The notes beneath the pieces were generated by a model, which did no database searches, was not told the DNA's origin, and saw nothing but the letters and a program-made list of their open reading frames with translations. The position numbers and the translations under genes were made by a program. Below are positions 1 through 64,000 of a stretch of 64,000 nt of DNA, in pieces; the stretch's first letter is position 1, and every line of letters begins with the position of its first letter. Source of the stretch: Nannocystis bainbridge (GTDB lineage: Bacteria > Myxococcota_A > Polyangia > Nannocystales > Nannocystaceae); contig NZ_JAQNDL010000001.1 of the NCBI RefSeq assembly GCF_028368995.1, positions 3,904,001 to 3,968,000 of the forward strand, in the 5' to 3' direction.

Positions 1-714
1 CGGCGCGCGCGTGACCCCCACGTGCGTCGACACCACCCCGTCGACCAGCAGCCAGATCCGCGCCGGCTCGCCGCGATGGGCCAGCCCCACGTGCCCGCGC
101 AGCTTGAACTGCGGCAGCTCGAGCTCGGCGCGCGCGAGGAACTGGCGCAGGCCGTCGCCGAGCGCCGCCCCGTCGACGCGGATCGCCGCCGGCGCGAAGC
201 GGGCCACGTCGGCCAGGTAGCTGCGCGCGCGAGCCGGCTCGAGCTCGGCTCCGCGGACCACGAACTCGGTCCCGCGGCCGCCGGACGGATCTGCCCCTTC
301 GGACAGGTTCGCCCGCCCTGGCCCCGCGAACTCGAGGCGACGCACCAGCCCGTGCGAGCGCGCGACGATCTCGACCCGCCCCGGGCGCAGCGCCGGCAGG
401 GCCAGCAGCGCCAGCGCCCCGGCCTGCTCGAGCGCCAGCAGGGCCCGGTGCCGCCGCTCGGCCGGGACCCCGGCGTCGAGCAGGTCCGCCACCGCCAGCA
501 GCAGCTCGCGCCCGATCGCCGCCCCGTCGTCGCGCACGCGCACCGACGCCCGCCCGAGCTCGACCTCGACCGTGCGGGCCCCGGCCGCCAGCGCCCGCCG
601 CACCAGCTCCGCCGGCAGCTGCCACGGCCCCTGCAGCTGCGCCGTCGCCAGCTTGCGCAGCTCGGCCTCGATGTCGATCGCCAACAGCTGGCGCAGGTCG
701 ACCGTCTCGCTCAC
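1..714 (-). CDS. Degenerate GHKL/HSP90-like ATPase-fold protein (runs off window start, partial)
   Basis: Not in the ORF track; translated by hand. GTG at 714 follows a GAGGAGG RBS and the frame is open to position 1: MSETVDLRQLLAIDIEAELRKLATAQLQGPWQLPAELVRRALAAGARTVEVELGRASVRVRDDGAAIG...GTEFVVRG. ELVxxAxxAGA, VRDDG and GTE are remnants of GHKL boxes and resemble the N-terminus of 1007..3967. Confidence 0.75.
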   Translation of the reverse strand, partial: MSETVDLRQLLAIDIEAELRKLATAQLQGPWQLPAELVRRALAAGARTVEVELGRASVRVRDDGAAIGRELLLAVADLLDAGVPAERRHRALLALEQAGALALLALPALRPGRVEIVARSHGLVRRLEFAGPGRANLSEGADPSGGRGTEFVVRGAELEPARARSYLADVARFAPAAIRVDGAALGDGLRQFLARAELELPQFKLRGHVGLAHRGEPARIWLLVDGVVSTHVGVTRAP

Positions 715-1010
715 CCAGGCCTCCTCGCGCTGGCTCGCTTCCCCCAGATGTCCCGAAGGACATGTCTCGAAACAACCTCGCTTAACATGTCCCGAAGGAC
801 ATGTCGCGGAGCAACCTCGAAGGACATGTCCCGAGCGACAGCCATGATCTCGAGCCGACACCCGGCCCGGAGTCCATTCTGCTCGCTCGCTTCGAGCCGA
901 CGCGCCCTGCCCGCGCGCTGCCTGTCCCGAGAGACATCCCGCCCGCTCACGCCGAGCCCGCGCGCCTCGCCCGCCCGTTGCCTGTCCCGAGAGACATCCA
1001 GTCCGCTCAC
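711..1010 (-). other. Repeat-derived 99-codon open frame between two coupled genes (doubtful CDS)
   Basis: GTG at 1010 overlaps the upstream TGA and its own TGA (711-713) overlaps the next GTG. It is composed of 60-bp and 39-bp duplications carrying the 14-bp palindrome. Confidence 0.35.
749..840. repeat. 39-bp tandem repeat (~2.4 copies) carrying TGTCCCGAAGGACA palindromes
   Basis: TGTCCCGAAGGACA at 749 and 788; TGTCCCGAGCGACA at 827. Confidence 0.85.
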
Positions 1011-1020
1011 GCCGGCCTCC
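901..1020. repeat. 60-bp direct duplication carrying TGTCCCGAGAGACA
   Basis: 901-960 and 961-1020 are near-identical; palindromes at 923 and 983. Confidence 0.85.
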
Positions 1021-3967
1021 CGCGGGCCGCCTCGTGCACCGCGTCGCGGGCCGCCGCGCGCAGCAGGCGGGCCGTGCGTTCCGGGCCGAGGTCGAGGCGG
1101 TCGAGCAGATAGTCGAGCGCCGCGAACACGGCCGCCGCCGGGCGACTCGCCAGCGCCCCCGCGGCGTCCTGCAGCCACGGGTTGTGCGCCCCGACCACCA
1201 CCACCCGGCGCCCGCGCAGCGGTGATTTGCGCAAGCGCAGCGGCGCCAGGTCGAGGCTTCGCAGCTCCTCGCTGCCGAGCGAAGGGCTGGCCAGCGCCTG
1301 CCACGGCTCGCCGGCCGCGGTCAGGCGCGCGCTCACGGCCCTGAGCAATTCGGTCTCCTGCGCGCTCGCCAGCAGCGCGTCCCACAGATCGAGGTCGGTC
1401 GCGCCGAGCGCATCGGCGACCGCGCGGGCCTCGGCGCGCTCCTCGTCGAGCACCGCCGCGTCGCCGGCCAGCGCGTCGACGGCCAGCGGCGTGCGCCGGC
1501 GCGTGCGGTACAGCCGGCCGCGGGCCGCCAGCCGCTTGGCCTGCGCCAGCGACAGCGCCCCGCCGGCGGCCGTCGGCACCAGCGGCCGCTCGAACACCGC
1601 CGGCACCGCCTGGAACACCTCCGGCTGCTGCAGCGCCCCCTGCAGCAGCCGCGACAGATCGCCCGTCGCGTCGAGCGCCACCCGCCGGCGCGTCCGCTCG
1701 CGCAGCAGCCCCAGCAGCGCCACCGCGAACAGCGCCGCCGCCCCGATCGCCAGCCCCCACGGCGCCAGCGCGCGCGGCGGTGACATGACCCTTTCGACAT
1801 GTTCTGAAGAACCTGCCCCGACGGCCATCTCCGCCGGCCCGTCGCTCGCCGCGCCCGCCGGTTCGCCGGCAGTCTCGTCCGTCGCCCCGACCGTCTCCCA
1901 CGCCGCGTCGATCTCCCCCGGCTCGACCGGCCCCGCCGGCGTCCCGAGAGCGATCCCCGTGCTCGCGTCGGCCACCGCCCACTCGCCGTCCTGCCCGCGG
2001 TACTCCGCCCACGCGTGCAGCCACGGGTTGACCCGCCCGTTTTGGCCCACGAACCCGATCGCCAGCCGCGACTCGACCCCCGCCTCCTGCAGCAGCGCCG
2101 TCAGCAGCCCGTTCTGCACGTCGCAGTCGCCTTGCCCGATCTCGAGCGCGCGGGTGATGAAGTGCTCGCCAGCCAGCGCCCGGTGCTGCGCCGCCACCTC
2201 GGGCGCCGTGCTGTACGCCACCAGCTCGCGGGTCAGCCGCGTCAGCGCCGACACCCGCGCGGCGATCGCTCGTCCGCGCAGCGCTCGCGCCTCGCGGCGC
2301 ACGTCGGCTGGCAGCAGCCCCGACGACACCGGCCGGATCGGCCTGCCCGCCGGCGCCGGCGCGGTGCGGTAGCGCAGCGTCCCGTCCGACGGCGCCGCCA
2401 GCATCAGCAGCGCGTCGTCGTCGGCCCCGCGCTGCAGCACCACCGGCGCGCCCTCGGGGTGGTCGGCGTCGCTCAGCGCCGCGCTGCCGTCGACCACCCG
2501 GTGGCCGGTCGGCACCGGCAGCCGCATCGGCCCGGCCGGCGCGCCGAGCCGCAGCTCGACCTCCGGGCACACCTGTCCTTCGAGACATGTCGTGAAGACA
2601 TAATCACCGCCCGGCGCCGGCGCCCGCGCCTCGGCCGCGTCGCCCAGGCGGGTGAACAGCAGCGCCGCGAAGTGCAGGCGCAGGTCGGCCGGGCGGAACG
2701 TCAGCGGCGGCTCGCGGGCCCCGGCCCCGGTCAGCACGTCGACCTGCGGCCCGCGGTAGCGCGCCGCCAGGTCGGAGTAACGGGCCGGCAGGTTGGCGCT
2801 GGCCGTTTCGCCATGTTCGATGGGACCTGTCCCGTAGGACATCCCGGGCGCCGGCCGGAAGCGGGCCCACACGCGGTCGCCCCACAGCGCCCACGCCGCC
2901 CCGCCGGCCAGCGCCGCCCCCAGCAGCGCCGCCAGGAACATGCGCACCGCCAGCGAGCGGCGGACCAGCCCGCGCAGCGCCGCCCACGGCCGCTGCCACA
3001 GCGGCAGCGGCCGGATCGCGTCGAGCTGGCGGGCGATCAGCCCCTCGAGCTCCCGCTGGGCCAGGTCGACCAGCCGGCGCAGCGCCTTGTTGTCGCGCGC
3101 GTCGGAGCGCGACAGCATCAGCTCGAGCGCGTCGCTCTCGAGCAGCGCCTGCGGGGCCAGCCGCCCCGGCAGCTCGGTGAACTGGACCCGGCTGTTGTCG
3201 GTGCTGCGGCCGCCGGCCACCACGAAATCGGAGAGCGAAGCCGCCGAGCGGACCCGGAGCCCGCGCGAGAACAGCTCGACCCGCGCCGCCTCGCCGAGCC
3301 CCACCACCCCGCGCACCCGCCCGCGGCGGAAGCTCGCGCTCGGGGCCGGCAGCGCGAACGGCTTGTTGACCTTGCGGCCGTTGACCGTCACCGTCAGCGG
3401 CCGCTCCGGATCGTCGCGCGTCGCCAGGAACCGCGCGTTCTGCAGCGCCGCGTCGAACACCCGCCGCTCGAGCGCCTCGTCGACTGCCGCCCGCTCGAGC
3501 TCGATCTCCGTGCCCGGCAGGCTCGGCGGCGTCGTCTTGCGCGCCGTCGAAAGATCGCCGTCGAGCTCGAGCGCCCACGCCCCCGACCTGTCCTCCGGGT
3601 CAGGTGAGTTCGGGTCCGGGCGCCGCGCCCGCGAGCGGATCGCTATCCGCTCCGGCTCGAAGCGCAGCACCGACCAGAAGCCGACCCCGAAGCGCCCGAC
3701 CTGGTCGCGGCGCGACTCCTTGCTCGACGCGTACAGCGCGAACAAATAGCGGCGCGCGTGGGCGAAGGTCATGCCCTCGCCGTCGTCGCGGCAGCGCAGC
3801 ACCCACCGACCGCCGCGCGCCTCGGCCGTGAACTCGACCTTCGTCGCCCCGGCGTCGCGGGCGTTCTGCAGCAGCTCGCGCACGAACACCCACGGGTCGG
3901 GCCCGTAGCGGTCGGCCTCGGCGCGGGCGCGGGCCCGGAACTCGGAGCCAGGCGGCGCGCCTGTCAT
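1007..3967 (-). CDS. HSP90-like (GHKL) ATPase fused to TM segment and transglutaminase-like domain
   Basis: N-terminal boxes RELLQNARDAGA, DDGEGM, GRFGVGF, GTEI; hydrophobic helix near aa 340-362; GDCDVQN...HAWAEY...DAS (Cys-His-Asp transglutaminase-like triad); second TM helix. Confidence 0.85.
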   Translation of the reverse strand: MTGAPPGSEFRARARAEADRYGPDPWVFVRELLQNARDAGATKVEFTAEARGGRWVLRCRDDGEGMTFAHARRYLFALYASSKESRRDQVGRFGVGFWSVLRFEPERIAIRSRARRPDPNSPDPEDRSGAWALELDGDLSTARKTTPPSLPGTEIELERAAVDEALERRVFDAALQNARFLATRDDPERPLTVTVNGRKVNKPFALPAPSASFRRGRVRGVVGLGEAARVELFSRGLRVRSAASLSDFVVAGGRSTDNSRVQFTELPGRLAPQALLESDALELMLSRSDARDNKALRRLVDLAQRELEGLIARQLDAIRPLPLWQRPWAALRGLVRRSLAVRMFLAALLGAALAGGAAWALWGDRVWARFRPAPGMSYGTGPIEHGETASANLPARYSDLAARYRGPQVDVLTGAGAREPPLTFRPADLRLHFAALLFTRLGDAAEARAPAPGGDYVFTTCLEGQVCPEVELRLGAPAGPMRLPVPTGHRVVDGSAALSDADHPEGAPVVLQRGADDDALLMLAAPSDGTLRYRTAPAPAGRPIRPVSSGLLPADVRREARALRGRAIAARVSALTRLTRELVAYSTAPEVAAQHRALAGEHFITRALEIGQGDCDVQNGLLTALLQEAGVESRLAIGFVGQNGRVNPWLHAWAEYRGQDGEWAVADASTGIALGTPAGPVEPGEIDAAWETVGATDETAGEPAGAASDGPAEMAVGAGSSEHVERVMSPPRALAPWGLAIGAAALFAVALLGLLRERTRRRVALDATGDLSRLLQGALQQPEVFQAVPAVFERPLVPTAAGGALSLAQAKRLAARGRLYRTRRRTPLAVDALAGDAAVLDEERAEARAVADALGATDLDLWDALLASAQETELLRAVSARLTAAGEPWQALASPSLGSEELRSLDLAPLRLRKSPLRGRRVVVVGAHNPWLQDAAGALASRPAAAVFAALDYLLDRLDLGPERTARLLRAAARDAVHEAARGRPA

Positions 3968-4230
3968 CCTGCGGCCTCGAGCCGGCCGTGGTGCGGCGGG
4001 GACACGCGAGCAGTGTACCGGCTCGCGCGGCCGGGACGAGCGCGCTCGGCTTCAGGCCGGCGTTCGCGCCCGCGGCGAGCTTTCTGCCCGTCCTCGCGGC
4101 GGACCCGGGCGCCTCCCCGGCGCTCCGCGGGGCCGCGCTGCTCGCTCGGCGGCCCACCGGGCACGACTTCGCTCCGCCCCGTGTCGTCCTCGACCTTACC
4201 CGCCCGCCGCCACGCCGCCGGCCGGAGGCG

Positions 4231-4722
4231 TCAGAGCTCGAACTTCACCGGTCCCTCGTCGCTGTGCACCAACAGGTGCGCGCTGGCCACCGCGATCGGC
4301 CGCGCGCGGTCGTCCTGCCACGCCTCCACGCGGACATTGGTGACGCGGCGGCCCTGGCGGGTCGGCACCCCGCGGGCGAACGTATCGACGGGCCGACCGG
4401 AGCGCAGGTACTCCACGGTGAGACTGATCGTGCGCGGCGTCGCTGGAGGCGCGCTCTCCCACAGCAGCTGGAAGATCGCCGTCGACTCGAGCAGCGCGCA
4501 CAGGGCTCCCCCGTGCAGCGCCGGCAGCATCGGATTGCCGATCAGCTGCTCGCCGAACCGCATCACCCCCTGCAGCTCCCCCGCGTGCGGCCCATCCGGC
4601 GCCAGCCGCAGCGAGATCCCCATCGTCTGCGCGTATGGGATCACCGCGGCCAGGCGGCCCGGATCGCCGGCCGCGCGGGCCTCGGCCACCACCTGCTGCA
4701 ACCACGCGTCGGTCGGGCTCAC
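4231..4722 (-). CDS. PaaI-family (hotdog) thioesterase
   Basis: C-terminal part of the 4231..6159 ORF from GTG 4722, which overlaps the upstream stop; GNPMLPALHGGALCALLE and TISLTVEYLR motifs. Confidence 0.85.
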   Translation of the reverse strand: MSPTDAWLQQVVAEARAAGDPGRLAAVIPYAQTMGISLRLAPDGPHAGELQGVMRFGEQLIGNPMLPALHGGALCALLESTAIFQLLWESAPPATPRTISLTVEYLRSGRPVDTFARGVPTRQGRRVTNVRVEAWQDDRARPIAVASAHLLVHSDEGPVKFEL

Positions 4723-5195
4723 GCGGCCCCCTCGGTGCGGCTGGTGGTGCGCGTGCCGAGCATGAAGGTCCCGGCGCTGGTGGCGATCGGGTCGTCCTCG
4801 CTGTCGAGGAACGCCACCCCGCGGACGAACGCCACGTGGCGCGTCACCTTGTAGCAGTGCGCGCGGGCGATCACCGCGCGGCCTGGCGCGGCCGGCTTGA
4901 GGTAATCGATGCGGAGGTCGAGCGTGGCGATCGCCATCGGCTTCTGCAGCGCCTGGAACACCGCCGCCCCGCAGCAGGCGTCGATCAGCGCCGAGATCGC
5001 CCCGCCGTGCAGCACCCCGGTCTCGGGGTTGCCGACCAGGCGGGGGTCGTACGGCAGCAACAGCTCGGCTCGCGCGTCGCTCATCGCCCGCAGCTCGAGG
5101 CCGAGCGCCTTGTTGTGCGGCACCCCCCGCATGAACCGCTGGCCCAGCTCGCGCAGGCGCGCGAGCTCTTCCGCGTCGAGTCGCTCGTCGGGCAT
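4719..5195 (-). CDS. PaaI-family (hotdog) thioesterase
   Basis: GNPETGVLHGGAISALID and ATLDLRIDYLKPA motifs. Confidence 0.9.
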   Translation of the reverse strand: MPDERLDAEELARLRELGQRFMRGVPHNKALGLELRAMSDARAELLLPYDPRLVGNPETGVLHGGAISALIDACCGAAVFQALQKPMAIATLDLRIDYLKPAAPGRAVIARAHCYKVTRHVAFVRGVAFLDSEDDPIATSAGTFMLGTRTTSRTEGAA

Positions 5196-5204
5196 CGATC
5201 GTGG

Positions 5205-5621
5205 TTATGCCACGACCTCGACCGGCACGGCGTGCTTGGGATTGAGCCCGGGGATCTCGGTCTCGGCGATGACCACGTAGCGCAGGTTCTCCGCGTTCGG
5301 CGCCAGATCGGCCGGCAGCGTGAGGACCACCGGCATCTCCAGCTGCTCGTCCTTGCCGAGCGTGCGGCCGCCCAGCGGGATCGTCACGTTGGCGTGTTGC
5401 TGCCAGAACGCGAAGTCGCCGCGGCCCTGCGCAGTGTACACCATGCGCTCCTCGTCGAAGTGCAGGCGCACGTCCTGGACCGCCACGTCGTAGTCTCCGC
5501 CGCGCAAGGTCACGGTGGCGTGCAGCTCGGCCCCCGCGCGCACCGGCGTGTCGACCCGCGACAGCTCGATCGTCGCCTTGCCGATCCCCACGATGCTCTT
5601 GAGTCGGTCCAGGATCTCCAT
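5205..5621 (-). CDS. Spo0M/arrestin-like beta-sandwich protein
   Basis: N-terminus LKSIVGIGKATIEL...TVTLRGG resembles the Spo0M family start; typical coding codon bias. Confidence 0.6.
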   Translation of the reverse strand: MEILDRLKSIVGIGKATIELSRVDTPVRAGAELHATVTLRGGDYDVAVQDVRLHFDEERMVYTAQGRGDFAFWQQHANVTIPLGGRTLGKDEQLEMPVVLTLPADLAPNAENLRYVVIAETEIPGLNPKHAVPVEVVA

Positions 5622-5704
5622 GCTTCGCACTTAGCCGAACCCGGCCCGCGCGGCACGTGAATCTCGGTTCATACGCTGCGCCGCGCTCGCGGGGTGGCCG
5701 GGTG

Positions 5705-5945
5705 TGCGACCCGGCCCGCTCGCTCGCCCGCGATCGCGGCACGGCCCGCTCGCCCGTGATCGCAGGACGGCCCGCTCGCCGGCGGTCGCGGGTCTTGTTC
5801 GTGCTGCCGCTCGCGCGGTCGCTCGCCGCGTGCGACCTGGCGCGCTCGCTCGGCCCGCTCGCTCGGCTTGCCGGGGATCGCAGGTCTTGTTCGTGCTGCC
5901 GCTCGCGGGGTCGCTCGCCGCGCGCGACCCGGCCGCGCTCGGCCG
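5705..5945. repeat. Intergenic mosaic repeat (92-bp period duplication plus short CGGCCCGCTCGC units)
   Basis: GGTCTTGTTCGTGCTGCCGCTCGCG.GGTCGCTCGCCGCG.GCGACC at 5791 and 5883; CGGCCCGCTCGC occurs several times. Confidence 0.7.
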
Positions 5946-6149
5946 CCAGTAACCGCCGCGCGTCGGCCTCGCCTTCGCTTCGCGCTCGCGTGCACATCCG
6001 GCGCGACGTCGCGGCGGCCGGCGCTCGCCGGGCCCCCTCGTTCCGCGCCCGCTTGCCGATCGCGGCGGCCGAGCTCGGTGGACCGCCTCCCTCCGCCCGG
6101 TCCGTTTCTTGAGCGAGCGGCCGGCCCGCGCTAAAAGCTGAGCTGCGCC

Positions 6150-6944
6150 ATGCGTGCAATCACTCCTGCCCTGCTCGGTCTGTGCGTCCTCGGCCTCGCC
6201 TGCGCCCGGTCCCGGCCGGACGCGACTGCCTCTGCGGCCCCTGCCGCTCCCACCGTCGCCAGCGGCCCCGGGAGCGACCCGTGCGCCGTCTACATCGAGC
6301 GCGTCGCCCCGGGCGTGCGCTGCGCCGCCGTCGACGACGCCCACTGCACCTGCGAGCTCGTCGCTGCTGCGAGCGCGTCAGCGCCGGACGTCGCCGCGAA
6401 TTCGAGCAGCGCTTCCGGCGCACCCACCGCTCCGACCGGCGACGCTGCCGTCGCCAACCTCGAATTTGCGAGGGGCCCGCAGAACACGATCGTGCAGTGC
6501 GTGAGCGGCCCGTGTCCGACGCGCTCGGCCGACTTCATCACCGGCGTCTATCCGCCGATCGCCATCCCGGCCGCCGGCGCGACCGTGCAGCTCGAGTTCC
6601 GGGCGATGCACTACAAGCCCTACGTCGGCAGCTACAACCTCGTGCCCGGCCGCAACTTCATTCAGTTCGCGCTCGAGCGGGAGTTCGGCGCCCCCGAGAG
6701 CGCCGTGTTCCAGTTCGAGGGCGCCCCCGCCGGCACCACCGTCGAGTGCGTCAGCGGGCCGTGCGTCAACAACAAGCCTTACACGGTCGACAAGTTCCCC
6801 GAGCTCCCGCTCAAGGACGACGGCGCGACCTTGCTGCTCCGCTTCAACGCCCCCGGCTACCGCACCGCCATGACCTCGTTCCAGGTCCGCCGCGGCCCCA
6901 ACGCCGTGCCGGTGCTGATGGAGAAGGCCCCTCTCGGCAGGTGA
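6150..6944 (+). CDS. Lipoprotein with two internal PEGA-like repeats
   Basis: Lipobox LGLAC; duplicated unit 'T.V.CVSGPC...GAT..L.F.A..Y'. Confidence 0.7.
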   Translation: MRAITPALLGLCVLGLACARSRPDATASAAPAAPTVASGPGSDPCAVYIERVAPGVRCAAVDDAHCTCELVAAASASAPDVAANSSSASGAPTAPTGDAAVANLEFARGPQNTIVQCVSGPCPTRSADFITGVYPPIAIPAAGATVQLEFRAMHYKPYVGSYNLVPGRNFIQFALEREFGAPESAVFQFEGAPAGTTVECVSGPCVNNKPYTVDKFPELPLKDDGATLLLRFNAPGYRTAMTSFQVRRGPNAVPVLMEKAPLGR

Positions 6945-7272
6945 CGACCGGGCTCGGCGAACGCTGCGAGTGATTCGCCTCGCCATCACTGCGGGGCGCA
7001 CGGCGAGCCGCCCCGCCGGCATGTCGACCGCGAGATCACGGCCCGCCGCTGCGCGACGAATGATCCGCCGCGGCGCGAGCGATCGCTTCGACACCCGCCC
7101 TGTGAGCCGTCCCCGCGACCGCGCCCCGTCGACGCGGACCTGCGAGGTCACGTCTGCGCCGCGCCGCGCCACGCGTGATGCGATGGAGCCTCCGCACGAG
7201 TGAGCTCCGCTGCGCTGCCGTCGACCGGCATGCCAGCCCTTCGCCGCGGTCATCGCTTATGCTTCGCCGCTC

Positions 7273-9099
7273 ATGGCGACCCGACCCACCGCTCCGGACC
7301 AGGCAGCGAACACGCGGCGTGAACCCGTTCCGGGCGAGACGACGACCGCCCCGCATGAGCCATCCGGGCTCGCTCCGAGCAGCGCAGCGACCGCCCAGCG
7401 CCACGAGCCCGCCCCGCTCCTGCCCCAGCGCCGCGAGAGCCTCGCGCGCGCCGTCGTCGACCTCGGCTACACGCCGGGCCGCGCCGACATGCGCGACGTC
7501 GTCGAGCTGCTCGGCGACGACGAGGACCTCGCCGTCCACGTCGAGCGCGCCCTCCTGCGGGCCGGCGCCGCCGCGGCTCCGGCCCTCCTGCGCCGCCTGC
7601 CCGGGGCAGAGCCGCCGCTGCGCCCGCGCCTCGTCCGCGTGCTCGGCCGCCTGCCTGCCGACCCCGCCATTGACATGTCCTTAAAAACATGTCTCGAAGA
7701 CCATGACCCGAAGACCAGGCGCAACGCCATCGGCGCGCTCGGCAAGCGCGGCGGCGAGGGCGTCGCCACCGCCCTGCTGACTTGCGCCCGCGCCGAGACC
7801 TCGCTGCCGCACCTGCGCAGCCTGGTCGAGGCGCTCGGCAAGGTCGGCGACGCCGACGCCCTCGCCTGGCTCGACCGCCTCGAGGCCGACGACCCCGAGC
7901 TGCAGCGCCTGACCGCGCGCGCCCGCCTGATGCTCGGCCGCAGCCTCGGCCGCGGCGAGGTCGACTCCGCGATCGACCTCGAAGCCGTCGCCCCGGCCCC
8001 GCGCCCGCTGGTGCTCGGCTGCCGCCCCGGCCTCGAGACGCTGCTCGCCGAGGCCCTCGGCGCCGCCTTCGCCCCCCGCGTCGTCGCCCCCGGCCGCGTC
8101 ACCGCGACCCTGCGCGGCCCGCTGCGCGAGCTGCTCGCCGTGCGCCTGTGGACCGAGGTCGGCCTGCCGCTGCCGCCCCTGTCCGCCGGGACAGATCTGT
8201 CCGCGGCCGTGGCGGCGCTGCTGACCGGCCCCGAGGCGCGCCTGGTCTTTGGGACATATACCAAGGGACAGGTCCGCTATCGGCTCGCCTGGGCCCGCGG
8301 CGGCCACCGCCGCGCCCTCGTGTGGCAGGTCGCCGCCGCCGCCGCCGCGCTGTGGCCGGAGCTGGTCAACGACCCACGCGAGACGACCTGGGAGGTCGTG
8401 GTCGACGACGCCGGTCTGCTCGTCCGCGCCGAGCTGCGCCCGCGCCGGTGGAGCGCCGAACGCCCGCCCGCCGACCTCACCAGCGCCAGCGCCGACGACC
8501 TCGCCAGCGACGACAAGCCCGCGCTCGAGACCACCGACCCGCGGTTCGCCTACCGCAGCGGCGACGTCCCCGCCGCCTCGCACCCGACGATCGCCGCCGC
8601 CCTCGCGCAGCTCGCCGAGGTCCGCCCCGACGACGTCGTCTGGGACCCGTTCGTCGGCTCCGGCCTCGAGCTGTGCGAGCGCGGCCTGCTCGGCCCCGCC
8701 ACGACCCTGCTCGGCACCGACCTCGACCCACGCGCCCTCGCCGTCGCCGCCACCAACCTGCGCAACGCCGGCCTGCGCGCCGACCTCCGCCAGGCCGACG
8801 CGACCACCCACCGACCGCCGGGCGTCACCCTCGTCATCACCAACCCGCCGATGGGCCGCCGCGTCCATCGCGGCGACGTCGGCCCGCTGCTGACGGCCTT
8901 CATCGCCAACGCGGCCGCGACCCTGGCCCCCGGCGGCCGCCTGGCGTGGATCTCGCCGATCCCCCGGACCACCGACCCGGCAGCCGAGGCGGCCGGCCTG
9001 GTCCTGCGCCGCTCGCTGAACCTCGACATGGGCGGCTTCACGGCCCAGCTCCAGCTGTGGGACAAGCCGTCGCGCCTGGGCCGCCGCGCCCGCGCGTGA
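7273..9099 (+). CDS. HEAT-repeat + THUMP-like/class I SAM-dependent (RNA amino-)methyltransferase
   Basis: HEAT repeats (DPKTRRNAIGALGKRG, LVEALGKVGD); WDPFVGSG motif I, GTDLD, and ITNPPMG motif IV. Confidence 0.8.
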   Translation: MATRPTAPDQAANTRREPVPGETTTAPHEPSGLAPSSAATAQRHEPAPLLPQRRESLARAVVDLGYTPGRADMRDVVELLGDDEDLAVHVERALLRAGAAAAPALLRRLPGAEPPLRPRLVRVLGRLPADPAIDMSLKTCLEDHDPKTRRNAIGALGKRGGEGVATALLTCARAETSLPHLRSLVEALGKVGDADALAWLDRLEADDPELQRLTARARLMLGRSLGRGEVDSAIDLEAVAPAPRPLVLGCRPGLETLLAEALGAAFAPRVVAPGRVTATLRGPLRELLAVRLWTEVGLPLPPLSAGTDLSAAVAALLTGPEARLVFGTYTKGQVRYRLAWARGGHRRALVWQVAAAAAALWPELVNDPRETTWEVVVDDAGLLVRAELRPRRWSAERPPADLTSASADDLASDDKPALETTDPRFAYRSGDVPAASHPTIAAALAQLAEVRPDDVVWDPFVGSGLELCERGLLGPATTLLGTDLDPRALAVAATNLRNAGLRADLRQADATTHRPPGVTLVITNPPMGRRVHRGDVGPLLTAFIANAAATLAPGGRLAWISPIPRTTDPAAEAAGLVLRRSLNLDMGGFTAQLQLWDKPSRLGRRARA

Positions 9100-9110
9100 G
9101 ACCCAAAAGC

Positions 9111-9143
9111 GAAGAGGCGGGGCGCCAGGCGCTCCGCCTCTTC
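9111..9143. terminator. Probable bidirectional intrinsic terminator
   Basis: GAAGAGGCGG...CCGCCTCTTC stem with AAAA upstream and a T-rich tract downstream, between a convergent CDS and tRNA. Confidence 0.7.
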
Positions 9144-9162
9144 TGCTGTCTGTTTTTGAGAG

Positions 9163-9235
9163 TGCCCAGGGACGGAATCGAACCGCCGACACGGGGATTT
9201 TCAGTCCCCTGCTCTACCGACTGAGCTACCTGGGC
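9163..9235 (-). tRNA. tRNA-Phe(GAA)
   Basis: Reverse complement GCCCAGGTAGCTCAGTCGGTAGAGCAGGGGACTGAAAATCCCCGTGTCGGCGGTTCGATTCCGTCCCTGGGCA forms a cloverleaf with anticodon GAA; CCA not encoded. Confidence 0.97.
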
Positions 9236-9797
9236 GCGGGGGCGCAGTGGTACGAGATCCGGGGCCGGCCGTCAAGCTCCCGGCGAGCCTCCGGCGGGCG
9301 GGCCGCCACGAGACCGGAGACATTTCTCACCACCTTCGCGGACTCGTGCACCGCGCGCCCCGGCGAGGTCCCAGTCTTCACGGGGTTCGGGGCTGCGTCC
9401 GAGCGACTCATGGCCTCGTCGGTGAACCAGTTTCTCGTGCATGCAATGGTGATACGCGAGTCCAGGTCCGGCTCGCAGAAAGCATGGTTCGGCTCAGCCG
9501 GGCCTCATCGCCGATCTCCACCGGGTGTGAGCACCTCAAAACGTATATGAAGAGGCGAGCTCGACTCACTGGCAACTATTCGCAAAATTCCGAATAGTTC
9601 GTACCGACGATCACCAATGTGTGGTCCCTCGAGGGTTTTGCGAGCGACGCTTCCGCCCGAAGATCCATGATAGCGACGCCGAGCGCAGCATCGACGACGA
9701 GCTCAATGCAGGCGAGCGTACCCGTCGACGGACGAGCGCACGACCCCCGGCGAAGAGGGCCGCGAGCAAGAAGCGCTGAGTCGCCGGGCGAGCGGCC

Positions 9798-11666
9798 TCA
9801 GTACTTCGGGAACACCGCCGTCAGCAGCAGCGCCTCGACGTCGTCGCTGCGCATCACCCGGCCCAGCGTCTCATTGAACAGCTCCGAGAACGCCAGCGAG
9901 CCGAGCGCGCGCGTGCGGATGAACTCGAGGTCGAGCTCGTGGCGGATGTCGACCTTGTAGTCGTGGCGGCTGGGCGTCAGCGTCGGCACCCACGAGCCGT
10001 GGATCGTGAACGAGAAATCGAGCTCGGAGTGGCCCAGGCGGACGATCGGGCCCTTCGTGATGTCGGCGGCGTCGAACAGCCACAGCTCCTCGCCGGTCGA
10101 CCCCAGCGTGCGCGGCACCGAGTCCGACGCGTGGGCCAGCACCGCGATGTAGCCGTCGCGCGCGTGGCGGGGCCCGCCGCGGCGGGGCACGAAGTTGGGC
10201 GACAGCAAGCTCCAGCCGTTCGGCGCCGTATAGCTGCGCAGCGCCCCCGTCTCGGTGTCGATCTCGAGCAGCCGCGGCGGCTCGCCGTCGGCCAGCGGCA
10301 GCGCCGCGATGTCGACGCGCGGCGCGTACGCGGACAGCAGGCGCGCCGGCACCAGCTCCGGCGCGAACCCGCTGGTGTTGTAATAGACGACCTCGATCGG
10401 GTCCTCGCGGCTGCGGCGGGCGTATGTCCCGAGGGCCAGGCCCCAGGTCTCGCGGCCCTCGACGAAGCGTGACTCCGTCTTACCCGACGGCACGTGGACC
10501 TTGTGGATCCCCAGCCGCCCGCGGGCCAGCGCGCAGGGGATCTGCATGCCCGCGACCTCGATCCCGGCCTCACCGCCGCTCAGCAGGTCGTCCCCCTGGT
10601 GGATCCACTCCGACACGTCGAGCGTCGGCGTGTGCGGCACGATCAGCCGCACCGTCTCGCCGTCGTCCTCGAAGTCGGCGTAGAAGTGCACCGACTCGCC
10701 CTCGAGCTCGATGCGGTGGGCCATCACCGGCGTCGGGTGGTCCGCGAACCCGCCCGCGCGCGGCCGCAGGTCGCGGCGGCGGATCGCGTAGATCACCGTG
10801 CTCGGCCGCTGCGTCCGCATCGTGCTCGCGCCCAGCAGGTCGCGCAGCGGCCCGACCGGCAGCACCTGCCCCAGCACGTCGAGCGCCAGCTGCCGCATCT
10901 CGACCACGAACGCCGAGTCCTGCACGAGGACCCAGTTGCGCGTCACCTGGATCTGGTGGACGCACTGGTGGATCTGGACCGGCTCGCCGTCGCCATCGAT
11001 CAGGCTGAAGTGCTCGAGCGCCTTGCCTGTCCAGCGGACCAGGTGGGAAAAGCCAGCCCGGCCGCCGGGCGCCGGGTTGGAGAAGTTGACCGAGAACAGC
11101 TCGCCGGTCGCCTCGTCCTCGGCGGGGTGGGCGGTGCTCAGCACCAGCGGGAAGGGCCACGGCAGCGGGATCGAGCCCAGCCACTCGTCGGCCTTGCCGA
11201 TCGGGGTCACGAGCTCGAGCGTGACCGGGTCGAACTCCCACGGGCGGCCGGCGTCGGTCGTCACGATCATGCGGTCGCGCAGCGGGATCGGCGAATTGCT
11301 CAGCACCGTGCGGACCCCCAGCAGCGGCGAGATCCGCGACAGGCCGATGTCGCGGAACTGCATCAGCTCGCCGAAGTTGGTGGCCGCCCGGTCGGCGTAG
11401 TGACACGGCGGCCGCATGATGTTCTGGGCCAGGCGCACGCGGTCGGGCGCGAGGTCGAAGCGATAGATCGTGCCCTCGCCGGTGAAGGCCGGGCGCCCGA
11501 GCGAGGCGATCGAGCCGGCGATGAACAGGTGCCCGTGGATGTCCGCCGGCAGCGCCCCGTCCAGCACGTTCAGCTCGAGCTCGCGTCCCAGGCAGTCGAG
11601 GTCCTCAGCGCCGCTGCTGAGCATCGACGTCGGCATGATGCGGCTGGGTCCCTGCGGGATCTCCAT
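9798..11666 (-). CDS. Carotenoid oxygenase / RPE65-like family dioxygenase
   Basis: Four candidate Fe-ligand His: STAHP, CVHQI, SVHFY, TIHGSW; also FDPVTLE and P.FVPR...DGYI motifs; start uncertain. Confidence 0.8.
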   Translation of the reverse strand: MEIPQGPSRIMPTSMLSSGAEDLDCLGRELELNVLDGALPADIHGHLFIAGSIASLGRPAFTGEGTIYRFDLAPDRVRLAQNIMRPPCHYADRAATNFGELMQFRDIGLSRISPLLGVRTVLSNSPIPLRDRMIVTTDAGRPWEFDPVTLELVTPIGKADEWLGSIPLPWPFPLVLSTAHPAEDEATGELFSVNFSNPAPGGRAGFSHLVRWTGKALEHFSLIDGDGEPVQIHQCVHQIQVTRNWVLVQDSAFVVEMRQLALDVLGQVLPVGPLRDLLGASTMRTQRPSTVIYAIRRRDLRPRAGGFADHPTPVMAHRIELEGESVHFYADFEDDGETVRLIVPHTPTLDVSEWIHQGDDLLSGGEAGIEVAGMQIPCALARGRLGIHKVHVPSGKTESRFVEGRETWGLALGTYARRSREDPIEVVYYNTSGFAPELVPARLLSAYAPRVDIAALPLADGEPPRLLEIDTETGALRSYTAPNGWSLLSPNFVPRRGGPRHARDGYIAVLAHASDSVPRTLGSTGEELWLFDAADITKGPIVRLGHSELDFSFTIHGSWVPTLTPSRHDYKVDIRHELDLEFIRTRALGSLAFSELFNETLGRVMRSDDVEALLLTAVFPKY

Positions 11667-11796
11667 GGGCCACATCGTCCAGGATCGGCGGCGCAAAGCC
11701 CCCGCTTCGGTCCGCGCGCGGCCGTGTGGATCCTCAAGACATTACCGCGCGCGAACGCGCTGGAGGACATGTCCCGAAGTACACGTGACGGGCGCT

Positions 11797-13416
11797 TCAC
11801 TTTTGGCTCAGCGTCTCGCTGTACGCGTCCTGTCCGCTGTCGGGGTCGATGAAGCGCACCAGCACCTCGTCGGCGGCCGGGTCGAACGTGATGATGCAAC
11901 CGTGCGGGCTCGCCGAGCCGAACGAGAACTGCGACCCGGCGAGGAAGTCGCCGAGGATGTTGGTGTTGCCGCCGGTCACGGCGATCTCGCGCGTCTTGGC
12001 GACCACCCCGTCACCGTCCGGCTCGATGTGGCTGATGAAGCACGTGTGGAAGTCCCCCGACAGGAACCAGACGTTGGCGACCGCCTCGCTGGCGATGAAA
12101 TCGAGCAGCTCCTGGCGCTGCAGCGGGTAGCCCTCCCAGCGGTCGTTGGCCGCGAAGTCCCACGGGATCGTCGGCATGTCGGTGATCGGCACCGAGTTGA
12201 GGATCACCTTGAAGTGACACGGGCTCGTCTGCAGCCGCTGCTTGAGCCACGCCATCTGCTCCTTGCTGATGTAGATCGGGTCGCCCGAGTTCGCGGTCGA
12301 CGGCTTCCGCTCGGTCCGGCAGTCGAGCACGATGAACTCGACCGTCAGGCCCCAGCGGAAGCTCTGCCACACGCGGAAGTCCTGCGGCGCATCGGTCACA
12401 GGGATGGCCTCGAAGTACGAGGTCATCGCGTCCTGCAGCCGCTGCGGATCGATCGTCTCCGGGTTGAAGTCGTTGGTGACCTCGTGGTCGTCGAGCGTGC
12501 AATAGAGGCCGGCGCGCGCGTAAGCCAGGGCCATGCCGCCGGCGTCGGCGACCGCGAGGTACGACTGCCAGCTGCTGCGATAGTCCGCCAGCGACATCTC
12601 GCCGTCGTTGTAGGCCATGTCGCCGAGGTGGAGGAAGACGTCGTAGTACTCGTCGCTGGTCCGCTGCAGCGCCGGCCACGGGAAGTTGTCGAGCCCGTTG
12701 CAGCACGAGATCGCCACCGTGATCGGCTCGAGCGCGTCGTCGGCGATCGCGGTGCGGAACTCGCCCAGCATCCCCCGCGCGATCGGCTCGCCGCCGTCGG
12801 TGGTGAAGAAGCCGTAGCGGTACCACTGGCCCGGACACAGCCCGTCGACGAGCTGCCGCAAGTAGCCGCTCTCGTCGGGCATCACCTCGAGCTCGTGGAC
12901 CACCCGCACCGTGCCGGGCGCGTCGCCCGGCTGCCACACGCGCAGCAGCGCCGGCTCCGGCAGCTCGCTGCGGCCGTGCAGCAGCGCCGACTCCTGCCGC
13001 ATCGCGCCGGCCATCACCGCGGTCGGGAACCGGGCCAGATCCTCGGCCAGCGCGTCGGGGGCGAAGGCGATCTCGCGGCCCTCGCAGGCCTGCGGCTCGG
13101 CGCCCATGTCGCTCGGCTCGCCGGTGCTGCTGGAGGTCGTGCTGTCGTCGCCGGTGGTGGTCGAGTCGACGCCGGTGGTCGTCGTCCCGTCGGTGCCGGT
13201 GGCCGACGTGCTCGTGGTCGGCGCGTCGGTGGTCGGCACCTCGCCGCCGGTCGTGCTGCTGCCGGCGCCGGTGCTGCTGCCGTCGGGCCCCTCGGTGCCC
13301 GCCATCACGTCGTCGGCGCAGGCCGGCACCGCCACCAGCGTCGCACCTGCGAGTTTTAAAAAGTCTCGCCGCGCGAGCTTTCGTGGGCCCCCGGTCTCGT
13401 CATCGTGGTCGGACAT
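11797..13416 (-). CDS. phoD: PhoD-like alkaline phosphatase D family, Tat-exported lipoprotein
   Basis: Tat motif ARRDFLK followed by PAC; Thr/Ser linker; LHLGDMAYND, LDDHEVTND, LDCR, DRWEGY and LSGDFH motifs. Confidence 0.85.
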   Translation of the reverse strand: MSDHDDETGGPRKLARRDFLKLAGATLVAVPACADDVMAGTEGPDGSSTGAGSSTTGGEVPTTDAPTTSTSATGTDGTTTTGVDSTTTGDDSTTSSSTGEPSDMGAEPQACEGREIAFAPDALAEDLARFPTAVMAGAMRQESALLHGRSELPEPALLRVWQPGDAPGTVRVVHELEVMPDESGYLRQLVDGLCPGQWYRYGFFTTDGGEPIARGMLGEFRTAIADDALEPITVAISCCNGLDNFPWPALQRTSDEYYDVFLHLGDMAYNDGEMSLADYRSSWQSYLAVADAGGMALAYARAGLYCTLDDHEVTNDFNPETIDPQRLQDAMTSYFEAIPVTDAPQDFRVWQSFRWGLTVEFIVLDCRTERKPSTANSGDPIYISKEQMAWLKQRLQTSPCHFKVILNSVPITDMPTIPWDFAANDRWEGYPLQRQELLDFIASEAVANVWFLSGDFHTCFISHIEPDGDGVVAKTREIAVTGGNTNILGDFLAGSQFSFGSASPHGCIITFDPAADEVLVRFIDPDSGQDAYSETLSQK

Positions 13417-13686
13417 CGCGGGCCCGACTTTATGGGCACTCCGCATCACATCGCTGCGAACTCGGCGTGACCTTCAGCGCGCGGCTGCCCGGGCCCGGCG
13501 GATGCAGAAGCGCCGAGCATGGCCGCGAAGACACGCCGCGCGGTTCGTGCGAGGTCCCGATCCCGGGGCCCCGTCGGGCCTGTTTGCGGCGCTCGAAGGC
13601 GGCGGGATGGAAGGTGCCGGGGGTGACAGGCGCGCTCTCGAGTCTCGCGGGGTGTCGGACCTGCTCGCGGCGCTCGCCGTCATTGA

Positions 13687-13710
13687 TGATATGTCCTAAA
13701 AGACATATCA
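13687..13710. promoter_or_regulatory. Extended AT-rich copy of the 14-bp palindrome in a divergent intergenic region
   Basis: TGATATGTC-CTAAAA-GACATATCA with perfect 9-bp arms. Confidence 0.55.
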
Positions 13711-13836
13711 ATGCATCCCGGTGCGCAGGCCTGCGGCTGGAGGGCGACGCCGAGCGGGGGCGCTTGCCGACAGGCGTGAAACGCGCTGTGGCCGGCCGTA
13801 TTGGTCGATCGGCGCTCCTCGTGGTACCGTGGCGCG

Positions 13837-14709
13837 GTGTCGCGCAGCGTCTTCATCGCGCTCGTCGCCCTCGCCGGGTGCACGGCGCCCGGGCTCGATC
13901 ACTTCCTGACCGCTCCGCCGCAGCAGGACGCGACCACCCGCGCGGAGTCCTCGAGCTCCGGTTCGACGGGCGGCGACCCGGACTCGAGCACGGGGACCTC
14001 GGTCATGACCTCGACGACCTCGACCGGCACCACGGACGGCCCGGGCGGCTCCGAGACGGACAGCGACGGCAGCAGCGGCGACGGCAGCAGCAGCAGCACG
14101 ACCGGCAGCGTCGGCGAGTGCGGGGACGGCCTCGTCGACGTCGACGAGGAGTGCGACGACGCCAACGCCGACCCCGACGACGGCTGCGCCGCCTGCTTTC
14201 GCGACCGGTGGGTCTTCGCCACCAGCATGATGTTCCAGCCCGACCTCATCGGCGGCCTCGCCGGGGCCGACAGCCTGTGCGGCCAGCTCGCCAACCAGGC
14301 CGGCCTCGGCGACAATTGGCAGAGCTACCGCGCCTGGCTCAGCGACAGCAGCACCAGCGCCGGCGAGCGCATCTTCGCCGGCATGGGTCGCTACCGCCGC
14401 CGCGACGGCGTGGTCATCGCCGAGAACTTCGAGCAGTTCCTCTCGGGCACGCTCAGCGCCACCTTCGACGTCGACGAGTTCGGCCAGACCGCCCTCGGCG
14501 GTGCCTGGACCGGCACCCTGCCCGACGGCACCGCTGCTGTCGGCGTCAGCCACTGCGACGACTGGACGATCGACGACCTGGCGGCGATCCAGGGCCACTA
14601 CGGTCAGAGTGGCGCGATCGACGGCCGCTGGACCTTCGATCCCGACGCCGCTTTCAACCCGACCAGTTGCGCCGGGACGCTGCGGCTCTACTGCTTCGAG
14701 GGCGCCTGA
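13837..14709 (+). CDS. Lipoprotein with myxobacterial Cys-rich repeat (DUF4215-like) and C-terminal endostatin/DUF1554-like domain
   Basis: Lipobox LAGC; CGDGLVDVDEECDD; GGLAGADSLC...YRAWLSD...WTGT...C.DWT...LYCFE. Confidence 0.8.
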   Translation: MSRSVFIALVALAGCTAPGLDHFLTAPPQQDATTRAESSSSGSTGGDPDSSTGTSVMTSTTSTGTTDGPGGSETDSDGSSGDGSSSSTTGSVGECGDGLVDVDEECDDANADPDDGCAACFRDRWVFATSMMFQPDLIGGLAGADSLCGQLANQAGLGDNWQSYRAWLSDSSTSAGERIFAGMGRYRRRDGVVIAENFEQFLSGTLSATFDVDEFGQTALGGAWTGTLPDGTAAVGVSHCDDWTIDDLAAIQGHYGQSGAIDGRWTFDPDAAFNPTSCAGTLRLYCFEGA

Positions 14710-14712
14710 GCC

Positions 14713-15800
14713 ATGAAGCTCCGCGCCGCCCTCGGCCTGGCCCTGCCGCTCGCGCCGGCGTGCCTGCCCACCCACGAGCCCGGCGCGGGCGCGACCTCGT
14801 CGACGACGAGCAGCGGTACCTCGAGCTTCGGCGATCTCTCTCAAACCGCCGCGCCGACCACGACGGCGATCGACCCGACCCCGACCACCACGACGACGAG
14901 CAGCACCACCGACGCGTCGACCGGCGACCCTGGCCCGGCCTGCGGCGACGGTCAGGTCGACCTCGGCGAGGACTGCGACCTCGGCCCGGACAACAGCAAC
15001 AATGGCGCGTGCACGCTGATGTGCGACCCGGCGACCTGCGGCGACGGCCTGTTGTGGCTCGGCGAGGAGGACTGCGACTTCGGCCCGGGCAACGTCGGCG
15101 AGTACGGCGGCTGCCGCCCGGACTGCACGTGGGCGCCCCGCTGCGGCGACGGCAAGCTCGACGCGGGCCTCGAAGAGTGCGACCTCGGCCTCCTCAACGG
15201 CACCGGCATGGGGCTCGAGGACAGGGTCCCCCTTGCAGCGCCACGTGCCGCTGGCAAGGCCGAATGGTGTTCCTCAGCAGCGCGACCTACGACGGCGACC
15301 TCGGCGGCCTGTCCGGCGCCGACCTCCGCTGCCGCAACCTGGCCGCGGCCGCCGGCCTCGAGCACGCGCAGAGCTTCCGCGCCTGGCTGAGCGACGGCGT
15401 CGACGCGCCGCTGAGCCGCTTTGAGCAGGTCGACCTGCAAGGCGCGCCCTACGTGCTGCCGAACGGACGGATCGTCGCCGCCGACTTCACCGAGTTGATC
15501 GAGCAGGGGCCACGCACCGGGATCGCGCTGACCGAGACGGGCGCGCATGTGACGGAACAATTCGTGTGGACCAATACGTCGGCGTTCGGCGAACCGTTCA
15601 GCGCGGCCGACCACTGCGCCGGCTGGACCACCAACAGCAACCTCGCCGCCGCCCGCACCGGCTACAACGCGCTGGAGCTCGAGATGGGACCCGCCTGGGA
15701 CGCCTGGCGCGACGAACGCCAGTGGACCAGCGTCCTCGCCTGGAAGTGCGACAAGCTGTGGCCCCTCTACTGCTTCGAGGACGGCGACCTCGAGGATTAA
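14713..15800 (+). pseudogene. Paralogous Cys-rich/DUF1554-like lipoprotein, frameshifted near 15220-15232
   Basis: Frame of 14713 gives the signal and three CGDG repeats up to GMGLE. The continuation CSATCRWQGRMVF...GGLSGADLRC...LYCFE is in the frame of the 13383..15800 ORF. Confidence 0.75.
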
Positions 15801-15804
15801 AGGT

Positions 15805-15888
15805 TGACCGATCGGACCTGCCTGATCGGTCATGTCCGAAACGACATGCTCTACCGAGCATGTCCCCTCGAACATGCTCCGTCGGCCA
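15805..15888. repeat. Six head-to-tail degenerate 14-bp palindromes
   Basis: TGACCGATCGGACC|TGCCTGATCGGTCA|TGTCCGAAACGACA|TGCTCTACCGAGCA|TGTCCCCTCGAACA|TGCTCCGTCGGCCA. Confidence 0.8.
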
Positions 15889-16023
15889 CCCTCAGATCTC
15901 GTGGGCCTGCGGCGGCTGAGCGCCGAGTAGCTCCCCCCGGCGCGGGTCTTATGGCCTCACCGGCCGAGCTCGACCCTCAGGCCCAGCTCGGCGTCGGCGC
16001 GCGCGACCGCCTCCGCGCGGCCC

Positions 16024-17820
16024 TCAGTACACGCGGAAGCCGTAGTCGAAGAACGCGTGTTTAAAGCTGCTGCCGGCCGGCACTGGCAGGCGGGCGTCGC
16101 GGATCAGCTCGATCATGCAGACCGCGGCGGGATCGCTGGCGGGGCGGCCGACCGGCTTGATCTGCGTCAGGCGGCCGTCCTTCGTCAGCATGAACTTGAA
16201 CGTCACCGTCGACTCGAGCTCGACCCCGTGCTGGCGCCCGCACTGGGCCGCGGCCGGGCGGAAGGGCTTCAGCAGGTCGTCGATCTGGCCCTCGGTGACC
16301 ACCGTCGCCTCGTTCGGGTCGTCGACGATGTCGTAGTTGACCGGCTCCTTCGCGCCTGTCTCGGAGGACTTGATCGTTCGGCCGGCCTTGAGCGCCGTCG
16401 GCTCGGGGTGGCTCGGCGGCAGCGGCTCGGGCGGCGTGCTCGGCAGCGCCACCGGTGGGTCGTCCGGCTCGGGCGGCGGCTCCTGGGGCTCGCCTGCGGC
16501 CTCGATCGGCGGGTCCTGCGACGGCACCGGCGGCGTGGTCTCGAGCACGCGTGGGTCGGTCGCGGCCGGGGGTTGGCCGTCGAGCGGGGCCACGGCCGCA
16601 GCCGGCGCGACCATGGGCGCGGGGCCCGGCGGTGGGGCGCCGGTGACGTACTCGAGGCCCGGGGTGCCGACGAGGACCCACGCGATCAGGCCTGCGGCGA
16701 TCAGCGCCAGGACGATCGTGACGCCGACGCTGCTCTCTTTGACCGGCGCGGAGCCGCTGGTGGCGCTCTTGATCGGTCCGGACGAGATCTTGGCGGGTAC
16801 GGCGGAGGCTTCGGCGCGGCCGATGCGGTTGTCGTCGAGCAGGGCGAGGCGCAGTTCCATGATGTTTTGATAGCGCTCCTCGGGGGCCTTGCTCAGGGCC
16901 TTGAGGATCACCCGCTCGACCACGCCGGGGATGTTGGCGTCGGGCGCGACCCGCCGCGGCGGGATCGGCGTGTCGAGCAGCTGCATCGCCAGCACGGTCG
17001 TCTGCTTGCCGCTCTTGAACGGGCACGAACCGGTCAGCAATTCGTAGAGGAGCACGCCGACGGCGTAGATGTCGACGCGTGGGTCGGGCTTGGACCCGCG
17101 GATCAGCTCCGGCGCCATGTACTCCGGCGTCGAAAGCAGCACGCCGCCGGCCAGCAGGCCCTCGGGCAGATCTTCGTCGACGATGCGCGCGAGGCCGAAG
17201 TCGACCACCTTCACATAATCGTCGCTGCTGGCGTGGCGCACCCGGTACACGTTGCTCGGCTTGAGGTCGCGGTGGATCACCCCTTGCGCGTGGGCCGCCT
17301 CGAGCGCGTCGCAGATGTGCAGGAACATCGGCAGCACGCGCGTCCACGGCAGCGGCCCGTGGCGGGTCAACGTCTCGCGCAGGCTCTCGCCCTCGAGCAG
17401 CTCCGTGACGATGTACGCCAGCACGGCGTCGGTGCCGAAGTCGACCACGTCGCCGATGTGCGGGTGATGCAGGCGCGACGCGACGCGCGCCTCCTGGACG
17501 AACCGTCGCTGCACGACATCGAGCGCGCCGCGGTTAAAGTTGGCGTTGCGCAGGACCTTGACCGCGAACCGGCGGTCGCCGCCGGCCACGGCCCGGGCCT
17601 CGTACACGGTCGCCAGCCCGCGCCCGCCGAGCGATCGCACCAGCCGGTAGTTGCCGACGGTGCGCTCGATCAGGTCGTCGGGCTCATCGGGCTCGGCGAG
17701 CTTGGCGAAGCGATTGCCGCTGCGCGACGCCGGGTCCGCCTCCTGCGCGAGGCTGGGAATTTTGATGACTCCCGAGGATTCACCGGGGGCCGGCTCGAGC
17801 GTGTGGGACGACGGGTCCAT
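16024..17820 (-). CDS. Membrane Ser/Thr protein kinase (Pkn type)
   Basis: AVKVL, HRDLKPSN, DFG, PEYMAPE, DIYAVG; TM helix; Pro-rich linker; C-terminal TonB_C-like domain. Confidence 0.92.
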   Translation of the reverse strand: MDPSSHTLEPAPGESSGVIKIPSLAQEADPASRSGNRFAKLAEPDEPDDLIERTVGNYRLVRSLGGRGLATVYEARAVAGGDRRFAVKVLRNANFNRGALDVVQRRFVQEARVASRLHHPHIGDVVDFGTDAVLAYIVTELLEGESLRETLTRHGPLPWTRVLPMFLHICDALEAAHAQGVIHRDLKPSNVYRVRHASSDDYVKVVDFGLARIVDEDLPEGLLAGGVLLSTPEYMAPELIRGSKPDPRVDIYAVGVLLYELLTGSCPFKSGKQTTVLAMQLLDTPIPPRRVAPDANIPGVVERVILKALSKAPEERYQNIMELRLALLDDNRIGRAEASAVPAKISSGPIKSATSGSAPVKESSVGVTIVLALIAAGLIAWVLVGTPGLEYVTGAPPPGPAPMVAPAAAVAPLDGQPPAATDPRVLETTPPVPSQDPPIEAAGEPQEPPPEPDDPPVALPSTPPEPLPPSHPEPTALKAGRTIKSSETGAKEPVNYDIVDDPNEATVVTEGQIDDLLKPFRPAAAQCGRQHGVELESTVTFKFMLTKDGRLTQIKPVGRPASDPAAVCMIELIRDARLPVPAGSSFKHAFFDYGFRVY

Positions 17821-18111
17821 AAGACGGGAGCAGCGGGAGCGATCCGAATCATAACCGAGGCAGGCGACATGGATCGAATCCGTCGCCAGAACGCGAGCGC
17901 CCGCGCGTTATCGCACAATCGCTCCGGCGAAGAAAGCAGCTTGCCGCAGGGGCGCGACTCGAAGCTGTCCCTCGGGACAGGAACTCGGGCGCGCGCAGGT
18001 CGAGATCCGTCACCGATCTGCGAGCCTCGCCGTCGATGCCTGCGCACACCTCCCGGCGTCGGACTCGGCTTGTAATCACCGGGTCGGTCACGCATCGTAC
18101 TCGAGCCCGTG

Positions 18112-19413
18112 ATGCCCTCTGCCCGTCGCGCTGCGTTGTCTCTGGCCTGTCTCGGCGCGCTGGCGCTCGCCTGGGCCGCCCCGGCGCTGGCGAACGCCGC
18201 TCCGGTCGGGCCACCGCCCAAGCTGCCCGACGTGGGTCCGCCGCCGGCCCTGCCGGACTTCGGCTCGCAGAACGTCCCGCCCCAGAGCCCTGGCCCGACC
18301 GCGCCGCCGACCACCGCCGCGCCGACGCCCGTCAAGCCCGCCCCCGGGCCGCCGGTGATGCGCCCGTCCGTACGGCCCGCGCCCGCGCCGGTCCCGACGC
18401 CGCCGCCGCCTGCCGCTGAACCTCCCGTCGAGTCGGTGCCGCCGCCGGCCGCGCCGGGCTCGCCGCCGCCGGTGACGAGCCCGGTGCCGACCCCGCCGCC
18501 ACCTGTCCCTTCGGTCAGCTCGCCCGGCGCCGACCCGACGCAGCCGGCGCCCGAGGGTCCGGCGCCGCAGGGCACGCGGGCGCCGATGATCGCGGGCGCC
18601 GACCCGACCGGGTCCGACGCCAAGCCGGACAAGCCGGCCGAGCCGAAGTCGCAGGAGGAGATCGAAGAAGAGGCGGCCCGGGCCCGGCGCAAGCAGCCGA
18701 AGAAATGGCGCCACGCCGGCCTCATCCTCGAGCCGCGGTTCGGCACCCTCGGCTGCACGCGGGAGTTCTGCGCCGGCAGTGCCGGCCACCACGAGCGGCC
18801 CGGCGCGCTGCTCGGCGGCTTCGTCGGCGGCAACCTGCTCGGCCTGGTCGACCTCGGCATCGAGGCCCAGTGGGGCACGCTGCGGCCGGGCGACCTCGCG
18901 GGCAAGAACGCCGTGACGCTCTACGGCATCGACCCGGCCCGCCTCGAGCAGGCGCTGTCGGAGCGGCTCGGCACCGAGGTCGACGTCGACTTCAACCAGC
19001 TGACCGTCGAGAGCGCCAAGGCGCGGGCCGTCAGCGCCGGCCCGGCCCTGCGGATCCACTTCCTCCGCAAGGGCCGCGGCGTCGCGTACATCGGCACCGG
19101 CATCCACTACCAGCTGTGGCGCAACCGCTACGAGACCACCGGCGGCCCGACCCGCATGGACTTCCACGGCTTCGTCGCCCCGTTCCGCGTCGGCGGCGGC
19201 GCCTTCGTCCACCCCAACATCGCCGTCACCGGCGAGTTCGCCTATCACTACGCGTTCTATGTCATCACCGGGGTCAGTCACCCCGAGCTGTCCGGGGTGG
19301 CCCCGCTGTCGATCATCGAGGGCGCGGCGCTCGACGCCGGCACCAACCTCCGCAAGGGGCTGCCGCACTTCTGGTCGTTCTCCGTCAGCGTCCGCTTCCG
19401 CCTGGGCCTGTGA
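18112..19413 (+). CDS. Secreted Pro-rich protein with C-terminal outer-membrane beta-barrel-like domain
   Basis: Signal peptide, long Pro-rich tract, amphipathic strands ending WSFSVSVRFRLGL. Confidence 0.7.
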   Translation: MPSARRAALSLACLGALALAWAAPALANAAPVGPPPKLPDVGPPPALPDFGSQNVPPQSPGPTAPPTTAAPTPVKPAPGPPVMRPSVRPAPAPVPTPPPPAAEPPVESVPPPAAPGSPPPVTSPVPTPPPPVPSVSSPGADPTQPAPEGPAPQGTRAPMIAGADPTGSDAKPDKPAEPKSQEEIEEEAARARRKQPKKWRHAGLILEPRFGTLGCTREFCAGSAGHHERPGALLGGFVGGNLLGLVDLGIEAQWGTLRPGDLAGKNAVTLYGIDPARLEQALSERLGTEVDVDFNQLTVESAKARAVSAGPALRIHFLRKGRGVAYIGTGIHYQLWRNRYETTGGPTRMDFHGFVAPFRVGGGAFVHPNIAVTGEFAYHYAFYVITGVSHPELSGVAPLSIIEGAALDAGTNLRKGLPHFWSFSVSVRFRLGL

Positions 19414-19520
19414 GCGACGACGTCGCCGCCGCCCAGCCCGCAGTTCGGCCCGCAGTTGGCCTGCACGGCCCTGCCGGCCCGCGAGATTCGGACCGCGCTC
19501 TTTACGCACGCCGCCCGGAT

Positions 19521-19549
19521 TTGACGCTCGCGGGACCCCGCTCTAAAGT
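19521..19549 (+). promoter_or_regulatory. Sigma70-type promoter, probably giving a leaderless mRNA
   Basis: TTGACG-17 bp-TAAAGT, 8 nt before ATG 19558, no Shine-Dalgarno. Confidence 0.65.
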
Positions 19550-19557
19550 CCGCGGCG

Positions 19558-20553
19558 ATGCTCCGCGGTCTGGTTCACCGTCTCGCCCCCCTCGGCTTCG
19601 CCTCCATGCTGGCCGTCTCCCTGTCGGCCGTCGCCGCTTGTGACGGCGCCGGCTCGTCCCCGCCGACCGTCGAGGTCACGAGCGACCAGCTCAAGCCGGG
19701 CGGCGTGTTCATCACCTACGTCAACGGCTGCGAGAAGGGCTGCGACCAGCTCGGCCGCGGCGACCTCGTGCTCGAGCTGAACGGCCAGCCGGTGTCGACC
19801 GCCAAGGACCTGCGCGTCAGCCAGATCGCCACCGGTCAGCCGGTCAAGCTCAAGGTGCAGAAGAAGGGCGGCCAGGTGGTCGAGGTCGAGATCGTCGCCA
19901 CCCCGAGCGAGAAGCTGCCGCCGATCAAGGAGGCCCCGCCGTTCTGGTCGGTGGGCGCCGCCGAGCTCGACAAGGCGCCCTTGTGGGCCCGCCGCAACCT
20001 GTACGGCCACGCCAGCCTCATGGCGATGCTCGTCAACATGGACGGCGGCATCACCGACGGCCGCCAGCTGGTCGGCAAGAAGCGCCTGATGCTGTTCTGG
20101 GACTGGGCGACCCGCGAGGAGCAGGCCCAGGCCGCCAACATGCTGCGCGTGCTGCAGATGGCCCGCGACGACCTGCAGAACTCGGGCGTGGAGATCATGT
20201 TCACGCACATCCAGTTCCCGTCCAACACCCGCGTGGCGCCGATGAACGACTCCGGCCTCCGCCAGTGGCAGAAGACCAGCGGCCTGCCCGACAAGGGCAC
20301 GCTGCCGACCTACCGCTTCCCCAACGCCACCGAGTACCAGCCGTCCCGCGAGCTCGGCCTCGAGGGCGCGACGACCTACCAGCAGTACCTGCGCCAGCCG
20401 CCGGCGATCGTCCTCCTCGACGAGGACGGCATCGTCCGCTGGCACTCCGAGGGCATCCAGACCCCGCCCGCCGGCGACGAGCTGGCCGGCAAGGGCAAGG
20501 ACGACCAGTGGACGATCATCCAGGCGATCGAGTTCGCCAAGAAGGAGCTCTGA
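19558..20553 (+). CDS. Lipoprotein with PDZ domain and thioredoxin/redoxin-like domain lacking CxxC
   Basis: Lipobox VAAC; PDZ motif LGRGDLVLELNGQPV; redoxin-like LMLFWDW...PAIVLLDEDGIVRW. Confidence 0.7.
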   Translation: MLRGLVHRLAPLGFASMLAVSLSAVAACDGAGSSPPTVEVTSDQLKPGGVFITYVNGCEKGCDQLGRGDLVLELNGQPVSTAKDLRVSQIATGQPVKLKVQKKGGQVVEVEIVATPSEKLPPIKEAPPFWSVGAAELDKAPLWARRNLYGHASLMAMLVNMDGGITDGRQLVGKKRLMLFWDWATREEQAQAANMLRVLQMARDDLQNSGVEIMFTHIQFPSNTRVAPMNDSGLRQWQKTSGLPDKGTLPTYRFPNATEYQPSRELGLEGATTYQQYLRQPPAIVLLDEDGIVRWHSEGIQTPPAGDELAGKGKDDQWTIIQAIEFAKKEL

Positions 20554-20578
20554 GCCGCTGACGCCGGCCTGAGCCGCA

Positions 20579-20747
20579 TGGCCCTTCGGACCTGTCCGAA
20601 GGGCCATTTGCATTTAAGCCGGCCGAACTCGGGTCGCGAGGTCATCACGCCGGCTCGCCCGGGCCGTGGCCCCGATGGCCAGGACATGTCCTCCGGGACA
20701 TGTCCATGTGAATATGTTCATCTGGACATGTCTATCGGGACATGTCC
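20579..20747. repeat. Hairpin pair plus phased array of 14-bp palindromes between convergent genes
   Basis: TGGCCCTTCGGACC|TGTCCGAAGGGCCA at 20579-20606; TGTCCTCCGGGACA|TGTCCATGTGAATA|TGTTCATCTGGACA|TGTCTATCGGGACA at 20687-20742. Confidence 0.85.
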
Positions 20748-20763
20748 ACGATCATCTCGCTGC

Positions 20764-22008
20764 TCACCCGAGCGCGCGCCGCAGCTCGGCCAGCTCGCGG
20801 CGCTGCCTGGCCGTCGGCGCCGCGGTCTGCAGGCGCAGCAGCGCCCCGCGCGGCGCCTTGAGCTGCAGGTCGAGCAGCAGGGCCGGGCGGCGGCGCATCG
20901 GCCCGCTCGTCAGCGCCTCGATCACCCCGGCGCGCGCCCGCGGCTCGCCTTGCAGGTAGCGCTGACCATCCGCGAAGCGCGGGCGCTGGCGCAGCCACCA
21001 CTGCATGGCAGGCAGCGGATCGGGCCGCGCCAGGTCGTGCTCGGGCGTGTGCTCCGTCGCCTCGTCCTCGACCGTCGCCGTCACCCCGGCCTCGTCGAGG
21101 TCGAGGCCCGTGAGCGCCTGCATCGCCTCGCCGACGAGCGGCCCGCAGTCGCCGTCGTCGAGCCACTCGAGGCAAGCGTCGACCAGCTCCGGCGCGCCGA
21201 CGTGGCCGAGCGCGTAGATCGCCGCCGGGCGCCGCGACGCGTCGCCCAGGGCCGCCAGCAGCGCCGCGCGGTCGCCGGGGCCATCGCGCAGCGCCAGCAG
21301 CAGCAGCGCCAGCGCCCCGTCCGGCTGCTCGGCCCGCGAGCGCACGCGCGTCCACGTCGGCGCCGGCGCCAGCACCAGGCCGGCCGCGATCGCGGCGTCG
21401 ACCACCTGCGGCGCCTCGTCGGCCAGCGCCGCCTGGATCGCCCGCACCTGCCCCGCGCCCCCGGGCTCGCCCGCCAGCGCCCGCAGCCCGAGGCCGCGCA
21501 GCGCCGGCTCGTCGCTGGCCAGCAGCACCGACAGCGCCTCGCCGAGCGGCTCGTGGCGGAACACCAGCGCCTCCGCGGCCGCGCCGACGATCGCCTCGTC
21601 GACGTCGGTCAGGCACGCGCGCAGGCGCGGCAGCAGCTCGGCGCGGTCGATGCACGCGAACGCCCGCACCAGCGCCGGCCTCGCCGCCGGCAGCTCGTGC
21701 AGCGCCGCGAACAACGTCGAGAGCGCCGTCTCGTCCGGCCCCAGCAGCAGCGCCGCCGCCGCCGCCGCGACCCGGCCCGATTCATCCGACTCGAGCGCGG
21801 GTACCAACAATTGCTGCGCCGCCACCGGCCCGCCGATCACCAGACCGTCGAGGTGCGCGTGCAGCCGCGATTCGACGTTCGCCTCGACCTCGGCGAGCGT
21901 GTAGTTGGGGGCGACCAGGCTGCCCTCCCACGACTCCCACAGGAACTCGGCCTCGTCGAGGTGCTCCTCGAGCACGTCCCACAGCGGCTCGTCGTCGCTC
22001 GCGCGCAT
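20764..22008 (-). CDS. TIGR02270-family T6SS-associated HEAT-like protein
   Basis: Characteristic start WDVLEEHLDEAEFLW...E.RL.AHLDGL and C-terminal P.PDP...WW...RY..G...GPMRRR. Confidence 0.85.
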   Translation of the reverse strand: MRASDDEPLWDVLEEHLDEAEFLWESWEGSLVAPNYTLAEVEANVESRLHAHLDGLVIGGPVAAQQLLVPALESDESGRVAAAAAALLLGPDETALSTLFAALHELPAARPALVRAFACIDRAELLPRLRACLTDVDEAIVGAAAEALVFRHEPLGEALSVLLASDEPALRGLGLRALAGEPGGAGQVRAIQAALADEAPQVVDAAIAAGLVLAPAPTWTRVRSRAEQPDGALALLLLALRDGPGDRAALLAALGDASRRPAAIYALGHVGAPELVDACLEWLDDGDCGPLVGEAMQALTGLDLDEAGVTATVEDEATEHTPEHDLARPDPLPAMQWWLRQRPRFADGQRYLQGEPRARAGVIEALTSGPMRRRPALLLDLQLKAPRGALLRLQTAAPTARQRRELAELRRALG

Positions 22009-22010
22009 GC

Positions 22011-22481
22011 TCAGTTGATCTGCACCGAACCGCCCTTGATGCGATTCGTGCCCTTCGCGCGGGTCTCGACGTAGGCGCCGCGGATCACCAGCTTGCCGTC
22101 CTTCTTCAGCGAGATGCTGGCCTCGCCGCAGCGCAGCTCGACCTCCTCGGTGCCGGTCAGGACCACGCGCTTGCCGTCGACGCGGGCCTCGCTCCCCGAG
22201 CCCGGCGCCTGCACCAGACCGACCACCAGCGGCCGCGCCGGGTCGCCGCCCTCGAACATCAGGGCCGCCGGCTGCCGCGTCGCCACCGCGTTCGTCAGCG
22301 CCCGCGTATCGAGCTCGATCAGCAGGCGCACCGGCACCGGGCCGGCGGCGTTGCCGGGGAAATCGACCAACGGCGGCTCGGCGGCGGTCAGCCACCCGAG
22401 GATCACCGCAGGCAGCGCTGGCGCCGGGGTCGGCGGGACGATGGGGACGACGCGGGACGATGCGGGGCGACGTGCGGCCAT
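22011..22481 (-). CDS. DUF6484-like VgrG-associated small protein
   Basis: LMFEGGDPARPLVVGL and EEVELRCGEASISLKKDGKLVIRG...NRIKGGSVQIN; GAGGAG RBS. Confidence 0.75.
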   Translation of the reverse strand: MAARRPASSRVVPIVPPTPAPALPAVILGWLTAAEPPLVDFPGNAAGPVPVRLLIELDTRALTNAVATRQPAALMFEGGDPARPLVVGLVQAPGSGSEARVDGKRVVLTGTEEVELRCGEASISLKKDGKLVIRGAYVETRAKGTNRIKGGSVQIN

Positions 22482-22588
22482 GACAGTTGCTCCTCGGTTC
22501 GTGAGACTCGATCAAAGAGGGCCCACGGGCCCGTGAAACGCGCTGGCGGGGCTCGTGGAACGCTCCGGCGAATGGCGGCGGCGTGGCA

Positions 22589-24811
22589 TCAATTGAGCTT
22601 GATCTTCGAGCCCTTGACGGTGACCTCGCCCGAGGCCTTGATGCTGAGCTTCTTGGCCTGGATCGTGACGTCGCCGTTCTTCTTGAGCACGACCGTCGCG
22701 CCCCCGCACTGGATCGTCAACTGGTCGGCGGCGACGATCGCCGCCTTCTTGCCGGCGGCCGCGTTGAAGTTCTCGCCGGCGGTGAGGTTGACGTGCTTGC
22801 CGGCCTGGAGGGCGATGTTCTGGCCAGCGCTCTCGGTGAGGTTGCCGGCCACGCTGACGCTCTTGGCCCCGCCGACGCTCTCGGAGCTGCTGCCGCCGAC
22901 GCTGACGGCCCGGGCCAGCCCGACCGTCTCCGACTTGGCGAGGCCGACCGTCTCGGTCATCGCCCCGCCGACGGTCACCGCATAGGCCGCGCCGACCGTC
23001 AGCATGCTGGCGATGCCGACCGTCTCGGCCTTGTTGGCGCCGATCGACTCGGTCTGGTCGGCGGCCACCGTGAAGGTCGCGCTAGCGCCGACCGACTCGG
23101 TGAGGTTCTGGCCGACCCCGATCGACATGTTGGCGCCGATGCGCTCGACGTGCATCTTGCCGACCGTGATCGTGCGGTCGTTGCCGACCTCGATCGCCTC
23201 GTCGTGGCCGATCGCCACGCTGCTGTCGTGCCCGACCGAGCGCGCCTCGTCGTGGCCGACCGACTGGCCCTTGTCGTGCTCGATGACGATGTTCCAGTCC
23301 TTCTGCCCGTGGAGGAAGATCTCCTCGCTGCCCTTCGCGTCCTCGAAGCGCAGCTCGTTGGATCCGCCGCCGCCCGGGCTCGACTCCGACTTGATGGTGC
23401 TCTTCGTCTTCTGATCCGGCAGCGGATAGGGCGGGGTGTTGACGCCGGTGTAGATCCGCCCGGTGATGATCGGTCGGTCGGGGTCGCCCTCGATGAAGTC
23501 GACGATCACCTCGTGACCGATGCGCGGCAAAAACATCGCCCCGAAGCCATTGCCGGCCCACATCTGACTGACACGGACCCAGCACGAGCTGCCGTCGTCG
23601 TAGGCCCCGCGGCGGTCCCAATGGAACTGCACCTTGACGCGGCCGTGCTCGTCGCAGTGGATCTCCTCGCTGCCGGGGCCGACCACCGTCGCCGTCTGCA
23701 CCCCGTGCACCGTCGGCCTGCGGGTGGTCCGCGGCGCGCGGTACGGCAGATCGGCGGCCGCGCACTCGAAGCGGTTGGTGTACGAGAACTCGCCGACCGC
23801 GCCCTCGTCGAGCACCTGCGGCTGCTCGCCGCGGTGGCGGACGCGGAGCAGGCGGTACTCGCCCTCGAGGTGCGGCCGCGACTCGTCGGCGACGTGAAAG
23901 AAGCAGCCGGGGGTGAGGCGCGGGCTGTCGCTCTCGCCGGTGCCGGCGCGGCGGGTCGCCTGGACCGCCTCGAGGCGCATGCGCGCCTGCTTGCCCGCCG
24001 TCTCCGGCCCGCCGCGGCCGCCGGTCTGGAAGCCGCCGGGGTAGTCGTAGAGCTCGCGCGCGTCGCCCTGCCCCTCCTCGGCCTCGACCTCCTCGGCGGG
24101 CGTGTGCAGGTTGCGATCGCGCAGCGACACCCGCTGCGGGCGGATGCTCTCGCCGAGCGAAAATCGCAGCAGCCGCTCGCGCTCGCGGGTGGCGTTGAAC
24201 CCGAGCGCCGGATCTTCGGCGATCGGCGTCCCGCCGTCGGCCTGATCGGTGATCACGAGGACGTGGCTGTCCTCGTGGTGCTCGAAGAAATAATACATGC
24301 CGTCGGCTTCGAGCAGCCGACTGACGAACGCGAAGTCGGTCTCGCGGTATTGTACGCAGTAGTCGCGCGGGGCGTAGGTCGCGTGCAGCTGCATCCGCAC
24401 GCCCGCGCGCGGGATCCCGGCCGTCTCGAGCACCTTGGCGACGATCTCGGGCGTCGATTGGCCCTGGAAGATCCGGCTGCCCGCGCGCTGCTGCAGGCTC
24501 CAGACCTCGGGCACCAGCGTGACCTCGTGCAGGGTGTAGCTCGACGATTCACCGATGTAGCGGGCGTCGCACACCAGCCCGTGGACGTGGCGCAGGCCCT
24601 CGCGGCCGTGGATCGTCAACACCGCCGCGTGGCCGACCAGGTCGTCGAGCGGGATCGTCGTCGACGCCAGCTCGAAGCGGAACTCGAACAGCGAGGAGAC
24701 GGCCTCCTCGCCGCCGAAGCGGACCACCCGCAGCTCCTCGCCGCAGCCGTCCACCGTGAATGTGAACATCGATCGATTGCCCAGCAGGGCCGTGCTGCCA
24801 CTTTCCGTCAT
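22589..24811 (-). CDS. vgrG: Type VI secretion tip protein VgrG (TssI)
   Basis: YCVQYRETDFAFVSRLLEADG, DEHGRVKVQFHWDR, SCWVRVSQ, PRIGHEVIVDFIEGDPDRP, NELRFED; C-terminal gp5-like beta-helix repeats. Confidence 0.95.
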   Translation of the reverse strand: MTESGSTALLGNRSMFTFTVDGCGEELRVVRFGGEEAVSSLFEFRFELASTTIPLDDLVGHAAVLTIHGREGLRHVHGLVCDARYIGESSSYTLHEVTLVPEVWSLQQRAGSRIFQGQSTPEIVAKVLETAGIPRAGVRMQLHATYAPRDYCVQYRETDFAFVSRLLEADGMYYFFEHHEDSHVLVITDQADGGTPIAEDPALGFNATRERERLLRFSLGESIRPQRVSLRDRNLHTPAEEVEAEEGQGDARELYDYPGGFQTGGRGGPETAGKQARMRLEAVQATRRAGTGESDSPRLTPGCFFHVADESRPHLEGEYRLLRVRHRGEQPQVLDEGAVGEFSYTNRFECAAADLPYRAPRTTRRPTVHGVQTATVVGPGSEEIHCDEHGRVKVQFHWDRRGAYDDGSSCWVRVSQMWAGNGFGAMFLPRIGHEVIVDFIEGDPDRPIITGRIYTGVNTPPYPLPDQKTKSTIKSESSPGGGGSNELRFEDAKGSEEIFLHGQKDWNIVIEHDKGQSVGHDEARSVGHDSSVAIGHDEAIEVGNDRTITVGKMHVERIGANMSIGVGQNLTESVGASATFTVAADQTESIGANKAETVGIASMLTVGAAYAVTVGGAMTETVGLAKSETVGLARAVSVGGSSSESVGGAKSVSVAGNLTESAGQNIALQAGKHVNLTAGENFNAAAGKKAAIVAADQLTIQCGGATVVLKKNGDVTIQAKKLSIKASGEVTVKGSKIKLN

Positions 24812-24966
24812 GAGCGCTCGAACGGAGCCAAAAAGCTACTACATGCGATCGGCCTCGACAAGGCGCCGCGGCGCCGCGACAAAACCGCACCGTTTGCACG
24901 CGCGCGACTTCGGTCACCGCATATGCGGTTGAAAGCCTGCGCCGATCCGTAGATGCTCGCTCGGTC

Positions 24967-26940
24967 GTGACGGACGCCGAGACCAGAGCCAAGGTCGGAG
25001 ACGTGCTCGGCGAGCGTTGGGAGCTGCGCGAATCGATCGATACGAGCGGCCCCGGCCGGGTCTTCTTCGCCTGGGACCGCGAGCGCCGCCAGCCCTGCGC
25101 GCTCAAGCTGTTCGACCCCGGCGCCGTCACCCCCGACGCGTTCCGCCGGTTCGCCGAGGCCGTGCGCAGCGCCGCCGCGGCGCGTCACCCCGCGCTCGTG
25201 CTGCCCGCGACACCCACCGTCGCCGGGGGCCCGCGCATCGCGGTGCGCGAATGGCTGGAGGGCCTCGACCTCGACGGCCTGCGCGGCCGCGACGGGGCGC
25301 TGCAATGGTCGCGGGCCGCCGAGATCGTGAGCACCTGCGCGGACGCGCTCGCGGTCGTTCACGAGGCCACAGGGCTCGCGCACCGCGCGCTGAAGCCTGG
25401 CAATGTGTTCATCACCGGGGACTCGCAGGTGCGGCTCCTGGACCTCGGGATCGCCGAGCTCGGCGTGACGCCGGTGCCGGCCCGCCCCGGCGGCGTGTTC
25501 GTCGAATACCGGGCGCCGGAGCAGCTCGAGGGCCACGCCGGCGACGCCCGCTCCGACGTGTTCACGCTCGCGGTGCTGCTATTCGAATCGACGACCGGGG
25601 TCCATCCATTCACCGGCGCCTCCGCGTTCAAGGCGGCCCACAAGGCGCTGCAGTCGGCGCCCGACCTGGCGACCGCCGGCCTGCCGGCCCAGGCCCGGCC
25701 GCTGCTGGTCCGCGCGCTGGCGCGGCGCCCGGAGGAGCGTCACGCCAATGCGCGCGAGTTCCTGCGCGCATTGACGCTGGTGCGGCAATCGGTCGGCAGC
25801 GCCGCCCCGCGCCCGGCCGCCGCCGTCGACAATGCACATACCGCGGAGCCCGCCGAGCCCGTCGTCGATCCGACCACGCAGCTGCGGATCCCCGTGCAGC
25901 GCCCCCAACCCGCCGCGGCGATCGAGGCGCCCGCCCGCGGCGCCAGCCAGGCCTTCATGGCCCCCGTCGCGCCGTTCACCGCCGACCCGCCCGACCTCCG
26001 CGCGGCCGACGAGCCGGCGCTGCTGGGCACCGGACGCGAGCGAGCCACCCCGACGCGCACGCCGACCACTCCTCAACCTCCGCCCTCCGCCCTGCCCCGG
26101 CTCGATCCCGAGCCGAGCACCGAACGCGACGCCCGCCGCTCCGCGCCCGCCGAGCCGACGATCTCGCTGCCCGAATCTCCACGCATGTCCCGAAAGACAG
26201 GTTCACTCGAGCCCGTCGCCCGCCAGCTCCAGGCCTCGAAGTCCGCCCGGCCCACCGCTAACTACGTCCCCGGTCCGCCCGATCTTCCCGCCGACTGGAT
26301 CACCACCGAGCGCGACCCCACCCGTCCGCCGCGAAAGCCCCTCACGCCGTCCGTCGATGACCTGGCGCGAAAGCCAGGTTCAACTCCCGGGCGCGACGAC
26401 CGACGCCAGCCCGAGCGGCCGAACCCCACCACCGACGAAGACGCGGCGACCACCGCCATGCCGACGCTGCGGCGCCCGCCGCTGAATTCCGCCGCCGGCG
26501 ACCTGCCCGACGGCCCCGGCGACGACGAAACGCGCGCGCTGCCCCGCCGCGGCCCCGGCTCGACCGTGATCGATGATGAACCGAGGGACATGCCCGCAAG
26601 GACAGGTCCACGCCCCGCCGAGGCGACGCTCGCCCTGACCGACCCATCCGTGCTCTCGCCCGGCAAGCGCCCCGAAGCGACCGTGGTCCTCGATCAACCC
26701 GGCTCCCTGCCCGCCGAATCGACGCTGGCCCTGTCTGACCCCAGGGACATGCCCCATCGGCCATCCCATGAATCACGCGACCTCGAGGATGCGCCACCGA
26801 CAGCGACCGCGCCCATCGCCCGAGCCCGCCCCGAATCCGCCCTCGACAAGCCCTGGCTGTCCCCGCGCGGCCTCATCGTCTTCAACGTCGCCCTCGGCGC
26901 CCTGATCCTCACCGCCCTCGCCGTGGTGCTGACGCGCTGA
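24967..26940 (+). CDS. Ser/Thr kinase-like protein (probable pseudokinase) with low-complexity linker and C-terminal TM anchor
   Basis: ALKL, HRALKPGN (catalytic Asp replaced by Ala), DLG, YRAPEQ, DARSDVF. Confidence 0.85.
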   Translation: MTDAETRAKVGDVLGERWELRESIDTSGPGRVFFAWDRERRQPCALKLFDPGAVTPDAFRRFAEAVRSAAAARHPALVLPATPTVAGGPRIAVREWLEGLDLDGLRGRDGALQWSRAAEIVSTCADALAVVHEATGLAHRALKPGNVFITGDSQVRLLDLGIAELGVTPVPARPGGVFVEYRAPEQLEGHAGDARSDVFTLAVLLFESTTGVHPFTGASAFKAAHKALQSAPDLATAGLPAQARPLLVRALARRPEERHANAREFLRALTLVRQSVGSAAPRPAAAVDNAHTAEPAEPVVDPTTQLRIPVQRPQPAAAIEAPARGASQAFMAPVAPFTADPPDLRAADEPALLGTGRERATPTRTPTTPQPPPSALPRLDPEPSTERDARRSAPAEPTISLPESPRMSRKTGSLEPVARQLQASKSARPTANYVPGPPDLPADWITTERDPTRPPRKPLTPSVDDLARKPGSTPGRDDRRQPERPNPTTDEDAATTAMPTLRRPPLNSAAGDLPDGPGDDETRALPRRGPGSTVIDDEPRDMPARTGPRPAEATLALTDPSVLSPGKRPEATVVLDQPGSLPAESTLALSDPRDMPHRPSHESRDLEDAPPTATAPIARARPESALDKPWLSPRGLIVFNVALGALILTALAVVLTR

Positions 26941-27311
26941 AGCGACACGACAACCTCGAGAGCGCCGCCGCGACCGCCGTCGCCCGGAAGGCCACCCCGT
27001 CAAGGCCCCGAGAAAGCGTCTGTCCGGCGGCCAGCCCTGGCCGTCGAACAGGCGCCCGTCGATCGCCAAACCGGCGACGTCCCGCATCGGAGCCCACGAC
27101 GGGGTGGCGGCCCCTCACGGCTGTAGCCGTGCCAGGGGGTCCGGGGAAGGGACGACGGAGAATTCGAGACATAATGGGAGCGAGGCACGAGCGCCCATTC
27201 TGGCGCTGAACTCTCCGGCGATCCTTCCCCGGACCCCCACGCGAGGCGCAGCCGGCAATTCGCGAAGCACGAACCCCGAGCGAACCCCGAGCCCTCGACT
27301 CGCGAAGCCCT

Positions 27312-29141
27312 CTACTCCAAGTCGCCCGCAGCCGCAGGCGCAGGCGAAGTCTGCCCGCGGCGCAGCGGATGCTCGAGGATCGGCAAGCGCTCGTTCTCGC
27401 TGCGCTCCACCACCAGCTCGAGCCCATCGAGCAGCAGATCGGGCGAGCTCACGCTCACATCGACCGTGTTGCTGAGGATCCCGTCCATCCCCGTCTCCGC
27501 CCCGAAGCCGCCCGTCGCGCCCGGAGCGATCCGCAGCGGCAGCGCCGGCGCGCTGTTGCCGACTGCGCGGATCCGCCGGAGCACTCGCATCGACGCCGGC
27601 GCCAGCATCGCCCCGCGCACCAGCGTCTTCTTGCCCGACGCATCGAGCCGGTAGATCTTCGCCGGCAGCGGCAGCGACACCTTGCGGCCCGTGCTGTAGC
27701 TCGTCGCGCCCTCGCGGTTCACCGGCCCGAGGATGTTCCCGTCGCGCAGCGACTCGACCACGTACGCGTACTCGTAGCCGTCCTCGCGGGCCCGGCGGAG
27801 CAGCTCCTTCTCGAGCGCCTTGCGCGGCGACCCGCGCTTCTTCGACTTGAGCTCGAGGTTCGTGATCGCCGCGCCCCACGCCAGGCCCGGGCTCAGGCGC
27901 GCGCGGCCGTTGCTGTCCTTGCGCTGCGTGTTCGGCGAGCGCGTCATCAGCAGGTCCTGCAGCACCCCGTTCTTCACCAGCGTCAGCGGCTTGGGCGCGA
28001 AGCCCTGCGCGTCGATCGTCACCCGGCCGAAGCCCTCGCGCGGATCGTCCTCGAGGTCGAGGAAGCCCGGCAGCACCGACTTGCCGAGGCTGTCTTGCCA
28101 GTGGGGTTCGAAGTCGCGGACCCGGCCGTTGTCGCCCAGCGGCGCCGGCGTCCCGCCCGTGTGCACCGCGATCGTCGACGCCAGCAGCTGCGCCGAGGCC
28201 GGCCCCGCGAACAGGATCGGCCCGTCGTAGTCGTCGTCGAGCATCGGCGCGTCGGCCATCAGCGTCAGCTCTTTGAGCACCCCGTCGACCAGCTCTTCGC
28301 CGCGCTTGCGCAGCTCCTCCGTCGCGCGTGGCAGCTCTTGCAGATGGATCGCCGCCCCGTGGTCGAGGTGCATCCCGTCGAGCGCGCGCGTGTCGGCCAT
28401 CACCGCCAGCACCGCGCGGTCGCGCTGCTCGTGCAGCACCAACCCCTCGCTCGTGATCGTCGTGACGTGGCTGCGCAGCACTTGCACGAACACGTCGCCG
28501 TTGTCGATCGCCGGGTGGTCGGCGAACCGCTTGCTCAGCGCGCGCACCAGCTCGCGCAGCCCCTCGCGGTCGACCGAGTCGGTCAGCGGCGCCGGCACCG
28601 GCTGGCGCGCCAGCGGCTCAGGCTTGGGCCCGAAGTCGGCCGGCAGCGGCTCACCCGCAAGCCGGGCCAGGATCGCCAGCTTCTGCGCGTACGTGCCGGT
28701 GGCCCGGCGGAACGCCTGGTCGAGCCCGAGCCACAGCTTGTGCCGGGTCAGCTCGGGCGACGGCGCCAGCGACAGGATGAAGCGCGGCCACGCTCCGTCC
28801 TGGCCGAACACCCCCGTCTGGTCGCGCTCGGCCGTGCCGACGCGGATGTCGATGCCCGCGGCCGCCTGGTCCTCGCGCACGTCGGTGATGATGCCGCCGA
28901 AGCTGCCGTCGATGCTGAGCACCTCGGCGCGCACCACATAGACCGTCGCGTGGTACGGCGCCGGCGAGTCCGGCAGGCGCAGCCCCGCGATCCCGCGCGC
29001 GATCTCCTGCTCGATCGCCGCGATCTCGACCTCGGCCGCCTCGGCGCTGACGGGGGTCGTCGGCGCGGCGGGCGTCGGCGCCGGCGCCGGTGCGGCGGCC
29101 GCCGCCGGAGCGAGCGCCAGGGCCAGGACCAGCGGCTTCAT
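27312..29141 (-). CDS. TldE/PmbA-like partner (TldD-related, no HExxxH)
   Basis: Motifs Y.GP.LF, EDDP...DAQG, LVKNGVL..LL..R.P, SNGRAR, LVRG; signal peptide; ATGA overlap with the upstream tldD. Confidence 0.8.
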   Translation of the reverse strand: MKPLVLALALAPAAAAAPAPAPTPAAPTTPVSAEAAEVEIAAIEQEIARGIAGLRLPDSPAPYHATVYVVRAEVLSIDGSFGGIITDVREDQAAAGIDIRVGTAERDQTGVFGQDGAWPRFILSLAPSPELTRHKLWLGLDQAFRRATGTYAQKLAILARLAGEPLPADFGPKPEPLARQPVPAPLTDSVDREGLRELVRALSKRFADHPAIDNGDVFVQVLRSHVTTITSEGLVLHEQRDRAVLAVMADTRALDGMHLDHGAAIHLQELPRATEELRKRGEELVDGVLKELTLMADAPMLDDDYDGPILFAGPASAQLLASTIAVHTGGTPAPLGDNGRVRDFEPHWQDSLGKSVLPGFLDLEDDPREGFGRVTIDAQGFAPKPLTLVKNGVLQDLLMTRSPNTQRKDSNGRARLSPGLAWGAAITNLELKSKKRGSPRKALEKELLRRAREDGYEYAYVVESLRDGNILGPVNREGATSYSTGRKVSLPLPAKIYRLDASGKKTLVRGAMLAPASMRVLRRIRAVGNSAPALPLRIAPGATGGFGAETGMDGILSNTVDVSVSSPDLLLDGLELVVERSENERLPILEHPLRRGQTSPAPAAAGDLE

Positions 29142-31144
29142 CGCGACCTCCGCGAAGCTGGCGCCGGGGACATGTCCCTTCGGCCATCTAGCGCCGAATT
29201 CACGCTCTTGCGGGCCCCTGCAGCAGATGGCGCCGGGGACATGTTCTTCGGGTCAGCCGCCTTGCCGCTGGTCGGCGGCGGCGGCAGCAGCGGCGGCTTG
29301 CCGCGCTCGTGGGTGGCGCGCTCGACCTCGAGGTTGCGCAGCAGCAGCGACGGGCTGACGGCCGACACCGGCACATCGCCCGACTCCGCGCCGCACATCC
29401 CGTTGAAGATCCCCGGCGTGTCGCCGGTCGCCGCGATCGTCTCGAACGCCGCCAGCGGCGTCCCGACGATGTCGACCCCGCGGACCAGCTCGTCGGGGCG
29501 GCCGTCGGCCCAGATCCGGTAGACCAGCAGCGGCATCACCTTGAACGCCTGCGGGCCCGAGCGCTCGGTCGTGGTGTAGCCGCCCTGGATGTCGGAGAAC
29601 CACAGCCCGTACGGCTTGCCCTGCCGCTTGACCTCGTCGATGAGCGCGCGGCGGAGCTCCTTGTCGGGGATCGTCTTGCGGCTGGTGACGATCAGGTTGC
29701 CCTGGCGGGCCACCGCCTGGTACCCGCGCTCGCGCCGGCCGTGGCCGTTGCTCTTCGTGAACGGCAGCACCGGCGAGCGACCGAGCAGGAACGTGCGCAG
29801 CTTGCCGCGCTCGACCAGCACCACCCGCTCGGCCGGCACCCCCTCGTCGTCGACGTGGTAGTGGCCCGACAGCGGCACGCCGCCGAGCGTCTCGGCCGTG
29901 GGGTCGTCGACCATGTCCAAAAAGACAGGCAGCACCCGCTTGCCGATCATGTTGGCGAAGGTCTGACCCTCGAGGTCGTCCTTCTGCCGGTGGCCCTCGA
30001 GGCGGTGGCCGAAGATCTCGTGGAAGAACACCCCCGCCGCGCGGCCGGCCAGCACCGCCGGCCCGTTGTAGGGCTCGGCCAGCGGCGCCACCCGCAGCGC
30101 CAGCACCTCGTCGCGCAGGCGCTTGGCGGTGGCCACCAGCACCGACTGCGCCGGCATCTGCTCCGGGTCCATCGCCTCGAAGCTCTCGAAGCGGTCGAGC
30201 GTCATGCCGTCGTCGGCCTGGGCCTTGGCCTGCAGCATCAGGCGCAGGCGCACCTGCGAGCCCTGGATCCGCGTGTTCTCGCTGTTGACGTAGGCGCGGT
30301 TGTCGACCCACGCCAGGAACACCGCCTGGCTCTCGAGCACGTGCGGGTCGTCGGCCAGCGCCGCCGAGATCTCGCGCAGCCGCGGCTCCCACAGCTTGCC
30401 CAGCGCGGCGAGGTCGAGGCTGACCGGCGGCTCGGCGTGGATGTTCGGCTTCTCCTCGCTGAAGTCCGGCGACGGCGGCTTGTCCTCGGTCTGGCTCTTC
30501 AGCTGCTCGGCGCTCTCGGCCGCGCTGAAGGCCGCCAGCGCGTCCTTGTACTGCGCCTCGGTGTACTGCCAGAGCGCCTGCGACAGCGCCAGCGGATCGC
30601 TCTGCACCGACACGAACATGCCGCTGCCGAGCCCGTTGCCCGGCCCGTAGTTGGCGTCGCCCGGGTGGCTGTTGTCGAGCTGGCGCGTGCCGACGCGGAC
30701 GTCGACGTCGACCGTGCGGTCGGTGTCGGTCCGGTTGCGCACGATCTGCCCGTTCTGCGCCTCGAGCCACAGGTGGTCGCGGGCGATCAGGTCGTAGGCG
30801 AGGAAGTACGCCGGCACCTCCGCGCCCTCGCCCTGCAGCTGGGTCAGGTTCTTGAGTGTCTCTTGGGCCAGGAAATCAAGGACAGGTTCGGGCAGGCCCA
30901 CCGGGGCCCGCTTGCGCGTGATCGCGTGCTCGCGCGCCGCATCGCCGCCGACCTCCCACACGTCCGCCGCCGGCGACGTGGTCGCCTTGCGCGGCTGGCA
31001 GCTCACCAGCGTCAGCGCCCCGACCAGCGCGGCCAACCACGGGCGCGCCGTCAGGGCACCCGCGCTCGCGGCGTCTCGGCTCGCGCGCGAGAGCGCCGGG
31101 GTCGCCGCGGGTCTGGCCGACATCGGCCGCATGATAACCGACAT
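29138..31144 (-). CDS. tldD: TldD-family metalloprotease, probable lipoprotein
   Basis: GVFFHEIFGHRLEG zinc motif, DDEGV, SNGHGR, CGAESG.VPVS; lipobox-like LVSC. Confidence 0.9.
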   Translation of the reverse strand: MSVIMRPMSARPAATPALSRASRDAASAGALTARPWLAALVGALTLVSCQPRKATTSPAADVWEVGGDAAREHAITRKRAPVGLPEPVLDFLAQETLKNLTQLQGEGAEVPAYFLAYDLIARDHLWLEAQNGQIVRNRTDTDRTVDVDVRVGTRQLDNSHPGDANYGPGNGLGSGMFVSVQSDPLALSQALWQYTEAQYKDALAAFSAAESAEQLKSQTEDKPPSPDFSEEKPNIHAEPPVSLDLAALGKLWEPRLREISAALADDPHVLESQAVFLAWVDNRAYVNSENTRIQGSQVRLRLMLQAKAQADDGMTLDRFESFEAMDPEQMPAQSVLVATAKRLRDEVLALRVAPLAEPYNGPAVLAGRAAGVFFHEIFGHRLEGHRQKDDLEGQTFANMIGKRVLPVFLDMVDDPTAETLGGVPLSGHYHVDDEGVPAERVVLVERGKLRTFLLGRSPVLPFTKSNGHGRRERGYQAVARQGNLIVTSRKTIPDKELRRALIDEVKRQGKPYGLWFSDIQGGYTTTERSGPQAFKVMPLLVYRIWADGRPDELVRGVDIVGTPLAAFETIAATGDTPGIFNGMCGAESGDVPVSAVSPSLLLRNLEVERATHERGKPPLLPPPPTSGKAADPKNMSPAPSAAGARKSVNSALDGRRDMSPAPASRRSR

Positions 31145-31147
31145 TGG

Positions 31148-31468
31148 TCAGCGCCGCGGGAGCTCGATCCGCGGGCGCTTCGGATCTTCACGCGAACGGC
31201 GGCGGTAGAGCACGATCACGCGGCCGATCACCTGCACGGCGGCGCTGCCGGTCCCGGCGGCGAGCTCTTCGGCCGCTTCGACCCGCTCGCCGGGGAAGTT
31301 CTGGCCGAGCTTGACCTTGATGAGCTCGTGGTCCTCGAGCGCGATGCTCGTGGCGCGCACGACTTCGGGGGAGATCCCCTCTGCGCCGATCTGCACCACC
31401 GGGGCCAGGGGATGGGCGAGCGACTTGAGGAAGGCGCGGCTGCGGGCGCCGAGGACAGGGCGGTTCAC
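31148..31468 (-). CDS. yhbY: YhbY/CRM-domain ribosome assembly RNA-binding protein
   Basis: LKSLAHPL.PVVQIG..G, ALEDHELIKVK, VQVIGRVIVLYR. Confidence 0.92.
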   Translation of the reverse strand: MNRPVLGARSRAFLKSLAHPLAPVVQIGAEGISPEVVRATSIALEDHELIKVKLGQNFPGERVEAAEELAAGTGSAAVQVIGRVIVLYRRRSREDPKRPRIELPRR

Positions 31469-31537
31469 GCGGCGGAGTGTACCCGTCGCACGCCCGCCGC
31501 GGCCCGGCTCACGCGTGCGCGCGGTCGCGCGCGCGAC

Positions 31538-32287
31538 TCACGCCCCCTGTCGCAGCCACACCAGGAATTCGCGGTTGCCGTCCTGGCCTTCGATCGGCGA
31601 GTCGCACAGGCCCATCTGGCGCAGGCCCAGCGCCTCGGCCGCGGCGACGACCGCGCGGCAGGCTTCGGCGTGGTCCTCGGCCGCGCGCACGATCCCGCCC
31701 TTGCCGACGCGCCCCGGGCCGAGCTCGAACTGCGGCTTGATCAGCGCCACGATGTCCGCGCGGGCCGCCAAGAACGGCAGCACCGACGGCAGCACCTTCG
31801 CCAGCGAGATGAACGAGCAGTCGGCCACCGCCAGGTCGGCCGGCTCCGGGATCGCCTCGCGGGCCAGCGTGCGGATGTTGCTGCGGTCGAGCACGGTCAC
31901 CCGCGGGTCGCTCGCCAGCTTCCACGCCAGCTGCCCGTAGCCGACATCGATCGCGTAGACCCGGGCCGCGCCGGCCTGCAGCAGGCAGTCGGTGAAGCCG
32001 CCGGTCGACGCCCCGACATCGAGGGCCACGCGCTCGCGGACATCGAGCGCCGCGAACTGGTCGAGCGCGCCGCGCAGCTTGAGCCCGCCGCGCGACACGA
32101 ACGGGTGGTCGGCCACGCGCAGGCGGACCGCCGCGTCCTCCGGCACGAGCGCCCCGGGCTTGCTCTCGGTGTGGTCGCCGACGACGACCTTGCCGGCCAT
32201 GATGAGCGCCTGGGCCCGCGAGCGGGAGTCACACAGGCCGCGGTCGACGACGAGCTTGTCGAGGCGGACGCGGGGAGGTTGCGGCAC
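31538..32287 (-). CDS. tlyA: TlyA-family rRNA 2'-O-methyltransferase
   Basis: S4 domain [16 protein letters not shown]; [43 protein letters not shown]. Confidence 0.95.
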
Positions 32288-32534
32288 GGGGCCCTGTCGT
32301 ATATCGCAAGCTGGTGGCGCGCACGCAGCACCTCGCCGTCGCGCCCGCGGGCCCCGAGGCGGCCCTGAACTGGTGGGTCTCTCCGCTGGACGGGCCCCAG
32401 ATCGTCCTCCTCGTCCTCGTGGTCGGGTGCGGGTTGCTCGGGCTCGCCTGGCGCGGCCAGCACCGGCCGCCGCCCGCGTGATGTTTCCCCCATCGCCCGC
32501 GGTGCCCGCGGCCTCCTCGCCGGTCGGGCGACGC

Positions 32535-32563
32535 TTGCGTCGCTGAAGCACTTGGGGTAGCTT
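32535..32563 (+). promoter_or_regulatory. Putative sigma70 promoter of tRNA-Ala
   Basis: TTGCGT-17 bp-TAGCTT upstream of the tRNA. Confidence 0.45.
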
Positions 32564-32583
32564 CCCGGGCCTCCAAGTTCGCC

Positions 32584-32656
32584 GGGGCAGTAGCTCAGCT
32601 GGGAGAGCGGTGCGTTCGCAATGCACAGGTCAGGGGTTCGATCCCCCTCTGCTCCA
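32584..32656 (+). tRNA. tRNA-Ala(CGC)
   Basis: GGGGCAGTAGCTCAGCTGGGAGAGCGGTGCGTTCGCAATGCACAGGTCAGGGGTTCGATCCCCCTCTGCTCCA; G3:U70 Ala determinant; anticodon CGC. Confidence 0.97.
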
Positions 32657-32662
32657 CTAGAA

Positions 32663-32702
32663 TTCGAGCCCGAAGTCACCCGACTTCGGGCTCGAAGCTT
32701 TT
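32663..32702 (+). terminator. Intrinsic terminator after tRNA-Ala
   Basis: TTCGAGCCCGAAGTC-ACCC-GACTTCGGGCTCGAA perfect 15-bp stem followed by GCTTTT. Confidence 0.85.
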
Positions 32703-32833
32703 AACGGCCTCGATTTTCACGGCCGCCGACCACGACGCGCGGCTTTCGTCCGCGCGACGGCCGCGATCATGGCTTGAACCGGCTGCGCCGAGGTGCCAGG
32801 ATCGGCGGACCTCACGCCCGCAGCCCTCGGTTC

Positions 32834-33607
32834 ATGTACAAGCTCTTCAAGCGCACCTTTTATCCGGGTCACTTCGAGGTGCAGATGGCGGGCGCCTGCG
32901 ACACCGGCATGTCGCGCGAGCACAACGAAGACGCGATCTCGATCCAGGAGGACGACGGTCGCGGCTACTACCTCGCCGTCGTGTGCGACGGCATGGGTGG
33001 CCACAACGCCGGCGAGCTCGCCTCGGCCCTCGCGGTCGAGCGGATCACCGCCTACATCGACGGCAACTTCCGCAAGCAGGGCCCGCGCGAGCTGCTGTAC
33101 CACGCCTTTTTGCTGGCCAGCACCGCGATCACCGAGTTCAGCGCCAAGAGCCCCGACACCGAGGGCATGGGCTGCACCTGCGTGATGGTCATGGGCATCC
33201 GCGACAAGATGTGGGTCGCGCACTCGGGCGACAGTCGGGCCTACCTCGTCGACAAGAAGGCTGCCACGCCGATCACCCTCGATCACACGATGGTCCAGGA
33301 GCTCGTGAGCAAGGGCGTGATCACCAAGGAGCAGGCCGCCGTCCACCCCTATCGCGGACGGATCTCCCGCTGCCTCGGCCACGGCCGCTCGAAGGGCGTG
33401 CCTGACATCAACGCCGGCATCATCGAGACCGGGGACAACATCCTGCTGTGCTCCGACGGCCTCTCCGATGTCGTCCCCAACGAGGAGATGCACAGCATCA
33501 TCACCCAGCATCACCCGCAGGAGGCCACGCGTCGGCTGGTCAACGCCGCCAACCGTCACGGCGGCCCCGACAACATCAGCGCCGTGCTCCTGCGCCGCGT
33601 CTGCTGA
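32834..33607 (+). CDS. PP2C-family Ser/Thr protein phosphatase
   Basis: REHNED, VCDGMGGHNAGELAS, HSGDSRAY, LLCSDGLSD, GGPDN. Confidence 0.93.
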   Translation: MYKLFKRTFYPGHFEVQMAGACDTGMSREHNEDAISIQEDDGRGYYLAVVCDGMGGHNAGELASALAVERITAYIDGNFRKQGPRELLYHAFLLASTAITEFSAKSPDTEGMGCTCVMVMGIRDKMWVAHSGDSRAYLVDKKAATPITLDHTMVQELVSKGVITKEQAAVHPYRGRISRCLGHGRSKGVPDINAGIIETGDNILLCSDGLSDVVPNEEMHSIITQHHPQEATRRLVNAANRHGGPDNISAVLLRRVC

Positions 33608-33632
33608 GTCGCCCGCGCGGGGAGCAGCGATC

Positions 33633-34244
33633 ATGCGGGGGATGCGGCCGATGCGGTGGATGCGGTGGTCGCGGCTCGTGCTCGTGAGTCTGTGCGCCTG
33701 TCGGCCCGCCGCCCCGGCCGAGCCGCAGGCGCCCTCGGCGCCCGACCTCGCCGAGCCTGCCCCTGCCGAGCCCGCGCCTGCCGAGCCTGCGCCTGTCGAG
33801 CCCAGCGCGCCTGTCGAGCCGATCGCCTACCAGCTCGATGGCAACCGCCTCGTCTTGCCGCGGCCGCTCGACTTCGCCGCCACCGCCGACGTCCCGGGCC
33901 GCGGGAGCGAGATCGCGCTGGAGCACGTTCGCGGCTATTTGCGGGCCAAACCGTCGGTCACGCAGGTTCGCATCGAGGGTCACTTCAGCGGCCCTGACGC
34001 CCAGGCCATGTCGGAGCGGCGGGCGCTGGCGGTCGCGCGTGAGCTCGTGCGCATGGGCATCGACTGCCAGCGGCTCTATCCGGTCGGCTTCGGCGACACC
34101 AAGCCGCTCGTCGATGGTTCGACGCCCGAGGGCCGGGCGCAGAACAACCGGATCGAGGTCCACAACGTCGCCCTGCGCGGGCGCGTGATCGGTGGGATGC
34201 CCGCCGACGGCGGCGGCAGGCCGGCCGGCGATCCGTGCTCGTGA
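33633..34244 (+). CDS. OmpA-like peptidoglycan-binding lipoprotein
   Basis: Lipobox LCAC; EPAPA repeats; RIEGH, SERRA.AV, GFGDTKP, NNRIE. Confidence 0.85.
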   Translation: MRGMRPMRWMRWSRLVLVSLCACRPAAPAEPQAPSAPDLAEPAPAEPAPAEPAPVEPSAPVEPIAYQLDGNRLVLPRPLDFAATADVPGRGSEIALEHVRGYLRAKPSVTQVRIEGHFSGPDAQAMSERRALAVARELVRMGIDCQRLYPVGFGDTKPLVDGSTPEGRAQNNRIEVHNVALRGRVIGGMPADGGGRPAGDPCS

Positions 34245-34366
34245 GTCTTGTGTCACCGCCTCGCAGGCGGCCTTCGAGTCCGACTCGGCGCGTGGCCTTC
34301 CGTCCGACTTCTGCGGCGTGACGAGGTTTGCAATGGCCTCGCCGCCTTGCTACCAAGCCCACACCC

Positions 34367-37975
<3,609 letters not shown>

Positions 37976-38447
37976 CGCCCCGGAGCGCGGCCCGCCGGGG
38001 CCGCGCCCGCGTCGCAGTCGCTGCAGTTGCAATCATCGGCAGCCGACGTTCGTTCTTGATAGCTCCGCGCGCATTGCGCATCCCGTCCCCTGCACGCCGA
38101 AACCGCGCGCCGCGGTCGCCAATTGGAGCAGCGAACGCGTGTGCAGGGCTGTGGCCGTCGCGCCGCGCTGCGCTCGAGCGGACGACGCGCGCGCTCGACC
38201 GCCGTTCACCTGGCGGCCGGCGCGAGCCGTTCCGCCGGACGGGTCATTGAAGACGATTCAACGCCGAGGCGAGCCGTAACACCGCCGAAATCCGCGGCCG
38301 TTGTCGGCGCGCACCCCTCATGTCACCGTTGCCGGCGCCCGTCAGTCGATCATGAAGATGGGTATGCAAGACCGGACCGATAGCCGACGGCGGCGGCCGC
38401 TAACGCCCCCACCGACCTTCTCCTGGTCCATCGCTCCCCGAGCGCCG

Positions 38448-38780
38448 ATGTCACTGCGGATGTTCACCGAGCACTGCGAACGCGACCTGGTCTCGACCTT
38501 CGTCGCCGACCTGCGCAGCCACCTCGTGGCCTACTATCGACAGTTCGGCGCCGACATCTCCTCGTCCGGCGGCAACAGCCTGCAGCAGGCCCAGGCCTCG
38601 GTGTCGCTCGACCTCGTCGTCGAGCTGGTCCACATCGAAGAGGACCCCTACTTCCACGACCTCGAGGAGTTCCGCGTCCTGCGTCACCCCGACATCGTGT
38701 TCCCCGGCTCCGACATCTCGTGGTTCGCCGCCTATCACCGCGACACCTGCCGGCTCAGCGAGATCTACGATTTTAATTGA
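38448..38780 (+). CDS. Hypothetical protein (~110 aa)
   Basis: Coding-like GC3 bias from ATG 38448; no recognised motif. Confidence 0.55.
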   Translation: MSLRMFTEHCERDLVSTFVADLRSHLVAYYRQFGADISSSGGNSLQQAQASVSLDLVVELVHIEEDPYFHDLEEFRVLRHPDIVFPGSDISWFAAYHRDTCRLSEIYDFN

Positions 38781-38792
38781 GGCCCGCGCCGC

Positions 38793-39641
38793 TCAGGTCG
38801 GATGAAAGCCCGCCGGCGGCCGCGAGCCGCGGACCCAGCCCTCACCGTCGTGCATGACCCACAGCGGGCGCTCGTCCGCGATGGGGCTCAGATGGGTGAT
38901 GGTCCCCTCCTCCTCGCCGAGCCACAGGTGAAGCATGCAGGCCGGCGGCTCCATCACGAACGCGAGCCGGTCGGCCGGCGGCAAGTCGAGCGCGACCTGG
39001 TGCGCGGTCGATGGGCAGGTGCAGGCCACGGTGCCCGCGAATCGCCGCACGATCGGCCGGTGGAGGTGCCCGCACAGGACGCGCTCGACCTGCGGGTGGC
39101 GCCGGAGCACGGCCGCCAGCGCGTCGCTGCCCGCGAGCCCGAAGGCGTCCAGCACCGCGACCCCGCTCGAGAACGGCGGGTGGTGCATGGCGATCACCGT
39201 CGGCCGCGCCGGCGCCTCCGCGAGGCGATCCGCGAGCCAGGCGAGCTGCCCATCACAGAGCCGACCGCCGGGCTGCCCCGGGACCAGCGTATCGAGCGCG
39301 ACGAGCCGCACCGGCCAATCGTCGACGACATAGTTTAAATAAGGGCCCTCGCGCTGAAGATAGGCGTGATCGGCGAATGCGCGGCGGAGGTTGTGCCGAT
39401 CGTCGTGGTTGCCGGGCAGCAAGAACACGGGCATGCGCAGCGGCGCCAGCAGCTCGCGCAGGTGCTCGTATTCGCCGACCTCGCCGTGGTCGACCAGATC
39501 GCCGGTGATCACCACCAGGTCCGGACGCCGCTCGCGGCGGTTCAGGTGCGCGACGGCGCGGGCCAGGTGCCAGGACGTGCGCAGGAGATCATCGCGCCCC
39601 GGCGCCCCGATGTGCGTATCGCTGATCTGCGCGATGAGCAT
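38793..39641 (-). CDS. cpdA: CpdA/Icc-like metallophosphoesterase (cyclic-nucleotide phosphodiesterase)
   Basis: IAQISDTH, TGDLVD, PGNHD, MHHPP, CGHLH. Confidence 0.85.
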   Translation of the reverse strand: MLIAQISDTHIGAPGRDDLLRTSWHLARAVAHLNRRERRPDLVVITGDLVDHGEVGEYEHLRELLAPLRMPVFLLPGNHDDRHNLRRAFADHAYLQREGPYLNYVVDDWPVRLVALDTLVPGQPGGRLCDGQLAWLADRLAEAPARPTVIAMHHPPFSSGVAVLDAFGLAGSDALAAVLRRHPQVERVLCGHLHRPIVRRFAGTVACTCPSTAHQVALDLPPADRLAFVMEPPACMLHLWLGEEEGTITHLSPIADERPLWVMHDGEGWVRGSRPPAGFHPT

Positions 39642-39661
39642 GGTGTCCCCTCGACCTGCGA

Positions 39662-40702
39662 TCACCGCATCAGCGTCATCTCGCTGCCGGGCAGCGCCAC
39701 GCCCTCGCGGAACCCGAGCCCGTGATAGAACGACTGCGCGTCGCGGGTGCGCAGGAGGACGCGCCGACAGCCGCGGACCCGCGGGTGATCGAGCAACATC
39801 TTTGTAAGAGCCTTGCCGAGCCCGCGGCCGCGCCACGACTCCGCCACCGCGATGTCGAGCAAGAAGGCGCAGCGGGCCCCGTCGGCGATCGCTCGCCCGG
39901 TGGCGACGAGCGCCCCCGCCTGGTCGCGCGCGCCCACCCACGCCGACGACGAGAGCTGCGCGCGCACGATCCTGTCCTTCGGGACATCCACGTTCCAGTA
40001 TTGCCCCCCGAGCAGCAGGGCCACCTCCGCGACGTCGGCCGGCCCGAGCGCGCAGTGGAGCCGCGCCCCCGCGGGCGCCTGCAGGAACTCGGGCGTCGCC
40101 ACGTTCGGGTTGGCTGCCCGCACCAAATCGATCGCCCGCGGATCCCCAGCCTCGCCGCGCGCCCACAGGAATCGCAGCACCTTGCCCAGGTCGTCGGCGC
40201 TGCGGTTCTGGCCCAGCTTGGCCTTGCCGTCGACCTGCGTCAGCGGCAGGCCGACCACCGCGATCCCCCGCACCGGCCCGCGGTAGCGCGGATCGTCGGC
40301 GGTGATCGGCGCATGGCCGCCCTCCGGCTGATGCTTCTCCATCAACGCTTGCAGCACCCGGGCCTTGAGCGCCGGGTCCTCCACGCCCACCAGCGTCCCG
40401 TGCACCTGGGCGCTGCGGTAATACGTGGTCGCCGGGCAGGCCCGCTCCGGGTCGAACACGTGGCTCGGGATCGTCGCCACCAGCTCGTCCGCGGCGATCA
40501 CCGCCGCGCGCCCCACCGCCTCCGACTTCTCGCCGACGGGCGCCGCGTGGAAGTACAGCCAATCGTCGACCACCACCGCGTGCAGCGTGCGCAGCACCGG
40601 CTGCCCCTGCTCGCCGATCCCCGCCAGGCGCACCACCGGCGCCGCCGCCAGCAGCGCGACCGCCTCCTCGCGCGCCATCCCGAAGAACTCCTGCTTGCGC
40701 AT
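39662..40702 (-). CDS. Pyridoxamine-5'-phosphate-oxidase-like flavin-binding domain fused to GNAT acetyltransferase
   Basis: LYFHAA..GEK, ATTYYRSAQVHG, GKAKLGQN; C-terminal LLDIAVAESWRGRGLG...AQSFY..LGF. Confidence 0.85.
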   Translation of the reverse strand: MRKQEFFGMAREEAVALLAAAPVVRLAGIGEQGQPVLRTLHAVVVDDWLYFHAAPVGEKSEAVGRAAVIAADELVATIPSHVFDPERACPATTYYRSAQVHGTLVGVEDPALKARVLQALMEKHQPEGGHAPITADDPRYRGPVRGIAVVGLPLTQVDGKAKLGQNRSADDLGKVLRFLWARGEAGDPRAIDLVRAANPNVATPEFLQAPAGARLHCALGPADVAEVALLLGGQYWNVDVPKDRIVRAQLSSSAWVGARDQAGALVATGRAIADGARCAFLLDIAVAESWRGRGLGKALTKMLLDHPRVRGCRRVLLRTRDAQSFYHGLGFREGVALPGSEMTLMR

Positions 40703-40721
40703 GCTTCGAGGATGGCCGCAC

Positions 40722-40768
40722 ACTGGTCCATGAAAAAGGTCCAGTTCTTCCATGTCGAGCAGACCAGT
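40722..40768. promoter_or_regulatory. Probable MocR operator in the 49-bp divergent spacer
   Basis: ACTGGTCCA-tgaaaaa-GGTCCAGT (direct GGTCCA and inverted ACTGG/CCAGT), plus GACCAGT at 40762; this direct plus inverted layout is typical of MocR-family sites. Confidence 0.55.
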
Positions 40769-42233
40769 TCGCCCGTGGCAGATCGCCGTCGACCTCGACC
40801 CCGCCGGCGATCTGCCGCTGTTCGTGCAGATCGCCCACGCCGTCTCGGCCGACATCCGGCGCGGCCGCCTGCGCCCCGGTGACCCGCTGCCCGGCAGCCG
40901 GCGCCTCGCCGACGACCTCGGCGTCCACCGCAACACCGTGCTCGCCGCCTTCCGCGAGCTCGAGTCCGAGGGGTGGATCGACAGCGCCCGCGCCCGCGGC
41001 ACCTTCGTCTCGCCCACCCTCCCCGAGCCCACCCCGCGGCGCGCCGGCCAGGCCCTGCGCACCGGCGTCCCTGCCCGGCCGGCGTTCGACCTCGCGCCCG
41101 GCCCCGACGGCTACTTCCCCATCCCGCGCACGCCCGGCCTGCTCGTCTTGCCCGGCGGCGTGCCCGACCTGCACCTCGTGCCCGCCGCCAGCCTCGCCCG
41201 CGCCTATCGCCGCGCCCTCGCCCGCCCCGACTTGCTCGGCTATGGCGACCCGCGCGGCCTCGTCGACCTGCGCCGCGCCCTCGCCGACATGCTCGCCGCC
41301 ACCCGCGGCCTGGCCTGCGGCGAAGACGACCTGATCGTCACGCGCGGCAGCCAGATGGCCCTCTCGCTGGTGGCCCGCGCCCTGCTGCGCCCCGGTGACG
41401 TCGTCGCCGTCGAGGACCCCGGCTATCGCCCCGCGTGGGAGGCCCTGCGCCTCGCCGGAGCGCGCCTCGTACCGATCGCCACCGACGCCAGCGGCCTCGA
41501 CGTCGACGCCCTCGCCGCCCTGCTCGAGCGCGAACCAGTGCGCGCCGTCTACACCACCCCGCACCATCAATATCCGACCACCGTCACCCTCGCCGCCGGT
41601 CGCCGCTTGCAGCTGTTGGCGCTCGCCCGCGCCCACCGCATGGCGATCCTCGAGGACGACTACGACCACGAATTCCACTACGAGGGCCGCCCCGTGCTCC
41701 CGCTCGCCAGCGGCGACGCGGCCGGCTCCGTCGTCTACGTCGGCACCCTCTCGAAGGTCCTCGCGCCGGGTCTGCGGATCGGCTACTGCGTCGCCCCGCA
41801 GCCGTTGCTCGAGCGCGTCGTCGCCGTCCGCTCCTTCACCGATCTCAACGGCGATCGCACCCTCGAGGCCGCCGTCGCCGAGCTGCTGACGAGCGGCGAG
41901 GTCGGTCGTCACATTCGCCGCGCCCGTCGCACCTACCTGGCCCGCCGCGACGCCCTGCTCGCCGCCCTCGCCACGCGCCTCGCCGGGGTCCTGCGGATCG
42001 CCCCGCCGAGCGGCGGCATGGCCCTGTGGGCCCGCACCCACGGCGTCGACCCTTCCGCGTGGGCCCGCGCCGCCCAGGCCCGCGGCGTCGCTTTTCAGGT
42101 CGGCAAGCAGTTCAGCTTCGAGTCGCGCCCGCTCCCGTACGTGCGCCTCGGCTTCGCCGGCCTCGACGAACGCGGCCTCACCGAAGCCGTGCGCCGCATG
42201 ACCCTCGCGCTGGCCGACCTGCGCAAGTCGTGA
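40752..42233 (+). CDS. MocR/GabR-family regulator (GntR HTH + PLP aminotransferase-like domain)
   Basis: LPGSRRLADDLGVHRNTV...GTFV; EDPGY, TP.HQYPT, EDDYDHEF, GTLSKVLAPGLRIG. Confidence 0.95.
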   Translation: MSSRPVRPWQIAVDLDPAGDLPLFVQIAHAVSADIRRGRLRPGDPLPGSRRLADDLGVHRNTVLAAFRELESEGWIDSARARGTFVSPTLPEPTPRRAGQALRTGVPARPAFDLAPGPDGYFPIPRTPGLLVLPGGVPDLHLVPAASLARAYRRALARPDLLGYGDPRGLVDLRRALADMLAATRGLACGEDDLIVTRGSQMALSLVARALLRPGDVVAVEDPGYRPAWEALRLAGARLVPIATDASGLDVDALAALLEREPVRAVYTTPHHQYPTTVTLAAGRRLQLLALARAHRMAILEDDYDHEFHYEGRPVLPLASGDAAGSVVYVGTLSKVLAPGLRIGYCVAPQPLLERVVAVRSFTDLNGDRTLEAAVAELLTSGEVGRHIRRARRTYLARRDALLAALATRLAGVLRIAPPSGGMALWARTHGVDPSAWARAAQARGVAFQVGKQFSFESRPLPYVRLGFAGLDERGLTEAVRRMTLALADLRKS

Positions 42234-42344
42234 CGCTCGCGGACGCTCGAACGGTTCGTGAACGGCCCACGGCGGTCTTGCGAGCGCGATCGAGGTAAAG
42301 CCCGCCGCGAGCCCGCGCCGTCGCGCTATCCTCGACGCGCCGCC

Positions 42345-43049
42345 ATGACTCGCCTCCTGCTCGTCAGCAACTCCACGCTCCACGGCTCCGGCTACCTCGA
42401 TCACTGCGCCGAGCAGATCGGGCAGTTCCTCGGCCGCGGCGTCACGCGCGTCCTGTTCATCCCGTTCGCGCTGCACGACCGCGACGCCTACGCCGCCCAG
42501 GCGCGGGCCCGCTTCGCCGAGTTCGGCTACCAGCTCGACAGCCTGCACGAGGCCGCCGACCCACGCGCCGCCGTGCAGACCGCCCAGGCCGTGTTCACCG
42601 GCGGCGGCAACACCTTCCGGCTGCTGCGCCAGCTCTATGCGCTCGACGTGCTCGCGCCCCTGCGCGAACGTGTCCTTTCGGACATGCCGTACATCGGCTC
42701 CTCGGCCGGCTCGAACATCGCCGGCCTGACGATCGGCACCACCAACGACATGCCGATCGTCGAACCGCCGAGCTTCCGCGCCCTCGCCCTCGTGCCGTTC
42801 AACCTCAACCCGCACTACCTCGATCCGGAACCCGGGTCGACGCACATGGGCGAGACCCGCGAGAAGCGGATCGAGCAGTTCCACGAGGAGAACCCGCAGC
42901 CGGTGGTGGGCCTGCGCGAGGGCTCGCTGCTGCGGCGCGAGGGTCCGCGGCTCAGCCTGCTCGGCGTCACCGGCGCCCGGATCTTCCGCCGCGATCAGAA
43001 GCCCACGGAGGTGCCACCAGGCGCCGACCTGAGCGATCTGCTCGCCTGA
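42345..43049 (+). CDS. pepE: Dipeptidase E (peptidase S51)
   Basis: LLVSNS, GGGNTFRLL, GSSAGSN, TTNDMPIV, NPHY, HMGETRE.RI. Confidence 0.93.
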   Translation: MTRLLLVSNSTLHGSGYLDHCAEQIGQFLGRGVTRVLFIPFALHDRDAYAAQARARFAEFGYQLDSLHEAADPRAAVQTAQAVFTGGGNTFRLLRQLYALDVLAPLRERVLSDMPYIGSSAGSNIAGLTIGTTNDMPIVEPPSFRALALVPFNLNPHYLDPEPGSTHMGETREKRIEQFHEENPQPVVGLREGSLLRREGPRLSLLGVTGARIFRRDQKPTEVPPGADLSDLLA

Positions 43050-43077
43050 CCGGCGCGACCTCTTTAAAAATTTCGCG

Positions 43078-43662
43078 ATGTCCGCCGTGCACTACCGCGT
43101 CGAGTTCGCCGGACCACGCTTCGTCACCGTCGAGCGCCTCGGCGACGCCCCCCGCTGGTCGCTGCGCATCGACGCCACCGAGGGCCTGGAGTCGCTGCAC
43201 CCGCGCGGGATCGTCCGGGCGCTCGGCGACGACCTCGTGCTGCTCTTCACCGAGGGCGAGCACACCCGCACCGGCGCCGCCCATCACCACAAGATCCACC
43301 GCCTCACCCGCGACGGTCGCCTGTTGTGGTCCCTGTGCGCCCGCCCGGTCGGCGACCCCGTCCTGCACGGCGGCTACCTGCTGATCCCCGCCGCCCCGGT
43401 CGCCCCGCGCACGTCCGGCGACGACCCCCCCGCGCTGCAGCTCCAGCTGCGCGACCCCGAGACCGGGGCCCTCCTCGCCAGCTTTCCGATCCAGCCGCCC
43501 TCGGTCCTGCGCAGCGCCTACCGCCACGCCGCCCGGGCCCTCGGCGCCCACCTCAGCCCCGCTCCTCACGGCGTGCACGTGGCAGTGACCGCCTGGTTCA
43601 CCGGCCCGCTCGCCCCACCCCGCGGCGCGGGCGCCTTCGACGTGCTGCTGGCGCTCGATTGA
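43078..43662 (+). CDS. Hypothetical protein
   Basis: 194-aa ORF with coding codon bias. Confidence 0.6.
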   Translation: MSAVHYRVEFAGPRFVTVERLGDAPRWSLRIDATEGLESLHPRGIVRALGDDLVLLFTEGEHTRTGAAHHHKIHRLTRDGRLLWSLCARPVGDPVLHGGYLLIPAAPVAPRTSGDDPPALQLQLRDPETGALLASFPIQPPSVLRSAYRHAARALGAHLSPAPHGVHVAVTAWFTGPLAPPRGAGAFDVLLALD

Positions 43663-43664
43663 TA

Positions 43665-43720
43665 TGTTTTCAAGGACATGCCCCATGAGACATGTGCAAA
43701 AAATCATGTCCATGCATACC
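43665..43720. repeat. Four phased degenerate 14-bp palindromes (AT-rich)
   Basis: TGTTTTCAAGGACA|TGCCCCATGAGACA|TGTGCAAAAAATCA|TGTCCATGCATACC. Confidence 0.75.
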
Positions 43721-43874
43721 GCCGCTCATGGACGCCCACGCGCGCAGCACCCCGCCGCTCGAAGAACACGGTTACAAACCACAACCTCGCGACCGTGACG
43801 CCGACAGCCCGGTCGTGAGCGCGACAGCCCTGTCGCGGTTGACCGCCCTGCTGGCCGATTGCTAACACCGGGGC

Positions 43875-44567
43875 ATGGCTTCGCTCGGCTCGCGCATCTC
43901 GGTTCTCCTTCTCGCGCTGCTCGGATTCACGGCCCCTGCCGCGGCGTCGATCCCCGTCACCACCGGCGAGTCCGACAGCGACACCTTCCCGGAGACCAGC
44001 GGTGAGCCGCCGCAGCTCATCACCATCGTCCAGCCCACCTCGGGCGACGTGTTCAGCGGCACGCCGGACGCCACCATTCAGTTGATCATCGAGTTCGAGA
44101 CCCTCGACGGCGCCGACATCAAGCTCGACGCGCGCGCCCGCGAGGGCGGCGACGGCCCGTGGACCACCGTGCGCGAGGACGCCTGCCCGGCCGGGCCCTC
44201 GCCCTGCATGCTCGAGATCTCCCTGCCCCCGGCCCTGTACATGCTGTACGCCATCGGCGAGGGCCCCGGCGGCGCCAGCGAGATCGACGTCATCTCCGTC
44301 GAGGTCGTCGAGGCCGCCGCCACCGACACTGACACCACCGACGGCGCGACCGGAGAGACCGAAGCCGCGCCGACCGGCTCCTCGACCGACGACCCCACTG
44401 GCGCCGACTCGACCGGCAGCACCACCGGCGACGGCGCTTCCGCGTCCGGCGGCGACTCGGCCGACGGTGAAAAGGGCTGCGCCTGCAACAGCGGCACGGG
44501 CGGGCCCGACCTGCTCGGCCTCACCCTCGCCCTCCTCTTCATCCCCCGCCTCCGCCGCCGCCGCTGA
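43875..44567 (+). CDS. Secreted Ig-like protein with MYXO-CTERM-type sorting signal
   Basis: Signal peptide; Thr/Asp/Gly linker; C-terminal GCAC..., hydrophobic stretch, RRRR. Confidence 0.8.
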   Translation: MASLGSRISVLLLALLGFTAPAAASIPVTTGESDSDTFPETSGEPPQLITIVQPTSGDVFSGTPDATIQLIIEFETLDGADIKLDARAREGGDGPWTTVREDACPAGPSPCMLEISLPPALYMLYAIGEGPGGASEIDVISVEVVEAAATDTDTTDGATGETEAAPTGSSTDDPTGADSTGSTTGDGASASGGDSADGEKGCACNSGTGGPDLLGLTLALLFIPRLRRRR

Positions 44568-44570
44568 GCA

Positions 44571-44755
44571 CCGAGACCGGCCGGCTCCCGCCGCTCGGCT
44601 CGAGCCCGCCCGAGACCGCCCGAGCTCCCGCTGAGCTCGAGCGCCCGAGACCGACCGGGCTCCCGCCGCTGGGCTCGAGCGCCCGAGACCGCCCGAGCTC
44701 CCGCTGAGCTCGAGCGCCCGAGACCGACCAACCTCCCGCCGCTGAGCGCGAGCCC
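44571..44755. repeat. Alternating 35/38-39-bp tandem mosaic repeat (5 units)
   Basis: CCGAGACCG anchors at 44571, 44610, 44645, 44683 and 44718; the units at 44610 and 44683 are identical. Confidence 0.8.
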
Positions 44756-44820
44756 GCCGACCTTGCCGGAAGTCCCGCGCTCTCTCATCGTCCAGAGCCG
44801 CGCTTCAGAGACGCCGCGGC

Positions 44821-44904
44821 CGCACGCAAGGACATGTCCCATGCAACATGTCCAATCGACAATGTCTCTCAAAACATGCCCGATCGGGCATGCCCGATCA
44901 GTCC
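44821..44904. repeat. Five to six phased degenerate 14-bp palindromes
   Basis: ...AAGGACA|TGTCCCATGCAACA|TGTCCAATCGACAA|TGTCTCTCAAAACA|TGCCCGATCGGGCA|TGCCCGATCAG. Confidence 0.8.
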
Positions 44905-45389
44905 TCCGCGGCGGCGCCGGCGAACTCGCCCCAGCGCGGCAGGTCGAGCATGAGCCCGGCCCTGCGGCAGCGGCCGCGCCACTGGCGGAGGTGCGACTCG
45001 AGCTGGTCGCGTTCGCGCTCGAGCTCGGTCAGCTTCGCCGGCGCCGGCGCCTTGCGGAGCTCCGCCGCGCGGCGCTGGAGCGCCTCCCCGCGGTGGACCA
45101 GCTCGCGGTCGCGCGCCGCCAGCCGCTCGCGCGCCGCGTAGAACCCGTCGGCCGCGCCCGCCTCGTCCTCGTCCTCGTAACTGTCCTGGGGGTCGGCCTC
45201 GTCGACCTCGCGGACCAGCCGCTGCAGCTCCGCGCGCAGGCGTTCGCGCTCGCGCTCGACCTGGGCCACCTGCACCAGCACGGCCGCCCGCGACCCGCGA
45301 AAGTCGCGGGAGATGCTGCGCTCGATCGCCTCGCGCCGGCGCAGCAGCGCCTCGCCGTCGGCCTGCAGCTCGTCCTCGATCGCGTTCAT
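44898..45389 (-). CDS. Hypothetical coiled-coil protein
   Basis: E/R-rich heptads; GAGG RBS upstream. Confidence 0.65.
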   Translation of the reverse strand: MNAIEDELQADGEALLRRREAIERSISRDFRGSRAAVLVQVAQVERERERLRAELQRLVREVDEADPQDSYEDEDEAGAADGFYAARERLAARDRELVHRGEALQRRAAELRKAPAPAKLTELERERDQLESHLRQWRGRCRRAGLMLDLPRWGEFAGAAAED

Positions 45390-45582
45390 CGCCGACCTCG
45401 CGCGCCACCTGTCTTAAAAACCATGTCGGGGGCAACCCCGCGGCGGAGCGGGCGGACGGCGGGAGGGGACGACGCGGACATGACCCTCCTGTTGTAGCGG
45501 ATCTGCCGGCCGAGGGGCGACCACGCGCGGGGCCTTGGGCCCCCGTGGCGCCGTCTGGACCGCTCTGCTATGGGTCCGCGCC

Positions 45583-46452
45583 ATGACGATGCAAGGCAAA
45601 CACGTGCTGATCACGGGCGGCAACACCGGGATCGGCAAGGCCACCGCGGTCGAGCTGGCGCGCATGGGCGCGGCCGTGACGATCACCTCGCGCGACCCGG
45701 CCAAGGGCGAAGCGGCGGTCGCCGACATCAAACGGCTGAGCGGTTCGGGCGCCGTCGAGCTCCTGCGCCTCGACCTCGCCTCGCTGGCGGACGTGCGCCG
45801 GTTCGCCGCCGAGTACCTGGCCACGCACCCGCGCCTCGACGTGCTCATCAACAACGCCGGCCTCGTGCAGTCCGACCGCAGCGAGACGGTCGACGGCTTC
45901 GAGACCACCTTCGGCGTCAATCACCTCGGTCACTTCCTGCTCACGCACCTGCTGCTCGACCGCCTCAAGGCGAGCGCGCCCTCGCGGATCGTGGTGCTCG
46001 CGTCGGGTGCCCACCGCGCGGCCCGCGGCCTCGACTTCGACGATCTGCAGTCCCGCCGCAAGTACCGCGGCCTGCCCGTCTACTGCCGCTCCAAGCTTGC
46101 CAACCTGCTGTTCACCCTCGAGCTCGCGGAGCGCCTGCGCGGCACCGGCGTCACCGTCAACGCCGTCCACCCCGGCGTGGTCGCGTCCGGCTTCGGCGCC
46201 GACGGCGACACCCGCGGCCTCTATCGCTTCCTCTTCGGCCTGGCCCAGCGCTTCATGATCACCCCGGAGCAGGGCGCCCGCACCTCCATCTACGCCGCCA
46301 CCGCCCCCGAGCTCGCGCAGACCAGCGGCCAGTACTTCGAGAAATCGAAGCAGAGCCGCCCCACCCGCTACGCGCTCGACCGCGCCGCCGCCCTCCGCCT
46401 GTGGGAGGTCTCCGAGCAGCTCACCGGCACCAACAAGTCGGCCGCCGCCTGA
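45583..46452 (+). CDS. SDR oxidoreductase (retinol-dehydrogenase-like)
   Basis: TGGNTGIG, LINNAG, NHLGHF, YCRSK, HPGVV. Confidence 0.93.
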   Translation: MTMQGKHVLITGGNTGIGKATAVELARMGAAVTITSRDPAKGEAAVADIKRLSGSGAVELLRLDLASLADVRRFAAEYLATHPRLDVLINNAGLVQSDRSETVDGFETTFGVNHLGHFLLTHLLLDRLKASAPSRIVVLASGAHRAARGLDFDDLQSRRKYRGLPVYCRSKLANLLFTLELAERLRGTGVTVNAVHPGVVASGFGADGDTRGLYRFLFGLAQRFMITPEQGARTSIYAATAPELAQTSGQYFEKSKQSRPTRYALDRAAALRLWEVSEQLTGTNKSAAA

Positions 46453-46611
46453 CCTTCGGGACAGGCCCGCGGGGCCGCGGTCGTCGCCCGCGACATGACC
46501 TTCGGGCCAGGCCGCGCACCCTCACCGGTCCCGAAGACCACCTCCCGAAAGCAGCGAGACCGGACGCGCCCGTGTGGGCTCGTCCGGTCTCGTCGCACCT
46601 GGCCTCGCGGC

Positions 46612-49600
46612 TCAGGAGCGCTCGGAGCCCGATCGCGGTGCCACGTGGGCCTCGGGGGTCACCCGCTGCTCGCGGCGCAGCGTCATCTTGAGGATCGCCG
46701 GCAGCAGGAACATCGTCATCAGCGTCGAAGCGCCGATGCCGAACACCACCGTCGTCGCCAGCGGACGCTGCACCTCGGAGCCGGCGCCGGTGGCCAGGGC
46801 CATCGGCAGGAAGCCCAGCGCCGCGACCGCGCCGGTGGTCAGCACCGCGCGCATCGTGTGCACGGCACCCTTGACCAGCGCCTTGTCGAACGGATGGCCC
46901 TCGTCGATCGCGTGGCGCACGTCGTTCGCCATCACCACCCCGTTGAGCACCGCCACGCCGGCGAGGGCGATGAAGCCGACCGCCGCCGGGATGCTGAACG
47001 CCATGTCGCGGATGATGAGGCCGACGAACCCGCCGATCAGCGCGAACGGCACGATCGCGAACACCGCCGTCGCGTAGCGGATGTCGCCGAAGTTCCAGAG
47101 CAGCATGCCGAAGATCAGCATCAGGCAGATCGGCACGACCACCGCGAGGCGCTTCGACGCGCGCTCGAAGTTCTCGAACTGACCCGACCACTCGATCTTG
47201 TAGCCCGGCGTGATCTGGACCTTCTCGTCGACCGCCGCCTGCGCGTCCGTCACCCACGACAGCAGGTCGCGGCCGCGCAGGTTGACCTCGACGCGGACCA
47301 CGCGGACCCGGTTCTTGCGCCGGATCTGCGCCGGGCCCTCCGCCTCCTCGATCGTCGCCACCTCCGACAGCGGCACGCGGTGGCCGTCGATCGTCTCGAT
47401 GAACAGGTCGCCGAGCGCCTCCGGCACCGGCGCGCGCGGCGGGATCAGCAGCCGCGCGTCGAACCGGCGGATGCCCTCGTAGACCAGGCCGAAGGTCTTG
47501 CCGACCCGCGCGGTCTCGATCGCCAGCAGCGCGTCCTGCATGCTGACGCCGTAGCGGGCCAGGCGGGCCCGGTCCGGCCGCACGGTCAGCTCGGGCATGC
47601 CGAGCACCTGCTCGACGCGGAGGTCGCCGGTGCCTTCGATCGGCCGGATCGCGTCGGCGATCTGGTCGGCGATGTTCTTGAGCTCGAGCAGCTCGTTGCC
47701 GGCGACCACGATCTGGATGTCGGCGCGTGAGCCGGTGATGATCTCGTTGTTGCGGTCCTCGATCGGCTGCGACACCGCGACGAAGGTGCCGGGCACCTGC
47801 GACTCGATGTCGTTCTTGAGGATCACGCTGAGCTCGTCGAGGTCGTGCGCCGTCGACCACTCCTCCTTCGGCAGCAGCGGGATCGTGATCTCGGTCCGGT
47901 CCTTGCCGACCGGCTCGATCGCCACCTCGGCGCGGCCGGTCATCGTCAGCGTCTTCTGGATCTCCGGGTACTGCAGCAGGATCTTCTGCGTCTGATAGTC
48001 GAGGCGCTTGGCCTCCTCGAGGTTGATCGACGGCGGCCGGCGGATGCTGACCACCAGGTCGCCCTCGTCGATGCGCGGCACGAAGTCGGCGCCCTTCTCC
48101 TTGAAGATGTAGCCGGAGATCAGCAGCGCCGCGGCGGCCCCGAGGATCAGCGGCCAGCGCAGGCGGATCGCGTGCGGCACCGCCCGCTTGTAGCCGCGCG
48201 CGATCGGGTTGAGCCAGGTCGCGCCCTCCTTCTTCAGCGGCGGCACGAACAGGGCCAGCAGCGCCGGCAGGAACACCACCGAGTAGACCAGCGCGCCGAA
48301 CAGCGCGAACGCCATCGTCGTCGCCATCGGCTTGAACAGCCGGCCCTCGACCCCTTCGAGGCTGAGCAGCGGGATGTACACCAGCATGATGATGGCCACC
48401 GCGAACGCGACCGGTCGCATCACCACCCCGATGCTGTTCGTGTAGGCCTGCGCCCGCTCCTCGCGGGACATCTGCTGGCCGACATAGGTCGCGATCAGCG
48501 CCTCGAGCACGACGATCGGGCCGTCCACGAGGAACCCGAAGTCGATCGCGCCGAGCGACATCAGGTCACCGGCGATCCCGACCCAGTGCATGCCGAACAG
48601 CGCCACCGACATCGACGCCGGGATGCCGAGCACGCACACGAGCGCGCCGCGGACCGTGCCGAGGAACAGCACCAGGACGATGAACACCACCCCCGCGCCC
48701 TCGGCGAGGTTCTTCAGCACCGTCGCCAGCGTGCGCTCGACGAAGTTCGCGCGGTCGTAGACCGCCTCGATGACCACGCCGGCCGGCAGGTCGGCCTGGA
48801 TCTCCGCCACCCGGTCCTTGACCGCGTAGATGACGTCGCGGCTGTTCGAGCCCAGCAGCATCATGATGATGCCCGCGACCGCCTCGTCCTCGCCGTTGAA
48901 GGTGACGACGCCGTGGCGCAGGGCCGAGCCGTCGCGCACCTCGGCGATGTGGCGGACCAGCACCGGCTGGCCCTCCGAGACCTTGAGGACCACGTTGCCG
49001 ATGTCCTCGATGCTCGTGAACGTGCCGACCGCGCGCAGCGTGAAGCTCTCGGCGGTGCGGTCGATGTAGCCGCCGGACACGATCGCGTTCGAGCCGACCA
49101 GCGTCTCGGACAGCTCGCGGATCGTCAGCCCGTAGGCCGCCAGCCGGTCGGGCTGCACGATCACCTGGTACTGCTTGAGGTCGCCGCCGATCGAGTTGAC
49201 CTCGATGACCCCCGGCACCCCGCGCAGGCGCGGCACGATCTCCCACTCGAGCATCGTCCGCAGCTGCTTGCGCGTGTGGACCGGCGAGCGGACCACGAAC
49301 TGGAAGATCTCGCCGAGGCCGGTCGACAGCGGGGCCAGGATCGGCGTCTGGATCGTCGCCGGCAGGTCGCCTTTGGCCTGCAGCATGCGCTCGAACACCA
49401 GCTGGCGCGCGAACCACGGGTCGGTGCCGTCGCGGAAGACCACCGTGATCGACGAGATGTCGGCGCGGGAGATCGATCGCAGCTCGTCGAGCCCGGGCAC
49501 GCCGTTGAGGGCGTTCTCCATCGGGAAGGTGACGTTGCGCTCGACCTCGAGGGCCGACATGCCGGGGGCCTCGGTGATGACCGTGACCTGGATCGTCGAG

Positions 49601-49725
49601 ATGTCGGGCAGCGCGTCGATCGGCAGGCTCTTGGCCGCGATCGCGCCGGCCACCAGCAACGCGGCGAGCAGGCCCGCCATCAAGAAGCGCAGGCGAATGG
49701 AAATATCGATGAGTGCGCCCAGCAT
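46612..49725 (-). CDS. czcA: CusA/CzcA heavy-metal efflux RND permease
   Basis: LPIDALPD, MSLGAIDFGFLVDG.IV..E, AAVGFIALAGVAVLNG, GSEVQRPLAT. Confidence 0.92.
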   Translation of the reverse strand: MLGALIDISIRLRFLMAGLLAALLVAGAIAAKSLPIDALPDISTIQVTVITEAPGMSALEVERNVTFPMENALNGVPGLDELRSISRADISSITVVFRDGTDPWFARQLVFERMLQAKGDLPATIQTPILAPLSTGLGEIFQFVVRSPVHTRKQLRTMLEWEIVPRLRGVPGVIEVNSIGGDLKQYQVIVQPDRLAAYGLTIRELSETLVGSNAIVSGGYIDRTAESFTLRAVGTFTSIEDIGNVVLKVSEGQPVLVRHIAEVRDGSALRHGVVTFNGEDEAVAGIIMMLLGSNSRDVIYAVKDRVAEIQADLPAGVVIEAVYDRANFVERTLATVLKNLAEGAGVVFIVLVLFLGTVRGALVCVLGIPASMSVALFGMHWVGIAGDLMSLGAIDFGFLVDGPIVVLEALIATYVGQQMSREERAQAYTNSIGVVMRPVAFAVAIIMLVYIPLLSLEGVEGRLFKPMATTMAFALFGALVYSVVFLPALLALFVPPLKKEGATWLNPIARGYKRAVPHAIRLRWPLILGAAAALLISGYIFKEKGADFVPRIDEGDLVVSIRRPPSINLEEAKRLDYQTQKILLQYPEIQKTLTMTGRAEVAIEPVGKDRTEITIPLLPKEEWSTAHDLDELSVILKNDIESQVPGTFVAVSQPIEDRNNEIITGSRADIQIVVAGNELLELKNIADQIADAIRPIEGTGDLRVEQVLGMPELTVRPDRARLARYGVSMQDALLAIETARVGKTFGLVYEGIRRFDARLLIPPRAPVPEALGDLFIETIDGHRVPLSEVATIEEAEGPAQIRRKNRVRVVRVEVNLRGRDLLSWVTDAQAAVDEKVQITPGYKIEWSGQFENFERASKRLAVVVPICLMLIFGMLLWNFGDIRYATAVFAIVPFALIGGFVGLIIRDMAFSIPAAVGFIALAGVAVLNGVVMANDVRHAIDEGHPFDKALVKGAVHTMRAVLTTGAVAALGFLPMALATGAGSEVQRPLATTVVFGIGASTLMTMFLLPAILKMTLRREQRVTPEAHVAPRSGSERS

Positions 49726-49749
49726 GGGGATCGTCTCCTGGGCGCGCGG

Positions 49750-50949
49750 CTAGCGGAACAGCTCGGACTTGAGGGCGAACACTCCCTCGGTGATGATGCG
49801 CTCGCCCGGCTCGAGACCCTTCTTGATCTCGACCAGGTCGGGCCCCTGCGCGCCGATCTCGACGGTGCGCGGCATGACCTGGCGCTCCCCGACCTCGACG
49901 AACACGGTCGGCTTGCCGTCGACCTGCACCATCGCCTTGCGCGGGATCGCCAGCGCCTGCTTGCGCGCCGCGCCCGGCCGGATCCTCGCGTTGACCGCCT
50001 GGCCGACGCGCAGCTTGCCGGCCTCGTTCGGGACCACCACGCGCACCTCGGCGCTGCGGGTCACCGGGTCGAGCACCGTGCTGACGAACGTCACGGTGCC
50101 CGTCAGCACCTCGTCGGGCGTCACCTGCGACGAGATCTCGACCGAGTCACCGACGCGGATGTTGATGACCTCGCCCTCGAACACGCTGAGGCGCACCCAC
50201 AGCGTGCTGCGGTCGGCGATCGTGAAGGCCGTGTAGCTCGGCTCGACCGCCTGGCCGCGGAACACTCGCACGCGGACCACGTCGCCCTCGATCGGCGAGG
50301 TCAGCGACATCACCCCGAGCGACGCGCTGCTCGACGACCCGCCGCCGAGCGCCTGGACCCGCTGCTTGGCCGCGCGCAGCTCGGCGCTGGCGACCGACAC
50401 CTCGGCGCTGGCCAGGTCGGCCGCGCGCTGCGAGGCGATGCCCTCTTGCAGCAGCCGCCGCTTGCGCTCCTTGTCGCGCTCGGCCAGCTCCGCCTTGGCC
50501 ACCACCGCCGAGATCTCGGCCTGGGCCTTGCCGAGCTCCGCGCTGTCGAGCGTCGCCAGGACGTCGCCGGTCTCGACCTTCGTGCCCTCGATGACCTTGA
50601 CCTCTTTGACGCGCCCCGAGATGCGCGAGCCGACCTCGGCGATGCGCAGCTCGTCGAACTCGAGCACGCCGGTCACGTGGACCACCGGCGACACCTCCAT
50701 CATCTCGACCGTGCCGCTCTGCAGCGCCGCCTTCTCGGCGAACACCTCCGGCAGCTTGATCACGCCGTCCTCGAAGTACGGCAGCTCGGGCGGCTTGGTC
50801 GCCGCGTCGGCCTCGGCCGCCTCGCCATGGTTGCAGCCGAGCGGCGTGGCGACCGCGAACACGAACATGAGCACGAAGCAGCGTCGCGCGTGGTCGAGGA
50901 GGATCAGCCAGCGCGAGGCTCGACCGGGGGCAGAGGAATTGCTCATCAC
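49750..50949 (-). CDS. czcB: CzcB-like RND periplasmic adaptor
   Basis: SRISGRV.EV.V.EG..V..GD.L, LTSPIEG.V, LDPVTRS, GLEPGERI.TEG.F.LK. Confidence 0.88.
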   Translation of the reverse strand: MMSNSSAPGRASRWLILLDHARRCFVLMFVFAVATPLGCNHGEAAEADAATKPPELPYFEDGVIKLPEVFAEKAALQSGTVEMMEVSPVVHVTGVLEFDELRIAEVGSRISGRVKEVKVIEGTKVETGDVLATLDSAELGKAQAEISAVVAKAELAERDKERKRRLLQEGIASQRAADLASAEVSVASAELRAAKQRVQALGGGSSSSASLGVMSLTSPIEGDVVRVRVFRGQAVEPSYTAFTIADRSTLWVRLSVFEGEVINIRVGDSVEISSQVTPDEVLTGTVTFVSTVLDPVTRSAEVRVVVPNEAGKLRVGQAVNARIRPGAARKQALAIPRKAMVQVDGKPTVFVEVGERQVMPRTVEIGAQGPDLVEIKKGLEPGERIITEGVFALKSELFR

Positions 50950-51236
50950 GACACGTCCTGGGAGACCTGGAATCCGCGCGCCACACCCGGGCCCGAACGT
51001 GGCGCAGGGCCCGGCGGGACGAGGACGAATCTCGCCCGAAAAGGGCCCTGGGATGGTGTTTCGAACACTATTGCTTACATTACGGAGCCTTCATGTCAAG
51101 GATTCCCCCGCTCCCAAAGCACTTCACACGTGCCGAAACTCTCGGGCCGAACAAGGATCTTGGCAACGCCAGACCCCGCGTGTAAGAGTCCGCGGGCTTG
51201 ACAGCGCGCGACGAACCCGTCCGCACTCCGATTCGC

Positions 51237-52691
51237 ATGCCACGACGCACAGCCTTCTTCGTCCGGACCTCGTCGATGTTCACGCTGGCCGTGGCCGTGA
51301 CCGCAGCGTCGCTCGCCCCCGCGGCCGGAGCCGCGCCCGCCCCCGCCCCCGCGCGCAAGACCGGCGACCCGCCGGCACCGCTGCTCGCGCCGGCGCCCGA
51401 GCCGAGCCAGTCGATCCCCGAACCCGTCGTCGCCGGGGCCCAGGTGCTGCCGCTCGACGCCATCCTCAAGCACGCCGAAGAGAACGCGATGCCGGTCCGC
51501 GCCGCGCGCACGCGGCTCGAGCTCGGCGACGCCGCGATCACCGGCGCCAAGCCGCTGCTGATCGACAACCCGCAGCTGTACCTCGGCATGGGCGCGCGCA
51601 TGAACCCCGCGTACACGGACGACACGCAGTTCGAGCTGCAGGCCACGCTGCAGCAGCCGATCGAGATCGGCCGCGAACGCAGCCTCCGCATCAAGGCGGG
51701 CCGCGAGTACCGCGAGTTCCTCGACAAGGAGCTGGCGCAGGTCCGCTGGACCACCCACGCGCAGGTCCACTACGCCTACAACACGGCGCTGATCGCCAAG
51801 GAGCGCGCCCGCACCGCCTCGCGCACGCAGCAGTTCGCCGAGCGCCTCCTCGACATCGCCAGCCGGCGCCAGCAGGCCGGTGAGATCTCGCGCCTGCGCG
51901 TGCGCGTGGCCGAGGGTGAGCTGGCGCGCGCCCGCCAGAGCAAGCTGGCCGCGGACCTCAACTTCCGCCTGGCGTGCATCCACCTGGCCGAGATGGCCGG
52001 CTGGCCTTCGGGACAGCTCATCGCCCCGGCCGGCGAGCTCGGCGACCCGATCAAGGTCCGCGACCCCGAGGACCTGATCGCCAACGTGCAGAAAGAGCAC
52101 CCCGCGCTCAAGACCCGGGAGGCGCAGGTCGAGCTCGGCGAGGCCCGCGCCAAGTCGGCCAAGCGCGACCGCCTGCCCGAGCCGTGGGTCGGCGTCTACG
52201 TCGGCCGCGAGCGCGAGCCGGGCCTGATGGAGAACATGCCGGCCTCGCGGATCGTGCTCGGCATGATCACGATCCCGCTGCCATTCTTCAAACGCAACCA
52301 GCTGGCGCGGGCCCAGACCCGAGCCGAGCTGAGCGTCGCCAACACCGAGCTCGAGGTCACGCGCTACCAGCTGGCGATGAACGCCCGCCGGGCGGTCGAC
52401 GCCATCAACACCGCGGCCGAGCGCGTGCGCACCTACTCGCGCGAGGTCGTGCCGCGCTTCGAGGAGAACCTGCAGCTGCTGCAGCGGGCCTTCGAGCTCG
52501 GCGAGGTCGACATCATCGAGGTGTTCGTCGCCCGCGAGAATTTCTTGCGGATCCAGACCGAGGCGCTCGACGCCTACGGCACCTACTTCGACGCCATGTA
52601 CACGCTCGAGACGATCATCGGCTCGGAGGTGAGCACCCTCGTCTCGCCCGGCCCGACTCGCTCGAGCGCCCCGCCCGCGACCCTCCGCTGA
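51237..52691 (+). CDS. czcC: TolC/CzcC-family outer-membrane efflux protein
   Basis: Two OEP repeats (LQQPIEIG, IPLPFF.RNQ, FELGEVDII.V); start uncertain. Confidence 0.8.
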   Translation: MPRRTAFFVRTSSMFTLAVAVTAASLAPAAGAAPAPAPARKTGDPPAPLLAPAPEPSQSIPEPVVAGAQVLPLDAILKHAEENAMPVRAARTRLELGDAAITGAKPLLIDNPQLYLGMGARMNPAYTDDTQFELQATLQQPIEIGRERSLRIKAGREYREFLDKELAQVRWTTHAQVHYAYNTALIAKERARTASRTQQFAERLLDIASRRQQAGEISRLRVRVAEGELARARQSKLAADLNFRLACIHLAEMAGWPSGQLIAPAGELGDPIKVRDPEDLIANVQKEHPALKTREAQVELGEARAKSAKRDRLPEPWVGVYVGREREPGLMENMPASRIVLGMITIPLPFFKRNQLARAQTRAELSVANTELEVTRYQLAMNARRAVDAINTAAERVRTYSREVVPRFEENLQLLQRAFELGEVDIIEVFVARENFLRIQTEALDAYGTYFDAMYTLETIIGSEVSTLVSPGPTRSSAPPATLR

Positions 52692-52876
52692 CCTGTCCCT
52701 CGGGACAGTCGATGGACTTCGCCTGTTCCGCTGACCTGTCCCTCGAGACAGTCGCTGGACTTCGCCTGGTCCACTGACCTGTCCCACGGGACAGTCTCTG
52801 GACTTCACCTCGTCCGTTGACCTGTCCCTCGGGACAGGCAGGGAGATCTCCCCCGCGGGACCTGTCCTCGCGGACA
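52684..52876. repeat. 43-bp tandem repeat (3.6 copies), each with a near-perfect 14-bp palindrome, plus a fifth site
   Basis: TCCGCTGACCTGTCCCTCGGGACAGTCGATGGACTTCGCCTGT-like units at 52684, 52727, 52770 and 52813; TGTCCTCGCGGACA at 52863. Confidence 0.9.
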
Positions 52877-52877
52877 G

Positions 52878-53906
52878 CTAACCGCGCAGCTCGGCGATGC
52901 GCTGGGCCAGCCTGGCGATCGTCCGCGGCGACGAGCCCTCGGCCTTGTTGTTGACGATCACGTAGACCGGCAGGTCGAGGTCGGCCTCGACGCACACGCG
53001 GGCCAGCTCATCGCGGTTGCCGGGGTCCTCGTCGACCAGGTGGTCGAATGGGTCGTAGCGGGCCTCGGCGCGCTCGTAGTTCATGCTCGGGTGCAGCATC
53101 CAGCGGCACACCAGCGCCGGCGCCTGGCCCTGGTTGACGCGCGACCGCTGGGTCCGGGCCGGCGGCATGCTCGGGTAGACGTTGATGCAGTGGCACGCGC
53201 CGAACTCGGCCAGCGCGGCGGCGTAGGCGCCGGTCATCAGCTCGCGGTTGCGCAGCTCGATCGCGTAGAGCGGCCCGCGGGGCAGCCCGTCGAGGAAATA
53301 GCGCAGGCGGTCGACCAGCCAGCGCGGCCCGCCGAGCGCCCCGAAGTCCTGCGGCGCGAACTGGAACAGCAGCGGCCCCAGCGTCTCGCCGAGGCCCTCG
53401 ACCGCCGGCGCGACCACGAATTCGCTGGCGTACACCGGGTCGAGGAAGCGCTCGTTGGGCTGGCCGCGGACCTTGCCGTAGCGCTGGTGCCTCGGCCACA
53501 CCGCCGTCGTGCAGGCCTCGTGGGCCTTGACCAGGAAGCGGAACTCGGCCGGCACCGCCGCCGCGTAGGCCGCGTACTCGTCGGTCCGCGGCGGCGCGTA
53601 GTACGAGCGGTCGATGCCCACCGCGCGCATCAGCGGGTGGCGCGCGTACGCGGCCAGACCCTCGCGGGCGAGCCGCTGCTGGCTGTGCGGCAGGTCGTAA
53701 ACGAGCCCCGACCAGCCCGGGTAGGCCCACGAAGATGTCCCGAAGTGCAGGTTCTTCGGCAGCCGCTCGGCCAGCGCCTCCAGCTCGGCCGGGGCCGCGG
53801 CCGGCAAGATCGGCAGCGGCGTCTTCTTGTTGCCGCCGCCACGGCCGAGGCCGCCGGGGGTCGGGTCCTGCGAGGGATCGGCGAAGAGGTCGAGCTGAGG
53901 AGCCAT
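52878..53906 (-). CDS. DUF72 family protein
   Basis: GTSSWAYPGW.G.VY, IDRSYYAPP, FRFLVKA, LGPLLFQF, ELRN, VNNKAEG. Confidence 0.88.
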   Translation of the reverse strand: MAPQLDLFADPSQDPTPGGLGRGGGNKKTPLPILPAAAPAELEALAERLPKNLHFGTSSWAYPGWSGLVYDLPHSQQRLAREGLAAYARHPLMRAVGIDRSYYAPPRTDEYAAYAAAVPAEFRFLVKAHEACTTAVWPRHQRYGKVRGQPNERFLDPVYASEFVVAPAVEGLGETLGPLLFQFAPQDFGALGGPRWLVDRLRYFLDGLPRGPLYAIELRNRELMTGAYAAALAEFGACHCINVYPSMPPARTQRSRVNQGQAPALVCRWMLHPSMNYERAEARYDPFDHLVDEDPGNRDELARVCVEADLDLPVYVIVNNKAEGSSPRTIARLAQRIAELRG

Positions 53907-53997
53907 GCGCGCTTTTGCGCAGGATAGCCCCAGCTGCCCGCCCGCGCAAGCGCAGCCGACCTGCCCCAAAGGGCATGTCCCTCGGGACCGGCGGCTC

Positions 53998-54627
53998 TCA
54001 GCCCCGGCGGAACACCAGTGAGAAATTGTTGGCCGGCATCGCCACCAGCTCGGTCGCCTGCAACCCGTGGGTCGCCGCCGCCGCGCGCACGACGGCCTCG
54101 TCGCGCACGCCCCAGGCCGGGTCGCGGGCCCGCAGGTCGTCGTCGAAGGCCGCGTTGCTCGGCGCGGTGTGCTGGCCGCCGCGCTTGAACGGCCCGTACA
54201 AGAAGAGCAGCCCGCCCGCAGGCAGCACTCGCCCGGCCCCGGCCATCAGCGCCTCGCAGGCGGACCACGGGGCGATGTGGATCATGTTGATGCACACGAT
54301 CGCCTCGGCCGCCTCGACGGGCCACGGCCACGCGCCGACGTCGAGCCGCAGCGGCGCGCGCAGGTTGGGGGTCCCCTCGCTGATGACGCGCGCGGCGATC
54401 GACGCCAGCGCCCCGGGGTCGACGTCGGTCGGTTGCCACGAGACCCCAGGGAACGCGGCCGCGAAGCTCACCGCGTGCTCTCCGGTGCCGCTGGCGATTT
54501 CGAGCACGCGACCCTCCGCAGGCAGGACCCGTGCCAACACCTCTGCGATCGCCCCGCGATTGCGGAGCGCCGCCGGTGACGAGCGCACTTGAGACTGCTG
54601 CGGAGGCGGTGGATCGTGAGGCTGCAT
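53998..54627 (-). CDS. DUF938-type class I SAM-dependent methyltransferase
   Basis: SPAALRNR, LEIASGTGEH, WQPTD, INMIHIAPW, YGPF, WGVRD, MPANN. Confidence 0.9.
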   Translation of the reverse strand: MQPHDPPPPQQSQVRSSPAALRNRGAIAEVLARVLPAEGRVLEIASGTGEHAVSFAAAFPGVSWQPTDVDPGALASIAARVISEGTPNLRAPLRLDVGAWPWPVEAAEAIVCINMIHIAPWSACEALMAGAGRVLPAGGLLFLYGPFKRGGQHTAPSNAAFDDDLRARDPAWGVRDEAVVRAAAATHGLQATELVAMPANNFSLVFRRG

Positions 54628-54774
54628 CACCGCGATCGTAGCCTGAGTTGCCAGCCTCGTGGCTTTGCCGATTTGCGAGCTTCACTGGCCCGCGTTCGCG
54701 TACGCGGAGCGTGAGTCGGGGACCGGAGCGCGGTTCGGCGCTGGGCGCGAGGCGGCATGCTATGGTCCTCGACG

Positions 54775-55716
54775 ATGAGGCCCGGCTCCCGGCTCCTGGT
54801 GCTGCTCGCGGCGACGATCGGCGTCGTCTCGGGCTGCCTGGTCGAGCTCGACCCGCCGGCCGACTGCGGCGACGGCTTCATCGACGTGCTCGCCCAGGAG
54901 GACTGCGAGCCGTCCCTGCCCGACAGCTACGCCGACCGCTGCGCCGAGCTCGACCGCGTCGCCAGCCCGGCCGCCTGCGACCCCAAGACCTGCCGCTTCG
55001 CCGCCAGCGGCTGCCTCGCCTGCGGCAACGGCGTGCTCGACCCCGGCGAGGAGTGTGACCCCGAGGACATGTCCGAACCGACATGTCCCGGAGAAGGGGT
55101 AGCGACCTGCCGCGACAACTGCACCGTCGACCGCTCGGCCTGCTCGGCCTGCGGCAACGGCGTGCTCGACGTCGACGAGGAATGCGACTTCGCCCTCGAC
55201 CTCGACGACCTGGCCCTGACGATCGCCTGCGCGGAGCTCGACTCGCCGGGCGGCATCTCCCGCCGCTACGGCTCGGGCGAGTCGACCCGCTGCACCAGCA
55301 AGTGCGAGTGGGACCGCTCGCGCTGCTCCTACTGCCAGAACGACAAGCTCGAGGGCGACGAGGTCGACGGCCTCTACGTCGACTTCGAGCAGACCATCCA
55401 GCCGCCGCCCGAGGTCTGCGACAACCAGCACGCCGACCCCGAGGCCCTGGTGGCTCATTGCCAGTCGGCCTGCGGCAGCAGCTACCGCGTCGAGTGCCAG
55501 TTCTCCTGCGCCACCGACTGTCTGGAGTTCGAGAACGTGGGCGTGCCGACCGAAGAGCTCGGCTGCTGCACCGCCCGCAAAGAGACCTGCCCCTACGACC
55601 CGCAGACCGGCGAACTGATGCCCGGCCGCAGCCACTGCTGCCGCAAGCTCACCCATCCGGACGAGAATCCCTGCGAGCCGACCGGCTTCCCAAACCTCAT
55701 CTACACGTGCCGCTGA
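54775..55716 (+). CDS. Cys-rich myxobacterial lipoprotein
   Basis: Lipobox VSGC; CGDG and CGNG...EECD repeats. Confidence 0.8.
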   Translation: MRPGSRLLVLLAATIGVVSGCLVELDPPADCGDGFIDVLAQEDCEPSLPDSYADRCAELDRVASPAACDPKTCRFAASGCLACGNGVLDPGEECDPEDMSEPTCPGEGVATCRDNCTVDRSACSACGNGVLDVDEECDFALDLDDLALTIACAELDSPGGISRRYGSGESTRCTSKCEWDRSRCSYCQNDKLEGDEVDGLYVDFEQTIQPPPEVCDNQHADPEALVAHCQSACGSSYRVECQFSCATDCLEFENVGVPTEELGCCTARKETCPYDPQTGELMPGRSHCCRKLTHPDENPCEPTGFPNLIYTCR

Positions 55717-56014
55717 TCGCAGAGGGCACGCCGCCGCTGAACCCGGCGACCACCGGCGCGGAGCGGGCAGCGAGCTCGGGCGCCGTATGGCCGCCTGGCA
55801 TGCCTCGTGTCGCCTCGCGCGCGCGGCGCGAAGCCTCGCTCCAGAGCGGCGATCTCGCGCCTCCGGCAGCGCAGCGAACGGCCCGCGTGCGCCCTCCCCG
55901 GTTCCGCGGCCTCATGGCCTGGTGACCGGGCGCGAGCGCCTGACCGCCGCCTCGGCCCTGGCCGGGCTCTGCGGCGCACGCGGCCGGTTTGCCGCGTGTG
56001 CTACCTTGAAGTCG

Positions 56015-56992
56015 ATGCGCCCGCCGTACGCGCTGCTCGTCGCTGCTGCCGTCGCTGCCGGGGTGGGCTGCGTCGTCCCGCTCGACCCGGTGCGCGACTG
56101 CGGCGACGGTTTCATCGACAAGCTCGCCGGTGAGGACTGCGAGCCCTCGCTGGTCGCCGGCATGCTCGGCTTCTGCGGCGCCGACGAGGTCCCCGGCCCG
56201 GGCGCGTGCGACCGCGAGACCTGCACCTTCGACCGCGACGCCTGCACCCGCTGCGGCAACGGCCTGCTCGATCCCGGCGAGGCATGTGACCCAAGGGACA
56301 TGTCCCAACCGGCATGTCCGCTCGCAGGCCTGGCCCGCTGCCGCAGCGACTGCACCATCGACGTCTCGAGCTGCCCGCGCACCTGCGGCGACGGCGTCGT
56401 CGACCTCGACCTCGAGGAGTGCGACTGGGGTCGGCCCGACGACCTCACCGACAAGGGCGCCCCGCTCAGCGTCGAATGCGTCGACCTCCCCGCCCCGACC
56501 TACCGCGCCTACGGCGACGGCACCTCGACCCAGTGCACCGCCGACTGCACATGGGACCGCTCCGACTGCACCTACTGCGGCAACGCGCGCCTCGAGAGCC
56601 TCGCCGTCATCGACAAGTACGACCTCCACCTCGACGACGCCGGGAGGCACGACTTCGCGCCCGAAGTCTGCGACGCCGGGGTGGCGCCCGATCTGCAAGC
56701 GCTGAGCGCGTTCTGTCAGGACCGCTGCGACGCCGGCGGCCTCATGATCGCGTGCACCTACGCATGCAGCGCCACCTGTGAGAGCTTCCTCGAGCCCGAG
56801 GACGGCGGCCCCGACAACGGCTGCTGCACCCCGAGGGGCGCCAGTTGCCCTTACTACAAGGACGGCGAGCTGTTCAAGCTGTTCAACAAGCGCAAGCCGT
56901 GTTGCGGCCTGGAGGGCATCGAGTTCGACGCGGACCCGTGCGTCGTGAATGTGGAGCTCGAGGGTACGGTGGGCTTGCGCATCTGCCCTTGA
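56015..56992 (+). CDS. Cys-rich myxobacterial lipoprotein, tandem paralogue of 54775..55716
   Basis: Lipobox GVGC; colinear motifs DCGDGFID.LA.EDCEPSL, C.WDRS.C.YC, PEVCD, GCCT.R...CPY. Confidence 0.8.
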   Translation: MRPPYALLVAAAVAAGVGCVVPLDPVRDCGDGFIDKLAGEDCEPSLVAGMLGFCGADEVPGPGACDRETCTFDRDACTRCGNGLLDPGEACDPRDMSQPACPLAGLARCRSDCTIDVSSCPRTCGDGVVDLDLEECDWGRPDDLTDKGAPLSVECVDLPAPTYRAYGDGTSTQCTADCTWDRSDCTYCGNARLESLAVIDKYDLHLDDAGRHDFAPEVCDAGVAPDLQALSAFCQDRCDAGGLMIACTYACSATCESFLEPEDGGPDNGCCTPRGASCPYYKDGELFKLFNKRKPCCGLEGIEFDADPCVVNVELEGTVGLRICP

Positions 56993-57028
56993 GCGGCCGG
57001 CCCTGGCTCGCTAAAGTCCGCGCCTCGC

Positions 57029-58057
57029 ATGTCCGAGCCTCGCAAGTCTCTCGTCACCGGCGGCTGCGGCTTCCTCGGCCGCTTCCTCGTCGACGCCCTC
57101 GTCCGCCGCGGTGACAAGGTCACCGTCCTCGACCACAAGGTCGATCGCTGGCGCGACGACGTCCAGTTCATCGCCGGCGACATCTGCGACCCCGAGGTCG
57201 TCGCCCGCGCCTGCGCCGGCCAGGACGTCGTGTTCCACAACGCCTCGCTGGTCCACACCAAGCACAGCCGCGTCGAGCAGGTCCGCGCCGTCAACATCGA
57301 CGGCACCCGCAACGTCCTCGAAGCCTGTCGCAAGGGACAGGTGCCGAAGCTCGTCTACGTCAGCTCCGCCAGCGTCGTCTACGAGGGGCGCGACATCGAG
57401 CGCGGCGACGAGAACCTGCCCTACGCCCGCGAGTGGCTCGCGCCCTACGCCGAGACCAAGCGGATCGCCGAGGAGGAGGTCCTGAACGCCAACGGTCAGG
57501 GCGGCCTGCTCACCTGCGCCATCCGCCCGCACATGATCTTCGGGCCCGGCGACACCCGCCTGCTGCCGGCGATCCTCGCCCGCGCCAGGGCCGGCAACCT
57601 CAAGTTCACCGTCGGCGGCGGCGACCGCCTCAACGACTTCACCTATGTCACCAACATCGTCGACGCCCTGCTGGCCGCCGACGAGCGCCTGGTGCCCGGC
57701 TCACCGGTCGGCGGTCGCGCCTACTTCATCACCAACGGCGAGCCGATGAACTTCTGGGACTTCGTGCGCCGCGTCCTCGTCGGCCTCGGCTACCCGACCC
57801 CGCGGTTCCGCATCCCCTACGCCGTCGCCTACGCCGCCGCTGCCGCCCGCGAGACCTTCGACACCATCGTCCGCGGCGGCACCCTGCACGCCGAGGAGGG
57901 CCTGTCGCGGTTCTCGATCCGCTACATCTGCACCCACCACTACTTCGACTGCGCGCGCGCGGCCGCCGACCTCGGCTACAAGCCCCAGGTCTCGATGCTC
58001 GAGGGCATCCGCCGCACCGTCGAGTATTTTCGCGCCCAGGGCATCGCCGCCGCCTGA
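57029..58057 (+). CDS. 3-beta-hydroxysteroid dehydrogenase/NSDHL-like extended SDR
   Basis: VTGGCGFLG, VFHNAS, VYVSSASVV, YAETK, AIRPH.IFGPGD, DFTYV.N, GRAYFITNGEP..FWDF. Confidence 0.85.
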   Translation: MSEPRKSLVTGGCGFLGRFLVDALVRRGDKVTVLDHKVDRWRDDVQFIAGDICDPEVVARACAGQDVVFHNASLVHTKHSRVEQVRAVNIDGTRNVLEACRKGQVPKLVYVSSASVVYEGRDIERGDENLPYAREWLAPYAETKRIAEEEVLNANGQGGLLTCAIRPHMIFGPGDTRLLPAILARARAGNLKFTVGGGDRLNDFTYVTNIVDALLAADERLVPGSPVGGRAYFITNGEPMNFWDFVRRVLVGLGYPTPRFRIPYAVAYAAAAARETFDTIVRGGTLHAEEGLSRFSIRYICTHHYFDCARAAADLGYKPQVSMLEGIRRTVEYFRAQGIAAA

Positions 58058-58088
58058 GCTGGGCGCGCGCCTCGACCTCCGCTAGCGT

Positions 58089-58520
58089 GTGGGCCTCGTG
58101 TCGATCTACGGCCCGCCCGCGTCCCTGGCCCGTGACCACGCGCGTCGCACCGGCCTGCAACTCACCCGGGTCATCCTCGCGGTCATCGCCATCACCGGCC
58201 TCGTCGGCGTCGCCATGGTGGTACTGCTCGAGTCTCAGGACCTCGGCAGCCATCACCTCGCCGTCGACCGGGCCGAGACGATCCGGCTCGAGGCAGAGGC
58301 CCGGCACGAGGTCATGCGCCTGCAGACCGCCGAATTCCTGCCGTCGGTGCCGATCGTGCCCGACCTCGAGGCCCCGCCGCCGCTCCTGCGATCGGCGGAG
58401 CTGCTGCCGGTCGACGCCTGGCCCCGGCCGATCGACGACGACGCTCATGAGCCCGGTGAGCCCGAGCGAAAATCACCGGCCGAGCCCGCTCGCCTGCAGA
58501 CCGCCGAGATCCTCCACTGA
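58089..58520 (+). CDS. Hypothetical single-TM membrane protein
   Basis: Hydrophobic helix VILAVIAITGLVGVAMVVLL; coding codon bias. Confidence 0.55.
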   Translation: MGLVSIYGPPASLARDHARRTGLQLTRVILAVIAITGLVGVAMVVLLESQDLGSHHLAVDRAETIRLEAEARHEVMRLQTAEFLPSVPIVPDLEAPPPLLRSAELLPVDAWPRPIDDDAHEPGEPERKSPAEPARLQTAEILH

Positions 58521-58638
58521 CAGCGGGCGCATCACGCCCCGCGCTTCCGCCTCGTTCGCTGCCGAGCTCGTCGCTCTCGAGCTCCCGAGCCCGCGGTGAA
58601 GCGTCAGATCGGCGCAGCTTTCGGCCACACTGCTCGAC

Positions 58639-60453
58639 GTGGCCGCTCCGCCCGAAGAACCAGGCCTGCGCCGCTTCCTCGGCGTGTTCCGTTACGGCCG
58701 CCGCGCGCTGGGGCTGGTGTGGTCGACCAGCAAGTCGCTGACCGTCGCCCTCGCCGCGCTCACCCTCGTCGTCGGCCTGCTGCCCGCTGCCGCGGCCTAC
58801 GTCGGCCAGCTCATCGTCGACGCCGTCGTGCACGCCGCCCAGGTCAGCCACGATCCGTCGCCGGTGCTGCGGCTCGTCGCCGTCGAGGCGCTGCTGGTCG
58901 TCCTGCTCGCCTTCGCCCAGCGAGCGATCGCCGTCTGTCACTCGCTGCTGCGCACCCAGCTCGGCCAGCGCGTCAACGTCATGATCCTCGAAAAGGCGCT
59001 GACGCTCGACCTCACCCACTTCGAGGACGCCGACTTCTACGACAAGCTGACCCGCGCCCGCCGCGAGGCCTCGAGCCGCCCGCTGAGCCTCGTCGGCCGC
59101 ACCTTCGCGCTGGTCCAGAACGCCATCTCGCTGACCAGCTTCGCCGCCCTGCTGTTCGGCTTCTCGCCGTGGGCCGCGCTGATCCTCGCGCTCGCCGGGC
59201 TGCCCTCGTTCCTCGCCGAGGCCAAGTTCTCGGGCGACGCCTTCCGCCTGTTCCGCTGGCGCGCCCCCGAGACGCGCATGCAATATTATTACGAGACGGC
59301 GATCAGCACCCTCGATTACGCCAAGGAGGTCAAGCTCTACGGACTCGGTCCGCTGTTCCTCCGCCGCTATCGGCAGATCTTCCGCGACCTCTACGCCGAG
59401 GACCGCAAGCTGACGCTGCGCCGCGGCCTGTGGAGCGGCGCGCTCGGCCTGCTCGCCACCGGCGCTTTTTATGGCGCGTACATGTGGATCGCCATCGCCG
59501 CGGTAGCCGGCGAAATCTCGCTCGGCGAGATGACGATGTACCTGTTGCTGTTCCGCCAGGGTCAGACCGCGGTCTCGGCGATCCTCGGGGCGATCGGCGG
59601 CATGTACGAGGACAACCTCTACCTCTCGACCCTCTACGAATACCTTTCGCAGGACGTCGCCGCGCCCTCGGGCACCGCGACCTCCGGCCCCGATCCGAGC
59701 GACGGCATCCGCTTCGACCACGTCGGCTTCACCTACCCGGGCGCGCCCGCGCCGACGCTGCACGACGTCAGCTTTCACATCCGCCCCGGCCAGAGCCTGG
59801 CGCTGGTCGGCGAGAACGGCAGCGGCAAGACCACCCTGATTAAACTCCTGACGCGCCTCTATGACCCGACGGCCGGCCACATCTCCCTCGACGGCCGCGA
59901 CCTCCGCGAGTGGGACGCGACGGCGCTGCGCCGCCGCGTGGGGGTGATCTTCCAGGACTTCGCCCGCTACCAGCTCAAGGTCGGCGAGAACATCGGCGCC
60001 GGCGACGTCACCGCGTTCGAAGATCGCGCGCGCTGGCAGGCGTCCGCGCAAAAAGGCATGTCCGAAGAATTCATCAAGGGCATGCCGAAGCAGTACGAGA
60101 CCCAGCTCGGCCGACTTTTTAAAGAAGGCCGCGAGCTGTCGGGCGGTCAGTGGCAGAAGATCGCCCTGTCGCGCGCCTTCATGCGCAGCGGCGCCGACGT
60201 GCTGGTCCTCGACGAGCCGACCGCCGCGATGGACGCCGAGGCCGAGGCCCAGGTGTTCGAGCACGTCCGCAATCTTTCAAAAGACCGCATGGTCATCCTG
60301 ATCTCCCACCGCTTCTCGACGGTGCGCGCGGCCGACCACATCCTCGTGCTCCACGACGGCCGGATCCTCGAGGACGGCGACCACGCGTCGCTGATGCAGC
60401 AAGGCGGCCGCTACGAGCGCCTGTTCTCGCTGCAGGCGCAGGGCTACCGCTGA
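58639..60453 (+). CDS. ABC transporter, fused permease/ATPase
   Basis: TM helices; GENGSGKT Walker A, LSGGQWQK signature, VLVLDE Walker B, SHR. Confidence 0.93.
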   Translation: MAAPPEEPGLRRFLGVFRYGRRALGLVWSTSKSLTVALAALTLVVGLLPAAAAYVGQLIVDAVVHAAQVSHDPSPVLRLVAVEALLVVLLAFAQRAIAVCHSLLRTQLGQRVNVMILEKALTLDLTHFEDADFYDKLTRARREASSRPLSLVGRTFALVQNAISLTSFAALLFGFSPWAALILALAGLPSFLAEAKFSGDAFRLFRWRAPETRMQYYYETAISTLDYAKEVKLYGLGPLFLRRYRQIFRDLYAEDRKLTLRRGLWSGALGLLATGAFYGAYMWIAIAAVAGEISLGEMTMYLLLFRQGQTAVSAILGAIGGMYEDNLYLSTLYEYLSQDVAAPSGTATSGPDPSDGIRFDHVGFTYPGAPAPTLHDVSFHIRPGQSLALVGENGSGKTTLIKLLTRLYDPTAGHISLDGRDLREWDATALRRRVGVIFQDFARYQLKVGENIGAGDVTAFEDRARWQASAQKGMSEEFIKGMPKQYETQLGRLFKEGRELSGGQWQKIALSRAFMRSGADVLVLDEPTAAMDAEAEAQVFEHVRNLSKDRMVILISHRFSTVRAADHILVLHDGRILEDGDHASLMQQGGRYERLFSLQAQGYR

Positions 60454-60498
60454 GAGCGACGCTCCTCGCGGTCGCGCGGGTTCACGGCCGCGCAATGA

Positions 60499-61302
60499 TC
60501 AGCACGGCGATTGATAGCACTTCGCGGCCTCGCGCGACGTCTCCACCGCGATCTTCCACTCGCCGCCGCGCTGCGTCATGACGATGACCTTGTTGTGCGG
60601 CTTGCGGCCCTTGCCGTCGCCGCGGTCGTAGACGCCGAGGTCGCAGAGGACGACCCGATCCGCGCCCTCCACCCGCAAGAACGACACGCTCGCGGGTGCG
60701 ACGTCGAGGCTGCCGCGCAGCTCGGAGCGCCGCTGCCCGATCTCCGCGTTCGTGTGATCGTAGAAGCACTCCATCGGCGCAGCGAAGCCCGCGTGGTAGC
60801 GGGCGAGATCGCGTTCGTTGTAAGCGCGAATGGTGTCGAGATACGTCGCACAGGCCGCATGGGCGAGCTCGGGCACCCCATCCCGCCCCGCGAAGCAGAC
60901 GCGCTCGGACCCGCGTTGGACGAACGACGAGCCGATGCCGACGACCAGCAACACCAGCGCACCGCCGACCCCGAGCATCTTGCCTCGCCGTCCCCGCGGC
61001 ACGCGGGAGTGATTGACGACCGTGAGCGGCAGCGTGATGTCCCACGCACGCGCGACATCCTCGATGGCCTCGCGCTGGCCCGGCACTCTCTCCACCCACC
61101 GCTCGAACAGCGCCGAGTCGAGCATTTTGTGCCGAACCAGCACCTCGACCAGGTCGGAGGCGAAGCTCGAGCGAGTCAAATTGCCTTCGAGAATATTGAG
61201 CTTGAGTACATGCCCGTCGGGCAGCTCGCGCGACAATTGGCGCATCTCCTCGACCGAAAGCGTCTTTGCCAACAGCTTCGACAGGTCTTGCGAGCGCGAC
61301 AT
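60499..61302 (-). CDS. Membrane protein: N-terminal helical (EAD/death-like?) domain, TM, C-terminal NTF2-like domain
   Basis: Helical N-terminal ~85 aa; TM MLGVGGALVLLVVGIG; C-terminal 'AYNERDL..Y...FA...GEWKIAVE'. Confidence 0.65.
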   Translation of the reverse strand: MSRSQDLSKLLAKTLSVEEMRQLSRELPDGHVLKLNILEGNLTRSSFASDLVEVLVRHKMLDSALFERWVERVPGQREAIEDVARAWDITLPLTVVNHSRVPRGRRGKMLGVGGALVLLVVGIGSSFVQRGSERVCFAGRDGVPELAHAACATYLDTIRAYNERDLARYHAGFAAPMECFYDHTNAEIGQRRSELRGSLDVAPASVSFLRVEGADRVVLCDLGVYDRGDGKGRKPHNKVIVMTQRGGEWKIAVETSREAAKCYQSPC

Positions 61303-61418
61303 CAGGCCGCGCTCACCATAACGCAATCAGGTCCGCCACCGTATCCCGGCGCTCGCCGGGCCTGGGCCGCAGCCCTTGTGGGAGGCGCTGCAGCATCACG
61401 GCCGGCGGCGCCTGTCCC

Positions 61419-61808
61419 TCAATACGCCTCGCGGAGCTCCGCCCGCTCACGCGCCTCGCGTTCGCGGATCTCCTGCGCCTCCACCGTCAGCCGCGCCGTC
61501 GGCTGCGCGGACAGGCGCTCGAACGGGATCTCCTCCTCCGTGTCTTCGCAGATCCCGTACGTCCCGGCCTGCATGCGGGCCAGCGCGTCCTCGACCTCGC
61601 GCAGGCGCGAGCGGTCGTGGTCGGCGATGCTGAGCTGGGCCACCTGGGCCGCCTCGTTGGCGGCGTGATCTTGTTGGTCGCCGACGTCGGGCGTGAGTGG
61701 GTCGGTGGTGTCGGCGCGGTGCTCGATCTCCCGGCGGAGCAGGGACGAGCGCTCGGCGTCGAGGCGCTGCTTCAGATCGGCGAGCTGTTCTTTGGTGAGG
61801 TGGTCCAT
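61419..61808 (-). CDS. DksA/TraR-family transcription factor with a single Cys
   Basis: Coiled-coil tip DQQDHAANE; ALARM..GTYGICEDTEEEIPFERLSAQPTARLTVEAQ. Confidence 0.88.
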   Translation of the reverse strand: MDHLTKEQLADLKQRLDAERSSLLRREIEHRADTTDPLTPDVGDQQDHAANEAAQVAQLSIADHDRSRLREVEDALARMQAGTYGICEDTEEEIPFERLSAQPTARLTVEAQEIREREARERAELREAY

Positions 61809-62136
61809 CGCTGGGCGACAGCGTAGTACCAATCGCGCGGGGGCGCAGCGCTCGCGGTGCCGCGGGGCTGCCTCGCCGGCGAACTCGACCGCGGGCGGTC
61901 CGGATCGCCGACGCCTGGCGGCCTGCTGTGGCCGCGTACGGCGGTTCGCCGGCGCATCGCCGGTCTGACGCGCGGTGACGGTGGCTCCGGCGGCCCATCA
62001 CCCGACGAGGATCGCACGCCGACTGCGTAGGACGCGATCCCCGACGCGCTCCGGAGATTCACCGTTCGCCGGCCTGCGACGCCGCCGCCGGCCGGCTCGT
62101 CGCCAGCGCCGCGCCGGCCGTGATACACCCGATCTC

Positions 62137-63714
62137 GTGACTTCCGACTTCGACTACGACTTCATCGTCGTCGGCTCCGGCTTCGGCGGCAGCGTCTCCG
62201 GCCTCCGGCTGACCGAGAAGGGCTACCGCGTCCTCATGCTCGAGAAGGGCGGCGAGCTCGGGCCGGCCGAGTTTCCGAAGACCAACTGGAACCTCAAGCG
62301 GTGGCTGTGGATGCCGAAGCTCGGCTGGCGCGGCCTGTTTCAGATGACCTTCTTCCGCCACGTCACCGTGCTCTCGGGCGTCGGCGTCGGCGGCGGCTCG
62401 CTGGTCTACGCCAACACGCTACCTGTCCCGAAGCACAGCTTCTTCGAGTCGCCCTCGTGGGCTCGCCTCGCCGACTGGGAGAACGAGCTGAAGCCGCACT
62501 ACGAGACCGCGCTGCGGATGCTCGGCGCGGCGCCGAACCCTGCGGTCACCCCGGTCGACCGGGTCATGCGGGGCGTCGCTGCCGACATGGGCAAGACCGT
62601 CGAGCCGACCCATGTCGCGGTCTATTTCGGCGAGCCGGGCAAGACCGTGGCCGACCCGTACTTCGGCGGCAGCGGCCCCGAGCGGACCGGCTGCATTTAC
62701 TGCGGCGGCTGCATGCTCGGCTGTCGCTTCGGCAGCAAGAACACCCTCGACAAGAACTACCTCTTCTTCGCGCGCAAGCGCGGCCTCGAGCTGCAGGCCG
62801 ACACCGAGGTCACCGCCGTGCGCGCCCTGCCGGGCGGTGGTTATCGCGTCGAGGCGCGCAGCGGCACCGGCCTGCTCGGCCGCCAGGCCCGCAGCTTCAC
62901 CGCCCGCAACGTCGTGCTCGCCGGCGGCGTGCTCGGCACCGTCGACCTGCTGCTGCGCATGAAGCAGGACCCCGACGGCCTGCCCAAGTTGTCCGACCGC
63001 CTCGGCGAGAACGTGCGCACCAACTCCGAGTCGCTCATCGGCATCGTCGGCGCCCAGCGTCAGCACGACCTCTCGCGCGGCGTCGCCATCGGCTCGATCA
63101 TCCAGCTCGACGAGCACTCGCACGTCGAGCCCGTGCGCTACTCCGCCGGCTCCGGCTTCTGGCGCCTGCTGCTCGCCCCGCACGTCGCCGGCGAGAAGGC
63201 CCTGGTCCGCCTGTCGCGGTTCGCCGGCGCCTTCCTCCGCCACCCGATCAAGTTCGCCCGCGCCTTGATGGTCCCCGACCTCGCCAAGTACTCGATCATC
63301 CTCCTCTACATGAAGACCGCCGAGGGCACCTTGCGCCTCCGCCTCGGCGCCACCGGCCTCGCCACCGACCTCTCCTCCGGCAAGCCGCCCACCGCATCGA
63401 TCCCCGAGGCCACCGACATCGCCCGTCGCGTCGCCGACAAGATCCAGGGCTACTCGATGTCGCTCGTCACCGAGACCCTGTTCAATATTCCGACCACCGC
63501 CCACATCCTCGGCGGCTGCACCATGGGCGACTCGGCCGAGACCGGCGTCATCGACCATCAGCACCGCGCCTTTGGTTACGACGGCCTCTACGTCATCGAC
63601 GGCTCGGCCGTCTCGGCCAACCCTGGCGTCAACCCCTCGCTCACGATCACCGCCCTCGCCGAGCGGGCCATGAGCCGGATCCCCGCCAACGTCGAGGTCG
63701 CCGCCTCGGCCTGA
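62137..63714 (+). CDS. GMC oxidoreductase, cholesterol-oxidase (ChoD)-like
   Basis: VVGSGFGGSV, GVGVGGGSLVYAN, C..CG.CM.GC..G.KNTLDKNYL, TAHILGGC, N.GVNPSLTITALAERAM. Confidence 0.9.
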   Translation: MTSDFDYDFIVVGSGFGGSVSGLRLTEKGYRVLMLEKGGELGPAEFPKTNWNLKRWLWMPKLGWRGLFQMTFFRHVTVLSGVGVGGGSLVYANTLPVPKHSFFESPSWARLADWENELKPHYETALRMLGAAPNPAVTPVDRVMRGVAADMGKTVEPTHVAVYFGEPGKTVADPYFGGSGPERTGCIYCGGCMLGCRFGSKNTLDKNYLFFARKRGLELQADTEVTAVRALPGGGYRVEARSGTGLLGRQARSFTARNVVLAGGVLGTVDLLLRMKQDPDGLPKLSDRLGENVRTNSESLIGIVGAQRQHDLSRGVAIGSIIQLDEHSHVEPVRYSAGSGFWRLLLAPHVAGEKALVRLSRFAGAFLRHPIKFARALMVPDLAKYSIILLYMKTAEGTLRLRLGATGLATDLSSGKPPTASIPEATDIARRVADKIQGYSMSLVTETLFNIPTTAHILGGCTMGDSAETGVIDHQHRAFGYDGLYVIDGSAVSANPGVNPSLTITALAERAMSRIPANVEVAASA

Positions 63715-63720
63715 CCCGCC

Positions 63721-63786
63721 TGTCCTTCGGGACAGCTTCTCTCGGCCGCGCCGCCTGACCCCGCGAGGGACCTGTCCCTCGGGACA
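63721..63786. repeat. Two consensus 14-bp palindromes downstream of the GMC gene
   Basis: TGTCCTTCGGGACA at 63721; TGTCCCTCGGGACA at 63773. Confidence 0.8.
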
Positions 63787-64000
63787 TCCACATCCTCCGC
63801 CCAGAGGTCCCAGGATCTCCGACACGTGGGCGACCTCGTCCGGGCCTCTCGAGCGACCGCTCGGGTGATGTCCCGCGCACGCGGCTTCCGGGGCTTCGCT
63901 CACTCGCGTCGGGGCGGCGTTCTGCGGGGCTCGTGGTCCCCGGTCGCTTGCGCCGACCTGGCCGGCTCGGTCTACTGCGAGCGCATGTCGGTGGCCGCGC

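Follow-up and report, generated by a model that had tools for sequence, protein, structure and literature searches.

A short palindrome, TGTCC-N4-GGACA, recurs in thousands of copies in the genome of Nannocystis and concentrates just past the stop codons of genes. At a probability of roughly 45%, we read it as a REP/BIME-like gene-end element of putative function that is recognised as duplex DNA by a candidate symmetric protein. No prior description of the motif was found in the searchable literature.

Abundance and anatomy of the motif

The original prediction held, from the window (the whole 64-kb stretch of DNA analysed), that a palindrome of this kind is real and genome-wide, and the counts in window and genome agree with it. 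All 26 listed starts of strict TGTC-N6-GACA were recovered at the exact coordinates (Table 1), against 0.67 expected; dinucleotide shuffles of the window (n = 100) gave a mean of 0.67 (sd 0.84, maximum 3), and 0 of 100 reached 26. When up to two mismatches in TGTCCNNNNGGACA were allowed, 76 window sites were found, against 25.1 ± 4.9 in shuffles. This list contains 19 of the 20 degenerate sites named as examples, whereas 45410 is absent at that threshold. The tandem duplicates noted among the window copies were seen again, with the periods given in Table 1.

Table 1. Sites of the palindrome in the window, with gene coordinates and strands
Position	Units	Setting	Remarks
748..840	three strict units, 749, 788, 827	intergenic, between ..714(-) and 1007-3967(-)	39-bp tandem repeat, at 748-834
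893..1014	strict units 923, 983		60-bp tandem repeat, at 893-1014; 983 is 11 nt downstream of the stop of 1007-3967(-)
2574..2841	strict 2574, 2828; degenerate 2814 abutting 2828	within 1007-3967(-)	between HATPase and transglutaminase domains
8180..8270	strict 8180; degenerate abutting pair 8243/8257	within 7273-9099(+)	HEAT-methyltransferase linker
13692..13705	solitary strict unit	divergent intergenic region	AT-rich centre
15805..15874	15805 (2 mismatches), 15833 (strict), 15861 (1 mismatch)	convergent, 15264-15800(+) / 16024-17820(-)	28-bp register
17966..17979	solitary strict unit	divergent intergenic region	C..G flanks
20579..20742	abutting pair 20579/20593; four-unit 14-bp lattice 20687-20742	convergent, 19558-20553(+) / 20764-22008(-)	
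26186..26763	strict 26186; abutting pairs 26577/26591, 26736/26750	kinase gene 24967-26940(+)	past kinase domain
29159..29255	degenerate abutting pairs 29159/29173, 29228/29242	3' end of gene 29138-31036(-)	
29914..29927	strict unit	gene 29138-31036(-)	within PmbA/TldD C-terminal domain
39973..39986	strict unit	gene 39662-40702(-)	inter-domain linker
42671..42684	strict unit	gene 42345-43049(+)	within Peptidase_S51 domain; present in 3/5 Nannocystis species, the other two differing by amino-acid-changing substitutions
52684..52876	five strict units, 52694, 52737, 52780, 52823, 52863	convergent, 51276-52691(+) / 52878-53906(-)	first four units in a 43-bp tandem repeat (52684-52837) beginning 3 nt past the stop of 51276-52691(+)
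55056..55083	abutting pair 55056 (1 mismatch), 55070 (strict)	within Cys-rich repeat gene 54799-55716(+)	encoding ..DMSEPTCP..
57326..57339	strict unit	gene 57029-58057(+)	within 3-beta-HSD/epimerase domain; arose in own lineage through synonymous changes, including GGC to GGA
63721..63786	two strict units (63721, 63773)	co-directional intergenic	from 7 nt past the stop of 62137-63714(+)

The whole genome (11.05 Mb; the assembly searched is 90.5% complete, in 5 unordered contigs) holds 3663 strict TGTCN6GACA sites, while every other spacer from 0 to 15 gives 29-155 (N5, 78; N7, 120). Units with at most one mismatch number 6245 genome-wide, and all units together are estimated at 9,000-10,000. 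Against a codon-preserving shuffle of the called genes, the N6 form was observed 1301 times versus 91 ± 8 expected; N4 (78 vs 78), N7 (107 vs 87) and N8 (15 vs 12) stayed near expectation, and N5 showed a mild excess (43 vs 18). Flank similarity to a distant site was seen for only 189 of the 3663 sites, and wherever components were inspected it traced to neighbouring 14-bp units; hence tandem duplication is insufficient for the genome-wide excess, no larger mobile unit beyond 14 bp was found, and the earlier view that the motif is not a copied MITE is upheld.

The spacing of the unit is strict, with 1987 copies of TGTCC-N4-GGACA genome-wide compared with 16 at N3 and 5 at N5. Neighbouring units are spaced just as exactly: GGACA-Nx-TGTCC occurs 956 times at x=0 and 11 times at x=1. 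This exact abutment, GGACA|TGTCC, gives 14-bp-periodic arrays with echoes at +14 and +28 bp, a lattice that the original prediction overlooked. The extended unit is RCA|TGTCC-N4-GGACA|TGY, and the 10-bp node GGRCATGYCC repeats at each 14-bp step of arrays that comprise two to about eight units. The half-word TGTCC alone reaches 1.7x its order-2 Markov expectation and GGACATGTCC 177x, so the excess resides in the fixed-spacer pairs rather than in single half-words.

Conservation is confined to the 5+5 arms plus 2-3 flanking bases. The flanks, claimed to be CA/CC on the left and TG/GG on the right, appear as such in the logo (position -1, C 71%; position 0, A 58% or C 37%; position +15, T 59% or G 35%; position +16, G 61%). 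That the arms are held and the centre is free was likewise borne out, as the four centre positions carry 0.03-0.29 bit each in the logo and, among 485 abutting unit pairs, the centres are identical in only 19 and reverse-complementary in 16.

Placement relative to genes and among relatives

Although 84% of the genome is coding, 2320 of the 3663 strict sites (63%) are intergenic, a split that carries error because the gene calls come from a crude custom caller. The earlier statement that sites occur regardless of gene function thus masks a strong gene-end rule. Convergent spacers have 3.06 strict sites per kb, co-directional ones 1.2 and divergent ones 0.44. Counting units with at most one mismatch, spacers holding one unit or more number 737 of 1318 when convergent (56%), 953 of 3764 when co-directional and 227 of 1473 when divergent (15%). 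By our own arithmetic, if the same number of units were Poisson-distributed, convergent occupancy would be about 67%; as the observed 56% lies below this, there is no sign that each gene end requires a unit. In long spacers, units crowd within the first 75 nt past the stop codon: for 515 co-directional spacers of 400-800 nt, successive 25-nt bins from the stop hold 73, 55, 61, 38, 36, 25, 30 and 26 units, compared with 6-20 per bin when counting begins at the following start.

Strict sites are found on all five unordered contigs at 4-60 per 100 kb. Density shows no regional trend along the contigs such as would be expected of a Noc/SlmA/MatP-type system, and the lows in density match lower-GC stretches, not GC-skew switches. 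Density correlates with GC content (Spearman 0.51-0.53), lower-GC stretches being 3-7 fold poorer in sites; between genes, values run at 0.31-0.76 per kb where GC is under 70% and at 2.2-3.3 where it is 71% or more. These unit-poor, lower-GC stretches are probably acquired DNA.

Inside called genes lie 1301 of the 3663 strict sites, about 14x over the synonymous-codon shuffle, and 557 of these 1301 have strongly coding context on both sides; among units with at most one mismatch, the genic share is 41%. Weaker solitary copies are dispersed through genes. Genic copies arise via point substitution without indels (GGC to GGA and Gly to Asp among the changes), and they cost rare codons and even amino-acid changes. 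They were also seen to accumulate in low-complexity linkers of the PVPADMS type.

The motif proved to be clade-specific when relatives were surveyed. It is abundant in Nannocystis (114-2090 copies per genome, 11/11 genomes), lower in two sister genera (67-696 in g4, 7/7 genomes; 87-169 in g2, 5/5 genomes) and at background in the other 14 genera of the family (0-20 copies per genome). Of 200 further genomes from the phylum, two contain the 18-mer, in a single copy each. Arrays follow the same gene in five species yet cannot be aligned, and they appear to grow through local duplication.

Putative reader and competing explanations

As we picture it, a dimeric or lattice-forming sequence-specific protein would recognise the units on double-stranded DNA, each monomer reading TGnCC, in which G2, C4 and C5 would be essential and position 3 would matter little. 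Bound units may mark or insulate the ends of transcription units as a topological barrier, a roadblock or an anchoring point, after proposals made for REP/BIME, and solitary copies would arise by point substitution under selection or drive towards the motif. The 41% genic share sits badly with a roadblock or an end marker, except on the premise that solitary units have no activity. In a more specific version, which we regard as somewhat doubtful, the candidate protein would form polymers along GGRCATGYCC-N4 lattices, in register with the 14-bp period, at several thousand gene ends in Nannocystis and the two sister genera; it would mark or insulate transcription-unit ends, for example by absorbing supercoils or blocking convergent read-through, while selection or drive would disperse weaker solitary sites within genes. 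Of the four functions proposed originally (nucleoid organisation, occlusion, uptake and self-marking), none gained support.

The reader or driver of the motif is probably new, because the known drivers tested are absent or do not track it. Y1/RAYT transposase (PF01797) gave 0 matches in the Nannocystis genome, the control being positive in 6/14 reference genomes; Vsr and C5 methylase are absent from the same genome, and the single D12 adenine methylase gene is present in 69/73 family genomes irrespective of motif count. About nine N6_N4 methylase genes are present. No reader protein emerged from the genes bracketed by arrays: ten genes carry at least three units on both sides, and by Pfam none of the ten is DNA-binding; they are mutually unrelated, comprising enzymes, kinases and proteins without known function.

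The units could instead act on single-stranded nucleic acid, as stem-loops at mRNA 3' ends that terminate transcription (bidirectionally between convergent genes) or block 3' exonucleases, as proposed for REP; conservation of sequence would then stem from a hairpin-specific protein or from common descent. We consider this unlikely, although units do occupy the places typical of terminators and REP hairpins, namely just past stops and between converging genes, and two arrays fold far better than their shuffles (-102.9 vs -75.2 kcal/mol, z = -6.0; -103.3 vs -71.6 kcal/mol, z = -6.5). Moreover, canonical hairpin-plus-T-run terminators are not enriched in window positions 44001-64000 (7 vs 4.5 ± 1.8, 0/7 at a strict unit), so something else must end transcripts, which counts for the hairpin. 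The constraint on the arms points the other way. Pair 2/13 is nearly invariant, its commonest single change occurring 25 times against 1987 perfect units, whereas the central stem pair 3/12 is the loosest, with 178-451 occurrences of each single-arm change; this is the opposite of what stem stability demands. Compensated doubles roughly equal the product of the singles (G,C 78 vs 76 expected; A,T 25 vs 21), and the two arms vary almost independently. In favour of the hairpin, the C,G double (the TGCCC..GGGCA variant) is about 2.4x over expectation and flank pair 0/15 covaries modestly (2116 vs 1730); pairs -1/16 and -2/17 show no covariation. On the transcribed strand no stable tetraloop is favoured (CGAG 65 vs CTCG 64, CGAA 58 vs TTCG 52). 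One-mismatch units lying no more than 150 nt past a stop (n = 819) showed no sense-strand preference for G·U (G·U-type 233 vs C·A-type 207, p = 0.23), and single-arm transversions were common among them (379). Stem-loop energetics do not require a loop fixed at 4, hundreds of copies lie within conserved coding sequence, and no T-run follows the units, the downstream logo positions being C/G-rich with T at most 0.29 from +18 on. Rfam matches in the window are two tRNAs and nothing else. The strict N4 spacer, the nearly independent arms with their loosest pair at the centre, and the lack of loop strand bias and of sense-strand G·U preference favour a symmetric reader of duplex DNA over a plain RNA hairpin, in keeping with the dimeric protein site originally suggested; a protein that reads the hairpin could be equally possible.

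The motif might also spread by molecular drive without function at each site, as the preferred substrate of transformation uptake and recombination (on the pattern of Neisseria DUS, Pasteurellaceae USS and HIP1) or of biased repair or conversion, accumulating to the extent that each place allows, foremost past gene ends, to some degree in loosely constrained protein regions and least in promoters. We hold this to be quite improbable. It would account for genic gains by point substitution despite their codon and amino-acid costs, the concentration in PVPADMS-type linkers, the 3-7 fold lower density in low-GC, probably acquired stretches, the unsaturated gene ends and the copy number that differs by clade. 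A preprint's report that HIP1 raises transformation efficiency (bioRxiv 10.1101/2024.09.10.611283) also counts for it. Against it stand the mere 1.7x excess of the TGTCC half-word, the fixed-spacer palindrome unlike oriented uptake words, the preference for the first 75 nt past the stop in long spacers despite ample neutral room, the methylase and Vsr results given above, and the lack of any documentation of Nannocystis transformation in the literature consulted. A non-autonomous mobile element of the REP/REPIN or MITE type, with its transposase encoded elsewhere, is brought to mind by the many copies, their palindromic shape and extragenic bias, the arrays and the same-locus turnover between species. 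Such an origin is very improbable, given the lack of Y1/RAYT matches, the absence of anything conserved beyond the 14-bp unit, the unrelated centres among copies and the genic copies gained by substitution without indels; besides, 14 bp is too short for transposase binding sites. An ordinary transcription-factor regulon, a coding or codon artefact and chance are hardly tenable and, as far as computation reaches, are refuted by the counts. Helix-turn-helix operators typically look like this, a 14-bp palindrome whose centre is free, and a few units do lie in divergent promoter regions (the 227 spacers above); against a regulon, which the original prediction also doubted, the copies number in the thousands and show depletion at promoters and enrichment past stop codons. 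Chance faces the 0/100 shuffles that match the window count, and the codon artefact the synonymous shuffle (91 against 1301). A PadR operator, ATGT-N8-ACAT, presumably fits the extended palindrome; this reading was rejected, as the family (PF03551) has 0 matches in the Nannocystis genome, with the control positive in 14/14 reference genomes.

Relation to known dispersed signals

Few signals in bacterial genomes are as abundant, or as poorly understood, as highly iterated palindromes such as REP, HIP1 and uptake sequences. The Nannocystis motif is an unusually clean case, with its fixed spacer, exact 14-bp lattice, sharp gene-end rule and a genic excess measurable against a codon-preserving null, and it offers natural variation in copy number, from about 100 to about 2000 per genome over three genera. 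If a polymerising protein does read it, it would be a chromosome-architecture signal of a kind not known elsewhere in bacteria. In this culturable organism the candidate reader could be traced by DNA-affinity work. The motif is also a marker of native versus acquired DNA in Nannocystis, likely causes assembly breaks, and is relevant to the design of expression constructs and the refactoring of gene clusters in this natural-product producer.

The original prediction listed REP only as a refuting match; by position, REP/BIME is in fact the closest working analogue. The cited accounts describe REP/BIME as high-copy palindromes after genes, often in regular arrays, with proposed protein-binding or 3'-UTR roles (PMC2817692, PMC3116915, bioRxiv 10.64898/2026.03.23.713779). 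As portrayed there, the elements of enterobacteria and pseudomonads share with the Nannocystis motif high copy number, palindromic form, location past genes, arrays and species or genus specificity. There are also differences. For REP/REPIN a cognate RAYT is expected, usually flanked by repeats, whereas the Nannocystis motif lacks a RAYT gene. REP is a 20-40-nt imperfect palindrome conserved throughout, including loop and head, while the Nannocystis unit has 14 bp, a free 4-bp centre and a fixed spacer. BIMEs alternate REPs with conserved linkers; Nannocystis arrays are abutting direct repeats of the palindrome. Finally, REP is extragenic, yet the Nannocystis motif, though enriched after stops, has the substantial genic fraction described above (1301 of 3663 strict sites, 557 in strongly coding context).

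HIP1 (GCGATCGC, cyanobacteria) is similar in that, according to the accounts cited, it occurs about once per kb across a phylogenetic group, in genic and intergenic DNA, and its function is debated (PMC4390886, PMC13756078). A clade-wide excess in both coding and non-coding DNA, which characterises signals of the HIP1 type, is found for the Nannocystis motif as well. HIP1, in those accounts, consists of eight contiguous bases and is linked to cognate methyltransferases; the Nannocystis motif is bipartite, forms 14-bp lattices and concentrates at gene ends, in a genome that lacks C5 methylase and Vsr, whose D12 methylase does not track the motif and which also carries the roughly nine N6_N4 methylase genes.

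Uptake words (DUS of Neisseria, USS of Pasteurellaceae) occur at about one copy per kb, are clade-specific, lie in genes at a codon cost and often form inverted pairs after genes. Density, clade specificity, codon cost in genes and inverted pairing after genes are shared with the Nannocystis motif, but DUS/USS words are oriented and abundant singly, whereas the Nannocystis half-word is only 1.7x over expectation and the pair keeps a fixed 4-bp spacing. The sites of parS/ParB, NBS/Noc, SBS/SlmA and matS/MatP resemble the Nannocystis unit in being 12-16-bp palindromes, read by dimers, that may be genic. They number from a few to about a hundred and are related to origin or terminus, in contrast to thousands of copies with no contig gradient and a gene-end rule in Nannocystis. 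MetJ metboxes, omega and ParG/ParR-type repeats are abutting short operators that are bound cooperatively, with 7-11-bp periods at few loci per replicon. Their exact-register tandem arrays of short palindromic boxes, with little or no linker, resemble those in Nannocystis, where the period is 14 bp and the loci run into thousands.

Structure and abundance of the palindromic lattice

All 26 starts of strict sites (TGTC-N6-GACA) listed in the original prediction were found in place in the window, against 0.67 ± 0.84 strict sites in its dinucleotide-preserving shuffles (largest 3; at least 26 in 0 of 100). Of 20 degenerate examples in the same list, 19 were recovered among the window sites with at most two mismatches and one was absent from them; such sites, scored against TGTCCNNNNGGACA, numbered 76 compared with 25.1 ± 4.9 in shuffles. 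The window corresponds to C1:3904001-3968000 of an assembly of 11.05 Mb (71.5% G+C, five contigs). Throughout this assembly, the N6 arrangement occurred 3663 times and each other spacer from N0 to N15 only 29 to 155 times. Thus, the excess of TGTC-N6-GACA is real and far above chance. The observation behind the prediction was confirmed, whereas its interpretation as a chromosome-scale DNA signal was supported only in part.

The logo over the 3663 sites showed a 14-bp unit, TGTCC-N4-GGACA, flanked by RCA on the left and TGY on the right. Genome-wide half-site arrangements formed a strict lattice: the unit occurred 1987 times compared with 16 at N3 and 5 at N5, and GGACA abutted TGTCC at zero spacing 956 times compared with 11 at N1, with echoes at +14 and +28 bp. 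These 956 nodes carried partner arms on either side, the periodicity decaying over about three units, and gaps between neighbouring strict sites peaked at 14 (144 times), 28 (88), 42 (61) and 56 (36). The top over-represented 10-mer of the genome was GGACATGTCC, at 177 times its order-2 Markov expectation, while the half-word alone was enriched only 1.7-fold.

With 0, 1 and 2 mismatches in the ten arm positions, the unit had 1987, 4258 and 7530 copies, and the control spacers 2-16, 98-322 and 2058-5923; by subtraction of the controls we estimate about 9,000-10,000 units in the whole genome. The 6245 units with at most one mismatch formed 4689 loci when chained across gaps of up to 60 nt, namely 3593 solitary units, 776 doublets and 320 loci with three or more units. 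The centres of 485 abutting unit pairs were identical in 19 and reverse-complementary in 16. Hence, whatever process built the arrays, the arms are held while the centres are randomised.

Placement at gene ends and within genes

Our own codon-usage caller gave 8102 genes (83.7% coding). It placed 2320 strict sites in intergenic DNA, 1301 within called genes and 42 at an edge (17 intergenic and 9 in called genes for the 26 of the window), a split which inherits the errors of this crude caller. Convergent, co-directional and divergent spacers carried 3.06, 1.16-1.27 and 0.44 strict sites per kb, and at least one unit with at most one mismatch was present in 737/1318 (56%), 953/3764 (25%) and 227/1473 (15%) of them, respectively. 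In co-directional spacers the distance from the upstream stop had a median of 72 nt and a modal bin of 10-20 nt. When the 515 such spacers 400-800 nt long were divided into 25-nt bins, the three nearest the stop held 73, 55 and 61 units and later bins 25-38, whereas those beside the following start held 6-20. The stop-proximal preference is therefore not mere promoter avoidance. Promoter-proximal units beside small genes amounted to 211 gene-unit pairs. One convergent region of the window is occupied by another tandem repeat (period 35/73), which contains inverted GAGCTC...GAGCTC repeats and might represent a second type of gene-end palindrome.

Inside genes, the 1301 N6 sites compared with 91 ± 8 after synonymous shuffling within each called gene, while the observed and shuffled counts at other spacers were 78 and 78 (N4), 43 and 18 (N5), 107 and 87 (N7) and 15 and 12 (N8). 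A strong in-frame coding signal over 30 codons on each side was seen at 557 of the 1301 sites, and an at least moderate one at 816. Two reading frames dominated (657 and 543 sites; 101 in the third). Some in-gene sites of the window lay within the Pfam domains Peptidase_S51, 3Beta_HSD and PmbA_TldD_3rd, and others in linkers. Alignment to four other species showed that these window sites originate by substitution without indels. Site 57326 was gained in this lineage via GGC to GGA (to a rare codon) and AAA to AAG; site 42671 is present in three of five species, the remaining two differing at Gly/Asp and Val/Met, and site 55070 is likewise present in three of five. Only 24% of in-gene units had a neighbour within 60 nt, compared with 55% of intergenic ones, and the full CA..TG flanks were found in 8.5% and 37%, respectively. 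The in-gene arrays of highest density encoded low-complexity repeats in frame, among them PVPADMS and PVPEDIS, and had periods of 21, 36 and 48 bp. Disordered linkers seem to have been shaped by the DNA signal.

Coordinates of genes, repeats and regions referred to in the text (C1 to C3, contigs of the N. bainbridge genome; L001, a sequence stretch of genome G011 from sister genus g2)
Feature	Location	Strand	Remarks
986-aa protein	window 1007-3967	-	N-terminal HATPase/sacsin-like domain and transglutaminase core
tRNA gene	window 9163-9235	-	Rfam match
tRNA gene	window 32584-32656	+	Rfam match
Called gene	window 43875-44567	+	borders the GAGCTC repeat region
GAGCTC tandem repeat	window 44571-44753		
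Called gene	window 44898-45389	-	borders the GAGCTC repeat region
Gene followed by motif arrays	window 51276-52691		orthologues at 89-92% identity in Nannocystis sp. RBIL2, N. exedens DSM 71, N. punicea FL3 and N. pusilla Na p29
Cys-rich repeat protein (CGNGVLD...C...C)	window 54799-55716	+	no Pfam match; DNA motif encodes D-M-S inside the repeats
In-frame low-complexity protein repeats encoded by palindrome DNA (PVPADMSPVTSS, AVPADSQ, PVPADIS)	C2:1217435-1217700		period 36 bp
same	C2:2066962-2067347		period 36 bp
same	C2:2616756-2616985		period 36 bp
same	C3:586332-586516		period 21 bp
D12-class adenine methylase	C1:3591550-3592293	-	kept in 69/73 family genomes
Region of low unit density	C1:1,100,000-1,300,000		67.6-69.6% GC; 4-6 units per 50 kb, average about 28
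Perfect 20-bp palindrome	L001:1501-1520		AT-rich centre; overlaps the probable ATG of a lipoprotein-like ORF

Duplex site, hairpin and candidate drivers

At a probability of roughly 0.45, we favour a palindromic lattice in duplex DNA, concentrated at gene ends, that would be read by a putative symmetric protein and may play a REP/BIME-like role. The dimeric protein site suggested in the original prediction gains from the exact spacing, the arm-wise constraint and the absence of a strand signal; its main rival is a unit acting as a single-strand hairpin. The hairpin, although the less likely of the two, is retained because in single-stranded form the arrays are highly stable (z = -6.0 and -6.5), they occupy positions where terminators stand, and a protein could read the hairpin form; canonical hairpin-plus-T terminators were not enriched (7 against 4.5 ± 1.8). 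However, the mismatch pattern and the exact spacer and abutment of units argue against it. A central mismatch is the most damaging one in a 5-bp stem, yet the central pair 3/12 was loose, with single-arm changes of 178-451 each, whereas pair 2/13 was near-invariant (at most 25 copies of any single change, compared with 1987 perfect units; other four pairs at consensus in both cases). Double changes occurred about as often as expected from multiplying the single-change frequencies (G,C 78 against 76; A,T 25 against 21), except that TGCCC..GGGCA (146 against about 60) was in excess, as to some extent were doubles at pairs 1/14 and 4/11. Covariation was absent at flank pairs -1/16 and -2/17, and that at 0/15 (2116 against 1730) is due to the lattice, which places A..T within arrays and C..G at array ends. 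On the transcribed strand the centres were balanced (CGAG 65 and CTCG 64; CGAA 58 and TTCG 52), and of 819 units with one mismatch that lay no more than 150 nt past a stop, 233 were of sense-strand G·U type, 207 of C·A type (p = 0.23) and 379 transversions. Exact spacing, arm constraint, near-independent arms, lack of a strand signal and randomised centres thus favour symmetric, arm-by-arm recognition of sequence over base pairing. Rfam returned only the two tRNAs in the window.

Molecular drive without function at each site is rated slightly below the hairpin. HIP1-like drive by a methylase or Vsr was rejected for the enzymes tested: Vsr (PF03852) and C5 methylase (PF00145) were absent from the genome (controls positive in reference genomes), and the single D12-class adenine methylase does not track the motif, given its presence across the family, a distribution suggestive of an orphan enzyme with a housekeeping role. 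N6_N4 methylases gave 12 matched stretches. A mobile REP/MITE element is highly improbable: the Y1/RAYT transposase PF01797 was absent from the genome (control positive in reference genomes), so RAYT/REP membership was rejected, and flank BLAST of the 3663 sites (motif masked, neighbours excluded) found distant-flank similarity in just 189, consisting of neighbouring 14-bp units in the components inspected, by which a larger mobile element was rejected. A regulon or an artefact is more improbable again. PadR, whose ATGT-N8-ACAT operators resemble the motif, was rejected since PF03551 is absent from the genome (control positive in reference genomes). The 10 genes with at least three units on both sides included no REPtron-like cognate gene, their Pfam families being unrelated or absent, and these searches of the genome identified no reader protein.

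Among known systems, REP/BIME is the closest by position and array habit, but the motif has neither a RAYT nor a long conserved palindrome and is not strictly extragenic. HIP1 and uptake sequences resemble it in their spread into genes and clade-wide iteration; unlike them, it consists of two arms at a fixed spacing, has a barely enriched half-word and shows no tracking among the methylases tested here. Nor is it a regional organiser of the parS, NBS, SBS or matS type. In the literature outside subscription journals and supplements, we found no description of the Nannocystis motif, no occurrence of TGTCCNNNNGGACA, TGTCC-N4-GGACA, TGTCN6GACA or TGTC-N6-GACA, and nothing on highly iterated palindromes in Myxococc- or intergenic inverted repeats in Nannocystis; papers retrieved for Nannocystis palindromes concerned, judging by title or abstract, a retron, CRISPR and genomes. 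The motif belongs among iterated palindromic elements, with an appreciable chance that whatever reads it represents a new system.

Clade distribution and turnover

Copies of TGTCCNNNNGGACA were counted in 73 genomes of the family. They numbered 114-2090 per genome in Nannocystis (11/11 genomes), 67-696 in sister genus g4 (7/7) and 87-169 in g2 (5/5), and 0-20 in the other genera (5-20 in 8 genomes of genus g32; 0-11 in the remaining 13 genera); the backwards-read control gave 0-10. The 18-mer CATGTCCNNNNGGACATG had 369 copies in N. bainbridge, whereas of 200 genomes from elsewhere in the phylum (143 genera) two had one copy each. Eight viral contigs had a single 20-mer site apiece, a background level. 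Genera g2 and g4 share the syntax: their units lie 7-17 nt past stop codons and also abut one another. A de novo bipartite-palindrome scan recovered the motif from 200 kb of the N. bainbridge genome and found no comparably dominant bipartite palindrome, or 'dialect', in 200 kb of G011, while 41 kb of a g4 genome was too little for the scan. G011 is a relative of 61% GC, from a genus in which the motif is rare (87 copies).

Downstream of the gene with four orthologues in the table, motif arrays followed in all five Nannocystis species, yet they were not alignable. Twenty public runs contained part of window 50000-56000 as contigs; in four soil-metagenome runs the contigs were fragmented, barely covered the array and showed no usable indel polymorphism.

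No gradient tied to GC-skew switches was seen along the five contigs, whose lack of order precludes a true ori/ter plot. Where local G+C was under 70%, intergenic DNA carried 0.31-0.76 units per kb; where it reached 71% or more, the figure was 2.2-3.3. Density correlated with local G+C (Spearman 0.51-0.53, 219 bins). Because density climbs with G+C though the motif itself is not G+C-rich, this suggests that units accumulate in resident DNA and are missing from acquired DNA. The region of low unit density on C1 is probably acquired DNA.

Follow-up and report, generated by a model that had tools for sequence, protein, structure and literature searches.

A gene of Nannocystis bainbridge that encodes a HEAT-repeat and UPF0020 methyltransferase protein (608 aa, 7273..9099, + strand; Pfam HEAT_2 at residues 103-175, UPF0020 at residues 427-572) contains short stretches in which A/T-ending codons spell a phased palindrome. 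The locus raises the question of whether this motif is selected or generated at the DNA level, as proposed in the initial annotation, and of what might read or write it. We analyzed the window, i.e., the whole stretch of 64,000 nucleotides, together with its host genome (Nannocystis, 11 Mb, 71.5% GC). Sequencing runs containing the window were metagenomes, and RNA-labelled runs contained at most 0.10 of the sampled words.

The Motif in the HEAT-Methyltransferase Gene

Only 36 of the 608 codons of this gene end in A or T (GC3 0.941), and 13 of these 36 fall within the roughly 30 codons covered by three motif footprints. The codons quoted in the initial annotation were found in frame in ORF 7273..9099(+): GAC ATG TCC TTA AAA ACA TGT CTC GAA GAC CAT GAC at 7672-7707 and TTT GGG ACA TAT ACC AAG GGA CAG at 8248-8271. 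All elements described here are given without strand. The first run belongs to an array (7671..7708) of three 10-bp units with a 14-bp period, encoding D-M-S-L-K-T-C-L-E-D-H-D within a HEAT helix. The phasing of these units was confirmed, since their CATG centres stand 14 bp apart (7674, 7688, and 7702), and the HEAT_2 match (residues 103-175) takes in the motif peptide (residues 134-145).

The array is common to the genomes G005, G003, G010, G001, and G007. Among the HEAT-methyltransferase orthologues, 74 of 80 loci span the array site, with a net length difference of -1 to +10 codons (22 at 0 and one at +48), and the element adds no residues relative to orthologues lacking it, which are otherwise equal in length or longer. 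Orthologues of the same length use G/C-ending codons, such as ACC TGC for the ACA TGT found here. This conservation of length indicates that the three-unit, in-register array arose in place. Further downstream, an exact TGTCC-N4-GGACA (8180-8193) is followed by an extra TGTCC half-site (8180..8202); the element has 0 mismatches in 5/5 close relatives and is missing in the divergent congener G009 at the same length. Two degenerate units at 8252..8275, encoding F-G-T-Y-T-K-G-Q-V, were found genus-wide, G009 included, and the same site in another genus (G013) has equal length and G/C-ending codons.

A Gapped Palindrome in a Strict 14-bp Register

Genome-wide, the gapped palindrome TGTCC-N4-GGACA was present as 1,987 exact 14-mers, and as 6,245 copies with at most one mismatch versus 164 for the reversed control. 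Copies that abut produce GGACATGTCC, and arrays then keep a strict 14-bp period; the exact 10-mer palindrome was counted 956 times in the genome versus about 9.5 expected. The window held 14 exact 14-mers (0.07 expected) and 28 occurrences of GGACATGTCC with at most one mismatch (1.75 expected). Chance is excluded as the origin of this abundance in both the window and the genome, the motif being at least 15-fold over expectation, as for HIP1-like palindromes.

The geometry is nearly fixed. In the genome, a spacer of N4 occurred in 1,987 copies, N3 in 16, and N5 in 5, and abutting pairs were joined by N0 956 times and by N1 11 times. Units were separated by 14 bp (602 times), 28 bp (214), 42 bp (146), or 56 bp (43), and by 13 bp once, while the spacer sequence was not the same from copy to copy. 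The gapped 14-mer is the more basic unit, rather than the 10-mer palindrome. In the variant spectrum, the TG and CA at the outer ends, which are separated by one helical turn, were almost invariant, and the inner positions were freely variable. The spectrum was symmetric between strands, and G.U-compatible changes numbered 233 sense versus 206 antisense downstream of genes and 272 versus 328 in coding sequences. This symmetry, without G.U asymmetry, argues against reading at the RNA level; an Rfam search matched only two tRNAs and no family for the element, and selection at the RNA level was rejected on both grounds. Compensated double variants were in excess across the spacer, with odds ratios of about 2-4; abutting halves showed no such pattern. 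Sense-strand loops downstream of genes had a mild excess of CTCG, TTCG, and TCCG (UNCG-like tetraloops).

Location of the Copies in the Genome

Most copies lay directly 3' of stop codons, in particular where genes converge, and the position peak of exact copies was 0-20 nt past the stop. With genes predicted by a crude in-house caller based on codon likelihood (81% of the genome covered), exact copies reached 1.53 per kb in convergent intergenic regions, 0.61 in tandem regions, 0.20 in divergent regions, and 0.081 in coding sequences, i.e., a 7.6-fold excess of convergent over divergent regions. The same pattern was observed in G009 (2.47, 0.445, 0.043, and 0.075 per kb, respectively). At least one copy with at most one mismatch was found in 56% of convergent regions. 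The motif is not strictly extragenic, as called genes contained 725 of the 1,987 exact and 2,406 of the 6,245 near-exact copies (37-39%), evenly spread along the genes. Arrays of 2, 3, 4, 5, and 6 units occurred 373, 96, 36, 7, and 7 times in coding sequences.

Intergenic copies sit within 38-60-bp composite repeats. In the window, elements at 744..840 belong to a 39-bp composite tandem repeat whose orthologous region carries 3-5 elements in 5/5 relatives, and five elements in the convergent intergenic region at 52694..52876 lie in a 43-bp tandem repeat; in 5/5 relatives the orthologous region has 3-6. A five-unit array fills the convergent intergenic region at 20682..20747, and its single strand folds as a whole into a nested hairpin with an energy of -43.5 kcal/mol (z = -6.2). 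Two exact elements directly follow the stop of the GMC gene (63721..63786). Element density increased with local GC, from 0.133/kb in bins below 68% GC to 0.709/kb at 72-74% (about 5-fold), and was lowest in atypical islands. Two depleted regions that were sampled contain helicase, NACHT, and kinase-WD40 genes, and such islands may be recently acquired DNA.

Motif Copies in Other Genes of the Window

The initial annotation had listed further sites in conserved enzymes, which we scored by mismatches to TGTCC-N4-GGACA, assigning the host genes by Pfam. The gene identities were upheld (PmbA/TldD, MetH, GNAT, Peptidase_S51, 3Beta_HSD, and GMC). Exact elements were found in the Pyridox_ox_2/GNAT gene (39973..39986; 0 mismatches in 5/5 relatives) and in the pepE-like Peptidase_S51 gene (42671..42684), and elements with one mismatch in the PmbA/TldD domain (29914..29927), the NSDHL-like 3Beta_HSD gene (57326..57339; two mismatches in relatives), and the GMC oxidoreductase gene (62424..62437). 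The site in the metH inter-domain linker (35405..35418) was the weakest, with two mismatches. Another near-match in metH, at 35596, which the annotation had not cited, encodes a conserved D-M-T/S peptide with all-G/C codons; being fixed by this peptide, it is no evidence for the motif.

Orthologues without the motif encode the same residues by G/C-ending codons in tldD and metH, as in the HEAT gene. The tldD peptide LPVFLDMV is written with CCT GTC TTT TTG here versus CCG GTG TTC CTC in G009 and G006, and the metH 35405 site reads TGT CCT TTG in a subclade versus GTC/ACC CCG CTC in other Nannocystis. At the 42671 site, divergent Nannocystis have CGC GTC GCG GCT GGC with length unchanged. Three units, including an exact 14-mer at 2828-2841, lie at 2809..2846 in the gene 1007-3967(-), a variable segment in which G009 is equal in length and unrelated in sequence. 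Two genes without a Pfam family, 54799-55716 and 56063-56992, contain two or three phased units each (55056..55088 and 56287..56319); in the latter, the cores are kept among relatives and the spacers differ.

Codon Bias and Origin of In-Gene Copies

The claim that the motif overrides codon bias was corroborated. Background codons had a GC3 of 0.946; the value fell to 0.716 at stem positions, 0.700 in the unspecified spacer, and 0.826 in the 12-nt flanks, against about 0.945 predicted from the amino acids in each class, so that the footprints stay below background after amino-acid control. Since the motif is A/T-richer than the 72% GC genome, its clash with codon bias is plain. Called coding sequences contained 717 exact motifs versus 10.8 expected from protein sequence and codon usage (about 65-fold); restricting the count to the interiors of 3,534 high-scoring genes gave 434 versus 6.76. 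The three reading frames were used 409, 247, and 61 times, the commonest being those that need the fewest rare codons.

In alignments to G009, 26 of 40 exact motifs in coding sequences were gap-free, and 20 of these 26 were absent in G009; 5/40 were at indels and 9/40 were unaligned. Copies were found in indel or unaligned stretches more often than control windows (14/40 versus 491/8403), and amino acids differed at 67/146 motif codons (46%) versus 12263/39560 control codons (31%). The flanks were homologous right to the motif edge, and copies were made from partial matches. These alignments show that in-gene copies arise in place by point substitution, not by insertion; the substitutions are either synonymous and contrary to codon bias or alter amino acids in tolerant segments. 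In-frame insertion of three units (3 x 14 = 42 bp) was considered and rejected, as arrays in coding sequences had no 3- or 6-unit excess and orthologues were of the same length. An origin in place calls for a sequence-specific reader rather than common descent of the copies.

Conservation Between Species

Among the few, closely related relatives compared, A/T third positions were kept at 79/100 and 89/104 positions inside motifs versus 1920/4749 and 1517/4442 outside, in two comparisons (79-86% versus 34-40%; Fisher p = 8e-15 and 1e-26); in the window alone, the values were 77% and 38%. Stems in coding sequences differed at 3/210 and 12/190 positions, and spacers at 18/84 and 24/76 (p = 2e-8 and 3e-7). 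Stems and A/T-ending codons are thus conserved while spacers drift, which argues for a sequence-specific force at the DNA level.

Aligned non-coding copies were not better conserved than their surroundings: the fraction of A/T kept, compared with neighbouring non-coding DNA, was 0.795 versus 0.744 in G003 and 0.746 versus 0.778 in G005. A 400-kb segment of G005 beside the window's match proved non-syntenic with the window flank; it mapped elsewhere in the host genome, G000, and was used there. In orthologous intergenic regions, presence was kept in 102/133 cases versus 33/361 where G000 has none. Non-coding copies turn over by indels, and some arrays differ in unit number between species. A 19-mer search had suggested a motif limited to the genus; this was overturned by the enrichment of the 14-mer in two other genera (161 copies versus 1 for the control in G013, and 87 versus 10 in G011). 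Across the searched genomes, copy numbers were 5-6, 87, 161, and about 1,000-2,000. A specificity conserved across genera fits a conserved protein.

The proposal that the motif is selected or actively generated at the DNA level is therefore borne out by the lack of insertion, the codons of orthologues, and the conservation of A/T third positions. The stronger statement that it is functional was sustained as to a DNA-level force but not as to function itself, since molecular drive through biased uptake or repair leaves the same signature.

Comparison with Known Systems

Together with uptake sequences, the closest parallel is HIP1 (GCGATCGC) of cyanobacteria, which PMC5861425 describes as a short palindrome whose abundance within and between genes exceeds expectation by 15- to 300-fold, conserved between genomes, with codons in the motif more conserved than those outside; its function is given there as unknown, with selection or a repair ratchet under debate. 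The Nannocystis motif is likewise hyper-abundant within and between genes, and its in-gene codons are extra conserved. It differs in belonging to another phylum, in being TGTCC-N4-GGACA and not GCGATCGC or a one-step variant, in its gapped 5-N4-5 form instead of an 8-mer, in lining up its copies in tandem at a fixed 14-bp spacing, in its concentration past stop codons and between convergent genes, and in being A/T-richer than its 72% GC genome.

Uptake sequences of Pasteurellaceae (USS) and Neisseriaceae (DUS) number hundreds to thousands of copies, 1/3 to 2/3 of them in ORFs, where they occupy frames that suit codon preference and preferentially poorly conserved genes and residues; genes that have no homologue in relatives lack them (PMC2817400). 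The Nannocystis copies in coding sequences resemble them in their origin by point mutation at tolerant protein positions. For USS and DUS, natural competence and a bias in uptake have been demonstrated. These sequences are asymmetric, 9-12 nt long, and not known to form phased tandem arrays, and their inverted pairs are used as terminators. Much as with HIP1 and DNA-uptake motifs, the Nannocystis motif is written into genes by substitution and then conserved.

REP and REPIN sequences are characterized in PMC3116915 and PMC3337134 as palindromic, present in many copies at gene 3' ends, and often hairpin doublets. REPINs are extragenic and copied by RAYT, whereas 37-39% of the Nannocystis copies lie in genes, made by substitution, and the RAYT Y1 transposase family PF01797 had 0 matches in G000 (assembly 90% complete by marker genes), the same search being positive in 6/14 control genomes. 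Rickettsia palindromic elements are palindromic repeats within protein-coding genes, which recalls the Nannocystis copies; they are insertions of about 100-150 bp that add residues, whereas the Nannocystis copies are mostly without length change. Sites of the FNR/CRP class are 5-N4-5, and MetJ met-boxes are tandem palindromic units. The 14-bp 5-N4-5 motif with conserved outer bases may be compared to the former, and its tandem palindromic units to the latter, except that operators of dimeric repressors are promoter sites found in tens to hundreds of copies, against thousands past stop codons and in genes in Nannocystis. Among the matches listed, a literature search on GGACATGTCC returned nothing on bacteria or on a Nannocystis repeat, and searches on myxobacterial palindromic intergenic repeats and on Nannocystis palindromes returned nothing on a TGTCC-N4-GGACA repeat. 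We found no description of the repeat in print, and it is an independent HIP1/USS/DUS-like case in another phylum.

Possible Readers and Writers of the Motif

Between selection for function and molecular drive, our best guess, held tentatively and at somewhat under even chances, is that TGTCC-N4-GGACA is the lineage-specific recognition sequence of a trans-acting factor, most likely a dimeric protein that would bind double-stranded DNA, with adjoining dimers setting the strict 14-bp register. Such strict unit spacing is expected from a rigid dimer rather than from a hairpin loop. The main site of action of this putative reader would be the DNA past stop codons, foremost between convergent genes, where arrays of 2-9 units may serve transcript ending, a roadblock, or the handling of supercoils or the nucleoid; in-gene copies would be part of the same system, made in place and then kept by the same force. 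Against a dimeric reader, thousands of selected sites would represent a heavy selective load, the non-coding copies are not better conserved and turn over by indels, and the compensated double variants and UNCG-like loops would equally suit a hairpin.

Molecular drive without site function, in which a biased process favours motif-matching alleles and copies pile up where tolerated, is a serious although rather unlikely alternative; candidates are DNA uptake that depends on the motif and is followed by recombination, by analogy with USS/DUS, or short-patch mismatch repair directed by the motif, an idea put forward for HIP1. It would account for substitution in place from partial matches within flanks homologous to the motif edge, for the poorly conserved segments and low-cost frames that harbour the in-gene copies, for the widely different abundance between genera, and for non-coding copies that are not specially conserved. 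The rise of density with GC and its minimum in low-GC islands fit slow accumulation by drive as well as selection. What drive explains less readily is the 14-bp register and the three-unit array built by substitution, which are hard to obtain from a single-site uptake bias, known uptake sequences being asymmetric, unphased, and without tandem arrays; no competence or biased uptake is known from Nannocystis, and the convergent-over-divergent excess needs an extra assumption. The features that drive would account for are also described for uptake sequences (PMC2817400), and the repair-ratchet idea is cited for HIP1 in PMC5861425, where Xu et al. take site conservation to favour selection over replenishment. 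We consider it distinctly improbable that an active, sequence-directed writer turns near-matches into TGTCC-N4-GGACA in exact register, through short-patch repair directed by the motif or through templated conversion. If true, it would explain the phased HEAT-helix array without length change and the codons rewritten against a GC3 of 0.95, and would mean that mutation is steered towards a defined target sequence by a process genetically tractable in a culturable bacterium.

Hairpin formation on single strands, of RNA or DNA, in which adjacent half-sites would pair into stems of 5-10 bp closed by a 4-nt loop, appears unlikely. The elements would then be U-tract-less terminators or REP-like stabilizers of 3' ends, and in-gene copies by-products or pause sites. 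Their position 0-25 nt past stop codons with a preference for convergent pairs, the stability of the 20682-20747 array, the composite repeats around intergenic copies, the compensated variants confined to the spacer side, and the loop excess, which would yield C(UNCG)G-type tetraloops, are all consistent with it. This reading is countered by the lack of G.U strand asymmetry, the loop length fixed at 4, the weakness of hairpins in coding sequences (z = -0.6 to -2.4), and the absence of an Rfam family match, and a specific stem with near-invariant TG/CA would still demand a sequence-specific reader. A classical intrinsic terminator was rejected: hairpin potential is present, but no T-run follows the element (T frequency at most 0.26 at all positions +17 to +37). 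The insertion of copies, in frame within genes, by a miniature mobile element of the REPIN/RAYT, MITE, or Rickettsia-palindromic type is very improbable. High copy number, palindromy, a mostly extragenic position at 3' ends, indel and unit-number variation of some intergenic arrays, and the 5/40 copies at indels relative to G009 are in line with it, but the gap-free alignments and the 74 spanning orthologues without insertion largely refute it for coding sequences, and spacers that differ between copies, arrays lacking an excess of 3 or 6 units, the negative PF01797 search in the genome, and a two-unit pattern in only one viral contig also speak against it. That single contig led us to reject a phage origin, and a retron or reverse-transcriptase source was discarded as well: there were five RVT_1 matches, and the repeats next to one of these genes (L257) form an ordinary array in convergent intergenic DNA downstream of it, not an upstream msr/msd region.

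HIP1- and USS/DUS-type motifs are long-standing puzzles, HIP1 being without known function or origin after decades, and Nannocystis provides an independent case in another phylum that is easier to study. Because the motif is A/T-richer than its host, gene copies stand out, and their gain and loss are legible directly from alignments; a reader that can be defined is suggested by the 5-N4-5 shape and the 14-bp register, the copy-number series across genomes enables comparative tests, and cultured type strains exist. In Nannocystis genomes, statistics on codon usage and horizontal transfer are skewed by the copies, which also give rise to difficulties in assembly and alignment and serve as markers of gene 3' ends.

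The motif overrides codon bias within genes

The initial annotation held that a palindrome overrides codon bias inside coding sequences (CDS), and third-position composition agrees with this. For the motif TGTCC-N4-GGACA (14-mer), GC at third codon positions (GC3) was 0.946 in background codons, versus 0.716 at stem positions, 0.700 at spacer positions, i.e., the bases left unspecified by the search pattern, and 0.826 in the 12-nt flanks, while the value predicted from the amino acids was ~0.945 in each class. Exact motifs occurred 717 times in CDS, compared to 10.8 expected given the protein sequences and genome-wide synonymous usage, and 434 times, compared to 6.76, when the count was confined to interior segments of 3,534 high-scoring genes. 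The reading frames that are cheapest in rare codons were used most (409, 247, and 61 copies), and every frame was enriched 40- to 900-fold.

The codon string on which this claim was based was found in the window, in the frame of the HEAT-methyltransferase ORF (7273..9099, + strand; HEAT_2 match at residues 103-175, UPF0020 methyltransferase domain), as were its three phased units, with CATG centres at 7674, 7688, and 7702, 14 bp apart. Thirty-six of the 608 codons end in A/T, and 13 of these 36 fall within the three motif footprints, which represent ~5% of the gene. Nannocystis genomes devoid of the array read ...CTC CTG ACC TGC CTC GAC GAC CCG GAC..., where the host genome has ...TTA AAA ACA TGT CTC GAA GAC CAT GAC..., and GC3 over the 22 array codons was 0.68-0.73 in array bearers versus 0.86-0.96 in the remaining Nannocystis genomes. 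Separately, ten A/T-ending codons were observed among the first ~70 of this ORF (7273-7488), and the alignment with relatives begins only at residue 34-37; its true start may lie downstream of 7273, and our codon-likelihood caller picked 7489.

Copies within genes arose in place

The expected G/C-ending codons in orthologues lacking the motif were observed for the HEAT-gene array, tldD, and metH. The tldD peptide LPVFLDMV is identical between genomes, with CCT GTC TTT TTG in the host and CCG GTG TTC CTC in the divergent congener G009 and in G006. In metH, Pro-Leu is encoded by CCT TTG in the host and CCG CTC in Nannocystis without the motif, next to a Val/Thr-to-Cys change. A near-match in metH at 35596, not cited in the initial annotation, was discarded as evidence: a conserved D-M-T/S peptide, written in G/C-ending codons, dictates it.

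Of the 80 Polyangia loci orthologous to the HEAT gene, 74 span the site, with net length differences of -1 to +10 codons (22 at 0, one at +48), and the three-unit array did not originate as an insertion. Orthologue comparison likewise showed that the sites at 2809 and 8252 are not insertions, and in the Peptidase_S51 gene the motif has taken the place of codons of the GCG GCT GGC type without a change in length. We also surveyed 338 genes common to the host and G009, carrying 40 exact CDS copies. Twenty-six copies aligned gap-free (5 shared, 1 with one mismatch, 20 with at least two), 5 coincided with indels, and 9 lay where no alignment could be made; the corresponding numbers for control windows were 7,912, 309, and 182. 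Amino acids differed at 67/146 motif codons versus 12,263/39,560 control codons. Most CDS copies thus arose through substitution and favour variable protein segments.

Two further observations concern these genes. The last ~35 codons of the tldD-like ORF (29168-29246) contain two motif units; matches in other genera stop upstream, near residue 590-600 of 632, and relatives show small non-triplet indels there. This tail may have been acquired recently, by read-through into what was once an intergenic array. In G007, a close relative, metH matched in two pieces in different frames (residues 1-343 and 338-1202; locus L179, G007:C2:8003458-8007061), which reflects either a frameshift or an error of assembly close to the motif site.

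Abundance, architecture, and location of the motif

The host genome (G000; 11.05 Mb, 5 contigs, 71.5% GC), in which the window is C1:3904001-3968000, contains 956 copies of the 10-mer GGACATGTCC versus ~9.5 expected from base composition. The exact 14-mer is commoner (1,987 copies), and the 10-mer is produced where 14-mers abut. Because G009 has many 14-mers and few 10-mers (24 versus 1 in 80 kb), the 14-mer was taken as the basic unit. Its spacer is nearly invariant in length (N4 1,987, N3 16, N5 5), and allowing at most one mismatch gave 6,245 copies, or one per 1.8 kb, versus 164 for a reversed control. Units were spaced by 14 (602), 28 (214), 42 (146), or 56 bp (43), and once by 13 bp; the 42-bp count (three units, four helical turns) exceeds simple decay. 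Seeding on the 10-mer yielded 3,245 arrays of 1-9 units (7,344 units), ~0.9% of the genome by arithmetic from these counts. Intergenic 14-mers often sit within longer tandem repeats of 38, 39, 43, or 60 bp (window 748-834, 893-1014, and 52684-52837; extracted locus L257, 814-1185), which points to slippage of larger units as the way arrays grow. A 35/73-bp tandem repeat (44571-44753, 2.5-4.9 copies), just 3' of a gene ending at 44567, is unrelated to the motif.

Genes were positioned with a purpose-made codon-likelihood caller (7,846 genes, 81% of the genome; non-called DNA may hide genes). Exact copies per kb were 1.53 in convergent, 0.61 in tandem, and 0.20 in divergent intergenic regions and 0.081 in CDS, with a peak 0-20 nt past stop codons, and at least one copy with at most one mismatch was present in 56%, 26%, and 16% of the convergent, tandem, and divergent regions, respectively. 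The pattern recurred in G009 (2.47, 0.445, 0.043, and 0.075). CDS held 725 of the 1,987 exact and 2,406 of the 6,245 near-exact copies, evenly distributed along gene length, and these are therefore no artefact of miscalled gene ends.

Motif density climbed with local GC (Spearman 0.47) and dropped 5-fold in bins with less than 68% GC. Two sampled motif-depleted regions, C1:1150001-1170000 (L276) and C2:1850001-1870000 (L278), are nearly devoid of the motif and lower in GC (65-69%; 65.5-69.4% in L276, the one profiled). Their products are large DEAD-helicase, AAA_22, NACHT-pentapeptide, helicase-exonuclease, and kinase-WD40 proteins, and they thus look like islands.

Conservation and distribution

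The conservation figures draw on between two and five close relatives plus a single divergent congener. In alignments with two relatives (~340 and ~310 kb), A/T third positions were kept at 79/100 and 89/104 sites inside motif units versus 1920/4749 (40%) and 1517/4442 (34%) outside (p = 8e-15 and 1e-26). Within the window, five relatives kept 92/120 inside versus 1416/3758 outside, counts that are non-independent since the relatives are kin. In exact CDS copies, stems differed at 3/210 and 12/190 positions versus 18/84 and 24/76 for the four spacer bases (p = 2e-8 and 3e-7). In the non-coding DNA aligned with two relatives, motif bases showed no raised retention over their surroundings, and copies change through indels. 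A relative's intergenic region held a copy in 102/133 cases if the host had one, versus 33/361 if it had none, with varying unit numbers and region lengths.

A 19-mer of one and a half units was present in 10/10 Nannocystis genomes searched, versus 0-1 copies in each of 30 genomes from 30 other genera. The 14-mer was enriched over its control in G009 (959 versus 4), as well as in G013 (161 versus 1; 13 of 22 inspected sites in CDS) and G011 (87 versus 10), which represent two further genera of the family; it was not enriched in G024 (6 versus 2) or G015 (5 versus 2). Because of its enrichment in G013 and G011, the motif specificity predates the genus, and copy number grew within Nannocystis. 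At the metH and tldD positions (35405-35418 and 29914-29927; loci L181 and L217), G013 has A/T-ending codons as in the host subclade (TGT CCC TTA GAC and CCT GGC TTT TTG GAC ATG), with G/C-ending codons in the intervening Nannocystis G002, G006, G008, and G009. Loss of ancient sites in the lineages between, transfer, or convergent gain at proto-sites could each account for this.

Possible origins and functions

HIP1 of cyanobacteria, as reported by Xu, Lawrence and Durand (PMC5861425), is over-represented and conserved within ORFs, and its codons are retained better within the motif than elsewhere; the Nannocystis motif agrees on all three counts. The latter also matches Findlay and Redfield's account of uptake sequences (USS/DUS) in proteomes (PMC2817400). 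It differs from both in sequence, gapped architecture, phased arrays, and 3'-end concentration. No description of a TGTCC-N4-GGACA repeat was found in a literature search that left subscription journals largely outside.

Since copies arise in place, without descent from one another, a trans-acting reader of this specificity must exist, regardless of whether its action is to select, to bind, or to bias repair or uptake. Mobile-element insertion is largely excluded for copies in genes. No Y1 transposase (REP-associated tyrosine transposase, RAYT) was found in the host genome, reverse-transcriptase genes showed no special motif association, and one viral contig bears a two-unit pattern. Three RVT_1 matches with identical scores (C1:3394425, C2:1697652, and C3:907422; L253-L255; ORFs of 636-666 aa) look like a multi-copy retroelement. 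A hairpin acting on single strands would be a third possibility, after a protein reader and a drive. Intergenic arrays can fold strongly (-43.5 kcal/mol, z = -6.2, at 20682-20747), and CDS copies fold weakly. Compensated double variants were enriched across the spacer (odds ratios ~2.4, 4.0, 2.1, and 1.2, by arithmetic on the counts) and, across abutting halves, unenriched for three of four variants. No T-run was observed 3' of the element, and Rfam matched nothing in the window except two tRNA genes (9163-9235, -; 32584-32656, +). G.U-compatible variants numbered 233 sense versus 206 antisense downstream of genes and 272 versus 328 in CDS; because the sense strand has no excess, the signal looks DNA-level rather than RNA-level.

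Among the alternatives, a drive resembling that of USS/DUS or a repair ratchet has to be taken seriously; it suits the preference for tolerant protein segments, the motif-depleted islands, and the weak conservation of non-coding copies. The outer TG and CA, which lie a helical turn from each other, are almost invariant, and the inner stem bases vary. Because of the fixed N4, the fixed 14-bp register, the TG-N10-CA invariants, and the strand symmetry, we favour a putative dimeric protein that would bind duplex DNA, with gene 3' ends as its main place of action.
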